In this document: piece after piece, positions 1-64,000 of the stretch
How positions within the stretch are numbered: position 1 is the stretch's first letter
How the letters are laid out: each line of letters begins with the position of its first letter
Origin: Candidatus Saccharibacteria bacterium UBA3218
Lineage (GTDB): Bacteria; Patescibacteriota; Saccharimonadia; Saccharimonadales; Saccharimonadaceae
NCBI GenBank assembly: GCA_002363125.1
Contig: DEWE01000009.1
Span: forward strand, 68,489 to 132,488
Reading direction: 5' to 3'
Length of the DNA stretch: 64,000 bases
The notes under the pieces: generated by a model
What the model saw: only the letters and a program-made list of their open reading frames with translations
Told to the model about the DNA's origin: nothing
Database searches by the model: none
Translations under genes and position numbers: made by a program

Positions 1-1180
1 TCTTCTGGAGCGCCAGCTAGTGTGTCCACTCCCACACGGAGAAGCCCAATAGCCGTAGCAAAGGAATGATCTAGATGGTCCTCCTCACCAATGATTAAAT
101 CTGGCAATTCATTAACATCCATCAAATGAATCGTCGGGCGACGCGAAAATGGTAGATTTCGATACCAATCCGAAACCGCAAGGGTTTCTTGGAGCATAGA
201 TAGACTTGCACCGCCGCCACAAAGCAAAACATTGCGCGGGAGGCTACTGAGTGCGTCAAATTCCTCTAGAGCTACCTCTACGCCTGTCAACCAAACACTA
301 AGGTTGCGAGAAATAGCAGATTCAACCTTTGCTTTTATATGGTCGTCTAATTTACCGGTGTCAAAATCTAGTTTGTAACGTTCGGCAGTATCAGTATCTA
401 CGCCGAGTGATTCGGCTATTTGGTGGGTAAAGCTTTTGCCGCCGATTGAAAACATCTTGGTGCCTTCTACGCCACCGTCTTCCACTACGGCAACATCTGT
501 AGTGCCACCACCAATATCCATTACCACGCTAGAGAAGTTTGATTCTAGGTCGTCACCAAGACAAGCCCTGCAAACCGCAAACGGCTCCACCGCTACAGTA
601 AGCAGATCTAGATTTAGCTCTGCACAAACCTTTTCGATGGCGGCAATATGAATAAGTGGGGCAAAAGCCGTATAGAATTGAATTACCACGTCGGACCCTT
701 TAAATCCTACTGGATTAGAAATTCTATAGCCATCGATTGTAAGAGAAACAATGGCCGAATTAATAAGTCTAATCTCTACATTTTTATTGCCAGTCTCTAG
801 AGCGACAGTTTTTTTGGCAACATCACCGGATTTTTCCTGAACTTTTTTGATGATATTATTCATCTCGGATTCGGTAATTGGTTTGTTGGGATTTTTGCGG
901 CTATAACGAACTGTAGTGGTATTTCCTTTGACAAGTTCGCCAGCAACACCTACAACGGTAAGATTGGCGCGCTCGCCGGCTTGTTTTTCTACGTCTACTA
1001 AAGCTTCTTCACAAACCGAAACCACGGCAGGGATATCAGCCACAGCGCCAGCGTACATATTGCCGTCTAATTGTTTGGCCTTGCCGACACCCAAAATTTC
1101 TAGCTTGCCTTTTTTGCCTGGGCGAGCCAAAATCGCTTTGACGAATTCGGTACCAATATCAAGAGCCAGGATAGTACTCA
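1..1180 (-). CDS. ftsA: FtsA-like actin-fold cell-division ATPase (3' end of gene lies beyond window start)
   Basis: Not in ORF track because it is open at the window edge. Manual minus-strand translation from ATG 1180-1178 gives MSTILALDIGTEFVKAILARPG...VVMDIGGGTTDVAVVEDGG...NVLLCGGGASL. These are actin/Hsp70-fold phosphate and adenosine motifs in FtsA order. The start overlaps the rluB stop. Confidence 0.7.
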
Positions 1181-1990
1181 TGGTTTAATTATAACACATT
1201 TACCTGGAGCTAAGCCAGTAAGCTGATATTTACCAAATTGGGTACGATGGAGGGCGGTGACTTTATAGCCAAGTGCAGCGAAAGTACGGCGGATTTGACG
1301 ATTGCGACCTTCAGTAAGCTTAACAATATAGGAATCTTCAGATACCGTCTTTCTCGGGTCGCGTCGCTCACGCCCGTTTGCCTTCGGCAATTCGTTCCGA
1401 GCGCCACGGGGCGAGCGCGCTAAATCTCGCCCTGCCGGGCTCCGAAATCCCCTCGAAAGAGGTATCTTAAGATTTCTTATAACCGTGAACTTACTTGGGC
1501 CATCATCTAACATTACGCCGTAGTCGGAGATCATTTGTTGATGAAGTGGCTCCAAGGGTCTATCAAGTTCCACTTCGTAAATTTTTTCCTTATGAAACCT
1601 TGGGTGGGTCATCTGGAAGGCAAAATTACCATCATTCGTTAATAGAATTAAACCAGAGCTGTCTTTATCTAGGCGGCCGACGGTCTTTAATTTGCGGTAC
1701 TGCCTTGGTAATAATTCGTATAGAGTTGGAGTTTTGCCTTGAGCGCGACGCGAACAAACATAGCCAACTGGCTTATTGAAGGCAATATACAAGAAATCCG
1801 TCTCAAACGGTATTATCTTTCCATTATAACATACTTTATTATTTTTGTCAATTTTTTCCCCTATCTTTGCGGTTTTTCCGTCCACAGAAATACTGCCGAC
1901 AGATATTAAATCGTCGGCTTCACGACGTGAAACGCCTAGGCGCTCAGCGAGAAATTTATTGAGCCGGAGCCCCTGGGATTGGTTGTCCAT
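1178..1990 (-). CDS. rluB: Pseudouridine synthase, RsuA/RluB family, with S4 domain; carries an in-frame palindromic insert
   Basis: 270 aa. S4 motif LRLNKFLAERLGVSRREADDLI. Core motifs FNKPVGYVCS, GRLDKDSSGLILLTNDG, TEGRNRQIRR. An atypical GC-rich segment encodes RGFRSPAGRDLARSPRGARNELPKANGRERRDP. Confidence 0.85.
   Translation of the reverse strand: MDNQSQGLRLNKFLAERLGVSRREADDLISVGSISVDGKTAKIGEKIDKNNKVCYNGKIIPFETDFLYIAFNKPVGYVCSRRAQGKTPTLYELLPRQYRKLKTVGRLDKDSSGLILLTNDGNFAFQMTHPRFHKEKIYEVELDRPLEPLHQQMISDYGVMLDDGPSKFTVIRNLKIPLSRGFRSPAGRDLARSPRGARNELPKANGRERRDPRKTVSEDSYIVKLTEGRNRQIRRTFAALGYKVTALHRTQFGKYQLTGLAPGKCVIIKP
1341..1465. repeat. GC-rich palindromic mini-element, family 1, inside rluB (core antisense to the gene)
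   Basis: Arms gataccgtctttctcggg / cccctcgaaagaggtatc. Core shares gcccgtttgccttcggcaattcg, gagcgccacggg and ccgaaat with the trmD and uvrC copies. Lies on the same (+) strand as those copies although the host gene is on the minus strand. ORF stays open. Confidence 0.8.
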
Positions 1991-2450
1991 TGTCTACCTG
2001 AGCTGGCGCAGTAGCTAGATTATTTGGTGTAGTTTGAGTCTGTGGTTCTGGGGCAGGAGTGGGAGCGGGTGCTGGAGCTGCGCGATCTCCTAATACTTCA
2101 TGGATGGTATTGACAACATCCTCAATGCCAACTTGGGATTTGACTAGATATTTATCGGCGCCAAGTCTCTCGCCGCGTTGACGCTGGTCTTCGCCAGAAA
2201 GCGCCGTCATCATAACGACTTTAATGCTGGAGGTTTCTGGAGTGGAACGCAAGATGTCTAACATATCAAAACCGGATATTTTTGGCATCATAACGTCCGA
2301 TAAAATTAAATCTGGCTTTTCGCGGACCGCTACGGCAAGGGCTTCTTCGCCATCACCAGCCGAAACCACTTCATAGCCTTCGGCGGCAATACGAATTCCA
2401 TAGATTTCACGTAGGTTTGCGTCGTCTTCGACTACCATTACTTTACTCAT
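1956..2450 (-). CDS. Single-domain response regulator (CheY-like receiver) with Pro/Ala/Thr/Gln-rich C-terminal tail
   Basis: 164 aa. MVVEDDANLREIY...LILSDVMMPKISGFD...VVMMTAL...K matches receiver-domain acidic pocket, T and K positions. No DNA-binding output domain. Tail is APAPAPTPAPEPQTQTTPNN. Confidence 0.85.
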   Translation of the reverse strand: MSKVMVVEDDANLREIYGIRIAAEGYEVVSAGDGEEALAVAVREKPDLILSDVMMPKISGFDMLDILRSTPETSSIKVVMMTALSGEDQRQRGERLGADKYLVKSQVGIEDVVNTIHEVLGDRAAPAPAPTPAPEPQTQTTPNNLATAPAQVDNGQPIPGAPAQ

Positions 2451-3865
2451 TGTTGTACTCCGTTTAAGTTGTTATTAATTTTTGGTGATGGTTGAACTAT
2501 CGTGGATGGTGGTACTGGAGGAGAAACTGGTGTAGCTGGCGGGCTGGTGGAGGGCGGCGCAGGTTGAGCAGCGGGCATTTGTGGCAGCGGTTGAACTGGC
2601 TGAGGGGCCACTTGGGCTTGGGCTTGAGCTCTGGCTTGTTCGGCTTGAGCTCTGGCTTGTTCGGCTTGAATCTGTTCTTGCATTTGTTGGTTACGTACAA
2701 CTATCATGCGTTTCTCATATTCATCACTGCTAATCCTAGGTAGGGAAACAAAGAAGGTGGAACCTTCGCCGAAGGCAGATTCTGCCCAGATGCGACCGCC
2801 CATAGCCTCGACGCGTTGTTTGGCAATATAAAGCCCGAGGCCAGTACCACCAATAGTGCGCGTATCGGAATTATCAGCACGATAGAATTTTTGGAAAATA
2901 TGACCAAGATCTTCCGAAGAGATACCAATACCAGTATCAGTAACATTTATAAGTATCTTATCGCCATCACCACGAACATTGACATAAATTGAGCCCCCCT
3001 CTGGGGTGTACTTAATGGCATTACTAATTAAATTATCCATTATCTCACGCATAAAACTTGGGTCGATGAAACCATAAACCAATTGATTCATCTGGCGACT
3101 TTCGCCAAACGAAATCGAATTGTTGGAACCGAAAGTAAGGGAAAGATTCGCCTCTTTGGCACGACCAATATATTCATCGGTAATGGTTTTTACCAAGCCA
3201 ATCATTTCAGCTGGTTCGAAATGTGGCTTTATTTTACCATCATCTAATTTGGTGACATCAAGCAAATCTTGGAATAATTTACCAAGGTGCTTTGAAGCCT
3301 TTTCTGCTGCTGAAAGATAGCCACGAGCGCGTTCATCTATAGTGGCGGTTTGAGGATTGAGTGCTAGAGAAAGGTAGCCATCGATGGTGGCTACTGGTGT
3401 ACGCATCTCATGGGAAGCGGTAGAGATAAATTCGGTCTGTTCGCCTTCTTCGGCAAGTTCTTTTGCTATATTACGAAAAGTGATTATGAAATTTGCGTTA
3501 CCAGCTAAAATAACAGATATACAAATTGGTACACGTTTATTTGATTTACTTGCGATTAAACAACATTGAAAGCCTTCTAACTGTTGCCCAGTTTTTATGG
3601 CTTGAATTAAAGGATTTTCGGCTTCTGACAATTCTCGTCCTTCTTTAGTCTCGATCCTAAGTAAAAGCCCGTAATCCAGGCCAGTGGCATTATTCGCCGA
3701 ATTACATTCTGTCATTATGACGCCAGCTGGATTAATGAATTGGATTATGCCGTTTCTATCTGTAATAATCACGCCGTCATTGATGTTATTAAGCGCCATT
3801 TCGGCCAAACCAGTTTGATTGGCTGTCGGAATTTCGCTAGTTTTATTGCGCTTAAGTATACTCAT
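2447..3865 (-). CDS. Cytoplasmic PAS sensor histidine kinase with Gln/Ala/Pro-rich tail
   Basis: 472 aa. H-box STASHEMRTPVATIDGY, N-box NLISNAIKYTPEGG, G1 DTGIGIS, G2 GGTGLGLYIAK. PAS-like N-terminus. No TM segment visible. 4-bp overlap with the downstream response regulator. Confidence 0.85.
   Translation of the reverse strand: MSILKRNKTSEIPTANQTGLAEMALNNINDGVIITDRNGIIQFINPAGVIMTECNSANNATGLDYGLLLRIETKEGRELSEAENPLIQAIKTGQQLEGFQCCLIASKSNKRVPICISVILAGNANFIITFRNIAKELAEEGEQTEFISTASHEMRTPVATIDGYLSLALNPQTATIDERARGYLSAAEKASKHLGKLFQDLLDVTKLDDGKIKPHFEPAEMIGLVKTITDEYIGRAKEANLSLTFGSNNSISFGESRQMNQLVYGFIDPSFMREIMDNLISNAIKYTPEGGSIYVNVRGDGDKILINVTDTGIGISSEDLGHIFQKFYRADNSDTRTIGGTGLGLYIAKQRVEAMGGRIWAESAFGEGSTFFVSLPRISSDEYEKRMIVVRNQQMQEQIQAEQARAQAEQARAQAQAQVAPQPVQPLPQMPAAQPAPPSTSPPATPVSPPVPPSTIVQPSPKINNNLNGVQQ
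2621..2662. repeat. Perfect 21-bp tandem duplication inside histidine-kinase tail
   Basis: ggcttgagctctggcttgttc occurs twice in a row, with partial copies on both sides. Encodes the AEQARAQ AEQARAQ repeat on the minus strand. Confidence 0.9.
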
Positions 3866-3913
3866 CTGAATTTATTTTAACACAAGCTAAATAAAATGTG
3901 GTATATTTTAATT

Positions 3914-5566
3914 ATGAATAAAGATGTGATTTATATTGAGCCCGAAGATGATATTACAGATATCATTTCTAAGATTGAAGGTTCCAAGGAAAAAATAGTT
4001 GCGCTAGTGCCACCAAAAAAGGCTGGCGTGTTTCGCAGCGTAGTGAATATAAAATTGATTTCTAAGGCCGGTGCTACTTCAGAAAAAACAGTAGTACTAG
4101 TAACTACTGATCCGTCTATTATCAAAATTGCTTCGGCTACAAAAATGCCAGTAACTAAAGATCTACAGACTCCTCCTGCCGTACCAAATGCAGATGTGGA
4201 AGTAGAAGAAGTGTCTAAAGAAGAAGTCGTGGAAGAACCAGAGGATGACGAAGAGGATGAAAAAGAGGAGAAAGAGGAAGAGGAGAAAGAAGAAAAGGAA
4301 ACTCCAAAAGATAAGGAGAAAGAAAAGAAAATTAAGAAAGCAAAAAAGGTTGGCGAAAAAACTGGCAATCTAGTAATAGACTGGGTTAAATCACATAAGA
4401 AATTGACGATATTCGGTGGAGTCGGGGTTTTGTTGCTCATAATCTTTTTGATTTGGGCCTTTGCCATTGCCCCAGCAGCTACAGTGATAGTAGAAATCCA
4501 AACTGAGTCTAAGAATTTTGCCGAAAACGTGAATTTTACAACCAATGCCGCAGATGAGAATATTAAGGACGGGAAGCTTTATCTACAAGAGAAGAAGATA
4601 GAGTCCGTACAAGAGATAAAATTTGACGCTACTGGACAGAAAAATAAAGGCGAAAAAGCCAGTGGCAAATTAGATATCAGTGTGGTTTTTGCAGCATCTG
4701 GAACAATTTCAATTAACGCCGGAACTAAATTTACCATAAATGATTTGACCTACTTAGCAAACGAAAATACTAGTTTACAATGGGATGGTAACGAAGATAA
4801 TTGTGAAAATGATAAGGGTAGGATCGTAGCAGGCAGAATTAGGTGTGAAGTTTCGGGCGTAGTAAGCGTTACGGCGTCGGAGGCTGGTACAAAATACAAT
4901 ATTGCACCATCGAGTTCTGGATGGAACACGATTTCTGGAATCAGTGTAGTATCTACAGAAGCGATGACTGGCGGCACGGATGATATAGTGACCGTAGTAG
5001 AACAATCTGATGTAGAAAAAGCCAAAGATCAACTAAAAACCTCAAACGAGAGCGAAAATAAGAAGAAATTATATGATGGCATAGATGATAATATGCTAAT
5101 TATTGAATCTAGCTTTAAGCAAGAAACTTCTACTGCAGAGGCCACTCCGGCAGCTGGTGAAGAAGTAAAAGAGGGTGTCACTCCAGTGCTTAAAGCCACG
5201 ACTACGGCCACTGTATATGTAGTAGAGAAAACAAAAGTAGAAGAATTTATTGCCGAAAAAGCTAAATTAAATGAAGATCAGAAAATTTATGAAATCAATA
5301 ATCCTTTTATTGAGAATTTCGTAGCCACTGATGGCGGATTTACTGGCAGGTTAAAGACTAGCTATGCTGTGGGCCCGAAGGTAACAGAGAGTGAAATTGT
5401 TGATATCGTAAAAGGTAAAGGTATTGGCGACGTTCAGCATCAATTGAAAGATATTAATGGCATAGTATCTGTGACCATTAATCCGTCCTACCCATGGGTC
5501 AACACGATTCCTAATGACACAAATAAGATCACAATTGAATTAGAAATCAAAAAGAAAGAAAGCTAA
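3914..5566 (+). CDS. Hypothetical single-pass membrane protein with acidic Glu/Lys low-complexity linker
   Basis: ORF 3896-5566. Start preferred at ATG 3914 (MNKDVIYIEPEDD) because TGgTATATT (3899-3907) sits 6 nt upstream. E/K-rich stretch, then TM LTIFGGVGVLLLIIFLIWAFAIA. No family recognised. Confidence 0.6.
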   Translation: MNKDVIYIEPEDDITDIISKIEGSKEKIVALVPPKKAGVFRSVVNIKLISKAGATSEKTVVLVTTDPSIIKIASATKMPVTKDLQTPPAVPNADVEVEEVSKEEVVEEPEDDEEDEKEEKEEEEKEEKETPKDKEKEKKIKKAKKVGEKTGNLVIDWVKSHKKLTIFGGVGVLLLIIFLIWAFAIAPAATVIVEIQTESKNFAENVNFTTNAADENIKDGKLYLQEKKIESVQEIKFDATGQKNKGEKASGKLDISVVFAASGTISINAGTKFTINDLTYLANENTSLQWDGNEDNCENDKGRIVAGRIRCEVSGVVSVTASEAGTKYNIAPSSSGWNTISGISVVSTEAMTGGTDDIVTVVEQSDVEKAKDQLKTSNESENKKKLYDGIDDNMLIIESSFKQETSTAEATPAAGEEVKEGVTPVLKATTTATVYVVEKTKVEEFIAEKAKLNEDQKIYEINNPFIENFVATDGGFTGRLKTSYAVGPKVTESEIVDIVKGKGIGDVQHQLKDINGIVSVTINPSYPWVNTIPNDTNKITIELEIKKKES

Positions 5567-5580
5567 ATTAGAAGTTTAAA

Positions 5581-6999
5581 ATGAAGATTTTATCCTTAGA
5601 TGTAGGTGAAAAGCGCATCGGCGTGGCACGTGCTGATTCTGGAACTAGAATTGCAGTACCAGTTGGTGTCATAGAGGTTGATGGCTCTGAGTGGCAAGAA
5701 ATTACACGCTTAGCAAAGCTTAATAGCACCAATTTCTTTGTTTTGGGTCTTCCTCGAAGCAACGAAGGAAACGAAACTAAACAGTCTGCTTACGTACGGC
5801 AGTTTGCAAAAACTCTCGTAGAAAAAATACCGGAGGCGAAGATTCGTTTTCAGGACGAATCGCTCACGTCAGTGGTTGCAGAGGAAAGATTAAAATCTCG
5901 TAAGAAAAAATATGAGAAAGGCGAAATTGATGCTGAGGCTGCTTCTATTATTTTGCAGGATTTTTTAGAGAGTTTTGGTCAAAGCATTCCAGAACTATCT
6001 TCTGAGGACCGTAAGCTTGGGCGAGCGCCCTTGAGCGTATCTGAAGAAGATGGTTCGGAACGCTTACAAAGTGTTGCTAATCTAGCAAAAAAAGAGGCAG
6101 ATAAAGTTAAATTAAATACTAAAAAGGCGAAACATAAGATGAAGACTGCAACGAAATGGATTTCTGGGGTGGCTGTAATAGTAATAATTGGATTAGCGGC
6201 AACTGGAATAGCATTGTTTATTAGAGACCAAAGATACAAAGAATATGCTGCTTATTTTGCTGAAGTAGAAGCTAACATGAAAGCAGATGTTTTTGATTTT
6301 ACGATTCGCCCTGGTGAAACGATTTTTGACATTAAAAAACACTTGATTGAAGTAGGGTATTCGGAAAATGAAGTAGACACAGCGCTAAATGCCGACTATG
6401 GCTTTGCCTTTTTGCAAAGTAGGCCAGCTGGGGCGAGTTTAGAGGGCTACCTCTATGGCGAAACACATGAATTTTATAGCGATACATCCGCAAAAGACGT
6501 CATAAAAACATATCTTGATGGCATGAAAAAAGTAATAGATGATAATGATTTAGAATCTAGATATGCGGAAAAGGGATTATCTTTGTATGAAGGAATTACT
6601 TTAGCATCAATAGTGCAAAAAGAGGCCCCTTCTCCAGAGATGCCAACCGTGGCACAAGTGTTTTTGACACGTATGGACTACGGAATACCCCTTGGAAGCG
6701 ATGTAACGGTGTCCTACGCGCTTGATACTATTGATCCTGATAGACAGACGTATACGGACAATCAAAGCGCCCTAAAGATCGACTCTTGCTATAATACACG
6801 AATTTATGCTGGTCTCCCCTGTGGACCAATCTCTAACCCAGGGCTATCCGCACTTCTATCCGTAGCAGATCCATCAGATACGGCTTATCTTTATTTCTTG
6901 ACAGGAGACGACGGAATAATGTATTATAGTTATACAGAGGCGGAGCATATTCAGAATATCCGTAGTCATTGCCAAGACCTCTGTGAAATATCATTATGA
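5581..6999 (+). CDS. ruvX/mltG: Fusion protein: RuvX/YqgF resolvase-like nuclease (N-terminal) + MltG/YceG endolytic transglycosylase (C-terminal)
   Basis: 472 aa. N-terminal part has MKILSLDVGEKRIGVARAD...VLGLPRSNEGNET...DESLTSV (YqgF). Then TM WISGVAVIVIIGLAATGIALFI. Then YceG motifs LEGYLYGETHEF, LASIVQKEA, YNTRIYAGLPCGPISNPG. The junction carries the palindromic element 5989-6058. Confidence 0.8.
   Translation: MKILSLDVGEKRIGVARADSGTRIAVPVGVIEVDGSEWQEITRLAKLNSTNFFVLGLPRSNEGNETKQSAYVRQFAKTLVEKIPEAKIRFQDESLTSVVAEERLKSRKKKYEKGEIDAEAASIILQDFLESFGQSIPELSSEDRKLGRAPLSVSEEDGSERLQSVANLAKKEADKVKLNTKKAKHKMKTATKWISGVAVIVIIGLAATGIALFIRDQRYKEYAAYFAEVEANMKADVFDFTIRPGETIFDIKKHLIEVGYSENEVDTALNADYGFAFLQSRPAGASLEGYLYGETHEFYSDTSAKDVIKTYLDGMKKVIDDNDLESRYAEKGLSLYEGITLASIVQKEAPSPEMPTVAQVFLTRMDYGIPLGSDVTVSYALDTIDPDRQTYTDNQSALKIDSCYNTRIYAGLPCGPISNPGLSALLSVADPSDTAYLYFLTGDDGIMYYSYTEAEHIQNIRSHCQDLCEISL
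5989..6058. repeat. GC-rich palindromic mini-element, family 2, at the ruvX-mltG junction
   Basis: Arms ccagaactatcttctgaggac / gtatctgaagaagatggttcgg. Core ggaccgtaagcttgggcgagcgcccttgagcgt is nearly the same as the intergenic copy at 48411-48489. Translated as SSEDRKLGRAPLSVSEEDGSE. Confidence 0.75.
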
Positions 7000-8114
7000 C
7001 GAAAAATAAGAAAAAATTTAATTTCGAACGATATAAAGGTATTATTCCTTACTTTTTGGTTGGAATTTTAACTTTAGTTTTAGTTTTTATAGGTTCCGTA
7101 GATAAACATAGTTCCAGTGCTAATCTAAGCCTAGATACTTTTGTAGCAAATGACTACACTGTATCTGTTGATCAACTTTCTGAGTTATACATGGTGGCAG
7201 ACTTATCGGATGCTTTGGGTCTTGCAAGTGCTCCAGACGTGGCATCTAATTATGTTATTACCAGCACTCTATTTGACTCTGGTCAGACCTCTATTGGCAA
7301 GATAGAAAAACCAAACATTACGGATATCACGGTTTCGCGTGGTGTTGTTGAACACGTAGTAGCTGATGGCGAAAGTATGGACACTATAGCTGCCAAATAT
7401 GGCGTTTCTACAGATGAAATTCGCTGGTCCAATGGCATGAAAGATACAGACGTTTCGCCAGGCGATTTACTCTATATACCGAGCGTATCCGGCATCGTCT
7501 ATACCGTCAAATCTGATGACACCATTGAGAGCATAGCAGAGAAGTATGGGTCTAATGTAGCGGAAATTATAGCCCTAAATGACCTAGAAGTCTCTGGTAT
7601 AGGTGAGGGGATGCGTATAGTTATCAAGAATGGGTCATTGCCGGAGACTGAGCGTCCAGAATATGTACCACCGAGGCGAACCACTACTTATAACTATACA
7701 TACTTGGGTGATTCCTCCTCAAGGCAAAACGTACAAGTCATTGCTACAGGCTTTTATGATTCTGCGTACTCTTATCCAAACCCTAACCCAGGGGTGCCTG
7801 GTTGGTGTACGTGGTATGCATGGTACTGGCGCGCCACGAGCCCTCTATCACTCGGGGAATTGGGGCACGAGGGGCGCAATGCGAATACATGGAATTATAA
7901 TTATTCCTACCGTGGCGTAGGAAATACCCCAGCGGTTGGTGCAGTATTCCAAAGCCCTTATGGCGGTGGTGGTTATGGGCACGTCGGTGTAGTGGTTGGA
8001 ATTAATGACGATGGGTCTATTGTTGTACAAGAAATGAATTATGCTGGCAGATATGTAGTTACACAGGCGACTATCCCAGCTTCTAGTGTAGGTAATTTTA
8101 ATTATATCTATTAA
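6996..8114 (+). CDS. Membrane-anchored peptidoglycan hydrolase with two LysM domains and a C-terminal CHAP domain
   Basis: 372 aa. N-terminal TM. Two LysM-like repeats (HVVADGESMDTIAAKYGVSTDEIRWSN; YTVKSDDTIESIAEKYGSNVAEIIALN). CHAP Cys/His context CTWYAWYWR ... GHVGVVVG. ATGA overlap with the upstream gene. Confidence 0.8.
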   Translation: MTKNKKKFNFERYKGIIPYFLVGILTLVLVFIGSVDKHSSSANLSLDTFVANDYTVSVDQLSELYMVADLSDALGLASAPDVASNYVITSTLFDSGQTSIGKIEKPNITDITVSRGVVEHVVADGESMDTIAAKYGVSTDEIRWSNGMKDTDVSPGDLLYIPSVSGIVYTVKSDDTIESIAEKYGSNVAEIIALNDLEVSGIGEGMRIVIKNGSLPETERPEYVPPRRTTTYNYTYLGDSSSRQNVQVIATGFYDSAYSYPNPNPGVPGWCTWYAWYWRATSPLSLGELGHEGRNANTWNYNYSYRGVGNTPAVGAVFQSPYGGGGYGHVGVVVGINDDGSIVVQEMNYAGRYVVTQATIPASSVGNFNYIY

Positions 8115-9103
8115 TTTAAGCTCCAGTTGTTTGCTCCGAGTGAGCGAATGATAGATTTAACCTCAAGCATAGTGATGGTTTCGTTAAAAATCTCTGGTGG
8201 AAGATGAGTTTTTGTCATGATGTCTTCGCCAGAGCGAATGCCTTCTCCAAGGGCTTGGAGGATTTTGGTCTCCACGTCGTTGTCGCCAAATAATTTGGCT
8301 TGCTTTAAGTTTTTACGTTTTTTAAGGTATTCTTCCGGAAAAAGTAGCTCCAAAACATCTCTGGGCTCCGTATAGGGAATTGCACCTTGTTTGATAAGCT
8401 TGTTGCACCCCTGAGAGTACGGATTCGTGATATTGCCAGGTACAGCAAAAACGTCTTTGCCCTGATTGATGGCGTGGGTAGCCGTGTTGAGGGAACCAGA
8501 TTTCTCGGCCGCCTCTACTATTATAACTATATCTGAGAGTCCAGAGATTAGGCGATTTCGCTCGAGAAAGCTAACTTTGGGTAAAACACTATCCCCCGGA
8601 GCATATTCACTAATTATGGCTCCGTTTTTCTCAATAATCTCTTCAGCAAGGGGCTTATGTGCTCTAGGATAAATTTGATCTATTGGGGTGCCAAGAATTG
8701 CCACGGTCGTACCGCCAGCGTCAAGACAACCCCTATGGGCGATTGAATCAATGCCAAAGGCAAGCCCAGAAACTACTACTGCGCCACGTTTACCTAACTC
8801 ATAGGCCAGTCTATAGGCTATTTCTTCGCCATACTTGGTATTGTGGCGACTGCCGACAATAGCAACAGTTTTTGGGCGTTCTGTCTTAGAGTTTGTTCGG
8901 TTTTTTGCGCTTGATTTTTGTGGATTTTGGTGTTGTTTTAGGTTGTTTTTGTCATTTGTTTTTGACATATTTTCTGGTATTTTTCCATAAAAATACAATG
9001 TTTTAGGCTTAAGCACAATATGCTCTAACACCTCTGTAAAATCGTGCTCTAGAGGTGAAATTTGGTTGATTTTTGTAGAAAAGTGTGAAAAAAGTGTTGA
9101 CAT
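8111..9103 (-). CDS. dprA: DNA-processing protein DprA (Smf)
   Basis: ORF 8111-9163. Start preferred at internal ATG 9103 (MSTLFSHF), preceded by aaggaaaaat. Rossmann-like DprA motifs VVSGLAFGIDSIAHRG, SGSLNTA. 4-bp convergent overlap with the CHAP gene. Confidence 0.85.
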   Translation of the reverse strand: MSTLFSHFSTKINQISPLEHDFTEVLEHIVLKPKTLYFYGKIPENMSKTNDKNNLKQHQNPQKSSAKNRTNSKTERPKTVAIVGSRHNTKYGEEIAYRLAYELGKRGAVVVSGLAFGIDSIAHRGCLDAGGTTVAILGTPIDQIYPRAHKPLAEEIIEKNGAIISEYAPGDSVLPKVSFLERNRLISGLSDIVIIVEAAEKSGSLNTATHAINQGKDVFAVPGNITNPYSQGCNKLIKQGAIPYTEPRDVLELLFPEEYLKKRKNLKQAKLFGDNDVETKILQALGEGIRSGEDIMTKTHLPPEIFNETITMLEVKSIIRSLGANNWSLN

Positions 9104-9219
9104 ATTTTTCCTTGTGTGATATAATGATAGCAGTTGGGTCACAAAAAGTGCCCCACACCGCACCTAAATAAGTTATAATTTCGCTATACTGCTTCCAGTG
9201 TAGCAGAAATTGCGTGCTT

Positions 9220-9239
9220 TTGAAACCCTTTCGGCTTTT
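9220..9239. repeat. Left half of a ~32-bp sequence that occurs uninterrupted at 9946-9977
   Basis: ttgaaaccctttcggctttt matches ttgaaaccttttcggctttt at 9946-9965. Confidence 0.6.
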
Positions 9240-9275
9240 GAATTTCTTCATGGTTCACAAGTTTATAAGTATTAC

Positions 9276-9438
9276 CTCCACTTAGAAAGGACTCATTCGA
9301 AGGCATAGCAATCCCTCTAACCGGCGGGCCCCAATTGTGTGAGGTGGGTTACGCTCCGGGGTTCACCCGGTATAGTAGTGAAGCGTTAGAGGGCCAAAAT
9401 AGCCTCAGGTGATGCCCACCCTTACCTGAGGCTTTTTT
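9276..9438 (+). ncRNA. Candidate structured RNA of unknown class, ending in a strong intrinsic terminator
   Basis: GC-rich island in AT-rich spacer. Closing stem ccctctaac (9313-9321) / gttagaggg (9385-9393). Inner hairpin ccggg-gttca-cccgg. Terminal hairpin gcctcagg...cctgaggc followed by tttttt. 5' end and strand are not certain. Confidence 0.4.
9402..9438 (+). terminator. Rho-independent terminator; usable in both directions
   Basis: gcctcaggtgatgcccacccttacctgaggc followed by tttttt on the + strand. On the minus strand the same hairpin is followed by tatttt, just after the stop of the 9454-9888 ORF. Confidence 0.7.
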
Positions 9439-9453
9439 GATGTGAAAATCTTT

Positions 9454-9888
9454 TTAAAAAATATAAATGAAGCACAAAATCGCCAACGCCAATATTAGCA
9501 TTACGGCGCTTAGCACCTTAGCAACATATACCATGGTTTTGGTCGATGAGTTGGCGATAGATTTGTATTCTTTAGCCTTGCGCCAACTCTTAAGCATCAA
9601 TGAAAAGGAGCCTACGGCTACTGCTGATGGTATGATTAAAAGTATCAATAAATACATAATTTCCCAGCCAGACCAGGCCCCTTCGCACATTTTTTCTATG
9701 CAGTCATTTAGACTTTTATCGTTTAGCAAGAACAATTCTAGCGTCATCAAAAAGATAGAGAAAGATGAGGCAAATATAGAAATAAATGAAGAGATACGGA
9801 TGTTTATGTCTAACTTTTCCTGGATCTCTTTTTTATGCCATGTAGTTCTTGTTTTGCCTGTCTTTTTAGTATTTTTTCTTTCCTTCAT
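9454..9888 (-). CDS. Small hypothetical membrane protein (Lys-rich N-terminus, about 3 TM segments)
   Basis: 144 aa with clear hydrophobic segments and a positive-inside N-terminus. Fully overlapped by a + strand ORF (9467-9949) that looks less protein-like. Strand choice is uncertain. Confidence 0.4.
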   Translation of the reverse strand: MKERKNTKKTGKTRTTWHKKEIQEKLDINIRISSFISIFASSFSIFLMTLELFLLNDKSLNDCIEKMCEGAWSGWEIMYLLILLIIPSAVAVGSFSLMLKSWRKAKEYKSIANSSTKTMVYVAKVLSAVMLILALAILCFIYIF

Positions 9889-9945
9889 AAAATATATTAA
9901 CTTAACTAGTTTTATTATTAGTAGTATAGCAGAAGCTATATATTC

Positions 9946-9977
9946 TTGAAACCTTTTCGGCTTTTTTGACGTGAAAA
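9946..9977. repeat. Uninterrupted copy of the sequence that is split at 9220-9239 / 9430-9448
   Basis: ttgaaaccttttcggcttttttgacgtgaaaa equals the left half at 9220-9239 plus the right half ggcttttttgatgtgaaaa at 9430-9448. Confidence 0.6.
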
Positions 9978-10014
9978 AAATAACCTATTATTATGTTTAT
10001 GGTAAAATGATTAT

Positions 10015-10527
10015 ATGGGTAAGGAAATGCTTGAATACAATCAAAATCTAATGGATCAAGCTAAGCAGATGATTTCTGGCGGAAAATATAAGAAAAAAAC
10101 AACTAATCCTAAACCTAAGAGGAAAACTCCCGCAAAAGTTCAAATAAGGCAGAAATCTAAGCTATCTAAGCGAGCAGATTTTTTAATAACTTTAAGTGTA
10201 ATAATAGTAATGGCACATATTTTCTTGGGGTATTTGACTTATGAAACGGTTAAAACCCCGTCTGCCAATGGCCATGGTGGTTTTGCCGAGTTTCTAGCTT
10301 TTATCGTTGTGCCTATATTATTTTTGGCTTGGATTATAGAATCCTTCACTTTTATTACTTTCCTGTTGCTTTGCCGTAAGCAGGGAAAAAGCCCGAAAAC
10401 AGCTCTAAGGGTTGAGGCAAAAAATGAGAGAAAAGCCGCGGATATAGCCGTACTTATATCTTTTGTGTCGACAGTTGCATTTTGGGTTTTTTGGTGGATA
10501 GCACTAAATATAGCGTCGGCTAAATAG
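10015..10527 (+). CDS. Hypothetical membrane protein (Lys-rich N-terminus, 3-4 TM segments)
   Basis: 170 aa. TGgTAAAAT (10000-10008) lies 6 nt upstream of the ATG. TM segments include FLITLSVIIVMAHIFLGYL, FLAFIVVPILFLAWII, VLISFVSTVAFWVFWWIAL. Confidence 0.5.
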   Translation: MGKEMLEYNQNLMDQAKQMISGGKYKKKTTNPKPKRKTPAKVQIRQKSKLSKRADFLITLSVIIVMAHIFLGYLTYETVKTPSANGHGGFAEFLAFIVVPILFLAWIIESFTFITFLLLCRKQGKSPKTALRVEAKNERKAADIAVLISFVSTVAFWVFWWIALNIASAK

Positions 10528-10560
10528 CTTTGTGCTTGCATGATATGATATTATAGTATT

Positions 10561-12840
10561 ATGTCAAAAAACTTGGTGATAGTAGAGAGCCCGGCAAAAG
10601 CGCATACGATTGAAAAGTATCTTGGGTCAGATTTTAAAGTGCTCGCAAGTGTAGGGCACATTCGCAAGGATACAAAAGTAGATAAAAGTACTTTTGATGT
10701 GACTTACGAGATAGATCCTGGACACAAGTCTATTATTTCTGAGCTTAAAAAAGAGGTAAAATCGGCGAACAAGATTTGGTTAGCAACGGATGAGGACCGT
10801 GAAGGGGAGTCAATTTCTTGGCACTTATGCGAGGTGTTAAATTTACCAAAAAATACTGCAAGAATTACTTTTCATGAGATCACCAAGCCAGCACTAGAAA
10901 ATGCCATCAAAAATCCACGTACAGTAGATATGGATATGGTAGCAAGCCAGCAGGCACGGCAAACTTTGGATATGCTAGTGGGCTATGACTTGTCTGATAT
11001 AGTACGCAAAAAAGTACCTGGGGCAATCTCGGCAGGGCGCGTGCAAAGTCCGGCACTACGCTTGGTAGTGGAACGCGAAAAAGAAATTGAGAAGTTTGAG
11101 AGCAAGTTTAATTTCAAAATTACTGGTGAGTTTTCTAAATCTTCTGACGTTTTTTCTGCTAGTTTTGATGGTAAGGCACCAGAAAATGAAGAAGCTGCCT
11201 GTGAACTTCTGGGAAAATTATCGAAGGCTGAATTTAAAATTGAAGATATAGAAGAGGCTGAGGGAACCAAGACTAATCCTACTCCATTTACGACTGCAGC
11301 CTTGCAAATCGAAGCCAATAGTAAACTTGGATTCTCTTCGCGCACCACTATGAGTGCTGCGCAAGGATTATACCAGGCCGGCCTCATTACTTATCACCGA
11401 ACAGATTCGCTAAATTTATCTAGCCAAGCTATCGGCGCAATTTCTGGATATATTAAAGATAATTTTGGCGAAAAATATCTCAAAGTACGTTCGTTTAAGA
11501 CTAAGGATGCCAGCGCACAAGAAGCCCATGAAGCGATTCGCCCAACCAACATCGCGAATTTAAATGCTGGCAAAAATGATTACGAAAAGAAATTATATAA
11601 ATTAATCTGGGCGCGTACCATGGCTACCCAGATGGCCAATGCGAAAGTCGCAAAGACTACTATCAAAATTAGCAATGATTTTGTTGCCAAGGGCGAGGTA
11701 ATTGTATTTGATGGATTTTTGAAAGTTTATGGCAACGCTAAGGATTCAGAACTACCAAAAGTGAAAAAAGGTGACAAGCTAGATTGCTTGAAGATTGTTG
11801 CTCGGCAAACTTTTGCTAAACCACCAGCAAGATACACCGAAGGTTCGCTTGTAAAAAAGCTCGAGGAGCTGGGGATTGGGCGCCCTTCTACATACGCCTC
11901 TATCATGACCGCTATTCAGGCACGCGGATATGTAGTAAAAGGTGAAAGTGAAGGCGAAGAACGTGAAGTAGTAGAGATCGTAGCTGAAAAAGGCAAAATC
12001 TCTTCAACAAAGATAAAAGAGAAATTTGGCGCGAATAAGGGAAAATTGGTACCTACGCCTATTGGCGAGCTGGTGTCTGGATTTTTGACCGATAATTTCA
12101 AAAATATCGTGGATTATAAATTTACTGCGAATATTGAAAAGGATCTTGATTTAGTAGCGGACGCCAAACTGGAACGCGTAAAAATGCTGAAAGATTTTTA
12201 TGGACCATTCCACGATACGGTGCTTGTCGCAAACGGAGTAGAGCGCTACAATAACGCGCGTTTGCTCGGCCATCACCCAGAAACTGGGCAGCCGATTTAT
12301 GCTAAAGTTGGCAAAAATGGTGGATTTATCCAACTCGGAGACAACGAAAAGGAAGCTGGCGAGAAGCCACGTTTTGCGCCTTTGCCAAAAAGAAAATCCG
12401 TGAAGACTGTGAATTTGGATCAGGCCTTAAAACAATTAGATTTACCGGCTTTGCCACGTGTACTTGGCAAAGCTCCGGACGGGGAAGAATTAATTGCTAA
12501 TAGTGGGCCATTTGGACCATATCTAAAAGGTGGTAAATATAATATTCCGATGAAAGATTTTGATCCTTACACCGTGACGCTTGATGAGGCTCTGCCTTTG
12601 TATCAAGCAAAAGTTGATTCTATTATTGCCGACTGGGGCGAAATCATGATTATAAATGGAGCTTACGGGCCCTATATAAAAGGGCCAGGGCGCCGTAATA
12701 ATGTAAAAGTTCCAAAAGAGATTGATCCAAAAACTATCACCAAAAAGCAAGCAGAAGATATGCTCGCAAACAAGCCAAAAACCGCTAGGCGTGGTACGAG
12801 AGGCGGAGCGAAAAAGAAAACCGCTAAGAAAAAGAAATGA
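10561..12840 (+). CDS. topA: DNA topoisomerase I (type IA), without Cys4 zinc ribbons and with a Lys-rich tail
   Basis: 759 aa. Toprim LVIVESPAKAHTIEKYLG, TDEDREGE. Catalytic region GLITYHRTDS. C-terminus KKKTAKKKK. No CxxC pairs in the C-terminal half. Confidence 0.95.
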   Translation: MSKNLVIVESPAKAHTIEKYLGSDFKVLASVGHIRKDTKVDKSTFDVTYEIDPGHKSIISELKKEVKSANKIWLATDEDREGESISWHLCEVLNLPKNTARITFHEITKPALENAIKNPRTVDMDMVASQQARQTLDMLVGYDLSDIVRKKVPGAISAGRVQSPALRLVVEREKEIEKFESKFNFKITGEFSKSSDVFSASFDGKAPENEEAACELLGKLSKAEFKIEDIEEAEGTKTNPTPFTTAALQIEANSKLGFSSRTTMSAAQGLYQAGLITYHRTDSLNLSSQAIGAISGYIKDNFGEKYLKVRSFKTKDASAQEAHEAIRPTNIANLNAGKNDYEKKLYKLIWARTMATQMANAKVAKTTIKISNDFVAKGEVIVFDGFLKVYGNAKDSELPKVKKGDKLDCLKIVARQTFAKPPARYTEGSLVKKLEELGIGRPSTYASIMTAIQARGYVVKGESEGEEREVVEIVAEKGKISSTKIKEKFGANKGKLVPTPIGELVSGFLTDNFKNIVDYKFTANIEKDLDLVADAKLERVKMLKDFYGPFHDTVLVANGVERYNNARLLGHHPETGQPIYAKVGKNGGFIQLGDNEKEAGEKPRFAPLPKRKSVKTVNLDQALKQLDLPALPRVLGKAPDGEELIANSGPFGPYLKGGKYNIPMKDFDPYTVTLDEALPLYQAKVDSIIADWGEIMIINGAYGPYIKGPGRRNNVKVPKEIDPKTITKKQAEDMLANKPKTARRGTRGGAKKKTAKKKK

Positions 12841-12953
12841 TTTATTGATTAAAAATAAAAATGTTCTTCTAGAGTTTACTTTTTTGATAAACTATGTTAT
12901 AATTAAGGGTGGAGGCTGTCAGCTTTCGTATCTTATTATTGGAGGTTTTAGTT

Positions 12954-13217
12954 ATGTCAAAACAGTGGGATCCTTCTGACCCTAGCACGCATTGGGACAT
13001 TGAACGCCAGCTGCGCGCAATGCTTAATGGCACAAAGGTACGTTACTATAATGGCGTATTCGAAGGAAGCGTTGAAGATGTATATGTTCATTCGGATGGA
13101 ACTGCAGACGTGAACATGTTCGGACGTGACAATAATGATCCTAGTGGACATTATCATTTTCATCTCAGGCTTTACCCTGATGGAACGTTCCATATCGAGA
13201 ATTGCCACAGAAAGTAA
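12954..13217 (+). CDS. Small hypothetical protein (87 aa)
   Basis: ATG 12954 preceded by ggagg at 7-nt spacing. Upstream TTTACT-17-TATAAT. Followed by terminator 13227-13264. No family recognised. Confidence 0.5.
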   Translation: MSKQWDPSDPSTHWDIERQLRAMLNGTKVRYYNGVFEGSVEDVYVHSDGTADVNMFGRDNNDPSGHYHFHLRLYPDGTFHIENCHRK

Positions 13218-13226
13218 CAAAATACC

Positions 13227-13264
13227 AGCCCCCTTTGCCCTCGCTTTAAGCGGGGGCTCTTTTT
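13227..13264 (+). terminator. Rho-independent terminator
   Basis: Stem agccccc / gggggct followed by a T-run. Confidence 0.7.
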
Positions 13265-13336
13265 AGCTTTGATGTATAATTTATTGACAAATACGTAGGT
13301 TGGTTTCGAATTTAAAGATCGGAATCTTTAGTCTTA

Positions 13337-14686
<1,350 letters not shown>

Positions 14687-14721
14687 CTAATTATGTCATA
14701 CTTATGGCAAAAAATCAATGG

Positions 14722-14750
14722 TTGACAGCAAAAAAGTTATGCTTTATTAT
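14722..14750 (+). promoter_or_regulatory. Sigma-70-type promoter (TTGACA-17-TATTAT) driving the 14757-14907 RNA candidate
   Basis: ttgaca at 14722-14727, 17-nt spacer, tattat at 14745-14750. Confidence 0.55.
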
Positions 14751-14756
14751 AAAAAT

Positions 14757-14907
14757 AAGCTGATACGCTTCACAGGGGTTCCACTGATTACTTAGTGGAG
14801 TGTGGAGACTTACATTAAAAACAAAAACAGCGGATTAAAACAAACCAATGTGCCCCAGGGTGGGCGCGCATCAGCGCGGGAGAGACGACTTCAAGTCGTC
14901 TCTTTTT
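14757..14907 (+). ncRNA. Candidate ~150-nt structured sRNA of unknown class, with its own promoter and terminator
   Basis: 5' gctgatacgc pairs with gcgcatcagc (14873-14884). Hairpin ccact-gattactt-agtgg. Stem acatt/aatgt encloses an A-rich loop. Terminator gagagacgact-tca-agtcgtctc plus ttttt. No plausible ORF. The trmD promoter follows immediately. Confidence 0.5.
14879..14907 (+). terminator. Rho-independent terminator of the sRNA candidate
   Basis: ggagagacgacttcaagtcgtctc followed by ttttt. Confidence 0.75.
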
Positions 14908-14952
14908 GTTTCCCCTGGTGAATTAACAGGGGAAATGTGGTATAATAAGAAC

Positions 14953-15729
14953 ATGATTAAATTCACAATTATCACTTTGTTTAAGGAAGCTCTGGAGCCA
15001 TATCTCAAAACCTCCATGATGTGGAAGGCTACAGAAAAAGGTTTAGCGGAGTTTGATTTTGTGGATTTACGTGAATTTGGCTTAGGACCACATAAGTCCG
15101 TAGATGATACGCCGTACGGGGGCGGGGACGGGATGTTGCTCCGATGCGAGCCAGTTTTTGCTGCAATTGAGTCTGTAAAAGCTAAAGATCCAGATGCGAA
15201 AGTTATTTTACCTACCCCTGTAGGTAAAATCTGGAATCAAGAAATGGCTAGAGAGTTTGCGTTTTACTCGGGGCCGCGTCCGTCCGGCCCGTTTGCCTCC
15301 GGCAATTCGCTTCCCAAGGGGCGAGCGCCACGGGTGGACGACGTTATCTCTCGCGCTGCCGCGATCCGAAATAACCCGAGTCAAAATGCAAACTCTCACT
15401 ACATCATCTTGTGTCCTCACTACGAGGGATATGACGAGAGAATTTTGTCGATTGTAGATTATAAAATTTCGCTTGGAAAATATGTTTTAACAGGTGGGGA
15501 ATTACCCGCGCTTATTATTATCGATTCCGTTGTACGGCTAATACCTGGAGTGCTTGGTGGAGAAACTTCTGCCGAGATCGAGAGCTTTTCTGAAGGTGAC
15601 AACCTAGAATATCCTCAATATACCAAACCTTACGATTTTCGTGGGATGACGGTGCCAGATATTCTGCTCTCCGGCAATCACGGTGAAATAGCAAAGTGGC
15701 GCAAGGACCATAGTGGCAAAGCGTTGTGA
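14953..15729 (+). CDS. trmD: tRNA (guanine37-N1)-methyltransferase TrmD with a ~45-residue in-frame palindromic insert
   Basis: ORF 14848-15729. True start taken as ATG 14953 (MIKFTIITLFKEALEPYL). TGgTATAAT ends 6 nt upstream. Motifs DDTPYGGGDGM, CPHYEGYDERI, LTGGELPALIIIDSVVRLIPGVLG. Insert encodes FYSGPRPSGPFASGNSLPKGRAPRVDDVISRAAAIRNNPSQNA. Confidence 0.9.
   Translation: MIKFTIITLFKEALEPYLKTSMMWKATEKGLAEFDFVDLREFGLGPHKSVDDTPYGGGDGMLLRCEPVFAAIESVKAKDPDAKVILPTPVGKIWNQEMAREFAFYSGPRPSGPFASGNSLPKGRAPRVDDVISRAAAIRNNPSQNANSHYIILCPHYEGYDERILSIVDYKISLGKYVLTGGELPALIIIDSVVRLIPGVLGGETSAEIESFSEGDNLEYPQYTKPYDFRGMTVPDILLSGNHGEIAKWRKDHSGKAL
15251..15397. repeat. GC-rich palindromic mini-element, family 1, inside trmD (147 bp = 49 codons between outer arm ends)
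   Basis: Arms gagagtttgcgttttactcggg / cccgagtcaaaatgcaaactctc. The ~113-nt core is near-identical to the uvrC copy. Confidence 0.85.
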
Positions 15730-15761
15730 TATAATAAAAATAGTAATTATAAGGAGGCGAA

Positions 15762-15941
15762 ATGTTCGATAATAACGATGATGCTAATAAGCACGGAATG
15801 ATCGATCATAATGACATTCATAAAAATCTGATGAATCACCCAGATACAAAACACGAAGATATTCATGATCATGACAAAATACATGAAGCGATGCACCTTG
15901 GAAGTGACAATATAAGCAATCCAATGAACCCACATATTTAA
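15762..15941 (+). CDS. His/Asp/Asn-rich 59-aa protein (not in ORF track; below the 60-aa cutoff)
   Basis: aaggagg lies 5 nt upstream of ATG 15762. Manual translation: MFDNNDDANKHGMIDHNDIHKNLMNHPDTKHEDIHDHDKIHEAMHLGSDNISNPMNPHI. Stop TAA at 15939-15941. 11 His in 59 residues. Fills the trmD-recG gap exactly. Confidence 0.45.
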   Translation: MFDNNDDANKHGMIDHNDIHKNLMNHPDTKHEDIHDHDKIHEAMHLGSDNISNPMNPHI

Positions 15942-15943
15942 AT

Positions 15944-17959
15944 ATGAACTTATTCGATTCGGTAGAGACCTTGCAGGGGGTTGGGCCGAAAATGGCTGAA
16001 ATTTTTAAAAAAGCCGGCATCAAAACGGTAAGGGATTTTTTTTATAATCTGCCGAGAGATTATGAAAACTACGAAGCGCCCACTTCTATCTCTGAAATAA
16101 GGCCAGGTAAAGTCGTAATAAAAGGGAAAATTGATAGCATTTCTACGCGCCGGGCCAGAAGGCGAAATTTATCCGTGACCGAGGGTATAATTAGGGATAA
16201 TACAGGATCGGTAAAAGTAGTCTGGTTTAATCAAAATTACCGCGCAAAACAGTTCCAGCCAGAGAAAGAATACTACTTCACTGGCAATTTTGAACTCAGG
16301 AACGGCCGTTATAGCTTAGTTTCGCCATCGGCCGCCGAGGTAGCCGAGATTGACCCATCGGTAGGCCTTAGCCCTGTCTATGTGGCTCACGGAAGCCTAA
16401 AATCGCATGTTTTTAGACGTCTCGTGGCAAATTCGCGTAGTAAATTTAACGAAATCCCCGATCTGCTACCCACAGTGAAGCCAGGTACACGCAAAAATGC
16501 CTTATTTTTGGCACATTTTCCAAATTCTTTGAAATCTGTTAAGGGGGCGCGGGATTATTTGGCTTACGAAGAGTTATTTGAGTTAATTTTGGCGGCAAAA
16601 TTGAATCGCCAAGAGAATGAAAAGTTAAAAGCGGTGCAAATACCGTTTGATGCGGAAAAAATCAAAAAACTTGTCGGGAACTTGCCTTTCCGGCTAACTA
16701 ATGCACAAAGACTGGCTGCCTGGGAAATTTTTAAAAATATGGAGCAGGGCACCCCTATGAATAGGTTGCTCCAGGGAGATGTTGGCTCTGGTAAAACTAT
16801 GGTGGCGGCTCTAGCATCCTACGAGGCAATTTTGAATGGTTTCCAGGTGGCGTTTCTCGCACCAACGGCGATTTTGGCAAATCAACATTATGAAAGTCTA
16901 GTAAAAATTTTGAACAATTTTGGGGTAAAAATCGCTTTACTGACTGGGGCAACCAAGAAAAAAACCGAACTAAAACGAGATATTTCAGATGGGAAAATAG
17001 ATTTAATAATTGGCACACACGCATTGCTTACCGATGATACAGAATTTAAAAATCTGGCCTTAGTAGTAATTGACGAACAGCACCGTTTCGGCGTGGAGCA
17101 AAGGCAAAAGTTGCTTTTAAAGTCGCCAGATGGGCTAGCGCCACACCTTCTCGCGATGACGGCCACTCCTATACCAAGGTCATTACAGCTTACAATTTTC
17201 GGAGATTTAGATGTGTCAATTCTAAACGAGTTACCAAAAGGGCGTCAGCCAATTGCGACTAAGATTTTGTCGGAGATAGAAACCAAAAATTCATTATACC
17301 CAAAAATACGGGAAACGATAAATGCCGGTCAACAGGTGTATTGGGTATGCAAGGCTATAGATGACGATCCGCGCACAGAGACGATGTCGGTAAAATCGCG
17401 TACAGAAAAGCTAAAAGGAGTTTTTCCGAAGGCGAAAATTGAGTTTTTGCACGGAAGAATGAAACCAGCCGAAAAAGACGATATTATGGAGCGTTTTTCT
17501 AGTGGCAAAATTCAGATTTTGGTGTCTACTACGGTAATAGAAGTGGGTGTAGATGTGCCAAATGCAACTTTGATGGCGATCGAGAACGCTGAAAGTTATG
17601 GCCTAGCACAACTTCATCAGTTACGTGGTCGCGTAGGTAGAGGCAAACTAGCATCTTCTTGTTATCTTTTGACGACTGGCGACATGCGACCATCCAAACG
17701 ATTAATGGAGCTAGAAAAATCAACAGATGGGTTCTATTTGGCAGAAGTGGACTTGAAACTTCGTGGTCCGGGTGAAATTTATGGGGCTTTGCAACACGGT
17801 GCACTTGACCTTCGAATAGCATCGCTCTCCGACACAAGGTTAATCCACCGTGCGCAAGTAGACGTAATGAAGTTTTTGCAAAAACCTGAAAATATGTTAA
17901 AATATAAAGAACTAATGGTTGGTATTACTAAATATCAGCAAATCACAACACTAAATTAG
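15944..17959 (+). CDS. recG: ATP-dependent DNA helicase RecG
   Basis: 671 aa. Wedge/OB N-terminus. Walker A GDVGSGKT, DEQH box VIDEQHRFG, QLRGRVGRG. Confidence 0.95.
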   Translation: MNLFDSVETLQGVGPKMAEIFKKAGIKTVRDFFYNLPRDYENYEAPTSISEIRPGKVVIKGKIDSISTRRARRRNLSVTEGIIRDNTGSVKVVWFNQNYRAKQFQPEKEYYFTGNFELRNGRYSLVSPSAAEVAEIDPSVGLSPVYVAHGSLKSHVFRRLVANSRSKFNEIPDLLPTVKPGTRKNALFLAHFPNSLKSVKGARDYLAYEELFELILAAKLNRQENEKLKAVQIPFDAEKIKKLVGNLPFRLTNAQRLAAWEIFKNMEQGTPMNRLLQGDVGSGKTMVAALASYEAILNGFQVAFLAPTAILANQHYESLVKILNNFGVKIALLTGATKKKTELKRDISDGKIDLIIGTHALLTDDTEFKNLALVVIDEQHRFGVEQRQKLLLKSPDGLAPHLLAMTATPIPRSLQLTIFGDLDVSILNELPKGRQPIATKILSEIETKNSLYPKIRETINAGQQVYWVCKAIDDDPRTETMSVKSRTEKLKGVFPKAKIEFLHGRMKPAEKDDIMERFSSGKIQILVSTTVIEVGVDVPNATLMAIENAESYGLAQLHQLRGRVGRGKLASSCYLLTTGDMRPSKRLMELEKSTDGFYLAEVDLKLRGPGEIYGALQHGALDLRIASLSDTRLIHRAQVDVMKFLQKPENMLKYKELMVGITKYQQITTLN

Positions 17960-17960
17960 T

Positions 17961-18494
17961 ATGGAAAACATTAGAATCACATCTGGAGAATTTCGGGGAA
18001 GGAGTATAAAATCGCCTAGTTCTAAGCTGACTCACCCCATGGGTTCTAGGGAAAAGCTAGCGCTTTTTAATATGATTGCTGATTATTTACCTGGAGCCGT
18101 AGTTATGGATGCTTTTGCCGGATCCGGGGCGCTTGGTATCGAGGCCATTTCTAGAGGCGCAAAATCAGTGGTTTTTGTTGAAAAGGCAAATTCGGTAGTC
18201 AAAACCATCAAGGAAAATGTGGAAATTTTAGGGATAAATGATCATGCAGAAATTATCACAGGTGATATTTCCGATCTAAAAATAGAGAGAGAATTTGACA
18301 TCATTATAGCGGATCCGCCATATGATAAGTTTGATTCTTTTAACCTAACAAAATTAGCTGACTGGCTTAAAAAAGATGGGATTTTTGTTTTGTCTCACCC
18401 TGGCGAGGCACCAAAAATAGATGGCTTAGCGCTTCAGAAGACACGTAAATATGCCGGGGCACAGATTAGTGTCTACAAAAATACCCTTGTCTAG
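17961..18494 (+). CDS. rsmD: 16S rRNA (guanine966-N2)-methyltransferase RsmD
   Basis: 177 aa. FAGSGALGIEAISRGA SAM motif and ADPPY. Confidence 0.85.
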   Translation: MENIRITSGEFRGRSIKSPSSKLTHPMGSREKLALFNMIADYLPGAVVMDAFAGSGALGIEAISRGAKSVVFVEKANSVVKTIKENVEILGINDHAEIITGDISDLKIEREFDIIIADPPYDKFDSFNLTKLADWLKKDGIFVLSHPGEAPKIDGLALQKTRKYAGAQISVYKNTLV

Positions 18495-18592
18495 TTGACT
18501 AAAACAGATAAGTATTGCATGATAGCATCTGAGGATCAATTTGCTTCAAAACCTTAGACCTTAGGTTTATTAGACCAAACAGGGAAAAGGCT

Positions 18593-18931
18593 ATGCATCA
18601 GGCAGGAGCCCATACGATAGAGTATCTTGGAGCAACATTCCTCAAAAACGACCCTGATTGGGGCAAAAACATACTCTATTTTGGCCCTATGGGATGCAGA
18701 ACTGGTTTTTACGTAATCATAAAAACCATCTTTGGCGCTGAAGAAATTCGTAAATTAATAGAGGAGATGTGCGAATACATCCTTAATTTTAATGGCGATA
18801 TCCCTAGCGTCACCCCCAAAGAGTGTGGTAATTTCTCGTCACACAACCTTGAACTCGCCAAGTGTTACGTGAACAATTACCTATCCGAGCTTCGGAAAGA
18901 ATTTCACTGTGAATATCCGAAATCGGAATGA
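18593..18931 (+). CDS. LuxS-like protein (S-ribosylhomocysteine lyase family) lacking the N-terminal ~35 residues; possible pseudogene
   Basis: 112 aa. HTIEYL aligns with the LuxS HTLEHL motif, FGPMGCRTGFY with SPMGCRTGFY, and KECGNFSSHNL with QCG..MHSL. In-frame upstream codons still read TLDLRFIRPN (LuxS FDLRF..PN) but are closed by a TGA about 60 nt upstream, with no start codon in between. Confidence 0.6.
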   Translation: MHQAGAHTIEYLGATFLKNDPDWGKNILYFGPMGCRTGFYVIIKTIFGAEEIRKLIEEMCEYILNFNGDIPSVTPKECGNFSSHNLELAKCYVNNYLSELRKEFHCEYPKSE

Positions 18932-18945
18932 GCCCTTTTACCACC

Positions 18946-18973
18946 AGCCGGCACTAGTTGCCGGCTATTTTTT
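18946..18973 (+). terminator. Rho-independent terminator after the luxS-like gene
   Basis: agccggcactagttgccggct followed by atttttt. Confidence 0.75.
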
Positions 18974-18985
18974 AGCATAATAATT

Positions 18986-19014
18986 TTGACTTTTTTAATA
19001 AAGTGTGGTATAAT
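18986..19014 (+). promoter_or_regulatory. Promoter TTGACT-17-TATAAT with TG extension
   Basis: ttgact at 18986-18991, 17-nt spacer, tgg-tataat with tataat at 19009-19014. Followed by RBS aaggag and ATG 19036. Confidence 0.6.
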
Positions 19015-19035
19015 AGAAAGATAAGGAGTTTTATT

Positions 19036-19464
19036 ATGCATTATCAAGATGAGGCTGATAAAAAGGAACGACGTAAAATCATAGCTGCGGCTACCGTTGC
19101 AGTAGTTTTGATCTTGATTTTGGTTGTAGCTATTATTGTGGTTGCAACAAAAAAATCTAGTCGCATAAGCCAAAGTAATGAAACAAACACTCAGTTCGAA
19201 TTGGTAGAGGATACCAAGGAGAACACCAACGAAGAAAGTAAAGACAAGAAGGTAGAGGAGGATACCACTGATACCATTTCCGTAGAAGAGAAAAATACTA
19301 AGGTAGAAACCAGTACAACAACCGCGGAAGTTATTCCAGTAGAACAAAATTCAGTCAATGAACTACCGGCAACTGGAGCGGAAGAAATTTTACCAATCGC
19401 GATGCTTCTTGGTATGTTGACGGTTTACTTATCTTCCGCCGTTCTAGCGAAAAGAGAAGCTTAG
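19036..19464 (+). CDS. Small LPXTG-motif cell-wall-anchored surface protein
   Basis: Start at ATG 19036 (RBS aaggag). N-terminal signal-anchor IIAAATVAVVLILILVVAIIVVA. C-terminal sorting signal LPATG + hydrophobic ILPIAMLLGMLTVYLSSAVLA + KREA. Confidence 0.65.
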   Translation: MHYQDEADKKERRKIIAAATVAVVLILILVVAIIVVATKKSSRISQSNETNTQFELVEDTKENTNEESKDKKVEEDTTDTISVEEKNTKVETSTTTAEVIPVEQNSVNELPATGAEEILPIAMLLGMLTVYLSSAVLAKREA

Positions 19465-19471
19465 ATTATCT

Positions 19472-19501
19472 AAAAAGGCGGGGCTAAAACCTCGCTTTTT
19501 T
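19472..19501 (+). terminator. Rho-independent terminator
   Basis: aaaaaggcgggg-ctaaaa-cctcgcttttt. Confidence 0.65.
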
Positions 19502-19511
19502 GTGCAGTGCA

Positions 19512-19520
19512 TGATATAAT
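19512..19520 (+). promoter_or_regulatory. Extended -10 (TGaTATAAT) 8 nt upstream of the mature tRNA-Leu 5' end
   Basis: catgatataat, then gagtctac, then GCCCGGA. Confidence 0.5.
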
Positions 19521-19528
19521 GAGTCTAC

Positions 19529-19613
19529 GCCCGGATGGTGGAATTGGTAGACACGTATGCCTTAGGAGCATATGCCTTTCGGTGTGCAGGTTCAAATCCT
19601 GTTCCGGGCACCA
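19529..19613 (+). tRNA. tRNA-Leu (anticodon UAG), long variable arm, CCA encoded
   Basis: Manual fold. Acceptor GCCCGGA/TCCGGGC. D-arm GTGGAATTGGTAGACAC. Anticodon stem TATGC/GCATA with loop CT-TAG-GA. Variable arm. T-arm CAGGTTCAAATCCTG. ACCA tail. Confidence 0.9.
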
Positions 19614-19667
19614 AATTTTAAAATCACACTTTGTGTGACTTTTTTATGTGCTATAATCATAAGCAGA

Positions 19668-21260
19668 ATGGGTAAAATTACCAAATATTTGAATCAGTTG
19701 ATTATTGGTAATGTTTTTGATTCGCCCGAAATTCTGGAAGCTTATTCCGTTGATCGTTCCGTGCTCAAGATTAAACCAAAATTTGTAGCCTTCCCAGAAT
19801 CTACAGAAGATATTCGTAAATTGATGCGGTTTTTTAATCAGATTGCCGCCAAAGAAATACCGGTATCAGTGACAGCGAGAGGTTCTGGGCTAGATGAAGG
19901 TGGCGCAGATTTATCTTCGGCTGGACTCGTGATTTCGACAGAAAAATTAAACCGCATGCTGGAAATCGACCCGCGCGAGAGATTAGTGCGAGTACAGGCT
20001 GGGATCACTTTAAGGGAGTTAAACACAGCCTTATCTGTGTCTGGTTTAACTATCCCGATCGAGGGGCACGATGGCGACACGATTGGTGGATTGATTTCAA
20101 ATGCGCCAATTGATAATAATGCCAACAAATACGGTGGGATTAGCAATTTCGTAGAACGTATAGAGGTGATATTGGCCAACGGTGAATGTTTGCAGACTAG
20201 TCGGTTGAAGAAGTACAACGTAGCAAAAAAGGCTGCCGAAAAATCCATGGAAGGCGACGTTTACCGTAAGATTTCGAAATTACTTAAAACTAAAGCTGAA
20301 TTTATTGACGTACTCACAAAGAATCCATCTATGGATCGTAGTGGTTATCCAACAATTACAAAAGTTCAACGTAAAGATACCCTGGATTTAATGCCATTAT
20401 TCTTCGGCGCCCAAGGAACGCTAGGCGTTATATCTGAAGTAATTTTAAGGGCAATACCAATCGCAAAAAATCCAATGCGCGTAGTAGCTACGTTTAAAGA
20501 ATTGGATCCGGCTCTAGAGTTTGCCTATGCTATTAAGCTATTAAAACCACGGACGATAAATCTATATGATTTAAAAATCATTCAGGAAGCACGAGAATCT
20601 GGTAAAAATCTTGATGGTGTAATTCGTAAATTAGAGGACGGATTTGTAATTTTTGCGAATTTTGATGAAAAAATTAATTTATGTTTAAAGAAATTAACTG
20701 CAATGCAAAATGATTTCCCGCGTACCGCTAAATTTATTTTTGAAAAACCAGAAAATCGCGTCACCCTAAATGAATTCGAAAATTCTTTGTCTGTATATCT
20801 GAATACCGCAAAAGACGGTGAACGCGTGCCGGTTTTGACGGATTTCTATCTACCGTCGCACAATATTAATAGTTTCTTGAAAGATTTGAAAGTTTTAGAA
20901 GAAAAGTTGGGTTTGGATCTGGCACTTTATGGATCTTATGCTACGTCTATTTATAATCTAAGGCCAAAGTTTAATTTGGAAGACAAAGATTTTAATAAAA
21001 AAGTAGCGACATTTTTGCGAGCCGGAGCCTATGTAATAAATAGACAAGATGGCAAGTTGGCAGGCGGTACGCCAGAAGGTAGATTAAAGGCAGTGGTCAC
21101 AAATACCGAAATGAAAGATGCTGAGCGGGATCTATACGAAAAAATCAAAGAAATCTTTGATCAAAACAATATCCTAAATCCAGACGTAAAACTAGGCGCC
21201 AGTTCTAAATTCACTTTGACTCATTTTCGCGATACAAATCTCCCTAAAATCATGATATAA
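19668..21260 (+). CDS. FAD-linked oxidase/dehydrogenase (GlcD / D-lactate dehydrogenase-like)
   Basis: ORF 19572-21260 overlaps the tRNA, so the start is taken at ATG 19668 (MGKITKYL), downstream of TGcTATAAT at 19649-19657. FAD-binding PCMH region FPESTEDIRKLMRFF...VTARGSGLDEGG...RVQAGITLRELN. Confidence 0.8.
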   Translation: MGKITKYLNQLIIGNVFDSPEILEAYSVDRSVLKIKPKFVAFPESTEDIRKLMRFFNQIAAKEIPVSVTARGSGLDEGGADLSSAGLVISTEKLNRMLEIDPRERLVRVQAGITLRELNTALSVSGLTIPIEGHDGDTIGGLISNAPIDNNANKYGGISNFVERIEVILANGECLQTSRLKKYNVAKKAAEKSMEGDVYRKISKLLKTKAEFIDVLTKNPSMDRSGYPTITKVQRKDTLDLMPLFFGAQGTLGVISEVILRAIPIAKNPMRVVATFKELDPALEFAYAIKLLKPRTINLYDLKIIQEARESGKNLDGVIRKLEDGFVIFANFDEKINLCLKKLTAMQNDFPRTAKFIFEKPENRVTLNEFENSLSVYLNTAKDGERVPVLTDFYLPSHNINSFLKDLKVLEEKLGLDLALYGSYATSIYNLRPKFNLEDKDFNKKVATFLRAGAYVINRQDGKLAGGTPEGRLKAVVTNTEMKDAERDLYEKIKEIFDQNNILNPDVKLGASSKFTLTHFRDTNLPKIMI

Positions 21261-21261
21261 T
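21253..21261 (+). promoter_or_regulatory. Extended -10 (TGaTATAAT) for tig
   Basis: catgatataat overlaps the stop of the upstream gene. RBS aggag lies before ATG 21284. Confidence 0.5.
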
Positions 21262-21283
21262 ATAGAAAATTATAGGAGTTATT

Positions 21284-22561
21284 ATGAAGACTACAGTTAA
21301 GAAACTGTCTGATTCGCGCATAGAAATAAAAGTTGCGCTGGATGCCAAGGATTTGAAACCAATCAAGGAAAAGGCACTGGAAAAATTAGCAAAGGAAATT
21401 CATGTAGAAGGTTTTCGTAAGGGCAAAGTACCAGTAGACGTAGCAAAAAAATTTATTCCGGAAAATGATCTAAATGCAGAAACCGTAGATGCCGCAGTAC
21501 GTGCCACCGTAATAGAAGCTTTTGCAAAAAACAAAAAATCGCCATTAATGCTTCCAAATGTAAACGTAACTAAATATGTGCCAGATGAAATTGTAGAATA
21601 TACTGCTACTGCAGATATTATTCCAGAAGTCAAATTAGGTGATTATAAAAAACTAGGCGTAAAAAAAGAAGAAGTCAAAGTTTCTGAAAAAGAAATCAAA
21701 GAAATTTTAGATAATATTGCAACTTCTTTTGCCGATAAAAAGACTGTGAAGCGCGCTGCCGAAAATGGCGACGAAGTGATTATTGATTTTGTAGGCAAAA
21801 AGAATGGCGAAGCCTTTAAAGGTGGTTCGGCGAAAGATTATCATTTGACGCTTGGTTCTAAGACTTTTATTCCTGGATTTGAGGATGGCATCGTTAGTCA
21901 TGAACCTGGTGACAAGTTTGATCTCAAACTTACTTTTCCAAAAGATTACGGAGTAAAAGATCTCGCTGGCGCAAAAACTGTATTTGAAGTCTTGGTAAAA
22001 CAAGTAAATGAAATTAAAAAACCAGAAATTGATGATAAATTAGCAGAAAAATGCGGCCCATTCAAAAATTTGAACGAACTAAAGGCTGATATTAAAAAGA
22101 ATTTAGCGGCACAAAATTCACATAAATTGGAAGAAAAGTTCAAAGATGATTTAGTGAATGCACTCGTCAAAAAATCTACTGTACCGGCACCAGAAATTTT
22201 AATCGACGACCAAATGCGCATGATTAAAGATGATATGTCTAGAAATGCTGCTACGCAGGGAATGAGTTTTGAAGATTTTCTCAAACGTAATAACGAAACA
22301 ATGGAAAATTGGGAAAAAGAAGCGCGTAAGATTGCTGAGGTACGCGTAAAAGCATCTTTAGCTCTACAAACTTTAGCAGTTGAGCAAAAAATTACCGTAT
22401 CCGATGATTTGGTAAACGCAAAAATTGCCGAACTAAAAGATGTTTATAAAAAGTCGCCGGAAGCTTTGAAAAGCCTCAAAGATCCAAATGTAAAAATGGA
22501 CATCAAAAATCGCATGATTATTGAAAAAACTTTGGATTTCTTGGTAAAAGCTAATAGCTAG
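21284..22561 (+). CDS. tig: Trigger factor
   Basis: 425 aa. Ribosome-binding motif GFRKGKVP. FKBP-type PPIase middle domain (VIIDFVGKKNGEAFKGG). C-terminal chaperone arms. Confidence 0.9.
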   Translation: MKTTVKKLSDSRIEIKVALDAKDLKPIKEKALEKLAKEIHVEGFRKGKVPVDVAKKFIPENDLNAETVDAAVRATVIEAFAKNKKSPLMLPNVNVTKYVPDEIVEYTATADIIPEVKLGDYKKLGVKKEEVKVSEKEIKEILDNIATSFADKKTVKRAAENGDEVIIDFVGKKNGEAFKGGSAKDYHLTLGSKTFIPGFEDGIVSHEPGDKFDLKLTFPKDYGVKDLAGAKTVFEVLVKQVNEIKKPEIDDKLAEKCGPFKNLNELKADIKKNLAAQNSHKLEEKFKDDLVNALVKKSTVPAPEILIDDQMRMIKDDMSRNAATQGMSFEDFLKRNNETMENWEKEARKIAEVRVKASLALQTLAVEQKITVSDDLVNAKIAELKDVYKKSPEALKSLKDPNVKMDIKNRMIIEKTLDFLVKANS

Positions 22562-22590
22562 ATAAAATACTAGTAAAAATCTGTTTTTTG

Positions 22591-22599
22591 TGATATAAT
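22591..22599 (+). promoter_or_regulatory. Extended -10 (TGaTATAAT) for the rpsL-rpsG operon, ~85-nt leader
   Basis: ttgtgatataatggg. Confidence 0.5.
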
Positions 22600-22688
22600 G
22601 GGTTAAAGAGTTTCATCTCGTTTACTATTGCTGTACGGTAAATGAGGCAAAATATTAACTATAATCTATAAATAATAGGGAAATTTTA

Positions 22689-23102
22689 ATGCCAACTATT
22701 AATCAGTTGATTAGAAAGCCTCGTAAAAAGGCTGCCAAAAAATCAAAATCCCCAGCACTTGGTTCTATTGTGAACACATTAAAAACTAAGCGCTACGAGA
22801 AGGCTGCGCCTTTGAAACGTGGGGTGTGCATCAAGGTAACAACTAAGACACCAAAGAAACCAAACTCCGCTATGCGTAAGGTTGCTCGTGTACGTCTTAC
22901 TAACGGCCAAGAAGTTTGGGCCTACATTGGTGGCGAAGGTCACAACTTGCAAGAGCACGCTGTAGTATTAGTGCGCGGTGGTCGTGTGCCAGATCTTCCT
23001 GGTGTACGTTATCACGTAGTACGCGGCACTTTGGATCTTCAAGGTGTACAAGGTCGTAAACAAGGTCGCTCCAAATATGGTGCGAAGAAGGAGGGCAATT
23101 AA
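22689..23102 (+). CDS. rpsL: 30S ribosomal protein S12
   Basis: [14 protein letters not shown]...[19 protein letters not shown]... Confidence 0.97.
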
Positions 23103-23104
23103 TT

Positions 23105-23581
23105 ATGCCACGCAAAACCACTAAATCATTAGTACGCAAGGTTAGCCCTGATCGTAAATATCAATCTATGTTAGTACAAAGACTTATTAATAAGTCTATG
23201 CTTGATGGTAAAAAGCAGGTCGCTGAACGTGCTGTTTATTCTGCAATCGAAGGCGCTGCAAAAAAATTGAAGTCCGAAAATCCAGTGGAAGTTTTGGAAA
23301 AGGCTATCGCCAACGTATCACCAGATTTTGAAGTGAAGTCTCGTCGCGTTGGTGGCGCTAACTATCAAATTCCATTCCCAATCTCTGGTCATCGTCAACT
23401 TCACTTTGCATTTTCATGGTTAGTACAATCTGCTCGTGCACGCGGTGGTATGCCATATGCAAAACGCCTAGAAGCAGAAATTGTCGATGCCTATAACGAA
23501 ACCGGTGCTGCCTTCAAGAAGAAGGAAGATTGCCACCGTATGGCAGAAGCAAACCGCGCATTTGCGCATTTTGCAAGATAA
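23105..23581 (+). CDS. rpsG: 30S ribosomal protein S7
   Basis: 158 aa. VKSRRVGGANYQIP, MAEANRAFAHFA. Confidence 0.97.
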   Translation: MPRKTTKSLVRKVSPDRKYQSMLVQRLINKSMLDGKKQVAERAVYSAIEGAAKKLKSENPVEVLEKAIANVSPDFEVKSRRVGGANYQIPFPISGHRQLHFAFSWLVQSARARGGMPYAKRLEAEIVDAYNETGAAFKKKEDCHRMAEANRAFAHFAR

Positions 23582-23586
23582 CATTA

Positions 23587-23710
23587 GAGACAACAAAAAA
23601 TACCTTTGTGGGACCGGAGTCGCTCGCTCCCGTCGTTACGGGGCTCGCGCTCCTCGCGTTCTCGGTCGTAACCTCCGAAGCGTCCCAAAAGGTATTTTTT
23701 TGTTGTTTTC
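23587..23710. repeat. GC-rich palindromic mini-element, family 3, intergenic (3' of rpsG); terminator-like
   Basis: ~25-bp arms acaacaaaaaatacctttgtgggac / gtcccaaaaggtatttttttgttgt around core ggagtcgctcgctcccgtcgttacggggctcgcgctcctcgcgttctcggtcgtaacc. The right arm ends in a T-run. Confidence 0.85.
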
Positions 23711-23720
23711 AGTCTTATCA

Positions 23721-23729
23721 TGATATAAT
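23721..23729 (+). promoter_or_regulatory. Extended -10 (TGaTATAAT) for the gap operon
   Basis: catgatataat. RBS aggagg lies before ATG 23756. Confidence 0.5.
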
Positions 23730-23755
23730 AGACATAAGTATATTAGGAGGCAAAA

Positions 23756-24760
23756 ATGGTAAAAGTCGCAATTAACGGCTTTGGGCGAATTGGCCGTAAT
23801 GCATTAAAGATATTACTAGATCGGCGCGACGTGCAAGTCGTAGCGATAAACGATATAACGGACGCCAAGACTTTAGCGCATCTTTTAAAGCACGATTCTT
23901 CGTATGGTACATACGATAAGAACGTAAAAGCTGGTGAAAATTCGATCATTATAAATTCTCGCGAAATACCAGTATTCGCCGAAAAAGATCCGGCAAATTT
24001 GCCATGGAAAAAACTGGGGGTTGATGTAGTTATAGAATCTACTGGGTTCTTCACGAAGCCAGAAGATGCTCGCGCGCATATTAAGGCTGGTGCGAAGAAA
24101 GTTGTGATTTCTGCTCCGGCTAAAGGTGATGGCGCAAAAACTATAGTACTGGGTGTGAATGAAGAAATAGTTGATGATAAAGACGAAATCCTATCCAACG
24201 CTTCTTGTACGACTAACTGTATCGCTCCAGTAATGAAGGTTCTCGAAGATGAATTTGGTATAGAAAAGGCCATGATGACTACGGTGCACTCCTATACTGG
24301 TTCGCAGAGACTTCTAGATGCACCAGCAAAGGATTTACGCGAAGCGAGATCTGCTGCTGAAAATATTGTACCTACTACTACTGGTGCGTCAAAAGCAGCT
24401 GCAAAAACTATCCCATCACTCACTGGTAAATTTAATGGCTTGTCCGTGCGCGTTCCTACTCCAGTAGTATCACTTTCCGACATCACCGCCATTTTAAAAC
24501 GCGATACCTCAAAAGAAGAATTAATTAAAGTTTTTAAAAAAGCCGCAAAAGAGCCTTACTATGAGGGAATTATTGGCGTAACGGAAGAAGAGTTGGTATC
24601 ATCAGATTTCATCGGCGACCCACATTCCTGTATAGTGGATCTACCATTAATCGACGTGGTTGGTGGCAATATGATAAAAGTCGTAGCTTGGTATGACAAT
24701 GAGTGGGGCTATTCCAACCGTTTAGTAGAACTCGCTGTAGATTTTGGGAAGGGTGAATAA
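23756..24760 (+). CDS. gap: Glyceraldehyde-3-phosphate dehydrogenase, type I
   Basis: INGFGRIGR, SNASCTTNC, WYDNEWGYS. Confidence 0.95.
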   Translation: MVKVAINGFGRIGRNALKILLDRRDVQVVAINDITDAKTLAHLLKHDSSYGTYDKNVKAGENSIIINSREIPVFAEKDPANLPWKKLGVDVVIESTGFFTKPEDARAHIKAGAKKVVISAPAKGDGAKTIVLGVNEEIVDDKDEILSNASCTTNCIAPVMKVLEDEFGIEKAMMTTVHSYTGSQRLLDAPAKDLREARSAAENIVPTTTGASKAAAKTIPSLTGKFNGLSVRVPTPVVSLSDITAILKRDTSKEELIKVFKKAAKEPYYEGIIGVTEEELVSSDFIGDPHSCIVDLPLIDVVGGNMIKVVAWYDNEWGYSNRLVELAVDFGKGE

Positions 24761-25209
24761 TGAAAATTTTTGTAGGCTCAGATTATCGTGGATTCGAATT
24801 AAAACAAGAGTTGTTAAAATTTCTTGCGGATAAAGATTTTGAAGTAACAGATGAGGGAGCCTATGAATATAACGAAGGGGATGATTTTAATGATCCGGCC
24901 ATAGCTGTTGCCGAAGCAGTAAGAAATAATCCTAAATCGTATGGTATTCTGATTTGTGACTCTGCACATGGTGTAACAATGCAAGCCAATCGTTTCAAAA
25001 GGATCCGCGCGGCACATTGTAGCAATACGGAATCAGCCAAATTGGCTCGCGAACACGATGATGCTAATGTGCTATGTCTATCAGCACATTTTATGGATGA
25101 AAATAAAATGCAAGAAGTCGTCGAGATTTTTCTAAATACAAATTTTGTAAATTTAGAGCGCCGAGTAAGGCGAATTAATCGTTTGGACGAAATGGAGGAT
25201 TATGATTAG
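24760..25209 (+). CDS. rpiB: Ribose-5-phosphate isomerase B (RpiB/LacAB family)
   Basis: 149 aa. MKIFVGSDYRGFELK, ILICDSAHGVTMQANR. Start overlaps the gap stop (TAATG). Confidence 0.9.
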   Translation: MKIFVGSDYRGFELKQELLKFLADKDFEVTDEGAYEYNEGDDFNDPAIAVAEAVRNNPKSYGILICDSAHGVTMQANRFKRIRAAHCSNTESAKLAREHDDANVLCLSAHFMDENKMQEVVEIFLNTNFVNLERRVRRINRLDEMEDYD

Positions 25210-25858
25210 AACCGTATCAATAGTACCGACAATTCTGTCGGACAACAAACAGGAATATCGTGAGCAGGTGGAGAAGATCAATGTTTTTACACGCCGCGTG
25301 CAAATAGATGTTACTGATGGAGAGTTTGCGCCAGCAACCACGCTAGATGTCACAAACGTCTGGTGGCCAAAAAACTGGGAAGCAGATTTGCATTTGATGG
25401 TGGCTAGGCCGTCAGAATGTATAGATACAATTTTGAAGCTTAATCCGTCATTATGTATTCTTCATGCAGAAGCAAGCGAAGATTTGATACCGACCTTTAA
25501 CACGCTGAAAGAAGCTGGGATTAAAATCGGCGTCGCATTATTACCATCTACTTACCCTGGAGACGTAAAACAATATATAGACATAGTAGATCATGTGCTG
25601 ATTTTTGCCAGCCAACTTGGTGTACAGGGCGCACAACCAGATCTATTGCAAATGGAAAAAATTTCCATAGTTCGCAATATGAAACCGGAAGTAGAGATTG
25701 GTTGGGATGGCGGTGCTAATATCTCCAATATCCGAGCTTTAGCACACGCAGACCTCGATGTAATAAATGTAGGTTCAGCAATAGCCCTTGCGCCGGATCC
25801 AGCGGAAATGTTCCAAGAGCTCGTAGCGGAGATTGATAAAAATGGAGTAGTATTATAA
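25202..25858 (+). CDS. rpe: Ribulose-phosphate 3-epimerase-like (ribulose-phosphate-binding barrel)
   Basis: 218 aa. IVPTILS...QIDVTDGEFAP...DLHLMV...ILHAEA...GWDGGAN follows the Rpe metal/substrate motif order but is divergent. Confidence 0.6.
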   Translation: MIRTVSIVPTILSDNKQEYREQVEKINVFTRRVQIDVTDGEFAPATTLDVTNVWWPKNWEADLHLMVARPSECIDTILKLNPSLCILHAEASEDLIPTFNTLKEAGIKIGVALLPSTYPGDVKQYIDIVDHVLIFASQLGVQGAQPDLLQMEKISIVRNMKPEVEIGWDGGANISNIRALAHADLDVINVGSAIALAPDPAEMFQELVAEIDKNGVVL

Positions 25859-26820
25859 TGGCAAGGATCGTCTCTCTAGGTTCGGCTCTACAGGACATCT
25901 ATCTAATAGATCATGATGATTTAGTGACTACAAAAATTGGTGAAAATGCGATCTTTGGTAAAGTTTTGGTAGGAACAAAAGTAGATATAGATAAGATATC
26001 TTATGAGGTTGGTGGTGGTGGTGTAAATTCAGCTATAACTTTTGCTAGACATAATCATGAAGCTATTTTGATGGGGAATATTTCTAATGATCCCGCTGGT
26101 AATGCTATTGTGAAAACTTTAGACAGAGAAGGTATTGATACTAGCTACATTAATTTTCTAGAAAAGAAAACTACCGGAACATCCATTATATTACTAGACA
26201 CAAAAAGTGGTGAACGCACAATCCTTACGTGCCGTGGCGCAAGTGAGCAATTTGGGAATTTTTCAGAAAGCGATTTGGATCTGGCACAACCAGACTGGCT
26301 ATATGTAACCACACTGCGTGGCGATTTAGACACCCTAAGAAGGTTTTTTACAAAAGCTCGTGAGATTGGCGCAAAAGTAATGTTCAATCCTGGAGTAAAG
26401 GAGCTCGAAAACCCTAAAGAACTCGCCAAATTATTAAAGTATGTTGATATTTTGAATGTTAATAAATCCGAGGCCGCGAAGTTAGTACCAGGAAATACTT
26501 TGGTAGAGCTACTCTACAGGTTGAATAATTATATAGAAACTGTGATTATTACGGACGGAGCTATGGGTGGCATCGCATCTAATGGTGCGGAAACTTATCG
26601 TTTCGGAATATACGAGGACCTCAAAGTAAAGGATGCTACTGGTGCAGGAGATGCATTTGGAGCTGGTTTTTTGGCGCATATAACAGCAGGAAAATCATTC
26701 AGGAATTCGTTGATTTTTGCTTCGGCCAATTCTACGTCTGTAGTATCAAAACTAGGTGCAAATAAAGGAATATTAACTGGCACAGAACCACTGCATCCGA
26801 TGCCAATTCAAAAATTATAA
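25858..26820 (+). CDS. PfkB-family carbohydrate/nucleoside kinase (ribokinase-like)
   Basis: 320 aa. GGGGVNSA. C-terminal signature DATGAGDAFGAGF. TAATG overlap with rpe. Confidence 0.8.
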   Translation: MARIVSLGSALQDIYLIDHDDLVTTKIGENAIFGKVLVGTKVDIDKISYEVGGGGVNSAITFARHNHEAILMGNISNDPAGNAIVKTLDREGIDTSYINFLEKKTTGTSIILLDTKSGERTILTCRGASEQFGNFSESDLDLAQPDWLYVTTLRGDLDTLRRFFTKAREIGAKVMFNPGVKELENPKELAKLLKYVDILNVNKSEAAKLVPGNTLVELLYRLNNYIETVIITDGAMGGIASNGAETYRFGIYEDLKVKDATGAGDAFGAGFLAHITAGKSFRNSLIFASANSTSVVSKLGANKGILTGTEPLHPMPIQKL

Positions 26821-26832
26821 AAGGAAAATAAT

Positions 26833-27543
26833 ATGTTAAAAACCGAAGAAGAATTACTAAAAAAATTATCAATAGCAGATTTAGAGCGTGCTAACGCCTA
26901 CGCAAAAGATTTAGGACGCGGCCTACAAATAGTTAGGTCGTTTCCGCAAGGCGTAACAATATTTGGTTCGGCGAGATTACCGCAAGATCATAAATATTGT
27001 AAAATGGCTTACGATTTAGGACGTCTACTCGCAGAGAATGGTCACGCTGTTATTACCGGTGGTGGTCCCGGTATTATGGAAGCGGCATCGCATGGGGCAT
27101 ATGAAATTGGTGGTAGAACCATTGGGCTCAATATTACTCTCTCGCACGAACAATTCCCAAATCCATACCTCACGGAATGTTTGACTTTTGAATATTTCTT
27201 TGCCCGCAAGGTATCCCTAGCAATGGCAGCAAAGGTTTTTGTATTTTTCCCAGGCGGTTTCGGTACTATGGATGAAATTTCCGAAATTTTATGTTTAATG
27301 CAGGAAAAAAAGATGCCGAAAATGCCGGTTTTTCTAGTTGGTAAGGCTTTTTGGAAAAATTTTGATAAAAGTATCAAAAAAATGCTGGAATTAAAATTAA
27401 TAGCAGCCGACGATGTAAAAATTTTTAAAATCACAGATGATATAAAAGAAGTAGTAAAAGCTGCTAATAGAATTGGTCATCCAAAAATCTCCGAAAACTT
27501 TTATGACGGTTTTCGTGAGGCCTCAGCTATTAAAATGGGTTAG
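26833..27543 (+). CDS. LOG-family protein (TIGR00730; nucleotide 5'-monophosphate phosphoribohydrolase-like)
   Basis: 236 aa. GGGPGIMEA and PGGFGTMDE motifs. Confidence 0.85.
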
Positions 27544-28849
27544 CGAGACCCAGTCTAGAATTTGATTCTGCGATACGAATAAGTTCGTTGTATTTTGCAA
27601 TGCGTTCAGAGCGAGAAAGGGAACCGGTCTTAATTTGCTTAGTGCCGAGCCCAACAGCAAGATGAGCAATCGAAACGTCTTCGGTTTCACCAGAGCGATG
27701 CGACATAATGGTATTATAACCGGATCTTTTAGCCAAAAGAACCGCGTCGATAGTTTCCGATAATGTGCCAATTTGATTCGGCTTGATAAGTATTGCATTA
27801 GCAGCTTGCTCATTGATACCGCGCTCTAATAATTTTACATTGGTGACGAATAAATCGTCGCCAACCAACTGAACGCGATCTCCTAAACGCTTGGTCATAA
27901 TTTGCCAATTTTTCCAGTCATTTTCTGCAAGGCCATCCTCGATAGAAACCACTGGATAGTTATCAATAATCCATGTATACCAATTAATTAAGTCTTCAGC
28001 GGTTTTCCAATCACCATTGGTTTTTAATATATATCGCCCGCCGGCAAATGGGCCATCTTTAACATCATCTGACGTATCATAAAATTCACTAGCTGCGATA
28101 TCCATAGCAATAGCAATGTCTTTACCAAAACGATACCCGGCTTTTTCCACTGCATATTTGATGCATTCAAGTGGTTCATTATTGCCGTCGCGAACTTTTG
28201 GCGCGTAACCACCTTCATCACCAACCGTTGTAGGATAGTTGCGTTCTTCTAAGACCTTTTTAAGCGCGTGAAAAACTTCCGCACCTATTTGTACGGCTTC
28301 GGCGATATTGCCGGCGCCAATCGGCATGATCATGTACTCTTGAAAATCTGTTGCCCAGGATGCGTGTTCACCACCATTCATGACATTCATCATCGGCATC
28401 GGAATAGACATTTCATCAATAGTACCAGCAAGCTCGGCTATATATCTATAAAATGGTTGCTTGGTTGCTTTGGCGTTTGCTTTGGCCGTAGCCAAGGAAA
28501 CGGCCAGAATAGCGTTGGCACCGAGACTAGATTTATTTTCTGTACCGTCTAATTCTAACATTAGTTGGTCTACTGCGCGCAAATCAGAAATATTACCAAC
28601 TAAGACATCTTTGATTTTAGAATTTACATTCCAGACTGCCTTTAGAACACTTTTTCCGCCATACCTACTTTTATCGCCATCTCTAAGCTCTAAAGCTTCT
28701 AGGGTACCAGTGGAAGCCCCCGATGGGACTATGGTTCTGCCAGAAGCGCCATTTTCCAAAAAAACCTCCGCTTCTACCGTAGGGTTACCTCTAGAATCTA
28801 AAACTTGTCTTGCTTTGATATCTTTAATTATGAAGTTATCCATAAGCAT
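27530..28849 (-). CDS. eno: Enolase
   Basis: 439 aa. [32 protein letters not shown]. 14-bp convergent overlap with the LOG gene. Confidence 0.97.
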
Positions 28850-28917
28850 ATTATAACAAAGTTTATGTTTTTATGATAAAATAAGCATAAGAGTTATTAA
28901 ATTTGAAAGGATTTTTT

Positions 28918-30327
28918 ATGGATAAAAACTCTGGGGAAACGCCAAATCCCCTCAATCCAGCGTCAGTAGCCATGCCTACTGGAACACCCAATCAGGCGAC
29001 CAATGGCATATCGGCTCAGCCAACGCAAAGCGCCCCAGTAAACGCAGCGAAACCAATCGCTTCAGATCCGACTAATAGACCAATGGAGCAAGTTGTGCCA
29101 GTTGAAAAACCAGCAAAAAAGAAAAAAACTGGTCTTATCATCACTATCATCATGATACTAGTAGCTTTGGTGGCTGGTGGTATTGCAATAGCCATGATGT
29201 TGCTCAATAAAACCGACCCAGTGACCGCGGCTATGAATAAAATTATGAGTGGCAACGCTCCGGAAAATGTAGTGATAGACGGCACAATCAATATTGCCAC
29301 AAATTACGAATATTCCCCAATTTCTAGTTTGAAAATTGACTTAAAATCAAGTGCCAACCCAGGCTCACTTGTAAACGAGTCAAAAGCAATACTGACTGCT
29401 GACATAAAAAGTATTGGCGAATTGTCAGTAGAATTTGATGAAGTTTATGCTGGGGACGGAGATTTATATTTTAAGATTGATGGTGTAAAAGATGCATTGC
29501 AACAATCTGGCTTACTCTATATGTTGAATCTTTCTAGTCAGCTATCCCAGTCATCCACTGTAGTAGATTGCGGTGAGGATGAATACTGCCAAACCGACGA
29601 ATTGCAAAGTTTAACACTAGGCAATAATCTTAATACTAATTATCCAGTCCTAGAAGATAATATGTTGATTCTAGATAACGGTGGGCAAAATATGCTGATA
29701 GAGAATAATCTATCTTATCTTGGATCTTTAATAAATAATATAGAAGTGATAGATGGCGAGTGGATAAGAATTTCTATCAGCGAACTAAAAGTAAATCCTT
29801 ATATGACTGTCGCTGGTAGCGATATAAGCTGCATAACAAACTTAGTGAGCAAGACTGACACTGGCAGCAATAGCGCAGCAGATCTTTATAAGAAAAATCC
29901 TTTCATTACATCTACAGACAAAAATATAACCTTAGCCAGCAAGAAAAATACTGTATATAAAGTTAGTATTGATAGCAAAAATCTTGCAAACTTTATAAAT
30001 TCCATTCAAAATTCAAACATTTCTGGGGATGTTTATTCTTGCTTGAATTTGGATAATACCTTAAAAGTTGATACTAACGATCTTGAAGAAAAATTTAGCG
30101 TCATGCCAGACATCTATACCGAGATAGATAAAGATAATAATTTCACAAGACTCTATCTGGAATCTAACCTTGAAGATGAGTTAAGTATAACAATTGATCT
30201 TAATTTCTCTTATCCTGCCAACATTGATGTTGCGGAACCAGATGAATACGTAGATTTCTCTAGTGTGTTCTCAGAGATTTTGTCGAGTATGTTCATCTTG
30301 CCAGTTGACAATTACACCGAACTGTGA
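28918..30327 (+). CDS. Hypothetical membrane-anchored extracytoplasmic protein
   Basis: ORF from TTG 28903; ATG 28918 preferred (aaagga RBS). Pro/Ala/Thr-rich N-terminus. TM LIITIIMILVALVAGGIAIAMMLL. No family recognised. Confidence 0.55.
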   Translation: MDKNSGETPNPLNPASVAMPTGTPNQATNGISAQPTQSAPVNAAKPIASDPTNRPMEQVVPVEKPAKKKKTGLIITIIMILVALVAGGIAIAMMLLNKTDPVTAAMNKIMSGNAPENVVIDGTINIATNYEYSPISSLKIDLKSSANPGSLVNESKAILTADIKSIGELSVEFDEVYAGDGDLYFKIDGVKDALQQSGLLYMLNLSSQLSQSSTVVDCGEDEYCQTDELQSLTLGNNLNTNYPVLEDNMLILDNGGQNMLIENNLSYLGSLINNIEVIDGEWIRISISELKVNPYMTVAGSDISCITNLVSKTDTGSNSAADLYKKNPFITSTDKNITLASKKNTVYKVSIDSKNLANFINSIQNSNISGDVYSCLNLDNTLKVDTNDLEEKFSVMPDIYTEIDKDNNFTRLYLESNLEDELSITIDLNFSYPANIDVAEPDEYVDFSSVFSEILSSMFILPVDNYTEL

Positions 30328-30333
30328 TATAAT
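30305..30333 (+). promoter_or_regulatory. Consensus promoter TTGACA-17-TGaTATAAT, 6 nt upstream of the uvrC ATG (leaderless)
   Basis: ttgaca at 30305-30310, 17-nt spacer, tataat at 30328-33, ATG at 30340. Embedded in the 3' end of the upstream gene. Confidence 0.65.
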
Positions 30334-30339
30334 TAAAAG

Positions 30340-31719
30340 ATGGATGAGGCTTTAAAACAAAAACTTGATAAACTCCCGGTGGCTCCGGGGGTTTATTTTC
30401 ATAAAAATGCGACTGGGGAAATAATTTACGTTGGTAAGGCCGCGGTACTCAAAAATCGTGTGAGGCAATATTTCCAAAAATCGCAAAAGGATATAAAGAC
30501 TGAGGCTTTGGTGAAAGAAATTGCCGACACTGACTGGATAGTAGTAGACACAGAAATGGATGCTTTGTTTTTGGAGTCCGAAATGATCAAACGGTATATG
30601 CCAAAGTGGAATATTTTGCTCCGTGACGACAAGACAGTTTCATACGTCAGGATAAATATGAATGATGAAGTGCCATATGTATCTTTTACGAGAAACCCGG
30701 TAGATGACAAGGCTACCTACATTGGTCCATTTTATGGAAAAACTGCAGTAGAAAAGGCGGTGAGGATCCTAAGAAGAATTTTTCCTTACTACGACAAGCC
30801 ATATACTGGCAAAAAAACTTTAAACACAGACCTAGGACTGACACCTGGAATAGAAGTAGGAAAGAGTACCCCAAAAGATTATAAAAGAAATTTGCGTAAA
30901 TTGATTAGCTATCTCGGAGGAAATCGCGAGAAATTACTTAAAGAATTAGAAAAAAGTATGCATGACTCAGCATCGCGCGGTGATTATGAACTGGCAGCTG
31001 AGGCTCGCAACCAACTTTTTGGCCTGAAAGAATTAAAAAAGAAGATTGTCTTTTCCAATAAAGAATTCATGGATATTTCTTCTGATCAGGCGCTGAAACA
31101 ATTACAGAATTTGCTAAATCTCGAGAAGCCACCACGCAGAATAGAAGGGTATGATATTTCACATCAATCTGGCACTAACACCGTTGGGAGTATGGTGGTA
31201 TTCGTTAATGGGGCCTCCGCCAGAAACGAATACCGTAAATTCAAAATCCGTACTAGTACAAACGACGATTTGAAAAGTATGCAAGAAATAATCTCGCGTC
31301 GTCTAAAACATAAAGAGTGGGAATATCCAGATTTGATAATTCTAGATGGCGGAACTACACAAGTCAACGCAATTTTGCCACTCCTTGAGCCATACGGCAT
31401 ACCGGTGATTGGTCGTGATAAATCTGGTGATCATTCACATAACGCAAGGGTTGAGTTGGTATTTCAAGACTATCGAGTTCTCGGGCCGCGTCCGTCCGGC
31501 CCGTTTGCCTCCGGCAATTCGCGTCCCAAGGGGCGAGCGCCACGGGCGGACGGCGCTATCTCTCGCGCTGCCGCGCTCCGAAATACCCGAGAACTTCGAT
31601 GTCTTGAATTACCATCTAGCTCTCATATTGCGAGATTAATCGCAAGGATAGACGAAGAAAGTCATCGTTTTGCAGTTACGTATCACACTTTACTCAAGCG
31701 TAGAAATATGCTAAAGTAG
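30340..31719 (+). CDS. uvrC: Excinuclease ABC subunit C lacking the C-terminal (HhH)2 domain; in-frame palindromic insert
   Basis: 459 aa. GIY-YIG GVYFHKNATGEIIYVGKA. UVR GDYELAAEARNQLFGL. Endonuclease domain RIEGYDISH...LIILDGG...IDEESHRFAVTYH. Ends about 10 residues later. Insert encodes LGPRPSGPFASGNSRPKGRAPRADGAISRAAALRNTRE. Confidence 0.85.
   Translation: MDEALKQKLDKLPVAPGVYFHKNATGEIIYVGKAAVLKNRVRQYFQKSQKDIKTEALVKEIADTDWIVVDTEMDALFLESEMIKRYMPKWNILLRDDKTVSYVRINMNDEVPYVSFTRNPVDDKATYIGPFYGKTAVEKAVRILRRIFPYYDKPYTGKKTLNTDLGLTPGIEVGKSTPKDYKRNLRKLISYLGGNREKLLKELEKSMHDSASRGDYELAAEARNQLFGLKELKKKIVFSNKEFMDISSDQALKQLQNLLNLEKPPRRIEGYDISHQSGTNTVGSMVVFVNGASARNEYRKFKIRTSTNDDLKSMQEIISRRLKHKEWEYPDLIILDGGTTQVNAILPLLEPYGIPVIGRDKSGDHSHNARVELVFQDYRVLGPRPSGPFASGNSRPKGRAPRADGAISRAAALRNTRELRCLELPSSSHIARLIARIDEESHRFAVTYHTLLKRRNMLK
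31463..31608. repeat. GC-rich palindromic mini-element, family 1, inside uvrC
   Basis: Arms ttcaagactatcgagttctcggg / cccgagaacttcgatgtcttgaa. Core differs from the trmD copy by about 5 substitutions and 2 single-base indels, counted by eye. Confidence 0.85.
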
Positions 31720-31735
31720 ATGCAGGAGTTATTTT

Positions 31736-31963
31736 ATGCAATTAGGAAGTTTCTTAGAAATTGTTACATTCGTTTCAGCAGTCCTTACGATCCTTTTGAT
31801 TTTACTACAACAACGTGGTGCATCTCTTGGGGCTGGTTTCGGTAGCTCTGGTGAGCTTTATACTACCAGAAGGGGCCTAGAAAAATCATTATTTATTACC
31901 ACTATAGTTTTTGCAGTGATATTTGTATTATCTATTTTGGGGCTATTATTAATTCCGGCATAA
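31736..31963 (+). CDS. secG: Preprotein translocase subunit SecG
   Basis: 75 aa. LLILLQQRGASLGAGFGSSGELYTTRRG and two TM segments. Confidence 0.8.
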   Translation: MQLGSFLEIVTFVSAVLTILLILLQQRGASLGAGFGSSGELYTTRRGLEKSLFITTIVFAVIFVLSILGLLLIPA

Positions 31964-31964
31964 T

Positions 31965-33701
31965 ATGAAAAAATCTCTTAAAAAGCGTGGGCAAAAGTTC
32001 TTAGTAAAATTTTCGCGTGCTACTGACAGGGCTAGCGAAGAAAGCAAAGAGCATATTAAAGAAAATTTTATTGGGCGATTGTCACATGTTAGAAATATTC
32101 GCCTGCTAGTTTTGGAATGGGGTCTTTTGGTGTTTGCTTTGATTATGCTAGCCGTCACCCAAGCGTTATGGTTTGGAGATTCCTACACTGAAGATAGCTT
32201 TGGCTCTGGTGGAACATATATGGAGGCCACGGTCGGCGACGTTAATTCTCTGAACCCGCTTTTTGCTACCACAAATAGCGAGAAGGTACTCAGCCGTTTG
32301 ATGTTTGCAACAATTTCAACGGTAGATTTCTCTGGGCATCCTGGTCTTGGTCTGGCCGAGTCAATCGTGCCAAGTGAAAATGGGAAAGTTTGGACTATGA
32401 AGCTTAGAGAGAACTTAAAATGGTCGGACGGCGAGCCGATTACGAACGCAGATGTTATATTTACTATCGAGTTAATTAAAAACTCCGCCGTAAATTCTGT
32501 CTACAATTCAAATTTAGCCAATGTAAAAGTATCCGAAACCGAAAACGGAGAAATTGTTTTTACTTTGTCTTCTGCCTATGCTGATTTTATTTCCGCGCTC
32601 AATATTCCTATACTACCAAAACACAAATTAGAGAATGTCGATCCAAAAACTTTAATAGAAGATAATTTTTCTAACGCGCCGGTAACTTCTGGTGCTTTTA
32701 CTTTTAACGCCATGCAAACTACATCCACTACAACTGAGAAAGTTTATTATCTCTCGGCAAACCAATATTATTACAAGGGAATCAGTCTTCTTAATAGCTT
32801 TGCCGTACATACTTATAAAGATAAAGATGCTGTGATTAGTGCTCTAAATACTGGTTCAATAACAGCTACAGCAGAACTAACTGGCGCCGACAAAGATAAA
32901 GTTTTATCCAAACAGTTTATTGAAAAAGATTCTAGTATAAATTCCGGGTGCTATATTTTCTTTAACACCACAAACGAAAGTATAAAAAATGTGGAAATGC
33001 GCTCGGCGATCCGTCGGGGAATAAATCTTGAAAAACTTCGCGCAGTGGCACCAAATACTATACCACTAAATTATCCATTACTGGAATCTCAAATTACTCT
33101 GTCGAGTTATCCTGAAATACCGAGTGAAAATTACGACGAAGCAAAAGCAAAAATAGCTGAACTAAAAGGTGATACAAATCCAAAATTAGAGATCGCGACG
33201 ATAAATTATGGGTTTCTACCTGATGTAGCCACGGAACTGACAAACGAATTGCAGGATTTAGGCTTTGAGACAAATTTATCTATCTATGAAGAAAATCAAG
33301 ATTTTATTAATAATGTAATTTCAAAAAGAGCCTACGATATTTTGGTTTATGAAATAGAGCTCGGAGCGGACCCAGATCTTTTGCCATATTATCATTCGTC
33401 CCAAGCTTCCAGTACTGGCCTGAATTTATCTAATTATCGTAATAGCTTGATGGATGATTTGTTGCTTGGGGCGCGAGACACCTTGGACGAAACTCTCAGA
33501 GCAAAAAAATATGAAAGTTTCTTGAAATATTGGGTAAGTAACGTTCCGGCGATTGGGTTATACCAGCCAAATCTAACATATTTTTACAATCGCAATGTCA
33601 AGACCTTTGGTAACAACGTAAAATTGGTTACTGCTTTGGATCGTTTTACCGACATCACCGATTGGGCGGTAGTAAAAACTATAAAAAATAAAACCCCATA
33701 A
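31965..33701 (+). CDS. Membrane-anchored ABC-type solute-binding protein, family 5 (peptide/Opp-Dpp-like)
   Basis: 578 aa. N-terminal TM. SBP_bac_5-like LNPLFATTNSEKVLSRLMF and WSDGEPITNADVIFT. No permease or ATPase genes adjacent. Confidence 0.75.
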   Translation: MKKSLKKRGQKFLVKFSRATDRASEESKEHIKENFIGRLSHVRNIRLLVLEWGLLVFALIMLAVTQALWFGDSYTEDSFGSGGTYMEATVGDVNSLNPLFATTNSEKVLSRLMFATISTVDFSGHPGLGLAESIVPSENGKVWTMKLRENLKWSDGEPITNADVIFTIELIKNSAVNSVYNSNLANVKVSETENGEIVFTLSSAYADFISALNIPILPKHKLENVDPKTLIEDNFSNAPVTSGAFTFNAMQTTSTTTEKVYYLSANQYYYKGISLLNSFAVHTYKDKDAVISALNTGSITATAELTGADKDKVLSKQFIEKDSSINSGCYIFFNTTNESIKNVEMRSAIRRGINLEKLRAVAPNTIPLNYPLLESQITLSSYPEIPSENYDEAKAKIAELKGDTNPKLEIATINYGFLPDVATELTNELQDLGFETNLSIYEENQDFINNVISKRAYDILVYEIELGADPDLLPYYHSSQASSTGLNLSNYRNSLMDDLLLGARDTLDETLRAKKYESFLKYWVSNVPAIGLYQPNLTYFYNRNVKTFGNNVKLVTALDRFTDITDWAVVKTIKNKTP

Positions 33702-33720
33702 AAATTCATCTATTTTTAAT

Positions 33721-34251
33721 ATGAAAAGTATTTATGTTCTGCGGCACGGACAAACGAACTGGAATCTTGAATGTCGCCGACGGGGACGAATGGATATTGA
33801 ATTGAATGAAACCGGTATTGAGCAGGCTGGTATTATGAAAGAGAAATTAGCCGATATCTCTTTTGATATTTGCTACTCTTCGCCACTCAAGAGAGCTGCA
33901 GAAACTGCAGAAATCATCTGCGACGATAAAATTCCTATTATCTATGATGGATTACTAGTGGAGAGATGCTTTGGTAAAACTGAGGGTACAGTACAAGATA
34001 ATTTGCCTCATGTGGGTGAGTTTGTCTTTGGTAAAAAATACGACGACAATATTGAACCATGGGAAGATGTGTTAGCGCGTGCAAAGAAATTCCTAGAAAA
34101 GATAAAAAATGTTGATGCCAAGAATATATTAGTAGTAAGTCATGGTGTATTCTTAAAAGCGCTTCATTTTGTAATTATTGGATATGATGAAAATACAGAT
34201 TTTCTAAGCTGGCATTTGGAGAATTGTGAGATTAAGAAATATACTATATAA
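33721..34251 (+). CDS. Histidine phosphatase family protein (phosphoglycerate mutase-like)
   Basis: 176 aa. YVLRHGQTNWN catalytic RHG motif; VVSHG. Confidence 0.8.
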   Translation: MKSIYVLRHGQTNWNLECRRRGRMDIELNETGIEQAGIMKEKLADISFDICYSSPLKRAAETAEIICDDKIPIIYDGLLVERCFGKTEGTVQDNLPHVGEFVFGKKYDDNIEPWEDVLARAKKFLEKIKNVDAKNILVVSHGVFLKALHFVIIGYDENTDFLSWHLENCEIKKYTI

Positions 34252-34255
34252 AAAT

Positions 34256-34279
34256 AATGCCCTTTGGGCATTCTTTTTT
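34256..34279 (+). terminator. Rho-independent terminator
   Basis: aatgccc-tttg-ggcatt followed by ctttttt. Confidence 0.7.
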
Positions 34280-34284
34280 ATCAG

Positions 34285-34375
34285 TGGTGCGCGCGACTGG
34301 ACTCGAACCAGCACAGCCGTAAATGTGGCCACTACCACCTCAAGGTAGCGTGTCTACCAATTCCACCACGCGCGC
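34285..34375 (-). tRNA. tRNA-Leu (anticodon GAG), long variable arm, CCA encoded
   Basis: Reverse complement is GCGCGCG-TG-GTGGAATTGGTAGACAC-G-CTACC-TT GAG GT-GGTAG-variable arm-CTGGTTCGAGTCCAG-TCGCGCGC-ACCA. Confidence 0.9.
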
Positions 34376-34475
34376 AAAATTGATATATTTTTATTATAAC
34401 ATATTTTCACATTTTAAGATATTTTTTATTAATCTACTTAGGCTTATGGTATAATAAATAGGAATAAGGAGGTAA

Positions 34476-35513
34476 ATGAAAAAGAGGTTTTTAATTTTCG
34501 TAGTTCTATTGATGGCTATGGCTACTTTGGCGGTAAGTCTTGTTTTTACAAACCCGACAAAGGCAGAAGAACAAGCTGAATCTAACGAGTCTACAGTCGT
34601 TGGCACTAGGATCAGCATCACCCCAACAATGGATTTTTTCAAGCAACTCGATGCCAATTCGGTTTACGAAAGCGTCCTAAGTGTTACAAACGACGGCAGT
34701 GAACCTATAAACTTTGAAGTTTATGCGGCGCCTTATTCTTATATATATTCCGAAGAAAATAACAGCTATTCTCTCGGTTTTAGTAAAGAAAATAATTATA
34801 CTCAAATTACTCACTGGATCAGCATCAAAGATAAAAATGGTAATTATGTAGAGAGACCAACTTTTACTGCTAATCCTGGAGAGACCATAGATGTATCTTA
34901 TAAGGTAAGCACGCCAGATAGTATACCGAGTGGTGGACAATATGCAGTACTTTTTGCCCATACCATATCCAATACTGGTGGCATAAGGGCTGAGGCTAGC
35001 CCTGGCATGGTAATATATGGTAGATCTAATGGCGAAACTATTATTTCATCAGAGATATCAGATATGAAAATCTCTCAAACGATAGAAAAAGAAGCTTCCG
35101 TAGAAGAGAACGGCAAAACTCTAAGAAAAAAGACCGTATTTAACCATATTAATGCCTCTGCAAAAGTTAAAAACACCGGAAATCTAGATTTTAACGCGGT
35201 CGGGACGCTAAAGGTTGAGGGAATATTTGGCGGAGAATATTATACAACTCCAGAAAATAAATCAAGAATATCAGTGATACCAGAGGCGGAGTTGATCTTG
35301 TCAGACGAATGGGAGGAGACACCAGCATTTGGTTTTTATAAAGCCACTTGGACGGTAGAAACAATAGATAATACAGAGACTATTGAGATGGTCGTGTGCT
35401 TAATACCGCCTTCGGTGATTATTATTAGCATAATCTTGTTGACAATATTAGTGGCTAGCATTATAATATTAGCGAGGAAACGTAAAGAACGGCGCTCTAG
35501 GTTCTCTGTCTAG
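34476..35513 (+). CDS. Secreted cell-surface protein with signal peptide and C-terminal TM anchor (DUF916/DUF3324-like architecture, tentative)
   Basis: 345 aa. TGgTATAAT plus aaggagg upstream. Signal peptide FLIFVVLLMAMATLAVSLVFT. C-terminal TM VIIISIILLTILVASIIILA followed by RKRKERR. Confidence 0.55.
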   Translation: MKKRFLIFVVLLMAMATLAVSLVFTNPTKAEEQAESNESTVVGTRISITPTMDFFKQLDANSVYESVLSVTNDGSEPINFEVYAAPYSYIYSEENNSYSLGFSKENNYTQITHWISIKDKNGNYVERPTFTANPGETIDVSYKVSTPDSIPSGGQYAVLFAHTISNTGGIRAEASPGMVIYGRSNGETIISSEISDMKISQTIEKEASVEENGKTLRKKTVFNHINASAKVKNTGNLDFNAVGTLKVEGIFGGEYYTTPENKSRISVIPEAELILSDEWEETPAFGFYKATWTVETIDNTETIEMVVCLIPPSVIIISIILLTILVASIIILARKRKERRSRFSV

Positions 35514-35541
35514 AGTAGTTTAAAAATAAAAAAGAAAAATT

Positions 35542-36492
35542 ATGAAAGAAACAAAAAGGACAAAAAAACGAATTTTAGGATTACTAGGTTTGGTTCTAGT
35601 GATCGTAGCAACTATCTTTGCAGCATTTTTACCAGAGCCTGAAGCCTCGGCGATAGATGGTGCTTATTCATCGATGGATACCATTTTGGTGCGAGTAGTG
35701 GGCGATGTGCCGAATGTGCAATTCACTAGTCCTGAAAATGATTCAATCTTTATAACTCCAAATCAGACGTTAAGTCTCAATTATGAAAACGTGAGCACCG
35801 CAACAGTGCAAGTAACATATAAAGACAAGAGTGATATGACCTATAGCTGTATGATTGATATGGCTTATGTTGATTATAAACCTGGTAGTTTAAGTTACGA
35901 TTTGAATCTTTTTGAACCAGACTTAGGACAATCTTGTGAAGGTGGCCCATATATTAATGGTGGGTATGGTGAATACTTAGTAGATGTGTCTGGCGAAGGC
36001 TACGGTGTAGATAATGTTGCTCAAGATCTCGTGAAATTCTACTTTTATCCAGTTTATGGAGAAGCAGAAGAAGACGAGTCTGACGGATTAATATATCTAG
36101 ATCTCCATTATGACACCCAAAGCGATAATATAGCCAACATAAAAATCAATATCTACGACGAAGACGGTAACTTAGTTAGCGAGATGTCACAAATTGGTGT
36201 TACGCCACCAAATACCAGAGCAGAACTACCGTTTTCCGAAAAAGGTATGCCGACGGGGAATTATAAGATCGAAATTATAGCCTATGGTGAAGATGGTGAA
36301 GCTCTTTACAAACCTTATTATACAAACGTATATTATGAAGCGATTCCAGCTCCGGATACTGGTGCGTTCTTTAGAAATTTAGGCATTTCTAAAGCTGATT
36401 ATATAATCACTGCGTTAGCAATATTCTTGATAGTTGCCGTGCTCGGTATTGTATTTGTGGCCAAAGGCAGGAAAGAAAACTCAAAGAAATAA
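35542..36492 (+). CDS. Hypothetical cell-surface protein with N-terminal signal-anchor and C-terminal (A)PDTG + TM + basic tail
   Basis: 316 aa. ILGLLGLVLVIVATIFAAF. C-terminus IPAPDTGAFFRNLGISKADYIITALAIFLIVAVLGIVFVAKGRKENSKK. Confidence 0.5.
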   Translation: MKETKRTKKRILGLLGLVLVIVATIFAAFLPEPEASAIDGAYSSMDTILVRVVGDVPNVQFTSPENDSIFITPNQTLSLNYENVSTATVQVTYKDKSDMTYSCMIDMAYVDYKPGSLSYDLNLFEPDLGQSCEGGPYINGGYGEYLVDVSGEGYGVDNVAQDLVKFYFYPVYGEAEEDESDGLIYLDLHYDTQSDNIANIKINIYDEDGNLVSEMSQIGVTPPNTRAELPFSEKGMPTGNYKIEIIAYGEDGEALYKPYYTNVYYEAIPAPDTGAFFRNLGISKADYIITALAIFLIVAVLGIVFVAKGRKENSKK

Positions 36493-36503
36493 TTGTTGGA
36501 TAT

Positions 36504-36542
36504 AAAAATGGGCGCTCAATACTGCGAGGGCGCCCATTTTTT
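36504..36542. terminator. Bidirectional rho-independent terminator between convergent genes
   Basis: aaaaatgggcgc...gcgcccatttttt, with an A-run on one side and a T-run on the other. Confidence 0.75.
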
Positions 36543-36551
36543 GTTGGTAAA

Positions 36552-36884
36552 TTATTTGTCTTCTGACTTTGATTTTTTCTCGGCTTCTTTAGCAGCTTTT
36601 TTGGCTTTGTTTTCTAAGGCCTCTTTCATCTTGGCGGCCTTGGCAGCGCGAGCCTTAAAGCGATCCACACGACCTTCGGTATCAATAATCTTTTCTTCGC
36701 CAGTGAAGAATGGATGAGAAGCTGAAGATATCTGGACTTTTACTAATGGGTATTCTTTACCATCTTCCCATTTGATGGTTTCTTCGCTCTTCGCTGTAGA
36801 TTTGGTGAGGAACGAAAAATTCGCGGCTTCGTCCATAAAGACGACATCACGATAATCTTTAGGGTGTAATTCTGTTTTACTCAT
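36552..36884 (-). CDS. rpmE: 50S ribosomal protein L31, type B (no CxxC), with Lys/Ala-rich C-terminal extension
   Basis: 110 aa. [13 protein letters not shown]...[24 protein letters not shown]. Confidence 0.9.
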
Positions 36885-36921
36885 AATTATTTGTCATTAT
36901 ATCAGATTTTTGAAAAACTGT

Positions 36922-36949
36922 AAAGAAAAAGGGAGGCATTAAGCCTCCC
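36922..36949 (-). terminator. Rho-independent terminator after the 36955-37287 ORF
   Basis: Minus strand reads gggaggcttaatgcctccc followed by tttttcttt. Confidence 0.7.
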
Positions 36950-36954
36950 GCGAG

Positions 36955-37287
36955 TTAGCCACCCTGAGGGCCCTCTCGCATTTCCATGCGGAGATCCTCT
37001 ATCAGCTCGTCGCTAGGGTTAGAATGTTTTCTGCCCTTTTTCTCTGGGCGAGTAGTGGGAAGCCATGGCGACTCCCTTTCGGGCTGAGGAACTATAGGAT
37101 ATGGCCCTATGGGGTAAAGAGACAATAACTCTAATGCAATATTAGAAAATTCGCCGTCAGTGATTATTTTGCCCTCTTCTGCTAACTTCTGAAGAACATA
37201 GATATTGAGATTTCCGTTAGGTAATCTGACACATATATCCTTTAAGTTCCCCTCATTATCTTTAATATGTACAAAGCGTTCTATCAT
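36955..37287 (-). CDS. Small hypothetical protein (110 aa) with own consensus promoter
   Basis: ORF 36955-37368. Start at ATG 37287 (MIERFVHIKDNEG), 6 nt after ggaggt. The C-terminal half looks more GC-rich than surrounding genes. No family recognised. Confidence 0.45.
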   Translation of the reverse strand: MIERFVHIKDNEGNLKDICVRLPNGNLNIYVLQKLAEEGKIITDGEFSNIALELLSLYPIGPYPIVPQPERESPWLPTTRPEKKGRKHSNPSDELIEDLRMEMREGPQGG

Positions 37288-37339
37288 ACGAACACCTCCA
37301 GAAAAATAGTATCTAGAAGTAAACTCTAGACCTGATCTA

Positions 37340-37368
37340 ATTATAGCACAAACATAATAAAAAGTCAA
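37340..37368 (-). promoter_or_regulatory. Consensus promoter TTGACT-17-TATAAT (minus strand)
   Basis: Minus strand reads ttgactttttattatgtttgtgctataat. Confidence 0.6.
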
Positions 37369-37390
37369 CCCCCCGCAGCGGGTGCGGGGG
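37369..37390 (-). terminator. GC-rich hairpin after the ClpP-like gene
   Basis: Minus strand reads cccccgcacccgctgcgggggg then ttgacttttt. The T-tract is interrupted. Confidence 0.45.
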
Positions 37391-37404
37391 TTTCGGGGTA
37401 AAGA

Positions 37405-38070
37405 TTAGAGAATCTGATCGATATCGGTGACGATCTTGTCTATAAAACCATGAGCCAAAGCATCTTCCGGGAGCATATAATACTCCACACGATTTAAAAT
37501 ATCGTATTCTGTATCTTTCATCCTGCTATGCTTTAAGACATGTGCCTTGACGACATTCTGTTCGTATTTTTCCTGGAATTTAGCCTGATCTTGTACTTTA
37601 CTGGTTGAACCGAATATGAAATCGGATCCGTCGTGCATCAGGAATACCATGTTGGGCATAGAAAAACGCTTGTGGCCGGTAATTCCGATCATGAAAGCCA
37701 TGGAACTCCACTGGCCGACGTTGTAAGTATAGACTGGTGTTTCACTAAGTTTAATTGCCGAAACCAGCGCAAAACCTTCATATACACTGCCGCCGGGCGA
37801 GTTAATGTAGATTTTGATCGGCTTTCTCTTAGGAATCGGAATGTCTTTATCCTCGCGGTTGTATCTCATAATGAGTCTTACAACCCTGGCCACCGTGATC
37901 TTCTCATCAATATACTTGTCCTCGAAGTCTATGTCGTTAATTTCTCCTTGAAGATAAATTCTGCGTTCATCGAGTTCGAGCAAATCATCCATCGCATAAG
38001 GTGAACAAGTAACCTGTGTTTTTATCTTCTCATCATTGAGACCATGATAGCATACAATATCTCTTTTCAT
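37405..38070 (-). CDS. Divergent ClpP-family (S14) serine peptidase paralogue
   Basis: ORF 37405-38112. Start at ATG 38070 (MKRDIV) after ggaggg. YINSPGGSVYEG, GQWSSMAF (Ser), LMHDGS (His), GFIDKIV. Has a ~45-aa N-terminal extension. The residue aligned by eye to the ClpP catalytic Asp appears to be Glu. No clpX or clpA adjacent. Confidence 0.75.
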   Translation of the reverse strand: MKRDIVCYHGLNDEKIKTQVTCSPYAMDDLLELDERRIYLQGEINDIDFEDKYIDEKITVARVVRLIMRYNREDKDIPIPKRKPIKIYINSPGGSVYEGFALVSAIKLSETPVYTYNVGQWSSMAFMIGITGHKRFSMPNMVFLMHDGSDFIFGSTSKVQDQAKFQEKYEQNVVKAHVLKHSRMKDTEYDILNRVEYYMLPEDALAHGFIDKIVTDIDQIL

Positions 38071-38123
38071 CTTAAACCCTCCTTTAAAGGTGCAAAATAG
38101 GGTGCCCAGCACCCTTCGAGGTG

Positions 38124-38152
38124 ATTATACTACACTATCTTGATTTATTCAA
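38124..38152 (-). promoter_or_regulatory. Consensus promoter TTGAAT-17-TATAAT (minus strand) for the ClpP-like gene
   Basis: Minus strand reads ttgaataaatcaagatagtgtagtataat. The leader contains hairpin agggtgc-tgg-gcaccct followed by attttg. Confidence 0.6.
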
Positions 38153-38168
38153 TCAAATGTGCTAAAAT
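38140..38168 (+). promoter_or_regulatory. Promoter TTGATT-17-TAAAAT (TGc extended) for rpsB-tsf; overlaps the divergent ClpP-like promoter
   Basis: ttgatttattcaatcaaatgtgctaaaat. Confidence 0.55.
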
Positions 38169-38195
38169 TACCCTATATTAAATTTAATGAAACAG

Positions 38196-38238
38196 CTATG
38201 GGAGGTTTCCTGGGGTGGTTTACCCTGAAAACCCGTAG
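38196..38238 (+). promoter_or_regulatory. Structured rpsB 5' leader (candidate S2 autoregulatory element)
   Basis: Closing stem ctatggg / cccgtag around hairpins gga-ggtt-tcc and gggt-ggtt-taccc. Lies about 20 nt upstream of the rpsB ATG. Confidence 0.3.
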
Positions 38239-38258
38239 TCAAAGGAAAGGAAATCATA

Positions 38259-38945
38259 ATGGCAGTAAATGTCGATATGAAGGCTTTGCTTGAATCTGGT
38301 GCTCATTTTGGGCACAAGACGAGCCGTTGGCACCCAAAAATGGCGCCATACATCCATTCTAAGCGCCAAAATGCGCATATTATCAACCTAGAAAAGACCG
38401 TAGATGGTCTTGAGGTGGCTTTACCAAAAATCACCGAAATCGTGAAAGGTGGCAAGAAAGTACTCTTTGTGGGCACAAAAAAACAGATGAAAGATGCTGT
38501 AAAAGAGGCGGCTGAATCTGTAGAGATGCCCTATGTAACCGTACGTTGGGTTGGTGGTACTCTTACTAATGTAGAAACCGTAAACCGCCAAATCAAAAAA
38601 TTAAAAGATTTGGAACGTCGTATGGCTTCTGGCGAGCTTGAAAATCGCTATTCTAAGCTAGAGGTTCAAAGATTTCAAGAGGAAATCGATCTTTTGAATG
38701 AGCGCTATGGTGGTATCAAAGACATGACCGAGCAACCAGCTGCGGTGATCGTGATTGATGCAATTGAAGATAAGAATGCGATAAAAGAAGCAAATGTATT
38801 GCATATTCCAGTATTTGCGATTACTGATACAAATGTCGATCCTTCAAATATCGACTATGTAATCCCAGCAAACGACGATGCAATTAAGGCTACAAAATTG
38901 ATTCTCGATTACTTCGTAGAAGCAATTAAAGAAGGTAAAAAATAA
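38259..38945 (+). CDS. rpsB: 30S ribosomal protein S2
   Basis: 228 aa. LLESGAHFGHKTSRWHPKM. Confidence 0.97.
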   Translation: MAVNVDMKALLESGAHFGHKTSRWHPKMAPYIHSKRQNAHIINLEKTVDGLEVALPKITEIVKGGKKVLFVGTKKQMKDAVKEAAESVEMPYVTVRWVGGTLTNVETVNRQIKKLKDLERRMASGELENRYSKLEVQRFQEEIDLLNERYGGIKDMTEQPAAVIVIDAIEDKNAIKEANVLHIPVFAITDTNVDPSNIDYVIPANDDAIKATKLILDYFVEAIKEGKK

Positions 38946-38957
38946 TTAGGAGGCATT

Positions 38958-39548
38958 ATGGCAGAAATTTCCATAGAACAAATCAAAAAATTAAAAGAGC
39001 TTTCTGGCGCCGGGCTTACCGATGCCAAAAAAGCTTTAGTAGAAGCTGACGGCGATTTTGACAAAGCTCTTGAGGCAATGCGTAAAAAAGGTTTGACTAA
39101 GGCTGAGAAGCGCGGTGATCGCGAAACTCGTGAAGGTTTAGTAGACGCCTATATCCACGATGGTCGTCTTGGTGCAATCGTAGAAGTAAACTGTGAAACC
39201 TCTTTCGTGGCTAAGACTGATGAGTTTAAAACTTTGGCCCATCAAATCGCAATGCAAGTAGCATCAATGGCTCCACTTTATGTATCTGAGGAAGACATTC
39301 CAGAAGACGTGCGTAAGGCTAAGATTAAGGAACTTGAAGAAAACTTTAAGGGTCCAGAAAATATGAAGGACAAAATCCTTGAAGGCCAAGTAAAGAAGGC
39401 TTTTGCCGATAAAGTTCTTATGAACCAACCATATATCTTGGATGATTCTAAAACTGTAGAACAATTTATCAAAGAGGCCATTGCTAAGACTGGCGAGAAT
39501 ATCACTGTTCGCCAATTTAAGCGCATTGAGCTTGGAGTGACTGAGTAA
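38958..39548 (+). CDS. tsf: Elongation factor Ts (short form)
   Basis: 196 aa. IKKLKELSGAGLTDAKKAL, VEVNCETSFVAKTDEF. Confidence 0.95.
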   Translation: MAEISIEQIKKLKELSGAGLTDAKKALVEADGDFDKALEAMRKKGLTKAEKRGDRETREGLVDAYIHDGRLGAIVEVNCETSFVAKTDEFKTLAHQIAMQVASMAPLYVSEEDIPEDVRKAKIKELEENFKGPENMKDKILEGQVKKAFADKVLMNQPYILDDSKTVEQFIKEAIAKTGENITVRQFKRIELGVTE

Positions 39549-39565
39549 GTTACCGCTCGATAATA

Positions 39566-39594
39566 AAATAGCTCCCATCACTGGGAGCTATTTT
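39566..39594. terminator. Bidirectional terminator between tsf and the convergent protease gene
   Basis: aaaatagctccca-tcac-tgggagctatttt. Confidence 0.75.
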
Positions 39595-39607
39595 GATATA
39601 GAGGTTA

Positions 39608-41710
39608 TTACTTATGGTCGAAACGAATATGTTTTCTGTTTCTATGGGTAAGGTAACCAGCAATAGAGACTATTGCGATAGTTGGAAGCAGATAGGTAAC
39701 CAAGGCTGAATTACTATCTTGTTCCTTAGTATTGCCACCGGTATTTGCCTTCTTTGGAGTACTATCAGCTGAAGTATCTGGAACTGGAATGTCTTCTCCT
39801 TCAGACACAGTGAATTCTATATCGACTGGATCATAACCGTCGTAGGTTAATTTTATAGTGTGCGTTCCTTCTTCTAAAGTATCTAGATAATCACCGTAAA
39901 CTGTAAGAATAGTACTACCGGATTCGGTTTTGTAGTTTTTGTCGGAAAGACTTTTGCCATCCATAGTAACACCAGTTAGTGAAGCTAGAGGATAGTCTAT
40001 TTTAACTACAAAGTCTTCGCCACTACCGATTACATAGTCTTTGCCGGACACCCAAGTGACTTCACCAGTTGGATCGCCAGATGGTTCTGGGTCTGGGGTT
40101 GGTGTTGGTTCGTCTCCATCATCGATAGTGAAAGCGTTCAATATATTGATCCCCCTCTCAGTTTCTTCAATATCTTCTCCGTTAACTTTTTTAAGTTTAA
40201 TAGCAAAATCTCCGGATATTTTAATTGGTGTATCGAATTCATATTTAGTCATGCCCATATACGCAGTGAAATCACCAACTTTTGTAAATCCATCCTCATT
40301 GCCAGTATTACTGACATATACGTCATATTCTTCATCATTATAGAAGTTTTGGTTAAATGTTATTTTTTCTAGTTTTTCATTACCATTAGATGAGAATTCA
40401 AAGATATACGAATTGTCATTTGAAATAATGCTGCTACTTTTATAATCATTCAAACTATATATATGATCGTAGTCGTTTATGGACTCAAATGATTTGAAGT
40501 ACATAGTATCAAGAGCAGAATCATAGCTCATATAAAATCTCCATGGATATTGTATTTGAGTTCCATCTTCTTCAAATGTAAAATATTTATCACCCCAGGA
40601 ATTTTGTAAAATAAATGCACCAGTCTTGATTATATCGTTGTCATTATACTGCCATGAGTCATCCCAACCAACAATAGTCATCGCGTGGCCACCACTACAA
40701 GGAGTTGTGTACTGCGTAGAGCGGTCTATAACTGTGAAATTCGCAAAATGATTATCGTTATCAACACTAAAATCCATACAATTATCCTCATCCCAAAAGG
40801 TAGCTACTTCCACTGCGCCATATTCCCTCACGGCTTTCTTGATGGCATTGACGGCAGCGGTTTTATCGTTGCTGGAACCATAAATAGGCGAATTTATTCT
40901 ACCAACATCTGTAACAATATAATTAACATCGTTAAGATTATTAATCTCGCTATAATTTTGTTTTACGGTATATGCCCTAGATCCATCATTCATAACAGTA
41001 AGCAAATCTTCGTAATCATCTAAATTCCATATATCTTCATATATGTTTATGCCACTGATTCTACTATCATTGTTTTTAATCGTATTGGCGAACTTTGATT
41101 CTGAAACAAGTGCGTATGGATTAGACATTGTAAGTAATACCGTAAAGAGATTACCGCCATCACCAAAAGCGCGTTCGTAACCACCGACAGATAACCATCT
41201 ATCGTAAAAAGCATTTCGCTGCGATAATGTGTCGTTGTCTCCACGGTATGCATCTTTTGCGCTAACAAACTGATAATCTATATGTTTTGGCGAAATACTT
41301 GTCGCCGTATTATTTTTTTCGAGAGAATATTCAAGTGCGGTCGACCCTGCATAGAGCCAACAAAGCCCCTCCGTATTCTGGTTTTTTGTCCTAGTATAAG
41401 TATGATACTGATCATGCGAATTATAATATGACGGCAAAACCTCTGAGTCAGCATATACTTTCCTATACATTGATTCTTCAGCACTAAACTGTTCTAGCTT
41501 AGCATCTAATTCGGGGGAAGATATTACACCAGAAACAAAATCCAGTTTTTTATCGGATGCACTCACCTTGTCAAAATTATTTTGGACCCCGTATCCTATA
41601 ATTCCAATAGAACAGCCGGCGATAACCACAGCAAGAGAACGCAGGCCTATCTTTTTTATTTTTAGTCCTTTAGCTCTATTAGTGCCACTGGAGAGGACTT
41701 TTATTTTCAT
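39608..41710 (-). CDS. Cell-surface papain-like (C1 family) cysteine peptidase with C-terminal Ig-like repeats and membrane/wall anchor
   Basis: 700 aa. N-terminal signal-anchor. Catalytic Cys context QNTEGLCWLYAGSTALE, His GGHAMTIVGWDD, Asn-Ser-Trp ILQNSWG. Pro/Thr linker PTPTPDPEPSGDP. C-terminal KKANTGG + TM + HRNRKH. Confidence 0.75.
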   Translation of the reverse strand: MKIKVLSSGTNRAKGLKIKKIGLRSLAVVIAGCSIGIIGYGVQNNFDKVSASDKKLDFVSGVISSPELDAKLEQFSAEESMYRKVYADSEVLPSYYNSHDQYHTYTRTKNQNTEGLCWLYAGSTALEYSLEKNNTATSISPKHIDYQFVSAKDAYRGDNDTLSQRNAFYDRWLSVGGYERAFGDGGNLFTVLLTMSNPYALVSESKFANTIKNNDSRISGINIYEDIWNLDDYEDLLTVMNDGSRAYTVKQNYSEINNLNDVNYIVTDVGRINSPIYGSSNDKTAAVNAIKKAVREYGAVEVATFWDEDNCMDFSVDNDNHFANFTVIDRSTQYTTPCSGGHAMTIVGWDDSWQYNDNDIIKTGAFILQNSWGDKYFTFEEDGTQIQYPWRFYMSYDSALDTMYFKSFESINDYDHIYSLNDYKSSSIISNDNSYIFEFSSNGNEKLEKITFNQNFYNDEEYDVYVSNTGNEDGFTKVGDFTAYMGMTKYEFDTPIKISGDFAIKLKKVNGEDIEETERGINILNAFTIDDGDEPTPTPDPEPSGDPTGEVTWVSGKDYVIGSGEDFVVKIDYPLASLTGVTMDGKSLSDKNYKTESGSTILTVYGDYLDTLEEGTHTIKLTYDGYDPVDIEFTVSEGEDIPVPDTSADSTPKKANTGGNTKEQDSNSALVTYLLPTIAIVSIAGYLTHRNRKHIRFDHK

Positions 41711-41839
41711 TTTTGTGTTCCTTTTTTATTTTTGTATAACCTTTATGTTTATGATTGTGTCGCATTTTTGTATAAATGTCAAGTGCTTTTTTAGAATTCT
41801 CCATGTGCTATAATTAGGATATAATTTTAAGGAGTTATT

Positions 41840-42385
41840 ATGTTTGATATAGCAGAAGATCGTAAAAAAATGGAAGGAGTGATCGAACGTTTTAAAGATG
41901 AAATGAAAAAGGTGCGTACTGGGCGCGCACATCCAGACATGCTTTCTGGCATAAAGGTAGAGGCTTACGGCCAATATATGCCACTCAACCAAGTCGCCAA
42001 CATTACTGCGTCAGATGCGACTTTGCTCGTGATTACGCCATTTGATCCATCCAATATTCAGGCTATTGCGACAGCAATTCGCGCCGACCAATCCTTAGGA
42101 CTAAATCCAGCAGACGATGGTCGCGTGATTCGCGTACCAATTCCAGCACTTACAGAAGAGCGTCGCAAAGAAATCGTCAAAAATACCTCCGCCAAGGTAG
42201 AAGAAGCTAAAGTAGCAATCCGCAATGTGCGCGAAGACGCCAGAAAAGCTGTGAAAAATGCGGCCGAAATGAGTGAAGATGTGAAAAAGCGGGCCGAAAA
42301 AGAGATTGACGACCTAACCAAAGAGTTTAATGACAAGGTCGAAGCTGAATTTAAAACTAAATCTGAAGAAATAATGAAGATATAA
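41840..42385 (+). CDS. frr: Ribosome recycling factor
   Basis: 181 aa. TGRAHPDMLSGIKVEAYG, LTEERRKEIVK. TGtgcTATAAT upstream, then aaggag. Confidence 0.95.
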   Translation: MFDIAEDRKKMEGVIERFKDEMKKVRTGRAHPDMLSGIKVEAYGQYMPLNQVANITASDATLLVITPFDPSNIQAIATAIRADQSLGLNPADDGRVIRVPIPALTEERRKEIVKNTSAKVEEAKVAIRNVREDARKAVKNAAEMSEDVKKRAEKEIDDLTKEFNDKVEAEFKTKSEEIMKI

Positions 42386-42417
42386 TTCTATTATATCATA
42401 TATAAAGGAATTTGTCA

Positions 42418-43089
42418 ATGAGTTTACAACATCTAGGTATCATTGCAGACGGTAATCGTCGCTGGGCAAAACAAAATGGTCTGCCAAAAATTGAAGGGCA
42501 TCGCCAAGGATTGAAGGCGATTGAACAGCTTGTAGCCGCTGCCGCTAAATTAGAAATACCATATATTACTTTTTATGTTTTTAGCACAGAAAACTGGGGA
42601 AGAGAAAAAGACGAAGTAGACAACATAATGAAGTTGGCCGAGACTAAGATTATGAAAATGGCTGAAAGGATGGCCGAAAATAATATACGGCTTTTGATTC
42701 TTGGCGCCCGCGGGAAGGTAAACCCTACTCTTACATCTTTAGCCGAAAAGGCCGAGAAAATTACAGCTGAATGCACTGGTACTACGGCCTGTTTTTGTTT
42801 TAACTATGGTGGCGAGCAAGAAATAGCTGACGCAGCAAATATCGCTATCAAGGTAGATGGCGAGATTACGCCAAAAACCATCCGCGAGCATCTATACCAC
42901 CCAGAAGTACCAGATTTAGATATGGTAGTACGAACTTCTGGAGAAGAGAGACTTTCTGGTTTTATGCTTTGGCGAGCGGCTTATGCAGAGTTAATGTTTA
43001 TTAAAAAGTATTTCCCAGAAATGGAAGCTGGTGATATAAAAGATATTCTAGAAGAATACGAAAAACGCAACCGTCGTTTTGGTAAATAA
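42418..43089 (+). CDS. uppS: Undecaprenyl-diphosphate synthase
   Basis: ATG 42418 preferred over TTG 42412. IIADGNRRWA, FSTENWGR, RTSGEERLSGFMLW. Confidence 0.95.
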   Translation: MSLQHLGIIADGNRRWAKQNGLPKIEGHRQGLKAIEQLVAAAAKLEIPYITFYVFSTENWGREKDEVDNIMKLAETKIMKMAERMAENNIRLLILGARGKVNPTLTSLAEKAEKITAECTGTTACFCFNYGGEQEIADAANIAIKVDGEITPKTIREHLYHPEVPDLDMVVRTSGEERLSGFMLWRAAYAELMFIKKYFPEMEAGDIKDILEEYEKRNRRFGK

Positions 43090-43098
43090 TGATATAAT
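43090..43098 (+). promoter_or_regulatory. Extended -10 (TGaTATAAT) 6 nt upstream of the rseP ATG (leaderless)
   Basis: aatgatataat aaggtt ATG. Confidence 0.5.
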
Positions 43099-43104
43099 AA
43101 GGTT

Positions 43105-44373
43105 ATGGATATTTTTGTAGGTGTGGTGGTCGGTTTGATCGTGCTGATGTTTTTGGTAACAGTACACGAATTTGGACATTTTGTTGCAGCAAGAAAAAAT
43201 GGCGTAAATGTACTAGAGTTTGGGATTGGATTTCCGCCGAGAATTATGGCATGGATGAAAGACCCAAAGACCGGAAAATGGCGCAGATTACCACGCACGG
43301 AATGGGAAAAAGAAAAGGTAACCAAGGTTGTTTATTCGGACGACTCGCATAAATATTTCGCGCAAAAGGGTATGGTGTTTAGTTTGAACTGGCTACCGAT
43401 TGGTGGTTTTTGCCAGATGGATGGAGAATCGGCAGCCGACACTCGCAAAGGTACTTTTGGTGATGCGAGTTTTTGGTCTAAGACCAAGATTTTGTTTGCT
43501 GGCGTAACAATGAACTGGTTAGTCGCGATTGTAATTTTCACTGTTTTGGCCTGGACAGGGATGCCGGAGTTTCTTGAGGGTCAATTTACCGTGCCGGCAG
43601 ACACGCGCCTCGAGGCTACACCAGTGGAGATTACGTCAGTGGCAGAAGATTCGCCAGCATCTCGTGCTGGCATTGAAGCTGGCGATAAAATTATCGCAGT
43701 AGATGGAAACGAGTTTTTGCATGCTAGCGAGATCACTGATTATAATGAACTTCATGCTGGTGAGACTGTGGAATATAAGATTTATCGTCAAGGAGAAGAA
43801 GGTTGCAACTGTGATGCCAATCTGGATCTTGAGGTGACACTAAATTCAGTGGATGCAGAATATCTACTCGGCGTAACGATGGAGACAACCCAATCACTTT
43901 CGTATTCTACTTGGTCTGCACCAATTGTGGGGGTAGGGCTTACAGCGCAACTTACCGGAGAGACTTTCAAAGGGGTAGGGATTATGCTTTGGAATTTAAT
44001 TTCTGGCGTAGGATCGCAATTTAGCCCAGATGCGGACGTTCGCGAAAACGGCCAAGAAGCAATATCTTCTGTGGGGGATTCTGTGTCTGGCCCAGTAGGT
44101 ATAATTGGGGTATTATTCCCAGCCTTTACCTCGGCCGGACCAACCAACCTTGCGTTCTTGGCAGCTTTAATATCGGTATCACTAGCTTGTATGAATGTTC
44201 TACCAATCCCAGCCTTAGATGGTGGTAGATGGCTGCTCATCGCAATCTACAAACTACGAAAGAAAAAATTAACTAAAGAGACCGAAGAAAAAATTGTCTC
44301 CCGAGCGTTTATGATACTATTAGCATTAATCTTTATCGTAACAATCTTAGATATAGTAAGGATAATAAAATAA
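43105..44373 (+). CDS. rseP: Site-2 (M50) zinc metalloprotease RseP-like with PDZ domain
   Basis: 422 aa. HEFGHFVAAR, PDZ region, NVLPIPALDGG. Confidence 0.85.
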   Translation: MDIFVGVVVGLIVLMFLVTVHEFGHFVAARKNGVNVLEFGIGFPPRIMAWMKDPKTGKWRRLPRTEWEKEKVTKVVYSDDSHKYFAQKGMVFSLNWLPIGGFCQMDGESAADTRKGTFGDASFWSKTKILFAGVTMNWLVAIVIFTVLAWTGMPEFLEGQFTVPADTRLEATPVEITSVAEDSPASRAGIEAGDKIIAVDGNEFLHASEITDYNELHAGETVEYKIYRQGEEGCNCDANLDLEVTLNSVDAEYLLGVTMETTQSLSYSTWSAPIVGVGLTAQLTGETFKGVGIMLWNLISGVGSQFSPDADVRENGQEAISSVGDSVSGPVGIIGVLFPAFTSAGPTNLAFLAALISVSLACMNVLPIPALDGGRWLLIAIYKLRKKKLTKETEEKIVSRAFMILLALIFIVTILDIVRIIK

Positions 44374-45146
44374 TGGTGGGCAAAAAGGCAAAAAAAAATA
44401 CGAAAAGCAAAAAAGTAAACTGGAAATCGATTCTTAATATATTCTTAATATTAGTTTTTACATTTGCCGTTGTAGTGGTAGCGCAACTATTTGTGGGCTA
44501 CCTAATGTTATGGATACTTGGGCGTGAAATTTTCGTAGAGCCGGTGCCCACTGCAATATATTCTGCTTTGTCTTATATATTGGCATTAATATTTATATTA
44601 TTCGCTGTACCGAAAATTATCACTAGAAAAAAACTGATGGGCAGAGATGAGCTAGGCCTGCGTGGTTGGCCAACTTGGACCGATATCGGGCTCGCACCAG
44701 TAGGTTATATAGTATCAATTTTGGCAGCCGCTGGACTTACGGCACTCTTTAATTTATTCCCGTGGTTTGACGCCGAACAGGCACAAGAAATAGGATTTAA
44801 TACTTACATAGTTGGTTTTGATAGAATAGTAGCATTTTTGATATTAGTTGTAGTGGCGCCGATTGCAGAAGAAATTATTTTCCGTGGGTGGCTATATGGA
44901 AAATTGAGGACCATGTTGTCTGAAAAGGTATCCGAAAAGGCTTCTATTATTATTTCCACGCTATTGGTATCATTAATCTTTGGCTTGGTTCACATGCAAT
45001 GGAATGTGGGAGTAACTGTGTTTGCGATGTCTGTGGTACTTTGTGTGATGCGCGAAATCACTGGTACGATATATTCTGGAATATTGATGCATATGATTAG
45101 GAATGGTTTGGCTTTCTATCTGATCTATGTTCTAGGCGTAGCCTAA
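44373..45146 (+). CDS. CPBP-family intramembrane glutamic endopeptidase (CAAX protease-like)
   Basis: 257 aa, polytopic. APIAEEIIFRGWLY and FGLVHMQWN motifs. ATG overlaps the rseP stop. Confidence 0.75.
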   Translation: MVGKKAKKNTKSKKVNWKSILNIFLILVFTFAVVVVAQLFVGYLMLWILGREIFVEPVPTAIYSALSYILALIFILFAVPKIITRKKLMGRDELGLRGWPTWTDIGLAPVGYIVSILAAAGLTALFNLFPWFDAEQAQEIGFNTYIVGFDRIVAFLILVVVAPIAEEIIFRGWLYGKLRTMLSEKVSEKASIIISTLLVSLIFGLVHMQWNVGVTVFAMSVVLCVMREITGTIYSGILMHMIRNGLAFYLIYVLGVA

Positions 45147-45148
45147 TA

Positions 45149-45157
45149 TGCTATAAT
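45149..45157 (+). promoter_or_regulatory. Extended -10 (TGcTATAAT) 7 nt upstream of the proS ATG (leaderless)
   Basis: atgctataat agggggt ATG. Confidence 0.5.
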
Positions 45158-45164
45158 AGGGGGT

Positions 45165-46385
45165 ATGAGATTTTCGAAAACTTTTATCAAAACTTTGCGT
45201 GAAGCACCAAAAGACGAGACGGCCAAAAATGGCGCCCTGCTTACACGCGCAGGATATATTCATAAGGAAATGGCTGGGGTATATGATTATCTACCACTGG
45301 GTCTTCGTGTAATCGAGAATATCAAGCGCGTCATTCGTGAAGAATTAAACAAACTTGATTGTGAAGAGATTCAGATGTCTGCCTTACAAAACCCAGAACC
45401 ATGGGAAAAAACTGGTAGGTTTTCTGATCAAGAAGTAGATATCTGGTTTAAAACTGAACTAGTTTCTGGTGGCAAATTAGGTCTTGCTCCTACACATGAA
45501 GAGCCAATCACGAATATGTTAAAATCTTATATTTCCAGTTATAAAGATTTACCTTTGTATGTATATCAATTTCAGACTAAATTTAGAAATGAACTCCGAG
45601 CAAAATCTGGCATCTTGCGCGGGCGCGAGTTTTTGATGAAGGATCTTTATAGTTTTCATACGACCGAAGAAGACTTAGATGAATTTTATGCAAAAGTAGA
45701 ACAAGCATATAATAATATCTTTACTAGACTAGGTATTGGCGAAGATACCCATGAGACCTTTGCAAGCGGTGGAATTTTTTCAAAATATTCACATGAGTTC
45801 CAAACTTTTTTGCCAGTAGGTGAAGATACTGTATATTATAATAGTGATAAATCCGTCGTCTTAAATGAGGAAGTGCTTAATGATGAAGTCTTGGCTGATC
45901 TTAGCGTCAAACGCGAAGAATTATCCGAAACGACTGCAGCTGAAGTAGCTAATATATTTAAATTGAAATTTAAATATTCAGAACCTCTAGGCTTACAATT
46001 CGGTAATGAAGATAATGAGCTAAAAAATGTTTATATGGGTTGCTATGGAATTGGTGTATCGCGCGTAATGGGTGTAATCGCAGAGAAATTTGCTGACGAA
46101 AAAGGTTTAGTATGGCCAGAAGAGGTTGCACCATATAAATATTATTTGGTCGGTATTGGCGAGAATGGTATGATGGAGGCCGAAAATTTCTACAAAGAAC
46201 ATGAGGACATAACATTATTTGATGATCGCGATGCGCGACCAGGTGAAAAATTTGCTGACGCTGACTTGATTGGCTTACCTTATCGCATAGTAATTTCCGA
46301 CAAGACTTTGGCTGAGGGCGCCGTAGAACTCACTGATCGTAAAACTGGCGAAAGCAAATTGGTAAAACTTAGCGAAATACAATAA
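45165..46385 (+). CDS. proS: Prolyl-tRNA synthetase, bacterial-type N-terminus but lacking the INS editing domain
   Basis: 406 aa. MRFSKTFIKTLREAPKDE...LLTRAGYIHKEMAGVYDYLPLG. Class II motifs FRNELRAKSGILRGREF and GCYGIGVSR. Anticodon-binding C-terminus. Confidence 0.85.
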   Translation: MRFSKTFIKTLREAPKDETAKNGALLTRAGYIHKEMAGVYDYLPLGLRVIENIKRVIREELNKLDCEEIQMSALQNPEPWEKTGRFSDQEVDIWFKTELVSGGKLGLAPTHEEPITNMLKSYISSYKDLPLYVYQFQTKFRNELRAKSGILRGREFLMKDLYSFHTTEEDLDEFYAKVEQAYNNIFTRLGIGEDTHETFASGGIFSKYSHEFQTFLPVGEDTVYYNSDKSVVLNEEVLNDEVLADLSVKREELSETTAAEVANIFKLKFKYSEPLGLQFGNEDNELKNVYMGCYGIGVSRVMGVIAEKFADEKGLVWPEEVAPYKYYLVGIGENGMMEAENFYKEHEDITLFDDRDARPGEKFADADLIGLPYRIVISDKTLAEGAVELTDRKTGESKLVKLSEIQ

Positions 46386-46392
46386 TTTAATC

Positions 46393-46421
46393 TTGACTTA
46401 AGCTATGTTTTTGTGTAGACT
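46393..46421 (+). promoter_or_regulatory. Promoter TTGACT-17-TAGACT for greA
   Basis: ttgacttaagctatgtttttgtgtagact. Confidence 0.45.
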
Positions 46422-46452
46422 TGAGGAAGATTTAATTAGTGGGGAATAAATT

Positions 46453-46899
46453 ATGATAAAAAAGAGTGTAAGTTTAACTTCAGAAGGTAAAAAAGAATTA
46501 GAAAAAGAATTGGCTGAGCTAATCGCTAATCGCCCAGCAATTACGGAGCGCATTGCGACGGCTAGAGCTTTTGGTGATTTATCTGAGAACGAAGAATATA
46601 GTTCTGCGCGAAATGAACAAAAGGTGGCAGAAGGTAGGATTCTAGAAATTCAAGAAATACTAAAAAGCGCAAAAATTATTCATGGTGGCAAAAAAGATAA
46701 AATTAATTTAGGCGCAACCGTTGCTATAGATATGGGCGGGCGAAAATTGGAATATACTTTAGTTGGACCAACCGAGGCAAATCCACTTGAGGGAAAGATT
46801 TCTAATGAATCGCCAATCGGAAAAGCAATGATGGGCAAAAAGGCTGGCGAAAGTTTTGAATTTAACGGTAAAAAAGTAAAGATACTAGATATAAAATAA
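46453..46899 (+). CDS. greA: Transcription elongation factor GreA
   Basis: 148 aa. AFGDLSENEEYSSARNEQ. C-terminal ISNESPIGKAMMGKKAGE. Confidence 0.95.
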   Translation: MIKKSVSLTSEGKKELEKELAELIANRPAITERIATARAFGDLSENEEYSSARNEQKVAEGRILEIQEILKSAKIIHGGKKDKINLGATVAIDMGGRKLEYTLVGPTEANPLEGKISNESPIGKAMMGKKAGESFEFNGKKVKILDIK

Positions 46900-46943
46900 A
46901 TCAGTAGTACCTCTCTTTATGAAGGTGCTTTTTGATGATTTTA

Positions 46944-46952
46944 TGATATAAT
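46944..46952 (+). promoter_or_regulatory. Extended -10 (TGaTATAAT) 6 nt upstream of the lysS ATG (leaderless)
   Basis: tatgatataat aatttt ATG. Confidence 0.5.
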
Positions 46953-46958
46953 AATTTT

Positions 46959-48407
46959 ATGTTACTTGAAGATTATAGAAACGAAAGATTAAAAAAATTA
47001 GATGAGTTAAAAGCGCGTGGGATCAATCCTTACCCAGCCAAGAGCTTCCGCAATACGAAAATCTCTGAAATTATTAATCATTTTGATGAAAAAGATGGCC
47101 AAGAGGTGACTTTGGCTGGCAGAATTGTCGCAATTCGTTCCTTTGGCAAGCTTGTTTTTATTAAAATCCGTGATTACTTCGGCGAGATTCAGATTTTTAT
47201 GAAGGCCGAAGGCGAAACACCAGAAGGCTTGCTTGGAGCAAAAGACGTAAAACTACTTGATTTAGGTGATTTCATTGAAGTAACTGGTAAAATCGGCAAA
47301 TCGCAGACTGGTGAAATTTCGATATTCTCTAACTTTGTAAAGTTACTAACAAAATCGCTCAGGCCTTTACCAGAAAAGTTCACCAATAAGGAGGAGCGCT
47401 ATCGTAGGCGTTATGTAGACATGAACGTGAACCCAGAAGTACGCGAAAGATTAGTGCGTCGTAGTAAATTCTGGCAAGCCACACGTGATTTTATGAATAA
47501 ACATGGTTTTATCGAAATAAATATCCCAGTTCTCGAGCACACTACTGGTGGTGCAGATGCTACGCCTTTTACCACTCACATGAATGCTCTAAATGAAGAT
47601 TTTTATCTACGCATTTCGCATGAGTTGCCACTAAAAAGACTCCTTGGTGGTGGTTTTGAAAAAGTTTACGATATTGGTCCAAGGTTTAGAAATGAGGGCG
47701 TGGACGACGAACATTTACCAGAGCATATCGCATTCGAATCCTATGCTGCATATGAAAACTACGAAGATGGCATGAAGCTTTACGAAGAAATGATAAAATA
47801 TGTCGCGATGGAGACTTGGGGCACGTTAAAGTTTCATGTGGGCGGTTTCGATATTGATTTAGACTGCGAATGGCCAAGAATAAAATACGCGGATCTTTTG
47901 AAAGAAAAATTCGACGTAGACGTATTTAACCCGGATCGTGAACAGTTAATAAGAATCTTGAAAGAGAATGGAGTAGAAACGAATTTTGACGTGAGCGAAG
48001 CTCGCTTGATTGATCATGTCTGGAAATTAATTCGCAAAACTTCGGCTGGACCATATTGGTTGATCGAAGAGCCACTAAGTTTGTCGCCACTGGCAAAGAA
48101 ATCTGCCGAGAATCCTCTAGTAACTGAACGCTTCCACCCGATCATTGCCGGAACCGAAATGGGGAATGGCTTCTCGGAGTTAAACGATCCGTTGGACCAG
48201 CTAGAAAGATTTAGAGAGCAGCAAGCGGCACGCGACGCTGGAGACGAAGAAGCACAGATGTTAGATATGGATTTTGTGGAAATGCTAGAATACGGTATGC
48301 CACCAGCTTGTGGTTGGGGTAACTCTGAACGCAATTTCTGGCTACTTGAGGGAGTACCAGGACGCGAAGCGGTACCATTTCCAACGATGAAGTCTAAGGA
48401 AGAATAA
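46959..48407 (+). CDS. lysS: Lysyl-tRNA synthetase, class II
   Basis: 482 aa. OB anticodon-binding domain. YRRRYVDM, FRNEGVDDEHLPE, GWGNSERNF-type motif 3 region. Confidence 0.95.
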   Translation: MLLEDYRNERLKKLDELKARGINPYPAKSFRNTKISEIINHFDEKDGQEVTLAGRIVAIRSFGKLVFIKIRDYFGEIQIFMKAEGETPEGLLGAKDVKLLDLGDFIEVTGKIGKSQTGEISIFSNFVKLLTKSLRPLPEKFTNKEERYRRRYVDMNVNPEVRERLVRRSKFWQATRDFMNKHGFIEINIPVLEHTTGGADATPFTTHMNALNEDFYLRISHELPLKRLLGGGFEKVYDIGPRFRNEGVDDEHLPEHIAFESYAAYENYEDGMKLYEEMIKYVAMETWGTLKFHVGGFDIDLDCEWPRIKYADLLKEKFDVDVFNPDREQLIRILKENGVETNFDVSEARLIDHVWKLIRKTSAGPYWLIEEPLSLSPLAKKSAENPLVTERFHPIIAGTEMGNGFSELNDPLDQLERFREQQAARDAGDEEAQMLDMDFVEMLEYGMPPACGWGNSERNFWLLEGVPGREAVPFPTMKSKEE

Positions 48408-48410
48408 AGA

Positions 48411-48489
48411 GTTTTGAACGATTTACTTTTAGGACCGTAAGCTTGGCCGAACGGCCTTGAGTGTGTCCTAAAAGTAAATCGTTTAAAAC
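48411..48489. repeat. GC-rich palindromic mini-element, family 2, intergenic; bidirectional terminator-like hairpin
   Basis: 25-bp arms gttttgaacgatttacttttaggac / gtcctaaaagtaaatcgtttaaaac. Core cgtaagcttggccgaacggccttgagtgt. The right arm contains the stop codon of the convergent DUF167 gene. Confidence 0.85.
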
Positions 48490-48701
48490 TCTATAATTTT
48501 GCTATGTGACTTCGCGCCACGAATGATACTGATTGTGGTCTTTGGGACTTTGAAATGTTTTGCGAGAATCTTGATTAGAGCATCGTTGGCTTCGCCGTCA
48601 TGTGGTTTAGCGCGAAGATAAACTGTGAGCTCATTTAGTGCAGTTTCAATGATTTTCTCTTGCGACGATCCAGGTTTTACAGTAATAGTATAGCGATTCA
48701 T
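48483..48701 (-). CDS. DUF167 (YggU) family protein
   Basis: 72 aa. VYLRAKPHDGEANDALIKILAKHFKVPKTTISIIRGAKSHSK. Confidence 0.75.
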   Translation of the reverse strand: MNRYTITVKPGSSQEKIIETALNELTVYLRAKPHDGEANDALIKILAKHFKVPKTTISIIRGAKSHSKIIEF

Positions 48702-48726
48702 GCGCCTATTATAACATTTTATAAGC

Positions 48727-48736
48727 GTGATATAAT
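48727..48736 (+). promoter_or_regulatory. Extended -10 (gTGaTATAAT) 8 nt upstream of the uvrB ATG (leaderless)
   Basis: gcgtgatataat ttagatat ATG. Confidence 0.5.
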
Positions 48737-48744
48737 TTAGATAT

Positions 48745-50817
48745 ATGCCTAAGTTTAATTTAGTGTCAAAATTTCAACCTACGGGCGACCAGCCGATGGC
48801 GATTAAACAGCTAACGGATGGTATTTTGGCGGGAGTGAAAGAGCAGACTTTACTCGGCGTAACTGGTTCTGGTAAAACTTTCACAATGGCAAATATTATC
48901 CAGAATATCCAAAAGCCAACGTTGATTTTGGCACACAACAAAACTTTGGCGGCTCAACTTTATTCTGAGTTCCGCGAGTTTTTTCCAAATAATGAAGTAC
49001 ACTATTTTGTATCATATTTCGATTATTACCAGCCAGAAGCTTATATTGCATCTACCGATACATATATTGAGAAAGACTCGGCGATAAATGATGAGATTGA
49101 TAGGCTTAGACACGCCGCAACCGAAGCTTTACTTACGCGTAGCGACGTAATTATTGTGGCATCCGTCTCTTGTATTTATGGTATTGGCTCGCCAGAGCAT
49201 TACACCGAAATGTCATTGCCACTATGGAAGAAATCCGATAAGGAATGGGTGGCAAATGATTCTCCGTCGGGAACGCTCCGGGGCGCTAGCCAGAGTCTTA
49301 CTCCCTCCGGAGAACATTTTGCCACCCTTTCGCAATTAGACTTTATTCGTCGTTTGGTGTCAATGCAATATCATAGAAACGATCTCGCGTTTGAGCGAGG
49401 TAATTTCCGCGTGATGGGCGATACTATAGATTTATATCCTGCAAACGGAGAATATGCTTATAGATTTGAGTTTGGCTTCGATAATTTGGAAGAAGTAAAA
49501 ATTGTAGATCCTTTAACCTTTGATATACGAGAAAGACCAGACCATGTGCATATTTTCCCAAATACACACTATGCTACACCGATGGACCAACTAGAAAAAG
49601 CTTTAGTGACTATCCGTGCGGAGTTTGATGAACGAATGAAATATTTCGAAAAGAACCAAAAATATCTAGAGGCGCAGAGATTATCCCAACGCACAAAATA
49701 TGATCTTGAGATGTTAAAAGAAACTGGTTTTGTAAAGGGAATTGAAAATTATTCTCGGCATCTAGACGGCAGGAAGCCTGGAGAGCCACCTTCTACACTA
49801 CTCGATTTCTTCCCGAAAGACTTTTTATTAATCGTAGACGAGAGCCATATGACTTTGCCGCAGGTGCGTGGTATGTATAACGGAGATCATGCTCGCAAAA
49901 AAACTTTAGTGGAATATGGTTTTCGTTTGCCAAGTGCAATGGATAACCGTCCGCTGACTTATGGTGAATTCCAACACCATATCAACCAAGCTATTTATGT
50001 TTCCGCCACGCCAGGAGAATATGAACTCGAAAATTCTCCTAAACCGGCCGAGCAAGTAATTCGCCCTACTGGACTTTTGGATCCAGAAATAGAAGTCCGT
50101 GGTAGCGAAGGGCAAATTGACGATTTAATGGAAGAAATTGATAAACGTATTGCCAAAGGGCAACGCACACTTATTACTACACTAACTAAACGAATGGCAG
50201 AAGATTTAACCGATCATTTAAAGGAGCGTGGCGTAAAGACCGCCTACATACATTCCGATGTAGACACGTTAGAGCGAAGCGACATACTAAGAGATTTACG
50301 TTCTGGAGTTTATGATGTTTTGGTCGGCATTAATCTTTTGCGAGAAGGGTTGGATCTACCAGAAGTGTCACTCGTGGCAATCCTTGATGCCGATAAAGAA
50401 GGGTTTCTCCGTTCCGAGTCAGCATTAATACAAACCATTGGTCGCGCAGCAAGGCACGAAGAGGGCAAAGTGATAATGTATGCGAATTTTATTACTGAGA
50501 GCATGGAAAAGGCTATATCGGAGACAAATCGTCGCCGTGAAATCCAGAAAGAGTACAATATAGAACACAATATTACGCCAAAATCCATTAAAAAAGAAGT
50601 GAACGTGGGGCTCCGTGCGATTATTCCAGAAAAAGAGAAGGAAAATAAATTAGATATCAAGCGTATACCAAAAGATGAGCTACCAGCACTAGTAAAACAA
50701 CTTTCTTCCGAAATGCAACTTGCAGCGGCCAATCTAGAGTTTGAACGCGCCGCTATGCTACGAGATGAGATAGAAAGAATTAAAGATTTTATAGATGGCA
50801 ATAAGATGAAAAAATAA
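48745..50817 (+). CDS. uvrB: Excinuclease ABC subunit B with a 27-codon in-frame palindromic insert
   Basis: 690 aa. [25 protein letters not shown] domain [16 protein letters not shown]. Insert [22 protein letters not shown] lies where E. coli UvrB is contiguous (LHLTVGMIIDQRAILRRL). Confidence 0.97.
49247..49327. repeat. GC-rich palindromic mini-element (short variant, 81 bp) inside uvrB
   Basis: Arms gggtggcaaatgattctccg / cggagaacattttgccaccc. Core tcgggaacgctccggggcgctagccagagtcttactccct. Confidence 0.75.
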
Positions 50818-50829
50818 CCATATCTATTA

Positions 50830-50838
50830 TGGTATAAT
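50830..50838 (+). promoter_or_regulatory. Extended -10 (TGgTATAAT) 7 nt upstream of the phosphoketolase ATG (leaderless)
   Basis: tatggtataat atattat ATG. Confidence 0.5.
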
Positions 50839-50845
50839 ATATTAT

Positions 50846-51781
50846 ATGAGTGGGCGAATTGACGTTAAAACGATCGAGAAAATCAAGCGGAGAATCAGAT
50901 TTTGTGATTATCTATCAGTAGCACAGCTATATCTTAAGAGTAATTTTTTACTAGAACACCCGTTAAATGCTGACGACATAAAGCCTAGACTACTAGGACA
51001 CTGGGGAACTTGTCATGGCATCAATGTAGCATATGCAAATTTCAAAAGTTATTTTAAGGATGATCCTAATTTTAGTTTTGTTTTGGGGCCAGGCCATGGC
51101 TTTCCGGCGCTACAGGCGAATTTATTGGTTGATGGCGAACTAGCAAAAGTAGATCCTATGGCCACAGTAGACAGAAGCGGAATTGCCTATATTTGCAAAC
51201 ATTTTTCTTGGCCAGATGGATTTCCGAGTCATGCTAGTCCATATACCCCGGGTATTATTACTGAGGGTGGAGAACTAGGTTACGCGCTAGCTAATGCTTA
51301 TGGGTTAAATCTTGGTCATCCAGAAAAAACTACAGCAGTACTAATAGGCGATGGGGAACTAGAAACCGCTACAGCAATAGATTCACTTAACTTGCGCAAT
51401 TTATTGTCTGGATCAAAAAACGGTAAAATTCTGCCAATTCTTCATCTTAATGGCTACAAAATCTCTGCACCGTCTATTTATGCAAGAAAATCCGAGCGAG
51501 AACTAAACGAAATGATCCGTGGTTTTGGATTTAATCCCGTAATGATAGATGGTGAAGATACTGAATCGTTCCAGATAAAATTATCAGAAAATATAGAAGA
51601 TCCATTTTACATTTTAAAGACCGAAAAGGGGTTTGGTGGCCCAAATAGACACCATGAGGCTCATCAGATACCGATTAAGGATCCAAAAAACAAAGCCGAA
51701 GAACTCAGTGCCCTAGAAGATTGGCTAAAATCTTATAACGTTACTGACCTTGTAAAAAATCTGGAGGATATAAAACTATGA
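50846..51781 (+). CDS. xfp: Phosphoketolase, N-terminal (TPP pyrophosphate-binding) part
   Basis: 311 aa. LLGHWGTCHGIN, GPGHGFPA, EGGELGYALANAYG, GDGELETA, LHLNGYKISAPS, AHQIPI. Confidence 0.85.
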   Translation: MSGRIDVKTIEKIKRRIRFCDYLSVAQLYLKSNFLLEHPLNADDIKPRLLGHWGTCHGINVAYANFKSYFKDDPNFSFVLGPGHGFPALQANLLVDGELAKVDPMATVDRSGIAYICKHFSWPDGFPSHASPYTPGIITEGGELGYALANAYGLNLGHPEKTTAVLIGDGELETATAIDSLNLRNLLSGSKNGKILPILHLNGYKISAPSIYARKSERELNEMIRGFGFNPVMIDGEDTESFQIKLSENIEDPFYILKTEKGFGGPNRHHEAHQIPIKDPKNKAEELSALEDWLKSYNVTDLVKNLEDIKL

Positions 51782-52917
51782 GCTTATATTCGCCGGCAAA
51801 AAAAATCGGCCAATTGTTAACCGAAGAATTCAAAAAAAATCCGCATTTTTATTTCTTCTCGCCAGACGAAACAACTTCTAATAAATTTGATGAAATTTTT
51901 GAGACGGAAAAACGCGCTTGGGGGTTAACGCAAAAAACCTGGGATTTACCAGAAAGCGAAAACGGCAGGATAATAGAGATGCTTTCTGAAAACGTGCTCT
52001 TTAGCGTAATGACTGGACACTTAATGAATGGTGAGCCGGCAATGATGGGAAGCTATGAAGCATTTTTCCCGATCATAACGGCGCAACTTTTGCAACAAAT
52101 CAAATTCATAAAGCAATCCAAGGAGGTGGATTGGCGCGCGCCAATGCCAGCAGTAAATTTACTTTCTACCTCTACTTGTTGGAGACAAGATCACAATGGT
52201 TACACACACCAATCACCAGCTCTTATATCTACTCTACTAAGCTCACCAAGCAATTTGGCAAATTGCATCTTTCCGATCGACGATATCGCAGCCGAAGTAG
52301 CTTATAATTTTATGATTAATTCCAAAGATGTTGTAAATCTGACAACATTCAATAAAATTGAAGAACCTAGATATTTAAATTCTAAAAAGGCCCTGGAAGA
52401 ATTTGAAAATGGAGCAATGATTTATGATCCTATCTCGGACTTAGAGCCAGACATCGTATTTGCAGCGGCTGGTGATATTGTGGCAAAAGAGACAATGGAG
52501 GCTATGAAAATCTTGAAAGAAGATTTACCGGAAGTCAGGATTCGTTTTATATATATTAATTCTTTATCTTATCGCGCAATTGGCACAACTGAAAATAAAT
52601 TATCTATGAAGGAATTCATGGATTTATTTACGGCCGATAAGCCAATTATCGCAAATTTCCATGGCTACCCAGAAACTCTGGAGAATATTTTGGAAAATTA
52701 TACTGCAAGGGGAAGACTCAGAGTACACGGTTTCAACGAAGAAGGTTCCACTACTACTCCATTCGAAATGCTTCGAAGGAACGCCGCATCGCGTTACGAC
52801 ATCGCAACTGATATCGCAAAACTTTATGAAAGAGACGATTTAGTAATTAAATATCAAGAAATTTTAGCAAAGAATCACGCACATGCCATAGAGTATGGCG
52901 AAGATATGATAAAATAA
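51778..52917 (+). CDS. xfp: Phosphoketolase, middle and C-terminal part
   Basis: 379 aa. FFSPDETTSNKF, SYEAFFPIITAQ, TSTCWRQDHNGYTHQSP, VHGFNEEGSTTTPFEM. ATGA overlap with the N-terminal ORF. Confidence 0.85.
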   Translation: MSLYSPAKKIGQLLTEEFKKNPHFYFFSPDETTSNKFDEIFETEKRAWGLTQKTWDLPESENGRIIEMLSENVLFSVMTGHLMNGEPAMMGSYEAFFPIITAQLLQQIKFIKQSKEVDWRAPMPAVNLLSTSTCWRQDHNGYTHQSPALISTLLSSPSNLANCIFPIDDIAAEVAYNFMINSKDVVNLTTFNKIEEPRYLNSKKALEEFENGAMIYDPISDLEPDIVFAAAGDIVAKETMEAMKILKEDLPEVRIRFIYINSLSYRAIGTTENKLSMKEFMDLFTADKPIIANFHGYPETLENILENYTARGRLRVHGFNEEGSTTTPFEMLRRNAASRYDIATDIAKLYERDDLVIKYQEILAKNHAHAIEYGEDMIK

Positions 52918-52924
52918 AACCATT

Positions 52925-53611
52925 ATGGAATTATTTATTTTAATTATTACTTTGGCTATTTTTGCCGAAACAAGTTTTCTGGTTCTTAAAAAACAGAAAA
53001 ATCATCGATCTGGGAAACGAAAAATATTTGTAGATACTTCCGCTCTGATCGACGGACGAATTTTAAATATTGCAAGAACTGGTTTTATAAATGATGATTT
53101 AGTCATTTTAAAAAATGTACTGTTAGAATTGCAGCTTCTAGCAGATGGGAAGGATGCCGAAAAAAGAAGTCGCGCGCGCGCCGGACTAGAAACCGTTGCG
53201 GAGCTTGAACGCGTAATCGAAACAGATGTCGAGATTATGGACGACGCTGAATATTACGGCGCAAAGGTAGATGAAGAATTATTGAAGCTCGCAAAAGAGA
53301 ACAAGGGCGCAATTCTGACTCTAGATTATAACTTAATCAAAGTTGCTGAAGCAGAAAAAATTGCAACACTAAATATTAATGATTTAGCTTTGGCCGTACG
53401 TAGTGAATTTTTGCCAGGTGAAAAAATAAAGCTGAAAATCTTAGAAAAGGGTTCAAATCGTGGGCAAGGAGTCGGGCATCTAAATGATGGCACCATGATA
53501 GTCGTAGACAACGCGGCTAGCAAAATAGGAAAAGAAGTTCTGGTAGAATTTGTAAAATTTCACGAAACCTCGGCAGGAAAGATGATTTTTGCAAAAATTG
53601 CGAAAAGCTAG
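52925..53611 (+). CDS. PIN + TRAM domain protein (YacL-like), membrane-anchored
   Basis: 228 aa. N-terminal TM. PIN motif IFVDTSALIDGRI...LLELQLLADG. C-terminal TRAM KLKILEKGSNRGQGVGHLNDGTMIVV. Confidence 0.8.
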   Translation: MELFILIITLAIFAETSFLVLKKQKNHRSGKRKIFVDTSALIDGRILNIARTGFINDDLVILKNVLLELQLLADGKDAEKRSRARAGLETVAELERVIETDVEIMDDAEYYGAKVDEELLKLAKENKGAILTLDYNLIKVAEAEKIATLNINDLALAVRSEFLPGEKIKLKILEKGSNRGQGVGHLNDGTMIVVDNAASKIGKEVLVEFVKFHETSAGKMIFAKIAKS

Positions 53612-53648
53612 ACCCATATTTATATTTTTAGAATTTATTATTTATAAC

Positions 53649-56330
53649 CTAATTGCTACTCACTGGCATCTCACTAGTAGCAGTGTAGCCAGCTGAGTCC
53701 GTAACGGTAAACCTAATTGATGTATCTGAATCTTTAATAGTGTAACCACTGATTATACCATCTGAGCCTAGCGATATACCGCCTTGTTCAACACCATTTA
53801 CATAAAGCGTGAAATTAGAAATATCGTATGTTCCGCGTTTGATTATAACTATTATGTTGCCGTCGCTAACAGATAAAGATATTTCTGGTGGTATATAATC
53901 ACATGTATCGCTTACCTCTCGGTTGTATGGCTCTGGTACGTCATAGACTTCATTACCAGTCATAGGATCCATAACTTTAGTAACTTCTATTTCTATCTTA
54001 TAACTTTCTGGCGTACAACTAGATGCCAACAGATGGTTGTAGCGGTTAAATACCAAAGTCTCTTTTGCTATACCAGAATTCTTTGAATTGTACCAACTTG
54101 GCCAGATATCAGTTTTGCCATTGACGGTAAGAGTTTGGATGCCAGCTGGCTTAGCTGGTTGATCGCCAGAGCTCCAACGACCATCTGGACCATAAACATC
54201 TTTATGCACCCCCTCCATATAGTTATTTACAACTCTACGAACTATGCTGTTATCTGAATTCCTAAGGCCTGAGCCATCGTGATTACCGTTCCACACAACA
54301 GTAGAGATAGCAGATGAAAAGCTGATCATTAATGAATCTTTAGTTTCACTAGAGTTTGAAGTTGTAGTGGTACCAGTCTTAGAAGCCGTATCTACACCAG
54401 GAACCACGAAGCCGTATGCATAAGATTGCGAACCCCAAACTAGAGAGGCACGAGCAACTGGGTCGTGTAAAATATCCCATATCATATACGCAACTTGGTC
54501 ATCAACTACACGCTTACCTTCTTTATCCTTCCAGCTTTCCAATAATTCTCCAGAGCTGTTTCTGAGTTCCAATACATATGTAATATCCTTGAAGGTTCCA
54601 CCACGGGCAATTGAAGCGTAAGCATTAGCATGTTCCACTAAGCGCACATTACAGCCAGAACCGATAGCGATCGAAAGACCATAGTTATCTTTACCTTCGC
54701 AATACGAAACGTCACCTAGGGCATGTGCTACTTCAAGAGAATTGTCTATGCCATTAATATATAGCGCTTTAACCGCAGGAATATTGAGGGAGTTAGAGAG
54801 TGCCTGACGAATGGTGACGTCACCATAAAATCTGCCCGTATAATTTCGCAAACGACAAGATCCACCGTTCCCAGCACAATAGATCTTATCGATATTTTCA
54901 TCTTTTAGAATTGAACCTGGACCATAATTTACACCTTCACGTTGCATTAAAAGTGGGGTGTAGTCTAGGATCGGCTTTATTGTAGAGCCCGGCTCTAGGT
55001 AAGAGTTAGCCGCATTATAGGATCCGTATTCGGCGTTGGTAAAGTCTACCGATCCGACCATAGCTATAACTTGGGAAGTCTCAACATCCAACGAAGCTAA
55101 TGCTATATTGTCGGAGTTGTTTATGTAGCGCATATCAGCACCAGTCGCAACGGCTTCTTCGGCGATTCTTTGTGCTCGGAGGTCTAGAGTAGTTTTGATA
55201 GTCCAACCACCAGTACGCATAGTTTGCATGCCATACTTTTCTTCAAGTAATGATTTAACTTCCAACACAAAATGCGGAGCCAATATTCCTTCGTATTGAC
55301 TAGCTTCTGGCCGTATAGTATCTAAGATTGCCACCTGCTTAGCCTCTTCAGCTTCGTCTTTAGTAATGTAACCCATCTCGGCCATTACATCTAAGGTATA
55401 GTGTTGTCGCCAGAGTAATTGTTCATTTCCGTATTCATTATAGGGATTAAATACGCCAGGGTTGTTTGGTATAGACGCAAGTAGCGCGGATTCTGCCAAT
55501 GTAAGATCCTTAGCGGATTTACCAAAATAGGTTTTAGCAGCAGACTCTACGCCATTACGACGACCGCCATACGGCGATTGATTTAGATACATAGTTAAAA
55601 TCTGATCCTTAGAATACATGCGTTCTAGTTCTATGGCAAGGATCAATTCTTTTATTTTACGAGTAAGGCCACCACGATCAGCACTCTGAGCCTCATCAGC
55701 AAAGTAAACTTGTTTGATTAATTGCTGAGTGAGAGTAGATCCACCTTGAACTCCTTTACCGCTTAAGGTAGAGAAAGTAGCGCGTACTAAAGCTCCGAAA
55801 TCTACACCCATATGGTTGTAGAAATTCCTATCTTCAATAGCCACTGTGGCTTGATACATATATGGAGAAATCTCATCAGCATCAACCACTAAACGATAGT
55901 TCTCATTGCCAGTGTCGCGCCAAAGAACTTCGCCATTGCGATCTAGATAAGTATTTACCGTTTCAGAAATCGAGATTTCGTCAAGACGAATCTCATCGAG
56001 ATCTTTCTTATAATAAAGGAATAAACCACCAATAAAGATAATAAAAATCAAAATCATGGCCGCAATGGTTTTTAATATGGTTTTTTGCCCACGCTTAGAG
56101 AACCACCATTTAAAAACACGCTTTGGATGAAGTCTTACAAAGAAACGCTTAACTGGATTTTTTGGCAATTTAGCCAATTCTTCAGCACGCCGACGCATTT
56201 CTGCTTCTTTTTTAGCTTTGTGCTTGTAGCTCAAACTAGAATAAAGATTCATTTTCTTTTTCGCAGTTTTTTTAGATTTTTTTGCCTTTTTTTGAGATGG
56301 CAAAATCACCTCGGATTCTTTATTATTCAT
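53649..56330 (-). CDS. Class A penicillin-binding protein (GT51 glycosyltransferase + transpeptidase) with long C-terminal extension
   Basis: 893 aa. GT51 EDRNFYNHMGVD and GGSTLTQQLIK. Transpeptidase motifs STIKP, SNS, KTGTT. Confidence 0.9.
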   Translation of the reverse strand: MNNKESEVILPSQKKAKKSKKTAKKKMNLYSSLSYKHKAKKEAEMRRRAEELAKLPKNPVKRFFVRLHPKRVFKWWFSKRGQKTILKTIAAMILIFIIFIGGLFLYYKKDLDEIRLDEISISETVNTYLDRNGEVLWRDTGNENYRLVVDADEISPYMYQATVAIEDRNFYNHMGVDFGALVRATFSTLSGKGVQGGSTLTQQLIKQVYFADEAQSADRGGLTRKIKELILAIELERMYSKDQILTMYLNQSPYGGRRNGVESAAKTYFGKSAKDLTLAESALLASIPNNPGVFNPYNEYGNEQLLWRQHYTLDVMAEMGYITKDEAEEAKQVAILDTIRPEASQYEGILAPHFVLEVKSLLEEKYGMQTMRTGGWTIKTTLDLRAQRIAEEAVATGADMRYINNSDNIALASLDVETSQVIAMVGSVDFTNAEYGSYNAANSYLEPGSTIKPILDYTPLLMQREGVNYGPGSILKDENIDKIYCAGNGGSCRLRNYTGRFYGDVTIRQALSNSLNIPAVKALYINGIDNSLEVAHALGDVSYCEGKDNYGLSIAIGSGCNVRLVEHANAYASIARGGTFKDITYVLELRNSSGELLESWKDKEGKRVVDDQVAYMIWDILHDPVARASLVWGSQSYAYGFVVPGVDTASKTGTTTTSNSSETKDSLMISFSSAISTVVWNGNHDGSGLRNSDNSIVRRVVNNYMEGVHKDVYGPDGRWSSGDQPAKPAGIQTLTVNGKTDIWPSWYNSKNSGIAKETLVFNRYNHLLASSCTPESYKIEIEVTKVMDPMTGNEVYDVPEPYNREVSDTCDYIPPEISLSVSDGNIIVIIKRGTYDISNFTLYVNGVEQGGISLGSDGIISGYTIKDSDTSIRFTVTDSAGYTATSEMPVSSN

Positions 56331-56406
56331 ATGTATATTATAGCACTAAAACTTTAACTTAATAAAAAATCGATGTCATCAAATCTATATGCTACAATAA
56401 TTATAT

Positions 56407-58047
56407 ATGCGACATTTTAAATTTAAATCTGTTGTAAAACTAGCAAATATGAAATTGTCAATAAAGTCTGCAGCGATTGTGCTCGCATCATCGACTTTGG
56501 TTTCTGCTTTGCTTGGTCTCTTCCGCGACCGTTTACTAAATTCGTATTATTTGGGGACTTATCCCACTGGTATCGATGCCTATACTGCGGCATTCACTAT
56601 ACCAGATTTTATGTTCTTCATCTTAACGTCTGGCGCACTTTCTGTTTCGTTTATTCCAGTTTTTAATCAGCGTCTTGCGGCGGGGAATAAAAAATCTGCA
56701 TGGGAATTATCTTCCAGTTTGATCAACTTATTGGCTATATTAACTTTTGTCACTAGCCTTCTAATAATGATTTTTGCGGACCCATTAATTAGATATATCG
56801 TAAGCCCAGGTCTAGACGAATCCGGCATGATTCTAGCCATTAATATGACCCGCGTAATTGCAATAAACCCATTCTTGTTTTCAATTGCCACCGTGATCAC
56901 TTCTATACAGCAGGCAGTTGGAAGGTTTGTATTTTATGCATTTGCACCGGCCATATATAATATAGGCATCATTATTGGTATAACTTGTTTTACTGGCGGA
57001 ATTAATATATTCGGAGTGCAGATATTTGAAGGTGGTATCATGGGCGTAGCTCTTGGCGTGATCCTTGGAGCAATCATGCAGTTGATCGTAGCCCTCATTG
57101 GATTATTTGGTCTAGGTATGGATTATAATTTCAAGATTAATTGGAAAAACCAAGGTTTTAGATCGATCCTTCGTTTGTTACCGGCAAGATCTATGGATCA
57201 GGGAATTGATTATGTAAATGGAATTGTGAATACTAATCTATCTTCTAGGATGGGCGCCGGGGCAGTACGTTCTTTTAATCAAGCCTCTTCACTTCATCAA
57301 ATGCCAGTGAATTTAATCGGCGTAGCCATATCTACGGCATTTTTTCCGAAATTAACGGAAGAATTAGGGAATGGCGATAAGGGGGAATTTAATAGCACTT
57401 TTAGGCAAGCCCTGCGTACTATAATTTGGATTGCTCTACCAGTATCTATAATCGCATTTTTTGGGAGGGGCTATGTAACCAGTTTTATTTCTAATATTGG
57501 CAATAATGATAGTAATGGTACGATCGCATCAGTTCTAGGTACTTTGTGTATTGCAATCTTTGCACGTTCGGTATTTCATATTGCTTCGCGTGGATTCTAT
57601 GCTTATCAGGATACAAAAACGCCATTCATAATCTCGATTTTTGCAATTGGTTTAACCATAGGACTATCAGTATGGTTTTATCTAATTGGCTGGGGCGTAG
57701 ATGGACTAGGCTTAGCTCAATCTATAGGGGCTATCGTAGAGATTATTATATTATTATATATACTGCAACATAGATCAAAACGAGAATTATTAGACAAGGC
57801 ATTTTGGCGAGCAATCCTTAGAATGATATTTGCTACGGCAATTACCGCATGTGTAGCATTTTCAATGACAAAATTTATACCACTGATGGCTACGGATAGC
57901 TCACTAGTAATCACTATACCTAAATTTCTACTAATTTCTGGTATTTCCTTTGCAGCATATCTAGTTGCAAGCTACTTTTTAGATTTAAAAGAGGCAAAAC
58001 CAATTTTCCGTTATATCAAGAAAGCCCTGTTTAGAAACGTAAAATAA
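56407..58047 (+). CDS. murJ: Lipid II flippase MurJ (MviN)
   Basis: 546 aa, polytopic. SRLLGLFRDR-type motif LLGLFRDRLL. TGcTACAAT lies 8 nt upstream of ATG 56407. Internal ATG 56449 is an alternative start. Confidence 0.85.
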   Translation: MRHFKFKSVVKLANMKLSIKSAAIVLASSTLVSALLGLFRDRLLNSYYLGTYPTGIDAYTAAFTIPDFMFFILTSGALSVSFIPVFNQRLAAGNKKSAWELSSSLINLLAILTFVTSLLIMIFADPLIRYIVSPGLDESGMILAINMTRVIAINPFLFSIATVITSIQQAVGRFVFYAFAPAIYNIGIIIGITCFTGGINIFGVQIFEGGIMGVALGVILGAIMQLIVALIGLFGLGMDYNFKINWKNQGFRSILRLLPARSMDQGIDYVNGIVNTNLSSRMGAGAVRSFNQASSLHQMPVNLIGVAISTAFFPKLTEELGNGDKGEFNSTFRQALRTIIWIALPVSIIAFFGRGYVTSFISNIGNNDSNGTIASVLGTLCIAIFARSVFHIASRGFYAYQDTKTPFIISIFAIGLTIGLSVWFYLIGWGVDGLGLAQSIGAIVEIIILLYILQHRSKRELLDKAFWRAILRMIFATAITACVAFSMTKFIPLMATDSSLVITIPKFLLISGISFAAYLVASYFLDLKEAKPIFRYIKKALFRNVK

Positions 58048-58056
58048 TGTTATAAT
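58048..58056 (+). promoter_or_regulatory. Extended -10 (TGtTATAAT) 6 nt upstream of the gatC ATG (leaderless)
   Basis: aatgttataat ttagcc ATG. Confidence 0.5.
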
Positions 58057-58062
58057 TTAGCC

Positions 58063-58350
58063 ATGGATATTAAACGCGAGGATATTTTGCATCTAGCCAA
58101 TTTGTCTGATTTTTCATTATCTGATGCAGAGATCGAATCTCTAGGTGAAGATTTACAGGGGATTATTAGATATATCTCGCAACTTGAGGAGCTAGACACG
58201 GATGGTATTGAGCCGACTTATCAAGTATTCGAAATGGAAAATGTATGGCGTGAAGATGAGATAAAACCACAAGATGCTTCGCGCGAGCAACTACTGGCTC
58301 TTACAAAAGAAGAAAAAGATAATCAAATAAAGGTTCCGAAGGTATTGTAA
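58063..58350 (+). CDS. gatC: Glu/Asp-tRNA amidotransferase subunit C
   Basis: 95 aa. LANLSDFSLSDAEIESL...LDTDGIEPT. Confidence 0.9.
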   Translation: MDIKREDILHLANLSDFSLSDAEIESLGEDLQGIIRYISQLEELDTDGIEPTYQVFEMENVWREDEIKPQDASREQLLALTKEEKDNQIKVPKVL

Positions 58351-59816
58351 TGAAGGTAGCAAATCAAAAAGTAACCGCTGAAAGATTAGTAAGAGATGCT
58401 TTAGAGAAAGCAAAGCATTTTGCTGATTATAATATTTTTACTTTCTTGAATGAAGAAGGGGCAATCAAAAAGGCAAAGGAAATCGATGCAAAAATAGCCC
58501 GTGGAGAAAAAGTAGGTAGACTTGCTGGTGTGCCTTATGCTTTGAAAGATAATTTCTTAAGTCCAGAGGGTCAAACCACTGCTTCGGCGCATATACTAGA
58601 AGGATTTGTATCGCCTATAACCTCTACGGCAGTAGAAAAATTAGAAGCGGAGGGCGCCATTATGATCGGGCGCACCAATATGGACGCGTTTGCTCATGGG
58701 TCTTCTACTGAAAATTCCTATTTTGGTCCTACACTTAATGCATGTGATAAGAACTGCGTAGCTGGTGGCTCTTCTGGTGGGTCTGCTGTAGCCGTAGCGC
58801 TCGACATAGTGGAATTTGCGACTGGCACAGACACAGGTGGCTCAATACGACAACCAGCATCATTTAACGGTGTATATGGATTAAAGCCAACTTATGGCAC
58901 GATATCGCGCTATGGCGTAGTGGCGATGGCGTCTTCTACAGATTGTATTGGATTTTTCACCAAAACCCCAGATGATATGGATTTACTCATGGATATTGCT
59001 AGCGGACAAGATCCGAAAGATCTAACTACGTTACCAGATTACTATGGTCTAGCCAATGTGAGCAATTCTTCATTCGAGACCGTGTCTCGCGAGCCTTACG
59101 AGGCGAGCGAAGAGAGCGAACCCCGCGACGGCGGGCGTGAGCGAACGTGGTCGAGAATGGAGAATTGTCGCATTGGCATCATTAAAGATTTTGACAACGA
59201 GTCAGTTCGTCCCGAAATCAGACAGGCTCTGAAGAATAAAATTGAATCATTAAAATCTAAGGGGCATGAGATTGTAGAGTTGGAAATGCCAACCCTTAAA
59301 TATGCTTTGGCTGCATATTACATAATCGTGCCAGCGGAAATTGCCAGCAATTTATCACGTTATGACGGCATAAGATACGGTTTTAGATCTGAAAAAGCGG
59401 AAGATTTGAACGCGCTTTATAAAAATACTAGAAGCGAAGGTTTTATGCCAGAAAATAAACGCAGAATTATGATTGGCAATTTTGTGCTATCTAGCGGATT
59501 TTATGATGCGTACTTCTTGAAAGCAGCAAAAGCGCGTACGCTCATTGTAAAAGAGTACGAAAAAGCTTTTGAAAAATGTGATTTTATTTTGACACCCGTG
59601 TCGCCAAACCCAGCTTTTAAGTTAGGCGAGAAGGTCAATGACCCAGTAGCTATGTATCTAGAAGATATGATGTCTGTTTCGTTGAATTTGGCCGGTTTGC
59701 CTGGCCTTGCGATACCAACTGGAAAAACTGAAAGTGGACTGGCATTAGGATTGCAACTAGTGGGCCCTAGACGTAGCGATAAAAGTTTAATTGAATTTTC
59801 AAAGGAGTTAATCTAA
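58350..59816 (+). CDS. gatA: Glu/Asp-tRNA amidotransferase subunit A with a 35-codon in-frame palindromic insert
   Basis: 488 aa. Amidase signature GGSSGGSAVAVA and GTDTGGSIRQPA. Insert encodes SSFETVSREPYEASEESEPRDGGRERTWSRME. Confidence 0.95.
   Translation: MKVANQKVTAERLVRDALEKAKHFADYNIFTFLNEEGAIKKAKEIDAKIARGEKVGRLAGVPYALKDNFLSPEGQTTASAHILEGFVSPITSTAVEKLEAEGAIMIGRTNMDAFAHGSSTENSYFGPTLNACDKNCVAGGSSGGSAVAVALDIVEFATGTDTGGSIRQPASFNGVYGLKPTYGTISRYGVVAMASSTDCIGFFTKTPDDMDLLMDIASGQDPKDLTTLPDYYGLANVSNSSFETVSREPYEASEESEPRDGGRERTWSRMENCRIGIIKDFDNESVRPEIRQALKNKIESLKSKGHEIVELEMPTLKYALAAYYIIVPAEIASNLSRYDGIRYGFRSEKAEDLNALYKNTRSEGFMPENKRRIMIGNFVLSSGFYDAYFLKAAKARTLIVKEYEKAFEKCDFILTPVSPNPAFKLGEKVNDPVAMYLEDMMSVSLNLAGLPGLAIPTGKTESGLALGLQLVGPRRSDKSLIEFSKELI
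59063..59167. repeat. GC-rich palindromic mini-element, family 3 (reverse orientation on + strand), inside gatA (105 bp)
   Basis: Arms caattcttcattcgagaccgtg / acgtggtcgagaatggagaattg. Core gtctcgcgagccttacgaggcgagcgaagagagcgaaccccgcgacggcg is almost identical to the gatB copy. Confidence 0.85.
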
Positions 59817-60235
59817 TGGATGGCGGAGTGGTAACATTTATTATAGCGATTTTGATAGTCGCGGTTTTGGTGTTTGTGGCGATTTTGTTAACTGGCAAAC
59901 GCACTCATCACTTCAATATAGAGGCCTATCAAACACGTTTCCTCGCTATTGAAAATAAATTAAACAAAGAAAATCCTGCCACTTTTGTAACAACAATTTT
60001 AGAAGCGGATAAGCTGCTAGATAAAGCTATGGTGGAAATGGGGTTGTCTGGAAAAACGATGGGGGAAAGATTGAAACACGCCAATGGGAAATTTGAAGAT
60101 ATTAATGCGGTTTGGCGAGCACATAAATTGCGCAACGCTATTGCCCATGAATCAGATTTAGAAATTGGTTACAAACAAGCATTAAATGCCTTGGCTATTT
60201 ATAAAAAGGCATTGAAAGATTTGGGGGCAATTTAA
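59816..60235 (+). CDS. Small TM-anchored protein with HEPN-like Rx4H motif (DUF4145-like), embedded in the gatCAB operon
   Basis: 139 aa. TM VVTFIIAILIVAVLVFVAILL. All-helical remainder containing AHKLRNAIAHES. Start overlaps the gatA stop (TAATG) and stop overlaps the gatB start (TAATG). Confidence 0.5.
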   Translation: MDGGVVTFIIAILIVAVLVFVAILLTGKRTHHFNIEAYQTRFLAIENKLNKENPATFVTTILEADKLLDKAMVEMGLSGKTMGERLKHANGKFEDINAVWRAHKLRNAIAHESDLEIGYKQALNALAIYKKALKDLGAI

Positions 60236-61752
60236 TGAAATACATTCCAACGATCGGTGTTGAATGTCATGTGCAACTTTGCACCAAGACTAAGCTTTTT
60301 TCTGAAGTAGATAATGATGCACGCGGGAAAGAACCAAACTCCTGCGTATCGCCAGTGGACTACGCGCTTCCTGGTATGTTGCCGAGGTTAAACGGTGAAG
60401 CAATAAGGTTTGCGATTCTGGCTGGCAAAGCCATGAATTGTAAAATTAATAATTATTCCAGATTTGATCGCAAGCATTATTTCTATCCGGATTCACCAAA
60501 AGGCTATCAAATCACACAATTCTATCACCCGATCATTGGCGAAGGTTATGTAGATTTACCGTCCGGCGAGAGAGTCCGGATTGAACACGCGCATCTAGAG
60601 GGTGATGCTGGAAAGTTGACCCATTTCGATAAATATTCACTTGTAGATTTGAACCGCGTAGACACGCCACTCATTGAGATTGTTTCTATGCCAGATATAC
60701 ATTCTGCTAAAGATGCTCATGATTATTGTAAAGAACTCTGGCGGCTAATGTGTTTTACTGGTGTCACTAATGGCGATCTATATAATGGCAATATGAGATT
60801 CGATGTCAACACGTCTATTGCTCCTGAGGGATCTAATGAACTTGGGACTAGAACTGAGGTAAAAAATCTGAACTCATTCCGCTCTGTCGAGCGTGCTATA
60901 GAATATGAAATCGCAAGACAAACGAAAGTTCTAAAATCTGGAGAAAAAGTCATACAAGAGACTCGTGGCTGGAATGATGCGACTGGTAAAACCACTGGTC
61001 AGCGGAGCAAGGAGGAGGCCAAAGATTATCGTTACATGCCAGAGCCAGACCTTCCACCGATTAATCTAACTCAAGAATTTATTGATACTGAAGCCGCAAA
61101 ACTTCCAATGATGCCTAGTGAGTACAAGGCAAAATTCGCTGGCATTATTGCTGACGATACTCTGGAAGTATTACTCGATTACCCAGAATTGATGAAAAAA
61201 CTAGGTGAGATAAGTGCTGGAGACGATTCTTCTGAGACCGTGTCCCGCGAGCCTTACGAGGCGAGCGAAGAGAGCGAACCCCGCGACGGCGAGCGCGAGC
61301 AAACGTTGTCGAAGAAGAACGTCTCAGCACTTAAACTGCTGTCTAATTTGTTTGCATCAGTACTTCTTGCAGAAGAGAAATCTGCAGAATACTTAAATGA
61401 TTTGCCGACCGCAATGGAACTTTCTGAACTCGCTGAAATGAATGAAAAGAAAGAGTTAAGCTCCACTGCGACCAAAGAAGTATTTCTCCGACTCTTTGAT
61501 CCGCAAATGAAGGGAAGAGGAACTAAAAATATCGCCAAAGAATTAGGGCTAATTCAAGAAAATGATTTGGATGCTCTGGAGGCCATCGTTGATACAGTTC
61601 TCGCAAAACCAGAAACCCAAAAAGCCCAAGACGATTTTAGAAACGGGGAAGAAAAAGTTATAGGTTTCCTCGTTGGACAAGTCATGAAAGAATCTCATGG
61701 TAAGGCCAATCCGTCTGCCGTACAAGAAATTTTGCGAAAAAAATTGAAATAA
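60235..61752 (+). CDS. gatB: Glu/Asp-tRNA amidotransferase subunit B with in-frame palindromic insert before the YqeY-like tail
   Basis: 505 aa. IGVECHVQL, RFDRKHYFYPD, YRYMPEPDLPP. Insert encodes SSETVSREPYEASEESEPRDGEREQTLSKKN. Confidence 0.95.
   Translation: MKYIPTIGVECHVQLCTKTKLFSEVDNDARGKEPNSCVSPVDYALPGMLPRLNGEAIRFAILAGKAMNCKINNYSRFDRKHYFYPDSPKGYQITQFYHPIIGEGYVDLPSGERVRIEHAHLEGDAGKLTHFDKYSLVDLNRVDTPLIEIVSMPDIHSAKDAHDYCKELWRLMCFTGVTNGDLYNGNMRFDVNTSIAPEGSNELGTRTEVKNLNSFRSVERAIEYEIARQTKVLKSGEKVIQETRGWNDATGKTTGQRSKEEAKDYRYMPEPDLPPINLTQEFIDTEAAKLPMMPSEYKAKFAGIIADDTLEVLLDYPELMKKLGEISAGDDSSETVSREPYEASEESEPRDGEREQTLSKKNVSALKLLSNLFASVLLAEEKSAEYLNDLPTAMELSELAEMNEKKELSSTATKEVFLRLFDPQMKGRGTKNIAKELGLIQENDLDALEAIVDTVLAKPETQKAQDDFRNGEEKVIGFLVGQVMKESHGKANPSAVQEILRKKLK
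61216..61328. repeat. GC-rich palindromic mini-element, family 3 (reverse orientation on + strand), inside gatB
   Basis: Arms gctggagacgattcttctgagaccgtg / aacgttgtcgaagaagaacgtctcagc. The core is shared with gatA. The outer arm sequence is copy-specific. Confidence 0.85.
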
Positions 61753-62101
61753 GTTATTGACAACTATATTGCGAATAATGTATTATGTCTCTACGGGCGA
61801 TTTTATCGCCCTGTGTTGTTTAAAAAAGTAGCTGTTTTTCATATACTCCAAATTTCACCCCATTTTGAATTCTCCTATATTAAAAATATTTTAGTATTTG
61901 GGAGATGATAGCATTTGAAAAACAATTATAGAAAATTTTTATCGGCTTTAAGTTCCAGAGTTGAACTGTATTTCATTTTTGGAATGATAGCTCTTTATAA
62001 GATTGAGCTTTTGCAATACTCTTACAAGTATGATTCTCATCCCAAAAGAAATATCAATAAAATGGAAGCTGCAAAATTTCACTATCGCAAAACTGTACCC
62101 A

Positions 62102-62127
62102 CTTAACTGGCCTAAAGGCCAGTTAAG
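62102..62127. other. Perfect 11-bp-stem hairpin in the gatB-fusA spacer
   Basis: cttaactggcc-taaa-ggccagttaag. No strong T-run on either side. Confidence 0.5.
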
Positions 62128-62238
62128 ATCTTTAAAAGTAAAACATTTTTGGGTTTTTCCTTACAAAATTTCTTTCAAAACAGTTATTTTTAGACAACAC
62201 GTCCGCACATTAACCCATTGGTTAACACTAGATTTTAG

Positions 62239-62284
62239 TCGCAAATCTAGCTATTCCGAGTCGCCAATCGGAAAAGCAAGATAG
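62239..62284 (+). pseudogene. greA-derived fragment
   Basis: gagtcgccaatcggaaaagcaag versus greA gaatcgccaatcggaaaagcaat (about 46805-46827). 19-nt exact core tcgccaatcggaaaagcaa. Reads KSSYSESPIGKAR versus GreA KISNESPIGKAM, then stops. Confidence 0.5.
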
Positions 62285-62373
62285 ATAATACTAATTCTGT
62301 TCATTCTGCATTTCTCAATCATATAAAATGCTAGTTGTTAACCCGCAAAAGTAGAGCTCTAAGCTCAACTTTG

Positions 62374-62420
62374 CCCCAGCGTTGGGTCAGAACGCTGGGG
62401 ATTTTTCTTGGTTTTTTTAT
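62374..62420 (+). terminator. Strong rho-independent terminator with no annotated gene upstream
   Basis: ccccagcgtt-gggtcag-aacgctgggg followed by atttttcttggttttttt. Confidence 0.75.
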
Positions 62421-62435
62421 TTTTTGAATAATATA

Positions 62436-62444
62436 TGGTATAAT
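62436..62444 (+). promoter_or_regulatory. Extended -10 (TGgTATAAT) for fusA, ~65-nt leader with hairpin
   Basis: atatggtataat. Leader hairpin cttattttt...aaaataag. RBS aaggag lies before ATG 62513. Confidence 0.5.
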
Positions 62445-62512
62445 TTGTAAAAATATGTCTTATTTTTGAGTGTGAAAATAAGCGAATAAAATAATAATTT
62501 TAAAAGGAGCAT

Positions 62513-64000
62513 ATGGCTACTGAAGTTAAAGATTTAAATAAGTTGCGAAATATTGGGATTATTGCTCATATTGACGCTGGTAAAACTACTACCTCAGAAG
62601 CGATTCTTTATCGTACTGGGTTAAAACATAAAATTGATCTAGTGAAAGGTGGCACTGGTGGTGCTGATACCGACTGGATGGAACAGGAAAAGGAACGTGG
62701 TATCACAATTACTTCTGCTGCTGTAACCGTGTATTGGAAAAATCATCAAATCAATATTATTGACACACCGGGTCACATTGACTTTACTGCTGAGGTGGAG
62801 CGTTCACTTCGCGTACTGGATGGTGCCGTAGTGGTATTTGATGGTAAAATGGGCGTAGAAGCTCAGTCTGAGACTGTTTGGCGCCAAGCTACCAAATATG
62901 GCATCCCTCGTATTTGTTTCGTAAATAAAATCAACCAAATTGGTGGCGACTTTTATAAGTCACTAGATTCCATACACAAGCGTCTTTCGAAAAACGCAGT
63001 GGCTATTCATCTTCCAATTGGTTTTGAGAAGGATATCTGTGGTGTAGTAGATCTTATTGACATGAAAGCTTACACCTACAAAGACTATGCAGACCACGAA
63101 CTTACAGTTGGTGAAATCCCAGCCGATATGCTAGAAAAGGCTAAAAATGCTCGTTCTATACTCGTAGAAGAAGCTGTGCAAGCCGATGAAGCTTTGATGG
63201 AAAAGTACTTCAACCAAGGTGAAGACGCAATTAGTGAAATAGAACTTAAAGCTGCTCTACGCAAGCGTGTGCTTGATGGTGACTTCTTCCTAGTTACTGG
63301 TGGCGATGGCCGTGGTGTAATCGTAGAAAAAGTCCTTGACCTTATGACTGATTATTTGCCTTCACCACTTGATCGTGATCAGGGTCAAACTGTGGGTACT
63401 AACCCAAAGACTGGTGACCAAATCGTACGTAAGGCAGATAGCTCCGAGCCTCTTACTGCATTAGCATTCAAGATTGCAACAGACCCATTTGTTGGTAAAT
63501 TAATCTTCATCCGTGTTTATGCTGGTAAACTCAAGTCTGGTGATACAGTCTACAATGCATCAACTGGCGACAAAGAGCGTATTGGTCGCTTGGTGCGTAT
63601 GCACGCGAATGATCGTAAGGATATTTCTGAGATCGGCGCTGGTGATATTGCCGCTGTAGTAGGTTTGAAGAATTGTACAACTGGTACAACTATCTGTGAT
63701 CCTGCTCATCCAATCTTGCTAGAGTCTATCGAATTCCCAGATCCACCGGTATCGATCGCCGTAGAGCCAAAAACTAAGGCCGATCAAGAAAAAATGGGCA
63801 TTGGACTTTCGAAGATGGCAGAAGAAGATCCAACTTTCCGCGTACACACCGATGAAGAAACTGGTCAAACTATTATCTCTGGTATGGGTGAGTTGCATCT
63901 AGAAATCATCATTGATCGTTTGAAGCGTGAGCACGGCGTAGAGGCCAACACTGGCGCACCACAAGTTGCCTATCGTGAAACGATTCGTGGTACAGCCGAG
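62513..64000 (+). CDS. fusA: Elongation factor G (5' 496 codons; continues beyond window end)
   Basis: Not in ORF track because it is open at the window edge. Manual translation: MATEVKDLNKLRNIGIIAHIDAGKTTTSEAILY...DTPGHIDFTAEVERSLRVLDGAVVVFD... Confidence 0.97.
   Translation, partial: MATEVKDLNKLRNIGIIAHIDAGKTTTSEAILYRTGLKHKIDLVKGGTGGADTDWMEQEKERGITITSAAVTVYWKNHQINIIDTPGHIDFTAEVERSLRVLDGAVVVFDGKMGVEAQSETVWRQATKYGIPRICFVNKINQIGGDFYKSLDSIHKRLSKNAVAIHLPIGFEKDICGVVDLIDMKAYTYKDYADHELTVGEIPADMLEKAKNARSILVEEAVQADEALMEKYFNQGEDAISEIELKAALRKRVLDGDFFLVTGGDGRGVIVEKVLDLMTDYLPSPLDRDQGQTVGTNPKTGDQIVRKADSSEPLTALAFKIATDPFVGKLIFIRVYAGKLKSGDTVYNASTGDKERIGRLVRMHANDRKDISEIGAGDIAAVVGLKNCTTGTTICDPAHPILLESIEFPDPPVSIAVEPKTKADQEKMGIGLSKMAEEDPTFRVHTDEETGQTIISGMGELHLEIIIDRLKREHGVEANTGAPQVAYRETIRGTAE

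Follow-up and report, generated by a model that had tools for sequence, protein, structure and literature searches.

The window, the whole 64-kb stretch of DNA analysed here, holds ten GC-rich hairpins. Our leading explanation, to which we give a probability of roughly 0.62, is that these loci belong to several families of palindromic DNA repeats that are GC-rich, non-autonomous and able to form hairpins, and that persist and spread as proposed below in the AT-rich genomes of a gut-associated Candidatus Saccharibacteria clade. Our verdict is that they are selfish palindromic repeats resembling Rickettsia palindromic elements (RPEs), probably translated, as judged by frame conservation, and that they are neither members of the RPEs nor classical MITEs.

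An earlier note had listed ten GC-rich palindromes in the window. GC-rich segments were present at all ten listed coordinates (60-nt GC of 0.63-0.78 compared with a window mean of 0.403), and at nine of the ten loci we found long hairpins whose folding greatly surpasses that of dinucleotide-shuffled sequence (z = -3.4 to -10.6). The exception was the obg copy at 13607-13703, for which folding was not significant (z = -0.6). The ten hairpins have a GC content of 0.60-0.65 in a window of about 40% GC and are 70-164 nt long, and eight of them are intragenic. The loci listed in the note are thus real, although three of its extents fell short, with the hairpins reaching about 23577-23719, 48397-48503 and 49243-49331. 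A scan of Rfam 15 at the gathering threshold returned two tRNAs alone, with no curated structured RNA or self-splicing intron at the elements, and E-value scans of one family A copy and one family C copy gave just miRNA-hairpin noise, far below threshold. The elements are as follows.

1341-1466, plus strand: family A, variant without the CGTCCCAAGGGG sub-hairpin, assigned by alignment with other A copies (fold z = -3.9)
5989-6058, unstranded: family C, in the linker of the RuvX-YceG/MltG fusion ORF 5581-6999 (fold z = -4.8)
13607-13703, plus strand: family D, in Obg (minus-strand ORF 13337-14683), between its GTPase domain and its C-terminal domain
15251-15397, plus strand: family A, in TrmD, between 'MAREFA' and 'HYIILCPHYEGYD' (fold z = -6.1)
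23577-23719, plus strand: family D, intergenic, directly 3' of rpsG (fold z = -7.5)
31454-31617, plus strand: family A, full form, in UvrC, within the RNase H-like domain and ahead of the IxxESHRF helix; contains inverted repeat I7 and direct repeat D1 (fold z = -5.9)
48397-48503, unstranded: family C, intergenic, 3' of lysS; inverted repeat I1 (fold z = -10.6)
49243-49331, unstranded: family E, its sole window copy, in the UvrB loop between residues 160 and 199; inverted repeat I12 (fold z = -6.7)
59062-59168, minus strand: family B, in GatA, 91% identical to the gatB copy (fold z = -6.6)
61216-61328, minus strand: family B, in GatB between the catalytic core and the YqeY-like tail, 91% identical to the gatA copy (fold z = -3.4)

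The ten copies had been described as one element type, and alignment instead separated them into at least three sequence families. In the window, a single modular superfamily accounts for seven of the ten copies and comprises A, D, which is family A without a 33-nt apical module, and B, which is D-like in inverted orientation. The reverse complement of B aligns to the D copies with scores of 34-36, where shuffles average about 15.5 (sd about 2.5). A second family, C, contributes two copies and a third, E, contributes one. The similarity between copies is real: 15271-15376 in trmD matches 31483-31588 in uvrC at 94% over 106 nt, 59069-59154 in gatA matches 61227-61312 in gatB at 91% over 86 nt, and 6005-6041 at the ruvX-mltG junction matches 48431-48467 3' of lysS at 86%.

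As the earlier note had claimed, eight copies lie inside housekeeping ORFs, and Pfam supports every host gene (RluB-like, RuvX-YceG fusion, Obg, TrmD, UvrC, UvrB, GatA and GatB). All eight are in frame and free of stops, each adding 24-50 residues, close to the 25-49 estimated before. The RluB-like pseudouridine synthase ORF (1178-1990, minus strand; Pfam PseudoU_synth_2 and S4) reads its element antisense, giving the in-frame peptide IPLSRGFRSPAGRDLARSPRGARNELPKANGRERRDPRKTVS. When host proteins were aligned to solved homologues, the extra residues fell between contiguous positions in TrmD, UvrB, UvrC and GatB, as the earlier note had stated for these proteins: for TrmD between 124 and 128 of the S. 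aureus protein (3ky7), between 161/171 of UvrB 9gy7_E (net +29 aa relative to solved UvrB), in an alignment gap between about residues 113/122 of 2nrr for UvrC, and between 311/342 of 3al0_B for GatB (net +31 aa).

A search with the family A core recovered 35 further exact matches, all within 27 Candidatus Saccharibacteria/Nanosyncoccus assemblies. These copies occupy about 25 housekeeping genes, with Dus, TsaD, ArgRS, ValRS, IleRS, UvrD, QueA, Der and Obg among the hosts in other genomes, as well as intergenic DNA. They occur in both orientations (14 sense and 15 antisense to the host gene) and in all six reading frames (+0, five; +1, one; +2, eight; -0, one; -1, seven; -2, eight), and every one of the roughly 25 intragenic copies in other genomes is open. 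The segments are absent from solved homologues and, by orthologue alignment, from relatives with empty sites at five loci (trmD, obg, gatA, gatB and ruvX-mltG).

Comparison of individual sites among relatives, given here by L-numbers, showed how variable occupancy is. The ruvX-mltG element, a core of about 40 nt (GAGGACCGTAAGCTTGGGCGAGCGCCCTTGAGCGTATC) with a private 12-bp stem, is missing from L036 (441 vs 472 aa), and the family C core that it shares with the lysS copy also occurs in L001, L017 and L038. The obg copy (nhmmer E = 0.016) is 97% identical to its orthologue in L036 and is a shortened version of the L035 orthologue, which carries an extra apical module; the site is empty in L037. 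At trmD, L035 and L037 are empty, L038-L041 carry a D-type element, and L036 retains a remnant with a 120-nt in-frame deletion. L028 has an A-type copy 3' of rpsG, and L009 also fills the uvrC site. The gatA site is empty in L021 and holds an A-type element in opposite orientation in L010; conversely, the gatB site is empty in L010 and A-type in L021. The peptide SPSGxLxGASxSLTPSGE recurs at the UvrB loop in many Saccharibacteria UvrB proteins, and other lineages have C-type, D-type or other inserts there, or none. Several unrelated core families occupy the TrmD and UvrB loops across lineages.

We considered whether the inserts could be ordinary lineage-specific low-complexity linker expansions, with palindromy and GC content incidental, or metagenome assembly artefacts. 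The loops that hold them are indeed variable, with lengths that range widely across Saccharibacteria, and G, P, R, S and A are abundant in the peptides that the window copies encode. Yet the same nucleotide core appears in unrelated genes and between genes, folding z-scores extend to -10.6, and flips (see below) exchange the peptide while keeping the DNA. An artefact would have to recur in 27 assemblies from different studies and assemblers, and the arms, at no more than 33 nt, are shorter than the final k-mers given in the contig ids (k87-k141). The spread of one core over six frames and two orientations, together with the peptide-replacing flips, already contradicts this explanation, which we regard as extremely improbable.

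Each copy consists of an inner GC-rich core of nested sub-hairpins, 40-115 nt long, enclosed by its own outer stem. The cores are modular and common to different sites and genomes; modules are carried at sub-hairpin tips in a nested arrangement, the 33-nt apical module is optional among copies, and the L009 and L034 elements carry an additional, different module. In stem P2, all four variable pairs show compensatory changes. The outer stems are copy-specific, A/T-richer and 12-33 bp long, as in the nearly perfect 33-bp private stem of the lysS copy (I1 arms of 39 nt, 87% complementary) and the 20-bp A/T-rich stem of the rpsG copy, which is followed by the T-run TTTTTTTGTTGTTTT. Arm self-complementarity has a median score of 14 within a copy against 6 for non-self pairs, and left arms of different copies are unrelated (left-vs-left median 5.5, equal to background). 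Arms also reach native codons: the private 17-bp outer stem of the trmD element overlaps the REFA codons, and in TrmD proteins the residues flanking the insert co-vary as reverse complements (EFA..ANS, TFA..ANV, ALA..ASA, RFA..ANL, GFA..ANP). G-U counts on the two strands (147 vs 135) indicate no strong folding asymmetry, which fits a palindrome acting at the DNA level.

The nearest kin of a core usually lie at other sites in other genomes and are up to 94% identical. Median core identity is 0.60 for the same site, 0.645 for the same genome and 0.62 for all pairs, so that neither grouping is closer than all pairs. The cores are open in 3.7 of six frames, compared with 2.3 of six for random 126-nt sequence of 66% GC.

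Near-identical cores at different sites in different genomes could be produced by classical MITEs or REPIN-like elements that are mobilised in trans by an IS-encoded or RAYT-like transposase encoded elsewhere in the genome. Under this explanation, the element would integrate into the loops of hairpins that were already in place, for instance terminators, and these would be what we see as private stems; IS1397 and ISKpn1 do target REP loops. The semi-conserved junction of about 7 nt at the core ends, TCTCGGG/CCCGAGA (TTCTCGGG...CCCGAGAA), and the nested modules at sub-hairpin tips, which suggest insertion into loops, agree with it. Beyond those 7 nt, however, we found no conserved terminal inverted repeats of the MITE kind, as left arms match each other at background level and only arms of the same copy are related. 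The elements also differ from REP/REPIN, which are extragenic palindromes of 20-40 nt. No direct-repeat target duplication is visible at the filled and empty pairs of trmD, gatA and gatB, in genomes 70-85% identical and with variable linkers; no transposase or RAYT gene was noticed among the ORFs and Pfam calls of the 64-kb window and the short loci examined; and the empty trmD sites show no long hairpin of the kind that would have been invaded. We conclude that mobilisation of this type is distinctly unlikely.

The inner cores can also invert in place. Downstream of rpsG, a 78-nt core in the window is the exact reverse complement of its L036 counterpart apart from 2 mismatches, with collinear flanks. 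At trmD, the elements of L039 and of L040/L041 are 95-96% identical as reverse complements, compared with 84-86% for the host gene, and the encoded peptide is wholly different. With these comparisons, we conclude at the level of sequence that a core can flip within its site, rewriting the peptide and leaving the DNA nearly unchanged. Flipping is not generally tolerated, because when copies were inverted in silico 16 of 31 stayed open, compared with 21 of 62 for other antisense frames.

The higher conservation of the element than of the surrounding essential gene, even across a peptide-changing flip, implies a constraint on the nucleic acid and could mean a host-beneficial function instead of selfishness. 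The hairpins would then be host-selected functional structures, adaptive rather than parasitic inside genes. They might serve as terminators, as hairpins for mRNA stability or processing, as signals that make ribosomes pause where domains meet, or, in the DNA, as signals in uptake or recombination or for nucleoid proteins. Domain linkers house many of the intragenic copies (in Obg, GatB and the RuvX-MltG fusion), and the intergenic copies adjoin gene 3' ends with A-tracts and T-runs flanking the stem. Several observations weigh against such roles. Close relatives have empty sites without visible consequence, the same loop is filled by unrelated core families in different lineages, orientation to transcription is random, and copies decay by deletion, as in the L036 trmD remnant. 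As for termination, a simple consensus scan, applicable to the two intergenic copies and not to the eight intragenic ones, reported nothing at those two, its loop limit of 3-8 excluding such structures; ordinary short terminators occur elsewhere in the window. We consider selection by the host unlikely, though less so than a MITE-type origin.

Our favoured model for the selfish palindromic repeats begins with their length. The whole unit is a multiple of three and the GC-rich core is stop-free in most frames, so copies survive only in permissive protein loops and linkers or downstream of genes. Surviving intragenic copies are probably translated as hydrophilic loops, and 3' of genes the hairpin with its T-run resembles a terminator. 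Resident copies invert by exchange within their own arms, gain and lose modules in 3n steps, and undergo in-frame deletion. Arm-to-arm conversion or intramolecular template switching may keep the two arms complementary, and the same process may underlie the inversions and let the stem creep into adjoining native codons. Cores might pass from one hairpin site to another when copies recombine or a template switch joins them, or when a core inserts into a hairpin loop, without any transposase of their own, and the GC-richness and slow divergence could come from selection or biased repair that targets the DNA hairpin rather than its peptide. As no insertion event was caught between near-identical genomes, we infer core mobility from distribution; that many lineages have the same loops filled could instead stem from vertical descent and conversion, not transposition. 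A further proposal is a wholly transposase-free system, in which structure-directed template switching or recombination copies GC cores to site-specific hairpins, swaps them from one to another and flips them in place, with selection or biased repair on the DNA or RNA hairpin; this is tentative, and we think it rather unlikely.

The earlier note had compared the elements to RPEs. The comparison holds for repeated in-frame palindromes in unrelated housekeeping genes, and is best taken as functional analogy rather than family membership; the note had overlooked the division into families, the private outer stems, the in-place inversions and the use of six frames. As summarised in PMC10969869, RPEs too are multicopy palindromes, some 100-150 bp long and grouped in several families. 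Their host is likewise a reduced bacterium that depends on a host of its own, and they too are inserted in frame in numerous unrelated housekeeping genes and also in non-coding DNA, tolerated as extra surface peptide and without their own transposase. The same summary describes one conserved peptide or preferred frame per RPE family (Ogata et al. 2000), whereas family A is read in all six frames. RPE hosts are Alphaproteobacteria, in contrast to Saccharimonadota (CPR), and the present elements are strongly GC-rich (60-65%) in an AT-rich genome; with this host and this composition, sequence homology to RPEs is not expected. Copy-specific outer stems, shared modular cores and exact in-place inversions further set them apart.

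Other systems share some of these properties. Yeast mitochondrial GC clusters (including the optional in-frame var1 clusters), Allomyces double-hairpin elements and sponge repetitive hairpin-forming elements are, as outlined in PMC2800124, likewise short, GC-rich, scattered in AT-rich reduced genomes, occasionally in coding or rRNA genes, optional between close relatives, recombinogenic and of uncertain mobility mechanism; the present elements differ in residing on a bacterial chromosome, with most copies examined inside protein-coding genes. MITEs, REP/REPIN and SPRITE are also small non-autonomous stem-loop repeats, some intragenic with in-frame fusions and some acting as terminators (PMC10969869, PMC3184786), but ours are mostly intragenic with arms private to each copy. 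PARCELs resemble them as coding DNA with dyad symmetry, readable on either strand and dispersed by intragenomic shuffling, but consist of 25-residue units repeated in tandem, in accessory proteins of the membrane or surface, rather than of single hairpins in conserved enzymes. We found no earlier description for the Saccharibacteria (TM7) phylum.

Taken together, these results carry "selfish DNA inside protein-coding genes", a rare phenomenon, beyond Rickettsia and organelles into the Candidate Phyla Radiation, which suggests that it recurs where genomes are reduced, AT-rich and host-dependent. The loops of TrmD and UvrB, which either lack an insert or hold any of several, in either orientation, form a natural experiment useful for studying protein tolerance to insertions and the origin of new peptide segments. 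The inserts inflate and diversify Saccharibacteria proteins and can interfere with assembly and gene calling, with orthology and with phylogenomics that relies on alignments. The inversions and private stems point to structure-driven, possibly transposase-free upkeep and spread of palindromes, which the genetic tools reported for Saccharibacteria would make testable. If the transposase-free proposal is true, the elements would be more than junk that the cell tolerates: they would act as in-frame cassettes whose inversion rewrites loops in essential enzymes or, alternatively, as structure signals used by the cell, for example to end transcription, to pause ribosomes where domains meet, or to assist DNA uptake and recombination, these bacteria being naturally competent epibionts.

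A GC scan and single-strand folding upheld the earlier note's claim that ten loci carry GC-rich palindromes, with folding doing so for nine of them. Window GC is 40.3%, and 20 stretches reached at least 62% GC per 60-nt window, nine of which were the listed loci. When the sequence was inspected directly, all ten loci were GC-rich imperfect palindromes. Nine folded far more stably than dinucleotide shuffles (z from -3.4 to -10.6), and the obg copy showed no excess fold stability over its shuffles (z = -0.6). A second screen, which combined GC with folding and was run on the GC islands, scored significant hairpins at eight of the ten loci. This screen missed the obg copy and 5989-6058, the latter lying under the GC threshold, and flagged two extra islands outside the ten loci, 14841-14904 and 36931-36991. 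The earlier note placed all ten loci correctly, although three hairpins reach somewhat past the ends it gave. The ten copies do not form one family; they fall into several (A, D, B, C and E):

1341-1466, in the rluB-like gene, family A
5989-6058, at the ruvX-mltG junction, family C
13607-13703, in obg, family D
15251-15397, in trmD, family A
23587-23710, 3' of rpsG, family D
31454-31617, in uvrC, family A
48397-48503, 3' of lysS, family C
49247-49327, in uvrB, family E
59063-59167, in gatA, family B
61216-61328, in gatB, family B

Similarity between copies, at 86-94% identity, far exceeds chance. We found 94% identity over 106 nt between 15271-15376 and 31483-31588, 91% over 86 nt between 59069-59154 and 61227-61312, and 86% between 6005-6041 and 48431-48467.

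The cores are modular. The family A core is about 115 nt with nested sub-hairpins, and runs from a TCTCGGG..CGCG junction through stem P2, the apical module TTGCCTYCGGCAATTCGCGTCCCAAGGGGCGAG and P2' to a second hairpin and finally CCCGAGA. The variable pairs of P2 change compensatorily in four of four cases. Family D equals family A minus its 33-nt apical module: when exactly these 33 nt are taken from the orthologous obg copy in L035, a locus from a related Saccharibacteria assembly, the obg copy of the window results. Family B matches D solely as the reverse complement, with alignment scores of 29-36 against a mean of about 15.5 (sd about 2.5) for shuffles. Family C has a distinct core of about 40 nt, which is also present in the related loci L001, L017 and L038. 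Family E has one copy in the window, and in many relatives its peptide is seen at this UvrB loop too. In some copies of family A (L009, about 277-420; L034, about 7330-7480), an additional module, TTCGCTTCGCTCACGCGGCCCAAGGGGCGAACG, adjoins the second hairpin. Because this module repeats the apical-module motif CCCAAGGGGCGA, its sequence suggests recursive duplication or insertion of sub-hairpins.

Each copy is closed by an outer stem of 12-33 bp that is A/T-richer and private to that copy. The complementarity score of a copy's own arms had a median of 14 and a minimum of 8.5, compared with a median of 6 for non-self pairs, and left arms compared copy against copy were similar at background level. 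The trmD and uvrC copies have cores that are 94% identical and stems that are unrelated.

Pfam supported the hosts as RluB-like, a RuvX-YceG fusion, Obg, TrmD, UvrC, UvrB, GatA and GatB. Each of the eight intragenic copies keeps the reading frame and contains no stop, as the earlier note had proposed, and adds 24-50 residues. Its further claim that well-studied homologues are contiguous at these positions held for four proteins in alignments to solved structures. The extra residues fall between positions 124 and 128 of 3ky7 in TrmD, about 113 and 122 of 2nrr in UvrC, 161 and 171 of 9gy7_E in UvrB, and 311 and 342 of 3al0_B in GatB. An AlphaFold model of TrmD, intended to locate the insert on the surface, was uninformative (mean pLDDT 48.7). 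Family A cores leave a mean of 3.7 of six frames open, where 2.3 would be expected at random with equal GC (66%) and 0.4 at window composition. Read-through translation of the inserts is strongly implied by these sequences, because the used frame is open in every intragenic copy.

Two of the host genes have features of their own. RuvX, a Holliday junction resolvase-like protein, and YceG/MltG form a single ORF at 5581-6999; the fusion was also called in the related loci L036 and L038 and is therefore conserved in the clade. UvrC (30340-31719) has just 459 aa, with GIY-YIG, UVR and RNase H-like domains found and the helix-hairpin-helix domain without a Pfam match.

Other structured segments also lie in the window. 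A simple terminator scan is blind to hairpins as large as the elements. An ordinary short intrinsic terminator, AAAATAGCTCCCATCACTGGGAGCTATTTT, lies between convergent genes at 39560-39599, and normal terminators here are therefore much smaller than the elements 3' of rpsG and lysS. On the minus strand, the island at 36931-36991 reads as a short GC hairpin and then a T-run, and it resembles a terminator for ORF 36955-37368. An intergenic segment at about 9290-9440 has a GC of about 0.6, is apparently structured and closes with a clean intrinsic terminator, AGCCTCAGGTGATGCCCACCCTTACCTGAGGCTTTTTT. Rfam gave no match to this segment at E values up to 1, and it is a candidate small RNA, possibly structured. 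The spacer between the divergent obg and trmD genes contains a compound GC-rich hairpin (CCCCAGGG...GAGAGACGACTTCAAGTCGTCTCTTTTT...CCCCTGG) at about 14851-14920, which corresponds to the 14841-14904 island and is conserved in L035 and in the related locus L037. This hairpin is overrun by the mechanical trmD ORF start at 14848. Homologue alignment makes Met36 (about 14953) the probable true TrmD start, with the hairpin upstream; the hairpin could act as a leader or attenuator, or could count as an eleventh small element.

Orthologue comparison, which the earlier note had called for, showed five sites to be empty in syntenic loci of relatives. The trmD site is empty in L035 and L037, obg in L037, gatB in L010, gatA in L021 and ruvX-mltG in L036. 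The trmD of L036 has kept the left arm alone, and its core and right arm have been lost through a 120-nt in-frame deletion that leaves AREFALCSGSH. The protein P0001 is identical to the window TrmD. Among the 119 TrmD protein clusters nearest to the window's, the loop holds a short linker in 40, the D/A peptide in 33, the flipped reading of that peptide in four and other inserts in 42. The UvrB loop, depending on lineage, is empty or filled by an insert of E, C or D type, or by one of three or more other GC-rich types.

Empty sites also bear on the origin of the stems. A model with one native arm and the other arm as its fresh inverted copy was rejected, because the empty trmD sites of L035 and L037 contain neither arm in full. 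Judged against these empty sites, the native part of the trmD arms is the outermost REFA codons only, and REFA is found in empty TrmD alleles too. Residues beside the TrmD insert co-vary as reverse complements (EFA..ANS, TFA..ANV, ALA..ASA, RFA..ANL and GFA..ANP), and the element stems extend into native codons. At trmD and obg, the net gain in length about matches the core, and at gatB it is nearer to the whole hairpin. In the first two genes it is as if the stems had been substituted for the native linker; creeping of the stem into its flanks is kept as a partial idea.

Elements have also inverted in place. At the site 3' of rpsG, the flanks of the window and L036 are collinear and about 95% identical, whereas the 78-nt core is an exact reverse complement with two mismatches, and small arm asymmetries swap together with the core. 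In trmD, the host gene is 84-86% identical between L039 and L040 or L041, and the element is 95-96% identical only as the reverse complement, which changes the peptide from HPGPRPSGPSPRADGANSRAAALRNAPDC to QSGAFRSAAARELAPSARGDGPDGRGPGC. The earlier note had raised the possibility of assembly artefacts. We judged this unlikely because arm length is below the final k-mer size of the assemblers (k87-k141, from contig names). Orientation also differs at obg, where L034 is opposite to the window and L035, and at both gatA and gatB, where L010 and L021 are opposite to the window; these differences match the same inversion process. As a probe of flip polymorphism, metagenomes were scanned for the rpsG 3' arm, with no match. 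Flip-competence of every copy was ruled out, as the ORF stays open in just 16 of 31 copies after in-silico inversion.

A search of species-representative genomes with a 22-nt pattern from the family A core gave 35 matches. All of these lie in 27 assemblies that carry the label Candidatus Saccharibacteria or Nanosyncoccus, with one labelled only "bacterium", and that come mainly from gut samples, ruminant and other. On this basis the window belongs to a Saccharimonadota genome. Long ORFs contain about 25 of 37 usable copies, and about 10 others lie between genes or shortly before a start. The hosts elsewhere are housekeeping genes and include Dus, TsaD, a TrmA-like methyltransferase, ArgRS, ValRS, IleRS, UvrC, UvrD, GatA, GatB, QueA, Der, Obg, TatD and others, and the element is read in all six frames. 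A 41-aa family A peptide found only five representatives among 1.84 billion proteins, a query too short and a library too coarse for a census. Rfam had no match to the elements, and neither the A core nor the C core was found in viral contigs. TrmD and UvrB loops in other Saccharibacteria (homologues P0043, P0056, P0159, P0170, P0174 and others) carry more, unrelated GC-rich insert families, for example GVSEPVFSEAGLEFSSTSYAGQPAEPSLRDEPVGDVRDIRVENSNQNF in TrmD and SSGRVATARRHGGGALLLALPGSEPPSEE, FGHAPGRSGQVLTSLRS and SETLRSRPSLRGSLAPFAPVVAQASS in UvrB. Because of these, the element repertoire is far larger than the three families of the window.

Constraint appears to act on the nucleic acid rather than on the peptide, because a flip keeps the DNA while replacing the peptide and because, over short distances, elements diverge less than their host genes. 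A strand-specific RNA function was rejected: folding energies and G-U counts are near equal between strands, and elements are sense to the host gene in 14 cases and antisense in 15. Median core identity was 0.60 for same-site pairs across genomes, 0.645 for same-genome pairs and 0.62 for all pairs. The nearest relative of a core often occupies a different site in a different genome, with identity of up to 94%, and a core is apparently not simply inherited together with its site. Within-genome concerted evolution as the main cause of core likeness was unsupported as a general rule, as same-genome pairs are no closer than random; trmD/uvrC and gatA/gatB, 91-94% alike, are exceptions within the window.

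We propose that permissive loops and gene ends would serve as long-lived hairpin positions. Exchange within the arms would maintain complementarity and occasionally flip the core, cores or sub-modules would be exchanged or newly inserted via recombination or template switching among copies, and deletion would be the route of loss. The comparisons above directly document the inversions, the presence or absence of copies, the modularity and the private arms; we infer the conversion and template-switch steps, and likewise the lack of a dedicated enzyme.

Among known systems, Rickettsia palindromic elements (RPEs) are nearest in behaviour, a likeness that claims no membership. RPEs are described as several families of palindromic repeats of about 150 bp, in frame in unrelated metabolic genes (PMC10969869). 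The elements described here differ in host phylum and in being GC-rich, and they use six frames, whereas an RPE family has one conserved peptide. Assignment to MITEs failed on the feature tested, as the copies share no conserved terminal inverted repeats, and the elements are too long and mostly intragenic for REP sequences. With PARCELs they share dyad-symmetric coding DNA and nothing more. They resemble organellar hairpin elements in composition: GC-rich hairpins in AT-rich reduced genomes include yeast mitochondrial GC clusters, with optional in-frame ones in var1, Allomyces double-hairpin elements and sponge RHEs (PMC2800124). A full-text literature search found no prior description of such elements in Saccharibacteria or the Candidate Phyla Radiation, a provisional result since few subscription journals were covered. 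Taken together, these results support an RPE-like interpretation, as in-frame palindromic repeats in Saccharibacteria, to which they add stems private to each copy, cores built of modules, the use of six frames and exact inversion in place.

What the first reader, a model, noticed from the sequence alone, without database searches (positions are those of the whole stretch)
1341..1465. The same element family is tolerated in the opposite orientation inside rluB
The rluB copy shares gcccgtttgcct.cggcaattcg, gagcgccacggg and ccgaaat with the trmD and uvrC copies. It lies on the same genomic strand as those copies, but rluB is transcribed from the other strand. The core is therefore translated as its reverse complement (RGFRSPAGRDLARSPRGARNELPKANGRERRDP) and is still stop-free.

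An element that stays open in at least one frame in both orientations is unusual. It suggests the sequence has been shaped to be insertable into genes, as proposed for RPEs.
Basis: seen in the sequence. Interest (0 to 1): 0.65.

Follow-up and report, generated by a model that had tools for sequence, protein, structure and literature searches.

The report
Flippable palindromic repeat inside Saccharibacteria genes
A 120-base GC-rich hairpin-forming repeat sits in frame inside the rluB gene (and five other essential genes nearby) of a gut Saccharibacteria genome. It is read through as a floppy protein loop, and it can be turned round in place, which explains why it is tolerated in either orientation.

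Summary
Window 1340-1459 is a 120-nt, 64% G+C insertion in an intact rluB-like ORF on the minus strand. It is homologous to the copies in trmD and uvrC and is read as their reverse complement.

It belongs to an apparently undescribed family of imperfect palindromes in gut and rumen Saccharibacteria. Seven copies lie in this 64-kb window, six of them inside housekeeping genes. Of 51 distinct long copies collected from public genomes, 37 sit in long ORFs: 18 sense and 19 antisense, using all six frames.

Each copy has its own complementary flanking arms around a conserved, covarying core.

One pair of related rluB genes differs by a clean in-place inversion of the whole hairpin. Inversion never shifts the downstream frame, so this explains the tolerance of both orientations.

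Element cores are far more conserved (79-89%) than host third codon positions (42-59%). This is unexplained.

It is best read as a Rickettsia-RPE-like selfish palindrome in a new phylum. How it colonises new sites is unknown.

The parts
1340..1459 (+). 120-nt palindromic repeat element (long form lacking the 9-nt CCCAAGGGG hairpin), inserted in frame in rluB. The element is in + orientation and the host gene is on the minus strand, so it is read antisense (frame 'A1': LSRGFRSPAGRDLARSPRGARNELPKANGRERRDPRKTVS).
   Evidence: It is absent from close relatives L040 and L042, where the junction reads ...AGATACCT|AAAGATT. nhmmer E=3e-27. G+C is 0.64 against 0.40 for the window.
1333..1474 (.). Full hairpin including the copy-specific outer arms (AATCTTCAGATACCGTCTTTCTCGGG ... 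CCCCTCGAAAGAGGTATCTTAAGATT).
   Evidence: Folds at -55.5 kcal/mol (z -3.9) on the + strand and -66.1 kcal/mol (z -5.0) on the minus strand. The copy's own right flank is the best pairing partner of its left flank.
1372..1394 (+). Conserved tip hairpin (TTGCC-TTC-GGCAA) used as the family tag.
1178..1990 (-). Host gene: rRNA pseudouridine synthase of the RsuA/RluB family, intact, 270 aa. The insert corresponds to residues ~175-214.
   Evidence: orthologues of 226-232 aa without the insert and 250-300 aa with it. RsuA 1vio aligns to residues 7-159 and 207-256; residues 174-217 have pLDDT below 50 and lie between two strands.
13602..13709 (+). Short (tip-less) copy in frame in obg (ORF 13337..14683, minus strand), read antisense.
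   Evidence: At the same site L039 carries a long copy, L038 a sense copy, and L047 is empty.
15253..15395 (+). Long copy in frame in trmD (ORF 14848..15729, +), read sense (frame 'S0': GPRPSGPFASGNSLPKGRAPRVDDVISRAAAIRN).
   Evidence: The window has 120 nt more than L045, which keeps a terminal scar. L046 is empty.
23577..23719 (+). Short copy between rpsG and gap, with 27-nt arms followed by a T-run (terminator-like position).
   Evidence: (I2).
31454..31617 (+). Long copy in frame in uvrC (ORF 30340..31719, +), read sense (S0), with 32-nt copy-specific arms.
   Evidence: D1, I7; DNA fold z -6.6. Orthologous copies in L009 and L051 have different but still complementary arms.
59052..59177 (-). 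Short copy in frame in gatA (ORF 58350..59816, +). The element is in minus orientation, so it is read antisense (ETVSREPYEASEESEPRDGGRER).
   Evidence: D3; aligns with the long copy of L049 minus the 33-nt tip; L024 is empty.
61212..61332 (-). Short copy in frame in gatB (ORF 60235..61752, +), read antisense.
   Evidence: D3; same site as the L024 copy.

Best explanation
The rluB segment is one copy of a family of GC-rich imperfect palindromes, about 80-160 nt long, that populate gut and rumen Saccharibacteria (Nanosyncoccus-like) genomes. It most likely works at the DNA level as a selfish hairpin repeat.

Anatomy, from outside to inside:
- copy-specific complementary arms of 15-30 nt;
- a conserved inner inverted repeat (TTCTCGGG...CCCGAGAA);
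- a covarying middle helix;
- an optional 33-nt tip made of two small hairpins;
- a side hairpin on the 3' side.

Inside genes the element's length is a multiple of three. It is read through, and it adds a 25-45-residue Arg/Pro/Gly/Ala/Ser-rich disordered loop at a surface turn. In RluB this turn lies between two beta strands.

Orientation relative to the host gene is not fixed, because the palindrome can invert in place through its arms. An in-place inversion leaves the downstream frame untouched, so it is tolerated whenever the reverse-complement frame has no stop. At 64% G+C that happens in roughly half of all frames.

Over time:
- the arms stay complementary and creep into neighbouring codons;
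- tips are gained or lost in multiples of three;
- whole elements are deleted, sometimes leaving scars.

Shown: family membership, the in-frame state, hairpin covariation, copy-specific arms, one clean inversion, one deletion scar, and core conservation.

Inferred: that the insert is translated; that inversion and arm maintenance go through arm recombination or replication template switching; and that the family is selfish rather than useful.

Unknown: how new sites are colonised.
For: Family and in-frame state:
- Three long and four short copies lie in the window.
- Collection scans returned 36 Saccharibacteria loci among 39 genome hits, plus 14 metagenome loci.
- Of 51 distinct copies, 37 lie in long ORFs: S0 12, S2 5, S1 1, A1 12, A2 6, A0 1.
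- They occupy about 23 different housekeeping genes.

Insert position:
- It is exactly 120 nt relative to relatives that lack it.
- It falls in a loop missing from RsuA structures, and AlphaFold2 gives pLDDT below 50 for residues 174-217.

Hairpin:
- Fold z-scores run from -2.9 to -6.6.
- 16 of 37 consensus pairs show compensatory changes.
- A copy's own right flank is the best partner of its left flank in 34 of 54 copies. Matched flanks average -33.0 kcal/mol and mismatched flanks -20.1.
- In mnmA the arms reach conserved native codons through synonymous codon choices.

Inversion:
- Between L062 and L063, rluB identity over 183 nt rises from 115 to 170 when the central 126 nt is reverse-complemented.
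- By peptide motifs, both orientations occur at the rluB site (about 50 antisense, 8 sense) and at the trmD site (about 40 sense, 9 antisense).

DNA level rather than mRNA level:
- The G.T versus A.C mismatch bias follows the element's orientation, not the host gene's.

Loss:
- L045 trmD keeps the element's left end as a scar.
- At least 15 gains or losses are needed among 120 RluB orthologues.

A mechanism for making and keeping stems by replication template switching is described in PMC8794818.
Against: - No transposase, target-site duplication or recent insertion event was found, so mobility is inferred only from the multi-copy, multi-site distribution.
- Element cores are much more conserved between orthologous copies (0.79-0.89) than host third codon positions (0.42-0.59).
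- Cores do not follow site orthology. The window uvrC copy is 96% identical to the trmD copy of L047 and the tatD copy of L042, but 86% identical to its own orthologue. A passively decaying selfish insert would not behave this way. It needs gene conversion, repeated re-insertion or selection.
- Translation is not directly shown, because no RNA or peptide data cover these genes.
- Only one clean inversion pair was recovered. The other opposite-orientation pairs are too diverged to separate inversion from independent insertion.
Confidence: 0.72

Rival explanations
1. The element is kept by the host, or by a dedicated enzyme, because the DNA hairpin itself does something. It could be a binding or processing site comparable to REP/BIME elements, with copies homogenised by a REP-transposase-like protein or by gene conversion. 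The in-frame copies are then a tolerated side effect.
For: Cores are 79-89% identical between orthologous copies while host third codon positions are saturated at 42-59%. In L062/L063 the element is about 98% identical inside about 82-84% identical flanks. High G+C persists in a 40% G+C genome. Cores do not follow site orthology. The helices covary.
Against: No candidate enzyme appears among the Pfam-annotated neighbours in any fetched locus. Copies are frequently lost, at least 15 changes among 120 RluB orthologues, and the tip is optional. Several sub-families coexist in one genome: L017, L033 and L036 lie on one contig. That argues against genome-wide homogenisation.
Confidence: 0.18
2. It is a classical MITE. 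Copies in either orientation reflect independent transposase-mediated insertions into a few permissive or preferred sites, not in-place inversion.
For: There are conserved sub-terminal inverted repeats and several sub-families shared across genomes at different sites. The same sites in tsaD, tatD, gatA, obg and a methyltransferase gene carry different sub-families in opposite orientations in distant genomes.
Against: No direct target duplication of 3 nt or more is seen at the rluB junction. The flanking repeats are inverted and copy-specific, not direct. The L062/L063 pair is an exact inversion including the arms. No transposase was seen.
Confidence: 0.2
3. It is a structured RNA element acting in or excised from the mRNA: an intron-like intervening sequence, an RNase III site or a regulatory hairpin.
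For: The hairpin is long and stable, brings the two flanks together, and shows compensatory changes.
Against: All 37 genic copies keep the host frame and are stop-free, which excision would not require. The element occurs in both orientations relative to transcription. Wobble-type mismatches follow the element's orientation, not the mRNA strand. No Rfam family matches at either threshold. It is far too short for a group I or group II intron.
Confidence: 0.04
4. The inserted peptide is a selected protein module that benefits the host enzymes.
For: The insert persists at the same loop in many orthologues.
Against: The same DNA is read in six different frames, giving unrelated peptides. The peptides are low-complexity, and the RluB insert is predicted disordered. 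Conservation is at the nucleotide level across frames. Many orthologues lack the insert.
Confidence: 0.03

Closest known systems
Rickettsia palindromic elements (RPE-1 to RPE-8; Ogata et al. 2000, listed in PMC3184786)
   Same: Palindromic repeats of about 105-150 bp in a small, AT-rich genome of a host-dependent bacterium. Many copies per genome, in both intergenic regions and intact protein-coding genes. They are inserted in frame and add surface peptide segments to housekeeping proteins. No transposase is known.
   Different: The phylum is different (Saccharibacteria/Patescibacteria) and sequence relatedness could not be tested. The elements here are strongly GC-rich relative to the genome. 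Copies are read in all six frames and in both orientations at the same site. An in-place inversion is documented here. The arms are copy-specific and complementary. The core is more conserved than host synonymous sites. I do not know whether these points have ever been examined for RPEs (own knowledge).
Mobile GC-rich hairpin elements of mitochondrial genomes (yeast GC clusters, fungal double-hairpin elements, sponge repetitive hairpin-forming elements, PMC2800124)
   Same: Short GC-rich hairpin-forming repeats that spread in AT-rich reduced genomes. They are found in spacers and sometimes inside coding or rRNA genes. Their mechanism of spread is unknown and no dedicated enzyme is known.
   Different: Those are organellar and mostly shorter. 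Insertion into many essential protein genes with frame preservation is not their typical pattern.
Bacterial MITEs (Correia/NEMIS, ERIC, RUP, BOX, Nezha; reviewed in PMC3184786 and PMC10969869)
   Same: Small non-autonomous repeats with terminal inverted repeats that fold into long stem-loops. Some are fused to or inserted in ORFs.
   Different: MITEs have direct target-site duplications and a cognate IS. Neither was found here. The flanking repeats here are inverted and copy-specific, and about 73% of copies lie inside genes.
REP/BIME elements with REP-associated tyrosine transposases (PMC3733652)
   Same: GC-rich imperfect palindromes kept similar across a genome, acting at the DNA level.
   Different: REPs are 20-40 nt, extragenic and linked to a RAYT gene. 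The elements here are 80-160 nt, mostly intragenic, and no RAYT was seen.
Template-switch (quasi-palindrome) mutations that create and maintain hairpins (PMC8794818)
   Same: This offers a mechanism for arms that stay complementary through clustered compensatory changes, and for stems that extend into flanking sequence.
   Different: It is a mutational process, not an element family. Its involvement here is inferred, not shown.

Membership tests
Rickettsia palindromic elements (RPE) | Repeated palindromic sequence of about 100-150 bp, present in many copies per genome | tested here: met
   Seven copies in 64 kb. Hairpin folds have z-scores of -2.9 to -6.6.
Rickettsia palindromic elements (RPE) | Copies inserted in frame in intact protein-coding genes, at permissive surface positions | tested here: met
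   37 of 51 copies lie in long ORFs. The RluB insert lies in a loop and has low pLDDT.
Rickettsia palindromic elements (RPE) | Sequence homology to the RPE-1..8 consensus sequences, and occurrence in Rickettsia | not testable with these tools
   No RPE sequences or models are in the available libraries. The host here is Saccharibacteria, so this is an analogue, not a member.
MITE | Terminal inverted repeats conserved among copies | tested here: met
   TTCTCGGG...CCCGAGAA and longer sub-family repeats.
MITE | Direct target-site duplication flanking each copy | tested here: inconclusive
   The rluB filled-versus-empty junction shows only a 2-nt ambiguity (CT). Flanks are inverted, not direct. 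The 'empty' alleles may themselves be deletion scars.
MITE | Cognate autonomous IS or transposase with the same ends | not tested
   None appears among the Pfam-annotated genes of the fetched loci. Whole genomes could not be scanned.
REP/BIME | 20-40-nt extragenic palindromes associated with a RAYT gene | tested here: not met
   Length is 80-160 nt and about 73% of copies are intragenic. No RAYT was seen.
Self-splicing intron or other known structured RNA | Match to a curated RNA family; no need for frame preservation | tested here: not met
   No Rfam match at the gathering or E-value threshold. All genic copies are in frame and stop-free.

The most novel reading that the evidence does not exclude
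The element may not be a passive selfish insert. It could be an actively maintained DNA hairpin system that needs no transposase. On this reading, cores are continually rewritten between copies by template switching or gene conversion. That would explain why cores are more conserved than host synonymous sites and ignore site orthology. The arms would grow by self-templated copying of flanking codons. In-place flipping would then give essential enzymes two alternative surface loops from one stretch of DNA.
Probability: 0.2. Interest if true: 0.8.

Novelty: new member of a known kind. Interest (0 to 1): 0.6.

Why it matters
In-frame 'selfish DNA inside genes' has been a curiosity known mainly from Rickettsia. 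Finding an unrelated family in Saccharibacteria suggests that this is a recurrent outcome of reductive, AT-rich genome evolution. The family occupies at least 23 different essential genes at roughly one copy per 9 kb here.

The family also offers unusually clear material on how palindromes evolve inside coding DNA: in-place inversion, arm extension into codons, modular tips and deletion scars.

Practically, these inserts inflate and diversify predicted proteins in candidate-phyla-radiation (CPR) genomes. They can confound orthology calls, alignments and structure prediction, and they are strain-level markers.

The unexplained strong conservation of the core is a concrete, testable question about gene conversion versus function.

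Tried and rejected
- Rfam, at the gathering threshold on the whole window and at the sensitive threshold on four loci, found nothing on the element.
- The three metatranscriptomes from the source sample do not cover window 13-32 kb, so splicing and transcription could not be tested.
- DNA contigs of related samples laid on rluB showed no informative joints.
- A profile search (nhmmer) found no extra long copies and missed the short variants. Those were found through G+C islands and flank-anchored comparison instead.
- A protein word-index search with a 42-aa antisense peptide returned no candidates.
- An exhaustive search of cluster representatives with the uvrC sense peptide gave only 5 hits and was uninformative.
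- The consensus terminator scan cannot see the intergenic copy, because its loop limit is too small.
- The idea that arms are pre-existing target palindromes was considered. Small 5-6-bp inverted repeats do exist at the empty rluB and mnmA sites, but they are far too short to account for 15-30-nt arms.
- The idea that the stem is selected in the mRNA was rejected on mismatch asymmetry.
- Four literature searches found no description of such elements in Saccharibacteria or CPR bacteria.

Full report
**1. The observation**

The window is AT-rich (40.3% G+C) and encodes typical small-genome housekeeping genes. The minus-strand ORF 1178..1990 (270 aa) is an RsuA/RluB-family pseudouridine synthase. 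It contains the quoted peptide.

The tag GCCCGTTTGCCTNCGGCAATTCG occurs three times on the + strand, at 1372, 15287 and 31499, with none expected by chance. The three regions align at 78% mean column identity. The copies at 15287 and 31499 lie in trmD and uvrC on the + strand and are read in the sense frame. The rluB copy is read as the reverse complement. A profile built from 54 copies hits window 1338-1465 at E=3e-27.

**2. Exact extent of the insert**

RluB orthologues from Saccharibacteria come in two length classes: 226-232 aa and 250-300 aa. The extra residues always fall at one position.

DNA of the closest relatives without the insert (L040, L042) reads ...AATCTTGAGATACCT|AAAGATT.... 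The window has exactly 120 nt (40 codons) between these points, at window 1340-1459.

The RsuA structure 1vio aligns to residues 7-159 and 207-256, with about five residues in between. An AlphaFold2 model gives pLDDT below 50 for residues 174-217, between two strands. The insert is therefore a disordered loop at a beta-hairpin turn, and the catalytic core is intact.

**3. A large family**

G+C islands and flank-anchored comparisons reveal four more copies in the window:
- in obg (13602-13709);
- between rpsG and gap (23577-23719);
- in gatA (59052-59177);
- in gatB (61212-61332).

These are short forms that lack a 33-nt tip. The last two are in the opposite orientation on the + strand. So seven copies lie in 64 kb, six of them inside intact essential genes: two read sense and four read antisense.

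Scanning one genome per species with a 21-nt tag gave 39 loci. Thirty-six are Candidatus Saccharibacteria or Nanosyncoccus MAGs, mostly from ruminant and other guts. A metagenome scan added 14 loci.

Among 51 distinct long copies, 37 lie in ORFs open for at least 40 codons on both sides. Eighteen are sense (S0 12, S2 5, S1 1) and 19 are antisense (A1 12, A2 6, A0 1).

Host genes include Dus, TsaD, ArgRS, ValRS, IleRS, GatA, GatB, QueA, Tgt, MnmA, TruB, Der, Obg, TatD and UvrD, plus RluB, TrmD and UvrC. The remaining 14 copies lie at gene ends or in spacers.

No Rfam family matches the element. Four literature searches found no description of such elements in Saccharibacteria or CPR bacteria.

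**4. Anatomy**

Every copy folds into a long hairpin. A consensus fold of 25 copies has 37 pairs, 16 of them with compensatory double changes. The parts are:
- a base helix;
- a covarying middle helix (for example CCGTCC/GGACGG versus CCGGCC/GGCCGG versus GCTCGC/GCGAGC);
- a tip with two small hairpins;
- a side hairpin on the 3' side.

Outside the conserved part, the flanks differ from copy to copy, yet within each copy the left flank is complementary to the right flank. Matched flanks pair at -33.0 kcal/mol on average, against -20.1 for mismatched pairs. A copy's own right flank is the best partner of its left flank in 34 of 54 copies.

Orthologous copies (uvrC in the window, L009 and L051; der in L016 and L032; gatA in the window and L049) have different arms that still pair. 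In mnmA the stem reaches conserved native codons through synonymous codon choices: GCAAGA...CTTGCA in the filled allele, against GCACGT...TTAGCC in the empty one.

**5. Why both orientations are tolerated**

At the rluB site and at the trmD site, both orientations and several frames occur among orthologues. An approximate motif count gives about 50 antisense to 8 sense for RluB, and about 40 sense to 9 antisense for TrmD.

One pair of related rluB genes settles the mechanism. Between L062 and L063, direct identity over a 183-nt stretch is 115. It rises to 170 when the central 126 nt, the whole hairpin with most of its arms, is reverse-complemented. That is a clean in-place inversion.

Inversion does not change the phase of downstream codons. 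The only requirement is therefore a stop-free reverse-complement frame.

Composition makes that likely. The type-A consensus is stop-free in four of six frames. For the three window copies, 83-91% of dinucleotide shuffles are open on both strands. In genic copies the five unused frames are no more open than shuffles (0.486 vs 0.483).

Only a modest overall depletion of stops remains (3.20 vs 2.57 open frames).

**6. DNA or RNA?**

All genic copies are in frame and stop-free, which argues against excision from the mRNA. In the stems, G.T versus A.C mismatches are 32:46 in sense hosts and 28:43 in antisense hosts. The bias follows the element, not the transcript. The structure is therefore most likely relevant as DNA.

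Replication template switching is a described way to create and maintain stems with clustered compensatory changes (PMC8794818). It would account for the arms. This step is inferred.

**7. Dynamics**

- Among 120 RluB orthologues, 94 are filled and 26 are empty, which needs at least 15 changes on a tree.
- The closest relative of the window lacks the trmD copy but keeps its left end as a scar (REFALCSGSHY).
- The 33-nt tip differs between near-identical proteins (P0003/P0011, P0014/P0015, P0046/P0105).
- Some copies carry nested inserts (L009, L038; P0055, P0059, P0023).

**8. What remains unexplained**

Element cores are 79-89% identical between orthologous copies, while third codon positions of the flanking genes are 42-59% identical. 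In L062/L063 the element is about 98% identical inside about 82-84% identical flanks.

Cores do not follow site orthology. The window uvrC copy is 96% identical to the trmD copy of L047 and the tatD copy of L042, but 86% identical to its own orthologue.

This calls for gene conversion among copies, repeated re-insertion at the same sites, or selection on the DNA. No transposase or direct target duplication was seen, so how new sites are colonised is unknown.

**9. Comparison and verdict**

The closest known kind is the Rickettsia palindromic element. Both are palindromic, multi-copy and in frame in housekeeping genes of a reduced AT-rich genome (PMC3184786). GC-rich hairpin elements of mitochondria are a second analogue (PMC2800124).

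The element is not a REP, not a known RNA family, and not demonstrably a MITE.

I file it as a new member of the known kind 'protein-coding palindromic repeat' in a new phylum. Two points are worth follow-up: the documented in-place inversion and the unexpectedly strong core conservation.

Noticed in passing
window 13602-13709, 23577-23719, 59052-59177, 61212-61332: Four further copies of the same family: tip-less short forms in obg, in the rpsG/gap spacer, in gatA and in gatB. The gatA and gatB copies are in the opposite orientation on the + strand. They look like a separate family until aligned with the long copy of L049.
   Followed up: yes
L001-L061 host ORFs and the window: Host genes are heavily skewed to translation and tRNA/rRNA-modification enzymes: Dus, TrmA-like, TsaD, QueA, Tgt, MnmA, TruB, TrmD, RluB, ArgRS, ValRS, IleRS, GatA, GatB, Der and Obg. 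That is about 16 of 23. Whether this exceeds their share of long conserved genes in such small genomes was not tested.
   Followed up: no
L045:10370-10400 (trmD of the closest relative): The apparently empty trmD allele keeps GCGCTTTGCTCGGGG, the left end of the element, which encodes LCSG. This is a deletion scar, so 'empty' sites in close relatives are not necessarily virgin sites.
   Followed up: partly
TrmD orthologues P0159, P0164, P0165, P0174, P0175, P0177, P0224: At the same trmD loop, some orthologues carry a different, less GC-rich insert of about 50-60 aa (…VFSEAGLEFSSTSYAGQPAEPSLRDEPVGDVRDIRVENSNQ…). This is possibly another repeat family using the same permissive site.
   Followed up: no
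RluB orthologues P0055, P0059, P0023: A second sequence (…DDATKREKSELARISERGSDVSK…) is nested at the tip of the element, giving RluB loops of 74-77 aa, so the elements accept inserts within inserts. L009 and L038 carry a nested copy of the CCCAAGGGG hairpin module in the side hairpin.
   Followed up: no
window 2560-2700 (minus-strand ORF 2447..3865, histidine kinase): A GC-rich stretch with a 21-nt tandem duplication (GGCTTGAGCTCTGGCTTGTTC x2) encodes AEQARAQ repeats and a Pro/Gln-rich tail at the C-terminal end of the kinase. It is unrelated to the hairpin family.
   Followed up: no
window 14848-14952: The mechanical trmD ORF starts 35 codons upstream of the conserved MIKFTIITLF start. The extension (…WYNKNM) appears to read through the promoter -10 region. 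Similar '…CYN.DM' strings precede several genes next to intergenic copies (L034, L061), which places those copies just upstream of promoters.
   Followed up: no
intergenic copies: window 23577-23719, L002, L003, L008, L031: Intergenic copies end in T-runs directly after the outer arm (for example GTCCCAAAAGGTATTTTTTTGTTG). This suggests that they sit in, or serve as, intrinsic terminators after the upstream gene.
   Followed up: no
window 31483-31588 vs L047:10319-10424 and L042:20424-20529: The window uvrC copy is 96% identical to copies in different genes (trmD, tatD) of genomes whose shared genes are only about 75-80% identical, but only 86% identical to its own orthologue. Element sequences do not track site orthology.
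   Followed up: partly

Follow-up and report, generated by a model that had tools for sequence, protein, structure and literature searches.

The segment shared by trmD and uvrC in a Saccharibacteria genome is a copy of a dispersed GC-rich hairpin DNA repeat

Saccharibacteria are tiny parasitic bacteria with genomes of about 1 Mb and little spare DNA. In the 64,000-nucleotide stretch of one such genome analysed here (the window), the genes trmD and uvrC nevertheless carry nearly the same GC-rich segment, which raises the question of what this segment is and how it came to stand in both. The preliminary description of this DNA had placed it at 15251-15397 in trmD and at 31463-31608 in uvrC, where it indeed lies, and had counted by eye about 5 substitutions and two one-base indels at the borders between a common core and its arms. 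Pairwise alignment of the trmD core (15267-15380) with the uvrC core (31480-31591) confirms 5 substitutions and two 1-nt junction indels, namely GGGG versus GGG at the 5' core/arm junction and AATAACCC versus AATACCC at the 3' one. In a global alignment including one flanking base, 107 of 115 columns are identical, the sixth substitution being that flanking base, and an ungapped block of 106 nt shows 94% identity, so the similarity is not confined to short GC runs. A 37-nt core probe matched the trmD and uvrC sites only, and none of 100 dinucleotide-preserving shuffles gave any match. Shuffles, alignment and family search agree with the proposed common origin: the inserts in trmD and uvrC are homologous, each being a copy of one repeat, and did not arise as independent low-complexity expansions.

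Both full units are long hairpins, with a DNA folding z of -6.0 each. The complete trmD unit (15251-15397, plus strand) lies inside the ORF 14848/14953-15729, contains the inverted repeat I16 and makes the gene a net 126 nt (42 codons) longer than orthologues with an empty site, such as those of L035 and L037; the insert stands between PDB-aligned TrmD blocks. Its left arm (15251-15266, GAGAGTTTGCGTTTTA) has an outer part made of the host codons R-E-F-A, present in empty orthologues too, and its right arm (15381-15397), the reverse complement of the left one, replaces the K-D-A/K-D-G codons of empty orthologues. Between them, the core of what is here called family 1 (CTCGGGG...CCCGAG) has a GC content of 68% in a window of 40% GC, and the apical loop of its stem A holds a 33-nt three-way-junction module of two mini-hairpins (15293-15325), missing from the orthologous trmD copies of L036 and L040. 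The complete uvrC unit (31463-31608, plus strand), also an inverted repeat, lies inside the ORF 30340-31719 and adds a net 129 nt relative to the empty orthologue L042; its family-1 core has 73% GC, with the 33-nt module at 31505-31537. The outer arms of uvrC, TTCAAGAC/GTCTTGAA, trace back to a 9-bp quasi-palindrome that is already there in the empty site, which reads ATTCCAGAT followed by AATCTTGAAT. The cores measure 114 nt in trmD and 112 nt in uvrC, both indels lengthening the trmD copy, and the outer arms of 16-17 nt are unrelated between the two genes and self-complementary inside each locus.

The shared segment belongs to a family of GC-rich, multi-hairpin DNA repeats that is non-coding and confined to Saccharibacteria as far as searched. 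Family 1 was found at 35 genome loci, almost all of which bear the label Candidatus Saccharibacteria or Nanosyncoccus, and on 92 metagenome stretches, and a module scan of viral contigs gave no matches. Two contigs of one isolate among the 35 loci are labelled only "bacterium". Literature searches on palindromic, MITE or hairpin elements in Saccharibacteria yielded no description of these elements. Every copy is enclosed by a locus-specific long stem: an AT-rich inverted repeat of 15-30 bp, different from locus to locus, bears the conserved GC-rich core at its tip. The core (80-114 nt, in family units of 128-149 nt) comprises stem A, the optional 33-nt three-way-junction module in the stem-A loop, and a second hairpin, and whole units fold as DNA with z from -3.7 to -9 (-3.7 to -6.4 for the units of 128-149 nt). 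A 45-nt junction module is nearly invariant across about 25 species. The ends of the copies are marked only by a short junction motif, YTCGR...YCGAR, in 30/38 and 24/38 copies, with terminal inverted repeats of at most 5 nt. The preliminary description had missed these main points: that the family is dispersed, that the arms differ by locus, that the build is nested and modular, and that conservation is at the DNA level.

About ten GC-rich hairpin units are present in the window, mostly inside essential genes, with trmD, obg, uvrB, uvrC, gatA, gatB and a pseudouridine synthase gene as carriers. Five are family-1 copies by a BLAST census, all on the plus strand, and the trmD/uvrC pair is thus not a private one. 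The third family-1 unit (1330-1478, core 1353-1457) is more diverged, has a short module variant and lies inside a minus-strand, rluB-like pseudouridine synthase gene; it would therefore be translated as its reverse complement. Two units are devoid of the module: one (13596-13715) lies inside obg, a minus-strand gene, where comparison with the obg orthologue in L035 reveals a clean insertion of the 33-nt module, and the other is intergenic (23574-23722, core 23597-23700), at the tip of a terminator-like stem with A-run/T-run arms, its orthologous site being occupied in L028 by a core too divergent from it for module presence or absence to be called. At least two further hairpin families in the window are unrelated to family 1. 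Family-2 hairpin units, GC-rich in the case of gatA, lie on the plus strand in gatA (59052-59178) and gatB (61211-61333); at the gatA site L021 is empty and L010 has a family-1 core, and at the gatB site L010 is empty and L021 has a family-1 core. No Pfam match to a transposase family was found among nine element-bearing ORFs scanned.

Presence or absence of the units varies between close relatives at every site examined. Orthologues compared at three loci (trmD, uvrC and obg) either have the exact 33-nt module in the apical loop or lack it, and one site can hold different core subfamilies or opposite orientations, as seen across orthologous loci including gatA and gatB. The filled/empty comparisons all run across 70-85% identical DNA, no insertion having been caught between near-identical strains, and the filled/empty pairs of trmD, uvrC, gatA and gatB show no direct target-site duplication, their flank copies being inverted. 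Host-like upstream arms occur at trmD, gatA, gatB, L026, L032 and L033, several of these calls having been made by eye from short similarities. Arms need not exist beforehand, since the entire stem is missing from the empty site when the intergenic loci L003 and L013 are compared. The proposal that arms are always pre-existing palindromes was accordingly rejected: it holds at uvrC, is weakly suggested at trmD, and fails at gatA, gatB and L003/L013. The proposal that the host-derived arm follows element orientation found no support either: in the informative cases, too few and too weak in similarity to be relied on, the host-like arm lies on the upstream side in the gene for both core orientations.

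The trmD and uvrC inserts look to be of recent kinship, in line with the earlier suggestion. Among 38 copies, none is closer to the trmD core than the uvrC core from this same genome (94.4%), ahead of the orthologous trmD copy in L038 (90.7%); the variant TATCTC occurs in these two window copies alone, and their TCCG loop recurs elsewhere only in L004 and L035. Sites lacking the insert, expected in relatives, were found in the most similar TrmD proteins (95-97% amino acid identity outside the insert) and in the most similar UvrC fragments, but a module-less trmD hairpin is common to many related species and the uvrC site is occupied in L009 and L041. The two sites are thus old or recurrent targets, in which case the near-identity of their cores requires conversion or re-insertion.

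Core orientation follows local GC skew and not gene direction. With skew over 3-8 kb taken only as a proxy for replication direction, the flanks contain more G than C in element orientation at 32 of 36 loci (p = 2e-6), and the strand-bias intercept is +0.109 ± 0.022 after gene strand is regressed out. On the window strand bearing the five plus-strand copies, GC skew is positive in 15 of 16 bins. A replicate set gave a much weaker bias, 47/70 (67%, p = 0.006), and includes non-independent orthologous sites.

The reading favoured here, and probably the correct one, is that of a DNA-level, replication-strand-biased, RPE-like palindromic repeat (compared below) shaped by template switching and gene conversion. 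Such an element would spread, and its copies be homogenised, in single-stranded form at replication forks, the hairpin of plus orientation standing on the G-rich strand, which by the standard reading of GC skew would be the lagging-strand template. Its preferred landing places would be the middle of (quasi-)palindromes and hairpin loops that are already there. Intra-strand template switching would then build and lengthen its arms and keep them complementary, and the likeness of the cores would be kept by gene conversion between copies. Units survive in two settings, at the tip of intergenic terminator-like stems and inside housekeeping genes where the added length is 3n and the used frame stop-free. 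Counting against this reading, no transposase, autonomous partner or donor copy was identified among the loci examined. Moreover, the core is conserved above the neutral level, unlike a decaying selfish element, so conversion, repeated re-insertion or host function is needed.

A bolder form of the idea, which is possible but distinctly less probable, holds that the mobile unit is defined by its shape and not by sequence ends, with a variant in which the cores are oriented single-stranded DNA signals for a reduced replication machinery. A hairpin extruded on the lagging-strand template would be copied, during replication, into the tip of another hairpin or quasi-palindrome, carrying along the inner part of its former arms, and would acquire new host-templated arms via snap-back synthesis. 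If this were true, the units would be nested "Russian-doll" hairpins with layers of different age, and they would spread without an element-encoded enzyme and repeatedly remodel the loops of essential proteins.

It is unlikely that no transposition takes place at all, the hairpins growing locally by template switching at quasi-palindromes and the cores spreading by recombination or conversion, between species via natural transformation. In template switching, inverted-repeat arms are made alike and lengthened and spacers may be inverted, one arm ending up as the exact complement of the other and compensatory changes arising in one step, as far as described in PMC8604942, PMC8794818 and PMC13100816. 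Arms templated from host sequence fit this explanation, as do the derived variants common to the trmD and uvrC cores of this genome, an insert distribution across orthologues that disagrees with TrmD similarity, and module indels bordered by identical stems able to guide conversion. Nevertheless, template-switch mutagenesis accounts for the arms and their upkeep and not for the arrival of an identical 45-114 nt core at unrelated loci. Conversion needs homology already at the recipient site, and cores stand at sites whose empty alleles show none, so the first arrival at each new locus would still have to be explained.

Conservation of the core far exceeds that of synonymous positions in the host gene: the cores of orthologous trmD copies are 83-95% identical, whereas trmD third codon positions are 45-59% identical. 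This conservation, the near-invariant 45-nt junction module and an orientation along GC skew that is independent of gene direction would also suit a host-beneficial, strand-oriented single-stranded DNA signal kept by selection, such as a site for lagging-strand priming or primosome assembly or one used by a nucleoid or recombination protein; insertions into genes would then be the price paid in a gene-dense genome. This too is doubtful, because a needed signal should be stable and presence/absence varies between close relatives, the trmD copy of the window is accumulating pair-breaking changes, several unrelated hairpin families act alike, the strand bias of the replicate set is modest, and there is no known partner protein.

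Pairing in the repeat is maintained at the DNA level. In stem A, 95.9% of cells are paired, compared with 85.6% in shuffles (none of 500 is as high) and 37-46% in slid controls; Watson-Crick covariation is seen as double changes in 7 of 14 pairs, mostly CG<->GC, and G·U is nearly absent, with 2 cells only. Mismatches in the sense-strand arms are 16 G·U versus 23 A·C, so wobble pairs are not preferred, and orientation relative to the host gene is split about 15 versus 17 in one set and 41 versus 20 in another. Selection for an RNA hairpin in the mRNA is rejected on the wobble test together with the orientation data. An RNA-level element more broadly, whether a folded cis-regulatory RNA or an intervening sequence cut out of the mRNA, would agree with the stable multi-stem fold, the UNCG-like loop, the covarying stems and the intergenic copies in terminator-like stems. 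It is very unlikely given the same orientation and G·U counts; in addition, the in-gene copies are all 3n long and stop-free, which excision would make unnecessary, and no Rfam family matches. Searched for known structured RNAs and self-splicing introns, Rfam 15 gave two tRNAs only, and nothing element-related, for the whole window at the gathering score, and the best match of the element at E <= 10 had E = 0.84, with 18 bits versus a gathering score of 89.

Judging from the reading frames, the units are read through as an extra protein loop, with the frame dictated by the site. About 29 of 38 copies lie in long ORFs continuing in frame on both sides, and the in-gene copies are all in frame and stop-free, in both orientations and across all six frames. 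The ORFs of trmD, uvrC, the rluB-like gene, obg, gatA and gatB run unbroken through their units. Net insert lengths recorded across copies are 126, 93, 36, 129, 96 and 15 nt, and the modules measure 33 and 24 nt. The predicted product is a passenger loop of 30-45 residues (42-43 in trmD and uvrC) rich in Pro, Arg, Gly and Ala, for example GPRPSGPFASGNSR. As first described, both hosts translate the core in one common frame, GPRPSGPFASGNS[L/R]PKGRAPR...ISRAAA[I/L]RN, which is the commonest, used by 9 of 15 same-orientation copies. This had been taken as a sign of selection on that frame, an interpretation that finds no support, as other copies are read in both orientations and three phases each; the peptide would thus be a passenger and the shared frame nothing special. 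The indels had also been thought to restore the host frame on exit, but they do not cancel each other, both lengthening the trmD copy, and the phases at entry and exit are shifted against the arms of each locus. Purifying selection to keep a frame open survives only in the trivial sense that inserts in essential genes persist if they are 3n long and stop-free. Two related notions were discarded: that all six frames are kept open by design, as 65% of frames are open versus 44% in shuffles yet no more than 2 of 37 copies have all six open, and that the insert is an intein, as it measures 42-43 residues, is read in six frames in different hosts and has no conserved protein sequence.

A protein-level module, one peptide inserted in TrmD and UvrC alike and selected for its function there, would account for the same peptide in both proteins, and its Arg-rich composition could suit nucleic-acid enzymes. 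It is highly improbable, since the same DNA yields unrelated peptides from six frames in other hosts, conservation is at the nucleotide level, the orthologues nearest to this genome have no insert, and the insert is predicted to be unstructured, in a poor model (the AlphaFold model of TrmD with the insert has a mean pLDDT of 49.5, an overall confidence too low to confirm a surface loop). Least probable is an assembly artefact, contamination or chance similarity of GC runs, since, even though the window is probably metagenome-assembled and GC-rich repeats can mislead assemblers, no shuffle matched and dozens of assemblies, made independently in separate studies, have in-frame copies at orthologous positions.

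Among known systems, Rickettsia palindromic elements (RPEs) are much alike: according to PMC10969869 (citing Ogata et al. 2000, 2002), they are palindromes of about 100-150 bp scattered over unrelated housekeeping genes of a reduced genome, inserted in frame and apparently translated, with no transposase known in that account, and each family has one conserved peptide in a fixed frame. The Saccharibacteria repeat is likewise a dispersed palindromic repeat of similar size lying in frame in ORFs. Several of its features are not described for RPEs: it uses all six frames and not one peptide per family, its outer arms are unique to each locus and partly host-copied, nested modules come and go at hairpin tips, orientation is biased relative to GC skew, and the cores are conserved above the synonymous level. 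Its hosts also belong to a different phylum, and its core is GC-rich in an AT-rich genome.

Yeast mitochondrial GC clusters and the double-hairpin elements of Allomyces are GC-rich or hairpin mobile repeats of organelles. Repetitive hairpin-forming elements of sponges (PMC2800124) are described as short hairpin repeats of organelle genomes, and the coding palindromes of Nematomorpha (PMC6649704) as organellar too. As in Saccharibacteria, short GC-rich or palindromic hairpins invade compact AT-rich genomes, sometimes in frame in coding regions, and template switching has been proposed for the upkeep of the arms, as it is here; those repeats are organellar, and homology is not expected. To our knowledge, nested apex insertion and replication-strand bias are undescribed for organellar hairpin repeats.

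MITEs and REP/BIME are presented in PMC10969869 as small non-autonomous structured repeats, often at terminators, with occasional in-frame fusions. Unlike MITEs, the Saccharibacteria repeat shows no direct target-site duplication at filled/empty pairs. Its terminal inverted repeats, to judge from the short junction motif, do not exceed 5 nt, and no parent IS or RAYT gene turned up among the loci examined. Membership in REP/BIME, extragenic imperfect palindromes of 20-40 nt associated with a RAYT gene, was rejected given a core of 80-114 nt, about 3-5 times REP size, and mostly intragenic copies. IS200/IS605 elements, reportedly treated by Ton-Hoang et al. in 2010, are said to have hairpin-defined ends, to act on single-stranded DNA at the fork and to show a replication orientation bias. 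The orientation bias of the present repeat (32/36 and 47/70, with GC skew as proxy) resembles theirs, an analogy for strand bias only, as no TnpA gene was associated with it in the element-bearing ORFs scanned and a conserved cleavage tetranucleotide was not identified.

If the reading frames are used as predicted, translated in-gene repeats occur in a second, unrelated reduced bacterial lineage, and Rickettsia is no one-off. The spread of such "protein-coding palindromes" without a transposase becomes directly testable through the filled, empty and differently filled sites, the gain and loss of the 33-nt module and the strand bias. The inserts also have a practical cost, as protein alignments and gene calls for the phylum become inflated and distorted and short-read assemblies are likely to break.

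The genes trmD and uvrC carry a homologous GC-rich core, located at 15267-15380 (114 nt) and 31480-31591 (112 nt) within hairpin units spanning 15251-15397 and 31463-31608, and the alignment of the two cores, including one flanking base each, is identical at 107 of 115 columns. They are separated by five substitutions and two one-base indels, one per core/arm junction (GGGG/GGG and AATAACCC/AATACCC in trmD/uvrC), the same differences that had been counted by eye in the preliminary description, and identity reaches 94% over a 106-nt ungapped block. In the window, a 37-nt core probe matches only these two sites, none of 100 shuffles gives any match, and the cores contain 68-73% GC versus 40% for the window. 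Both ORFs translate the same phase of the core, as had been claimed. The proposal that the junction indels restore the host frame on exit had to be abandoned, since the trmD copy is the longer one at both and the indels therefore do not compensate each other; they alter only the entry and exit phase of each host relative to the core. The longest trmD ORF begins 35 codons 5’ of the conserved MIKFTI start (14848-14952), and similar MCP(K/R)... extensions are found in several database TrmD entries; the gene call has probably been carried too far, through the obg-trmD spacer. The predicted TrmD structure model was too weak for use.

All copies of this element (family 1) are built as a conserved GC-rich core tipping an AT-rich inverted repeat of 15-30 bp, the sequence of which differs from locus to locus. 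When folded as single-stranded DNA, whole units give z-scores of -6.0 (trmD), -6.0 (uvrC), -3.7, -5.3, -4.4, -6.4, -9.0 and -5.8, the exception being the obg unit (z = +0.27). The core contains a stem, here called stem A, and a second hairpin. Some copies also carry a 33-nt module, a pair of mini-hairpins that occupies the stem A loop, so that a three-way junction results. In stem A, 95.9% of cells are paired. Column shuffles give 85.6%, with 0 of 500 as high as the real alignment, and sliding the partners lowers the figure to 37-46%. Double changes occur at 7 of its 14 pairs, with variants such as CCGGCC/GGCCGG, CCAGCC/GGCTGG, CCGTCC/GGACGG and CGCTCC/GGAGCG, and the changes are Watson-Crick swaps, with G·U in only 2 cells. 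At two loci on other contigs, L009 (277-420) and L034 (7330-7480), the CGYCCCAAGGGGCG mini-hairpin has an extra copy within the second hairpin, and this sub-module is thus not tied to a single loop.

Three further family-1 copies are present in the window: one with a shortened central module (core 1353-1457), translated as the reverse complement by a pseudouridine synthase gene that runs along the opposite strand, and two without the module, in obg (13596-13715) and in an intergenic region (23597-23700). A second hairpin family resides in frame in gatA (59052-59178) and gatB (61211-61333), the two copies sharing an 86-nt block that is 91% identical, while a third family, with a GC-rich core of about 37 nt, is found at 48397-48503 and 6005-6041 (86% identical). 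Of the third-family copies, one stands at the tip of an almost perfectly paired intergenic stem of 39 bp (z = -9.0) and the other is inside a ruvX-yceG fusion gene; a match of 91% occurs in L001, a locus on another contig. A singleton hairpin in uvrB (49243-49331; z = -5.8) has 30-nt arms, 80% complementary, around a GC-rich 29-nt centre. A GC-rich segment (up to 70% GC) at 2494-2651, within the minus-strand histidine kinase ORF, contains the tandem repeat GGCTTGAGCTCTGGCTTGTTC and has the appearance of repetitive, low-complexity coding sequence, not of a hairpin unit. The GC-rich islands at 7786-7885 and 43548-43628 (62-64% GC) lack both an evident hairpin and a repeat partner.

Outside the window, a 22-nt module pattern scanned against one genome per species matched 35 loci, nearly all labelled Candidatus Saccharibacteria or Nanosyncoccus (two contigs of one isolate are labelled only “bacterium”), and most derive from gut samples, including those of ruminants. 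A separate 22-nt pattern taken from the second hairpin matched 92 metagenome stretches, and the module is present in only 5 of the 91 copies of that set. The locus L079 holds two family-1 cores in opposite orientations (9637-10038), 380 nt apart, in one 1311-nt ORF. The viral contigs scanned and Rfam gave no match to the element, and no description of these elements was found in the literature searched.

The recent origin that had been proposed for the trmD and uvrC inserts is borne out in part, as relatives with empty sites were found for both genes and other relatives are filled at both. In trmD, the site is empty in L035 (AR-SIKDG-HY) and L037 (AR-EFKKDA-HY), holds a small unrelated hairpin alone in L039, that hairpin tipped by a family-1 core in L040, a core without module in L036 and many others, and a core with module in the window and L038. 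The TrmD proteins closest to that of the window outside the insert (95-97% amino acid identity) are the empty ones, and those with the same arms show 89-94%. In uvrC, the fragments that most resemble that of the window (P0216, P0223) have empty sites. The core occurs without module in L041 and with it in the window, L009 combines a short module with an extra mini-hairpin, and L043 and several others have a core in opposite orientation at the same position. In obg, the units of the window and L035 are about 90% identical apart from a clean indel of the 33-nt module. At each of the gatA and gatB sites, occupied in the window by family 2, one relative is empty and another has a family-1 core, and in two more genes a single site is occupied by different subfamilies that face opposite ways. 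None of the filled/empty comparisons captured an insertion at strain level. The motif GGGGTCCTG..C...G.CACCCC (peptide G-V-L ... T-P) marks an outer hairpin layer in L039 and L040 (trmD), L005, L012 and L034. This layer recurs at non-orthologous sites either alone (L039) or with a nested family-1 core in its tip, and seems to be a further repeat family and also a favoured site for landing.

The empty uvrC site, ATTCCAGAT|AATCTTGAAT, is a 9-bp quasi-palindrome with the insertion at its centre; it is the source of the outer uvrC arms in the window, L041 and L043, and the inner arms vary between species. In trmD, the left arm includes the host codons R-E-F-A, and their reverse complement forms the right arm, in place of the K-D-A of empty alleles. 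At gatA, gatB, L026, L032 and L033, the last with its core in the opposite orientation, the gene-upstream arm is likewise similar to the sequence of the empty site. All these assignments depend on diverged comparisons and short stretches of similarity. In one intergenic case the empty allele is without the entire stem, and the arms of orthologous trmD copies differ by paired changes that keep complementarity. Template switching at inverted repeats has been described as homogenising and extending arms and inverting spacers (PMC8604942, PMC8794818, PMC13100816), and accounts for these features of the arms most simply. A pure recombination/template-switch process is a serious alternative explanation for the element itself.

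Across the species compared, identity is 77-83% for trmD as a whole, 45-59% for its third codon positions and 83-95% for the orthologous cores. The window trmD core has its closest kin within its own genome, in uvrC (94.4%), the orthologous L038 copy being 90.7% identical; the TATCTC variant is exclusive to these two window copies, and their TCCG loop is shared only with L004 and L035. Such a pattern suggests that copies convert one another, that they are overwritten repeatedly, or that selection acts on their nucleotide sequence.

With GC skew over a few kb as a proxy for replication direction, flanks oriented by the core have G>C at 32 of 36 loci (p = 2e-6), with an intercept of +0.109 ± 0.022 once the strand of neighbouring genes is regressed out, and the skew is positive at 14 of the 17 loci with most genes on the other strand. 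All five window copies are in the trmD/uvrC orientation (“+”), and the skew of that strand is positive in 15 of 16 4-kb bins. A second set, drawn independently from metagenomes and including some orthologous loci that do not count as independent of each other, reproduces the bias at lower strength (47 of 70 loci, p = 0.006, intercept +0.042 ± 0.014). GC skew as usually interpreted places the “+” form on the G-rich strand, which serves as the template of lagging-strand synthesis and is transiently single-stranded. Arm mismatches on the “+” strand of 38 copies (L001-L038 and the window) comprise 30 of A·C type versus 15 of G·T type, which hints at a better-paired “-” strand hairpin or a strand-specific mutation bias. 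A host function, with the core as an oriented single-stranded DNA signal, is another serious alternative.

Both orientations relative to the host gene are used (about 15 versus 17 copies in the first set, 41 versus 20 in the second), with all three phases in either orientation, and thus there is no conserved peptide. The shared trmD/uvrC frame, previously read as a sign of a selected open frame, is the commonest phase (9 of 15 same-orientation copies), and only 2 of 37 copies are free of stops in all six frames, so that openness reflects a survivor filter and not a design feature. Around three quarters of the first set are inside long ORFs, in frame on both sides, and the remaining copies reside in stems with A-run and T-run flanks, resembling terminator hairpins. 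The net inserts of filled versus empty orthologues are all multiples of three in trmD (126, 93 and 36 nt) and in uvrC (129, 96 and 15 nt), and the module measures 33 or 24 nt. Selection for an mRNA hairpin was rejected, as sense-strand arm mismatches (16 G·U-type versus 23 A·C-type) run opposite to expectation. Conservation of the element is at the level of DNA, and not of RNA or protein.

The best-supported reading is a non-coding palindromic repeat, similar to the Rickettsia palindromic elements (RPEs), with its biology at the DNA level. It resembles RPEs in size, palindromy and in-frame residence, but each RPE family has one conserved peptide (PMC10969869), which this element does not have; unlike MITEs, it shows no direct target duplication, and it departs from REPs in size and location. 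Such a repeat would tend to settle at hairpin tips and palindrome centres, and its spread or retention may be specific to one replication strand. Template switching would make and maintain the arms, conversion would keep the cores alike, and the translated peptide would be a tolerated passenger.
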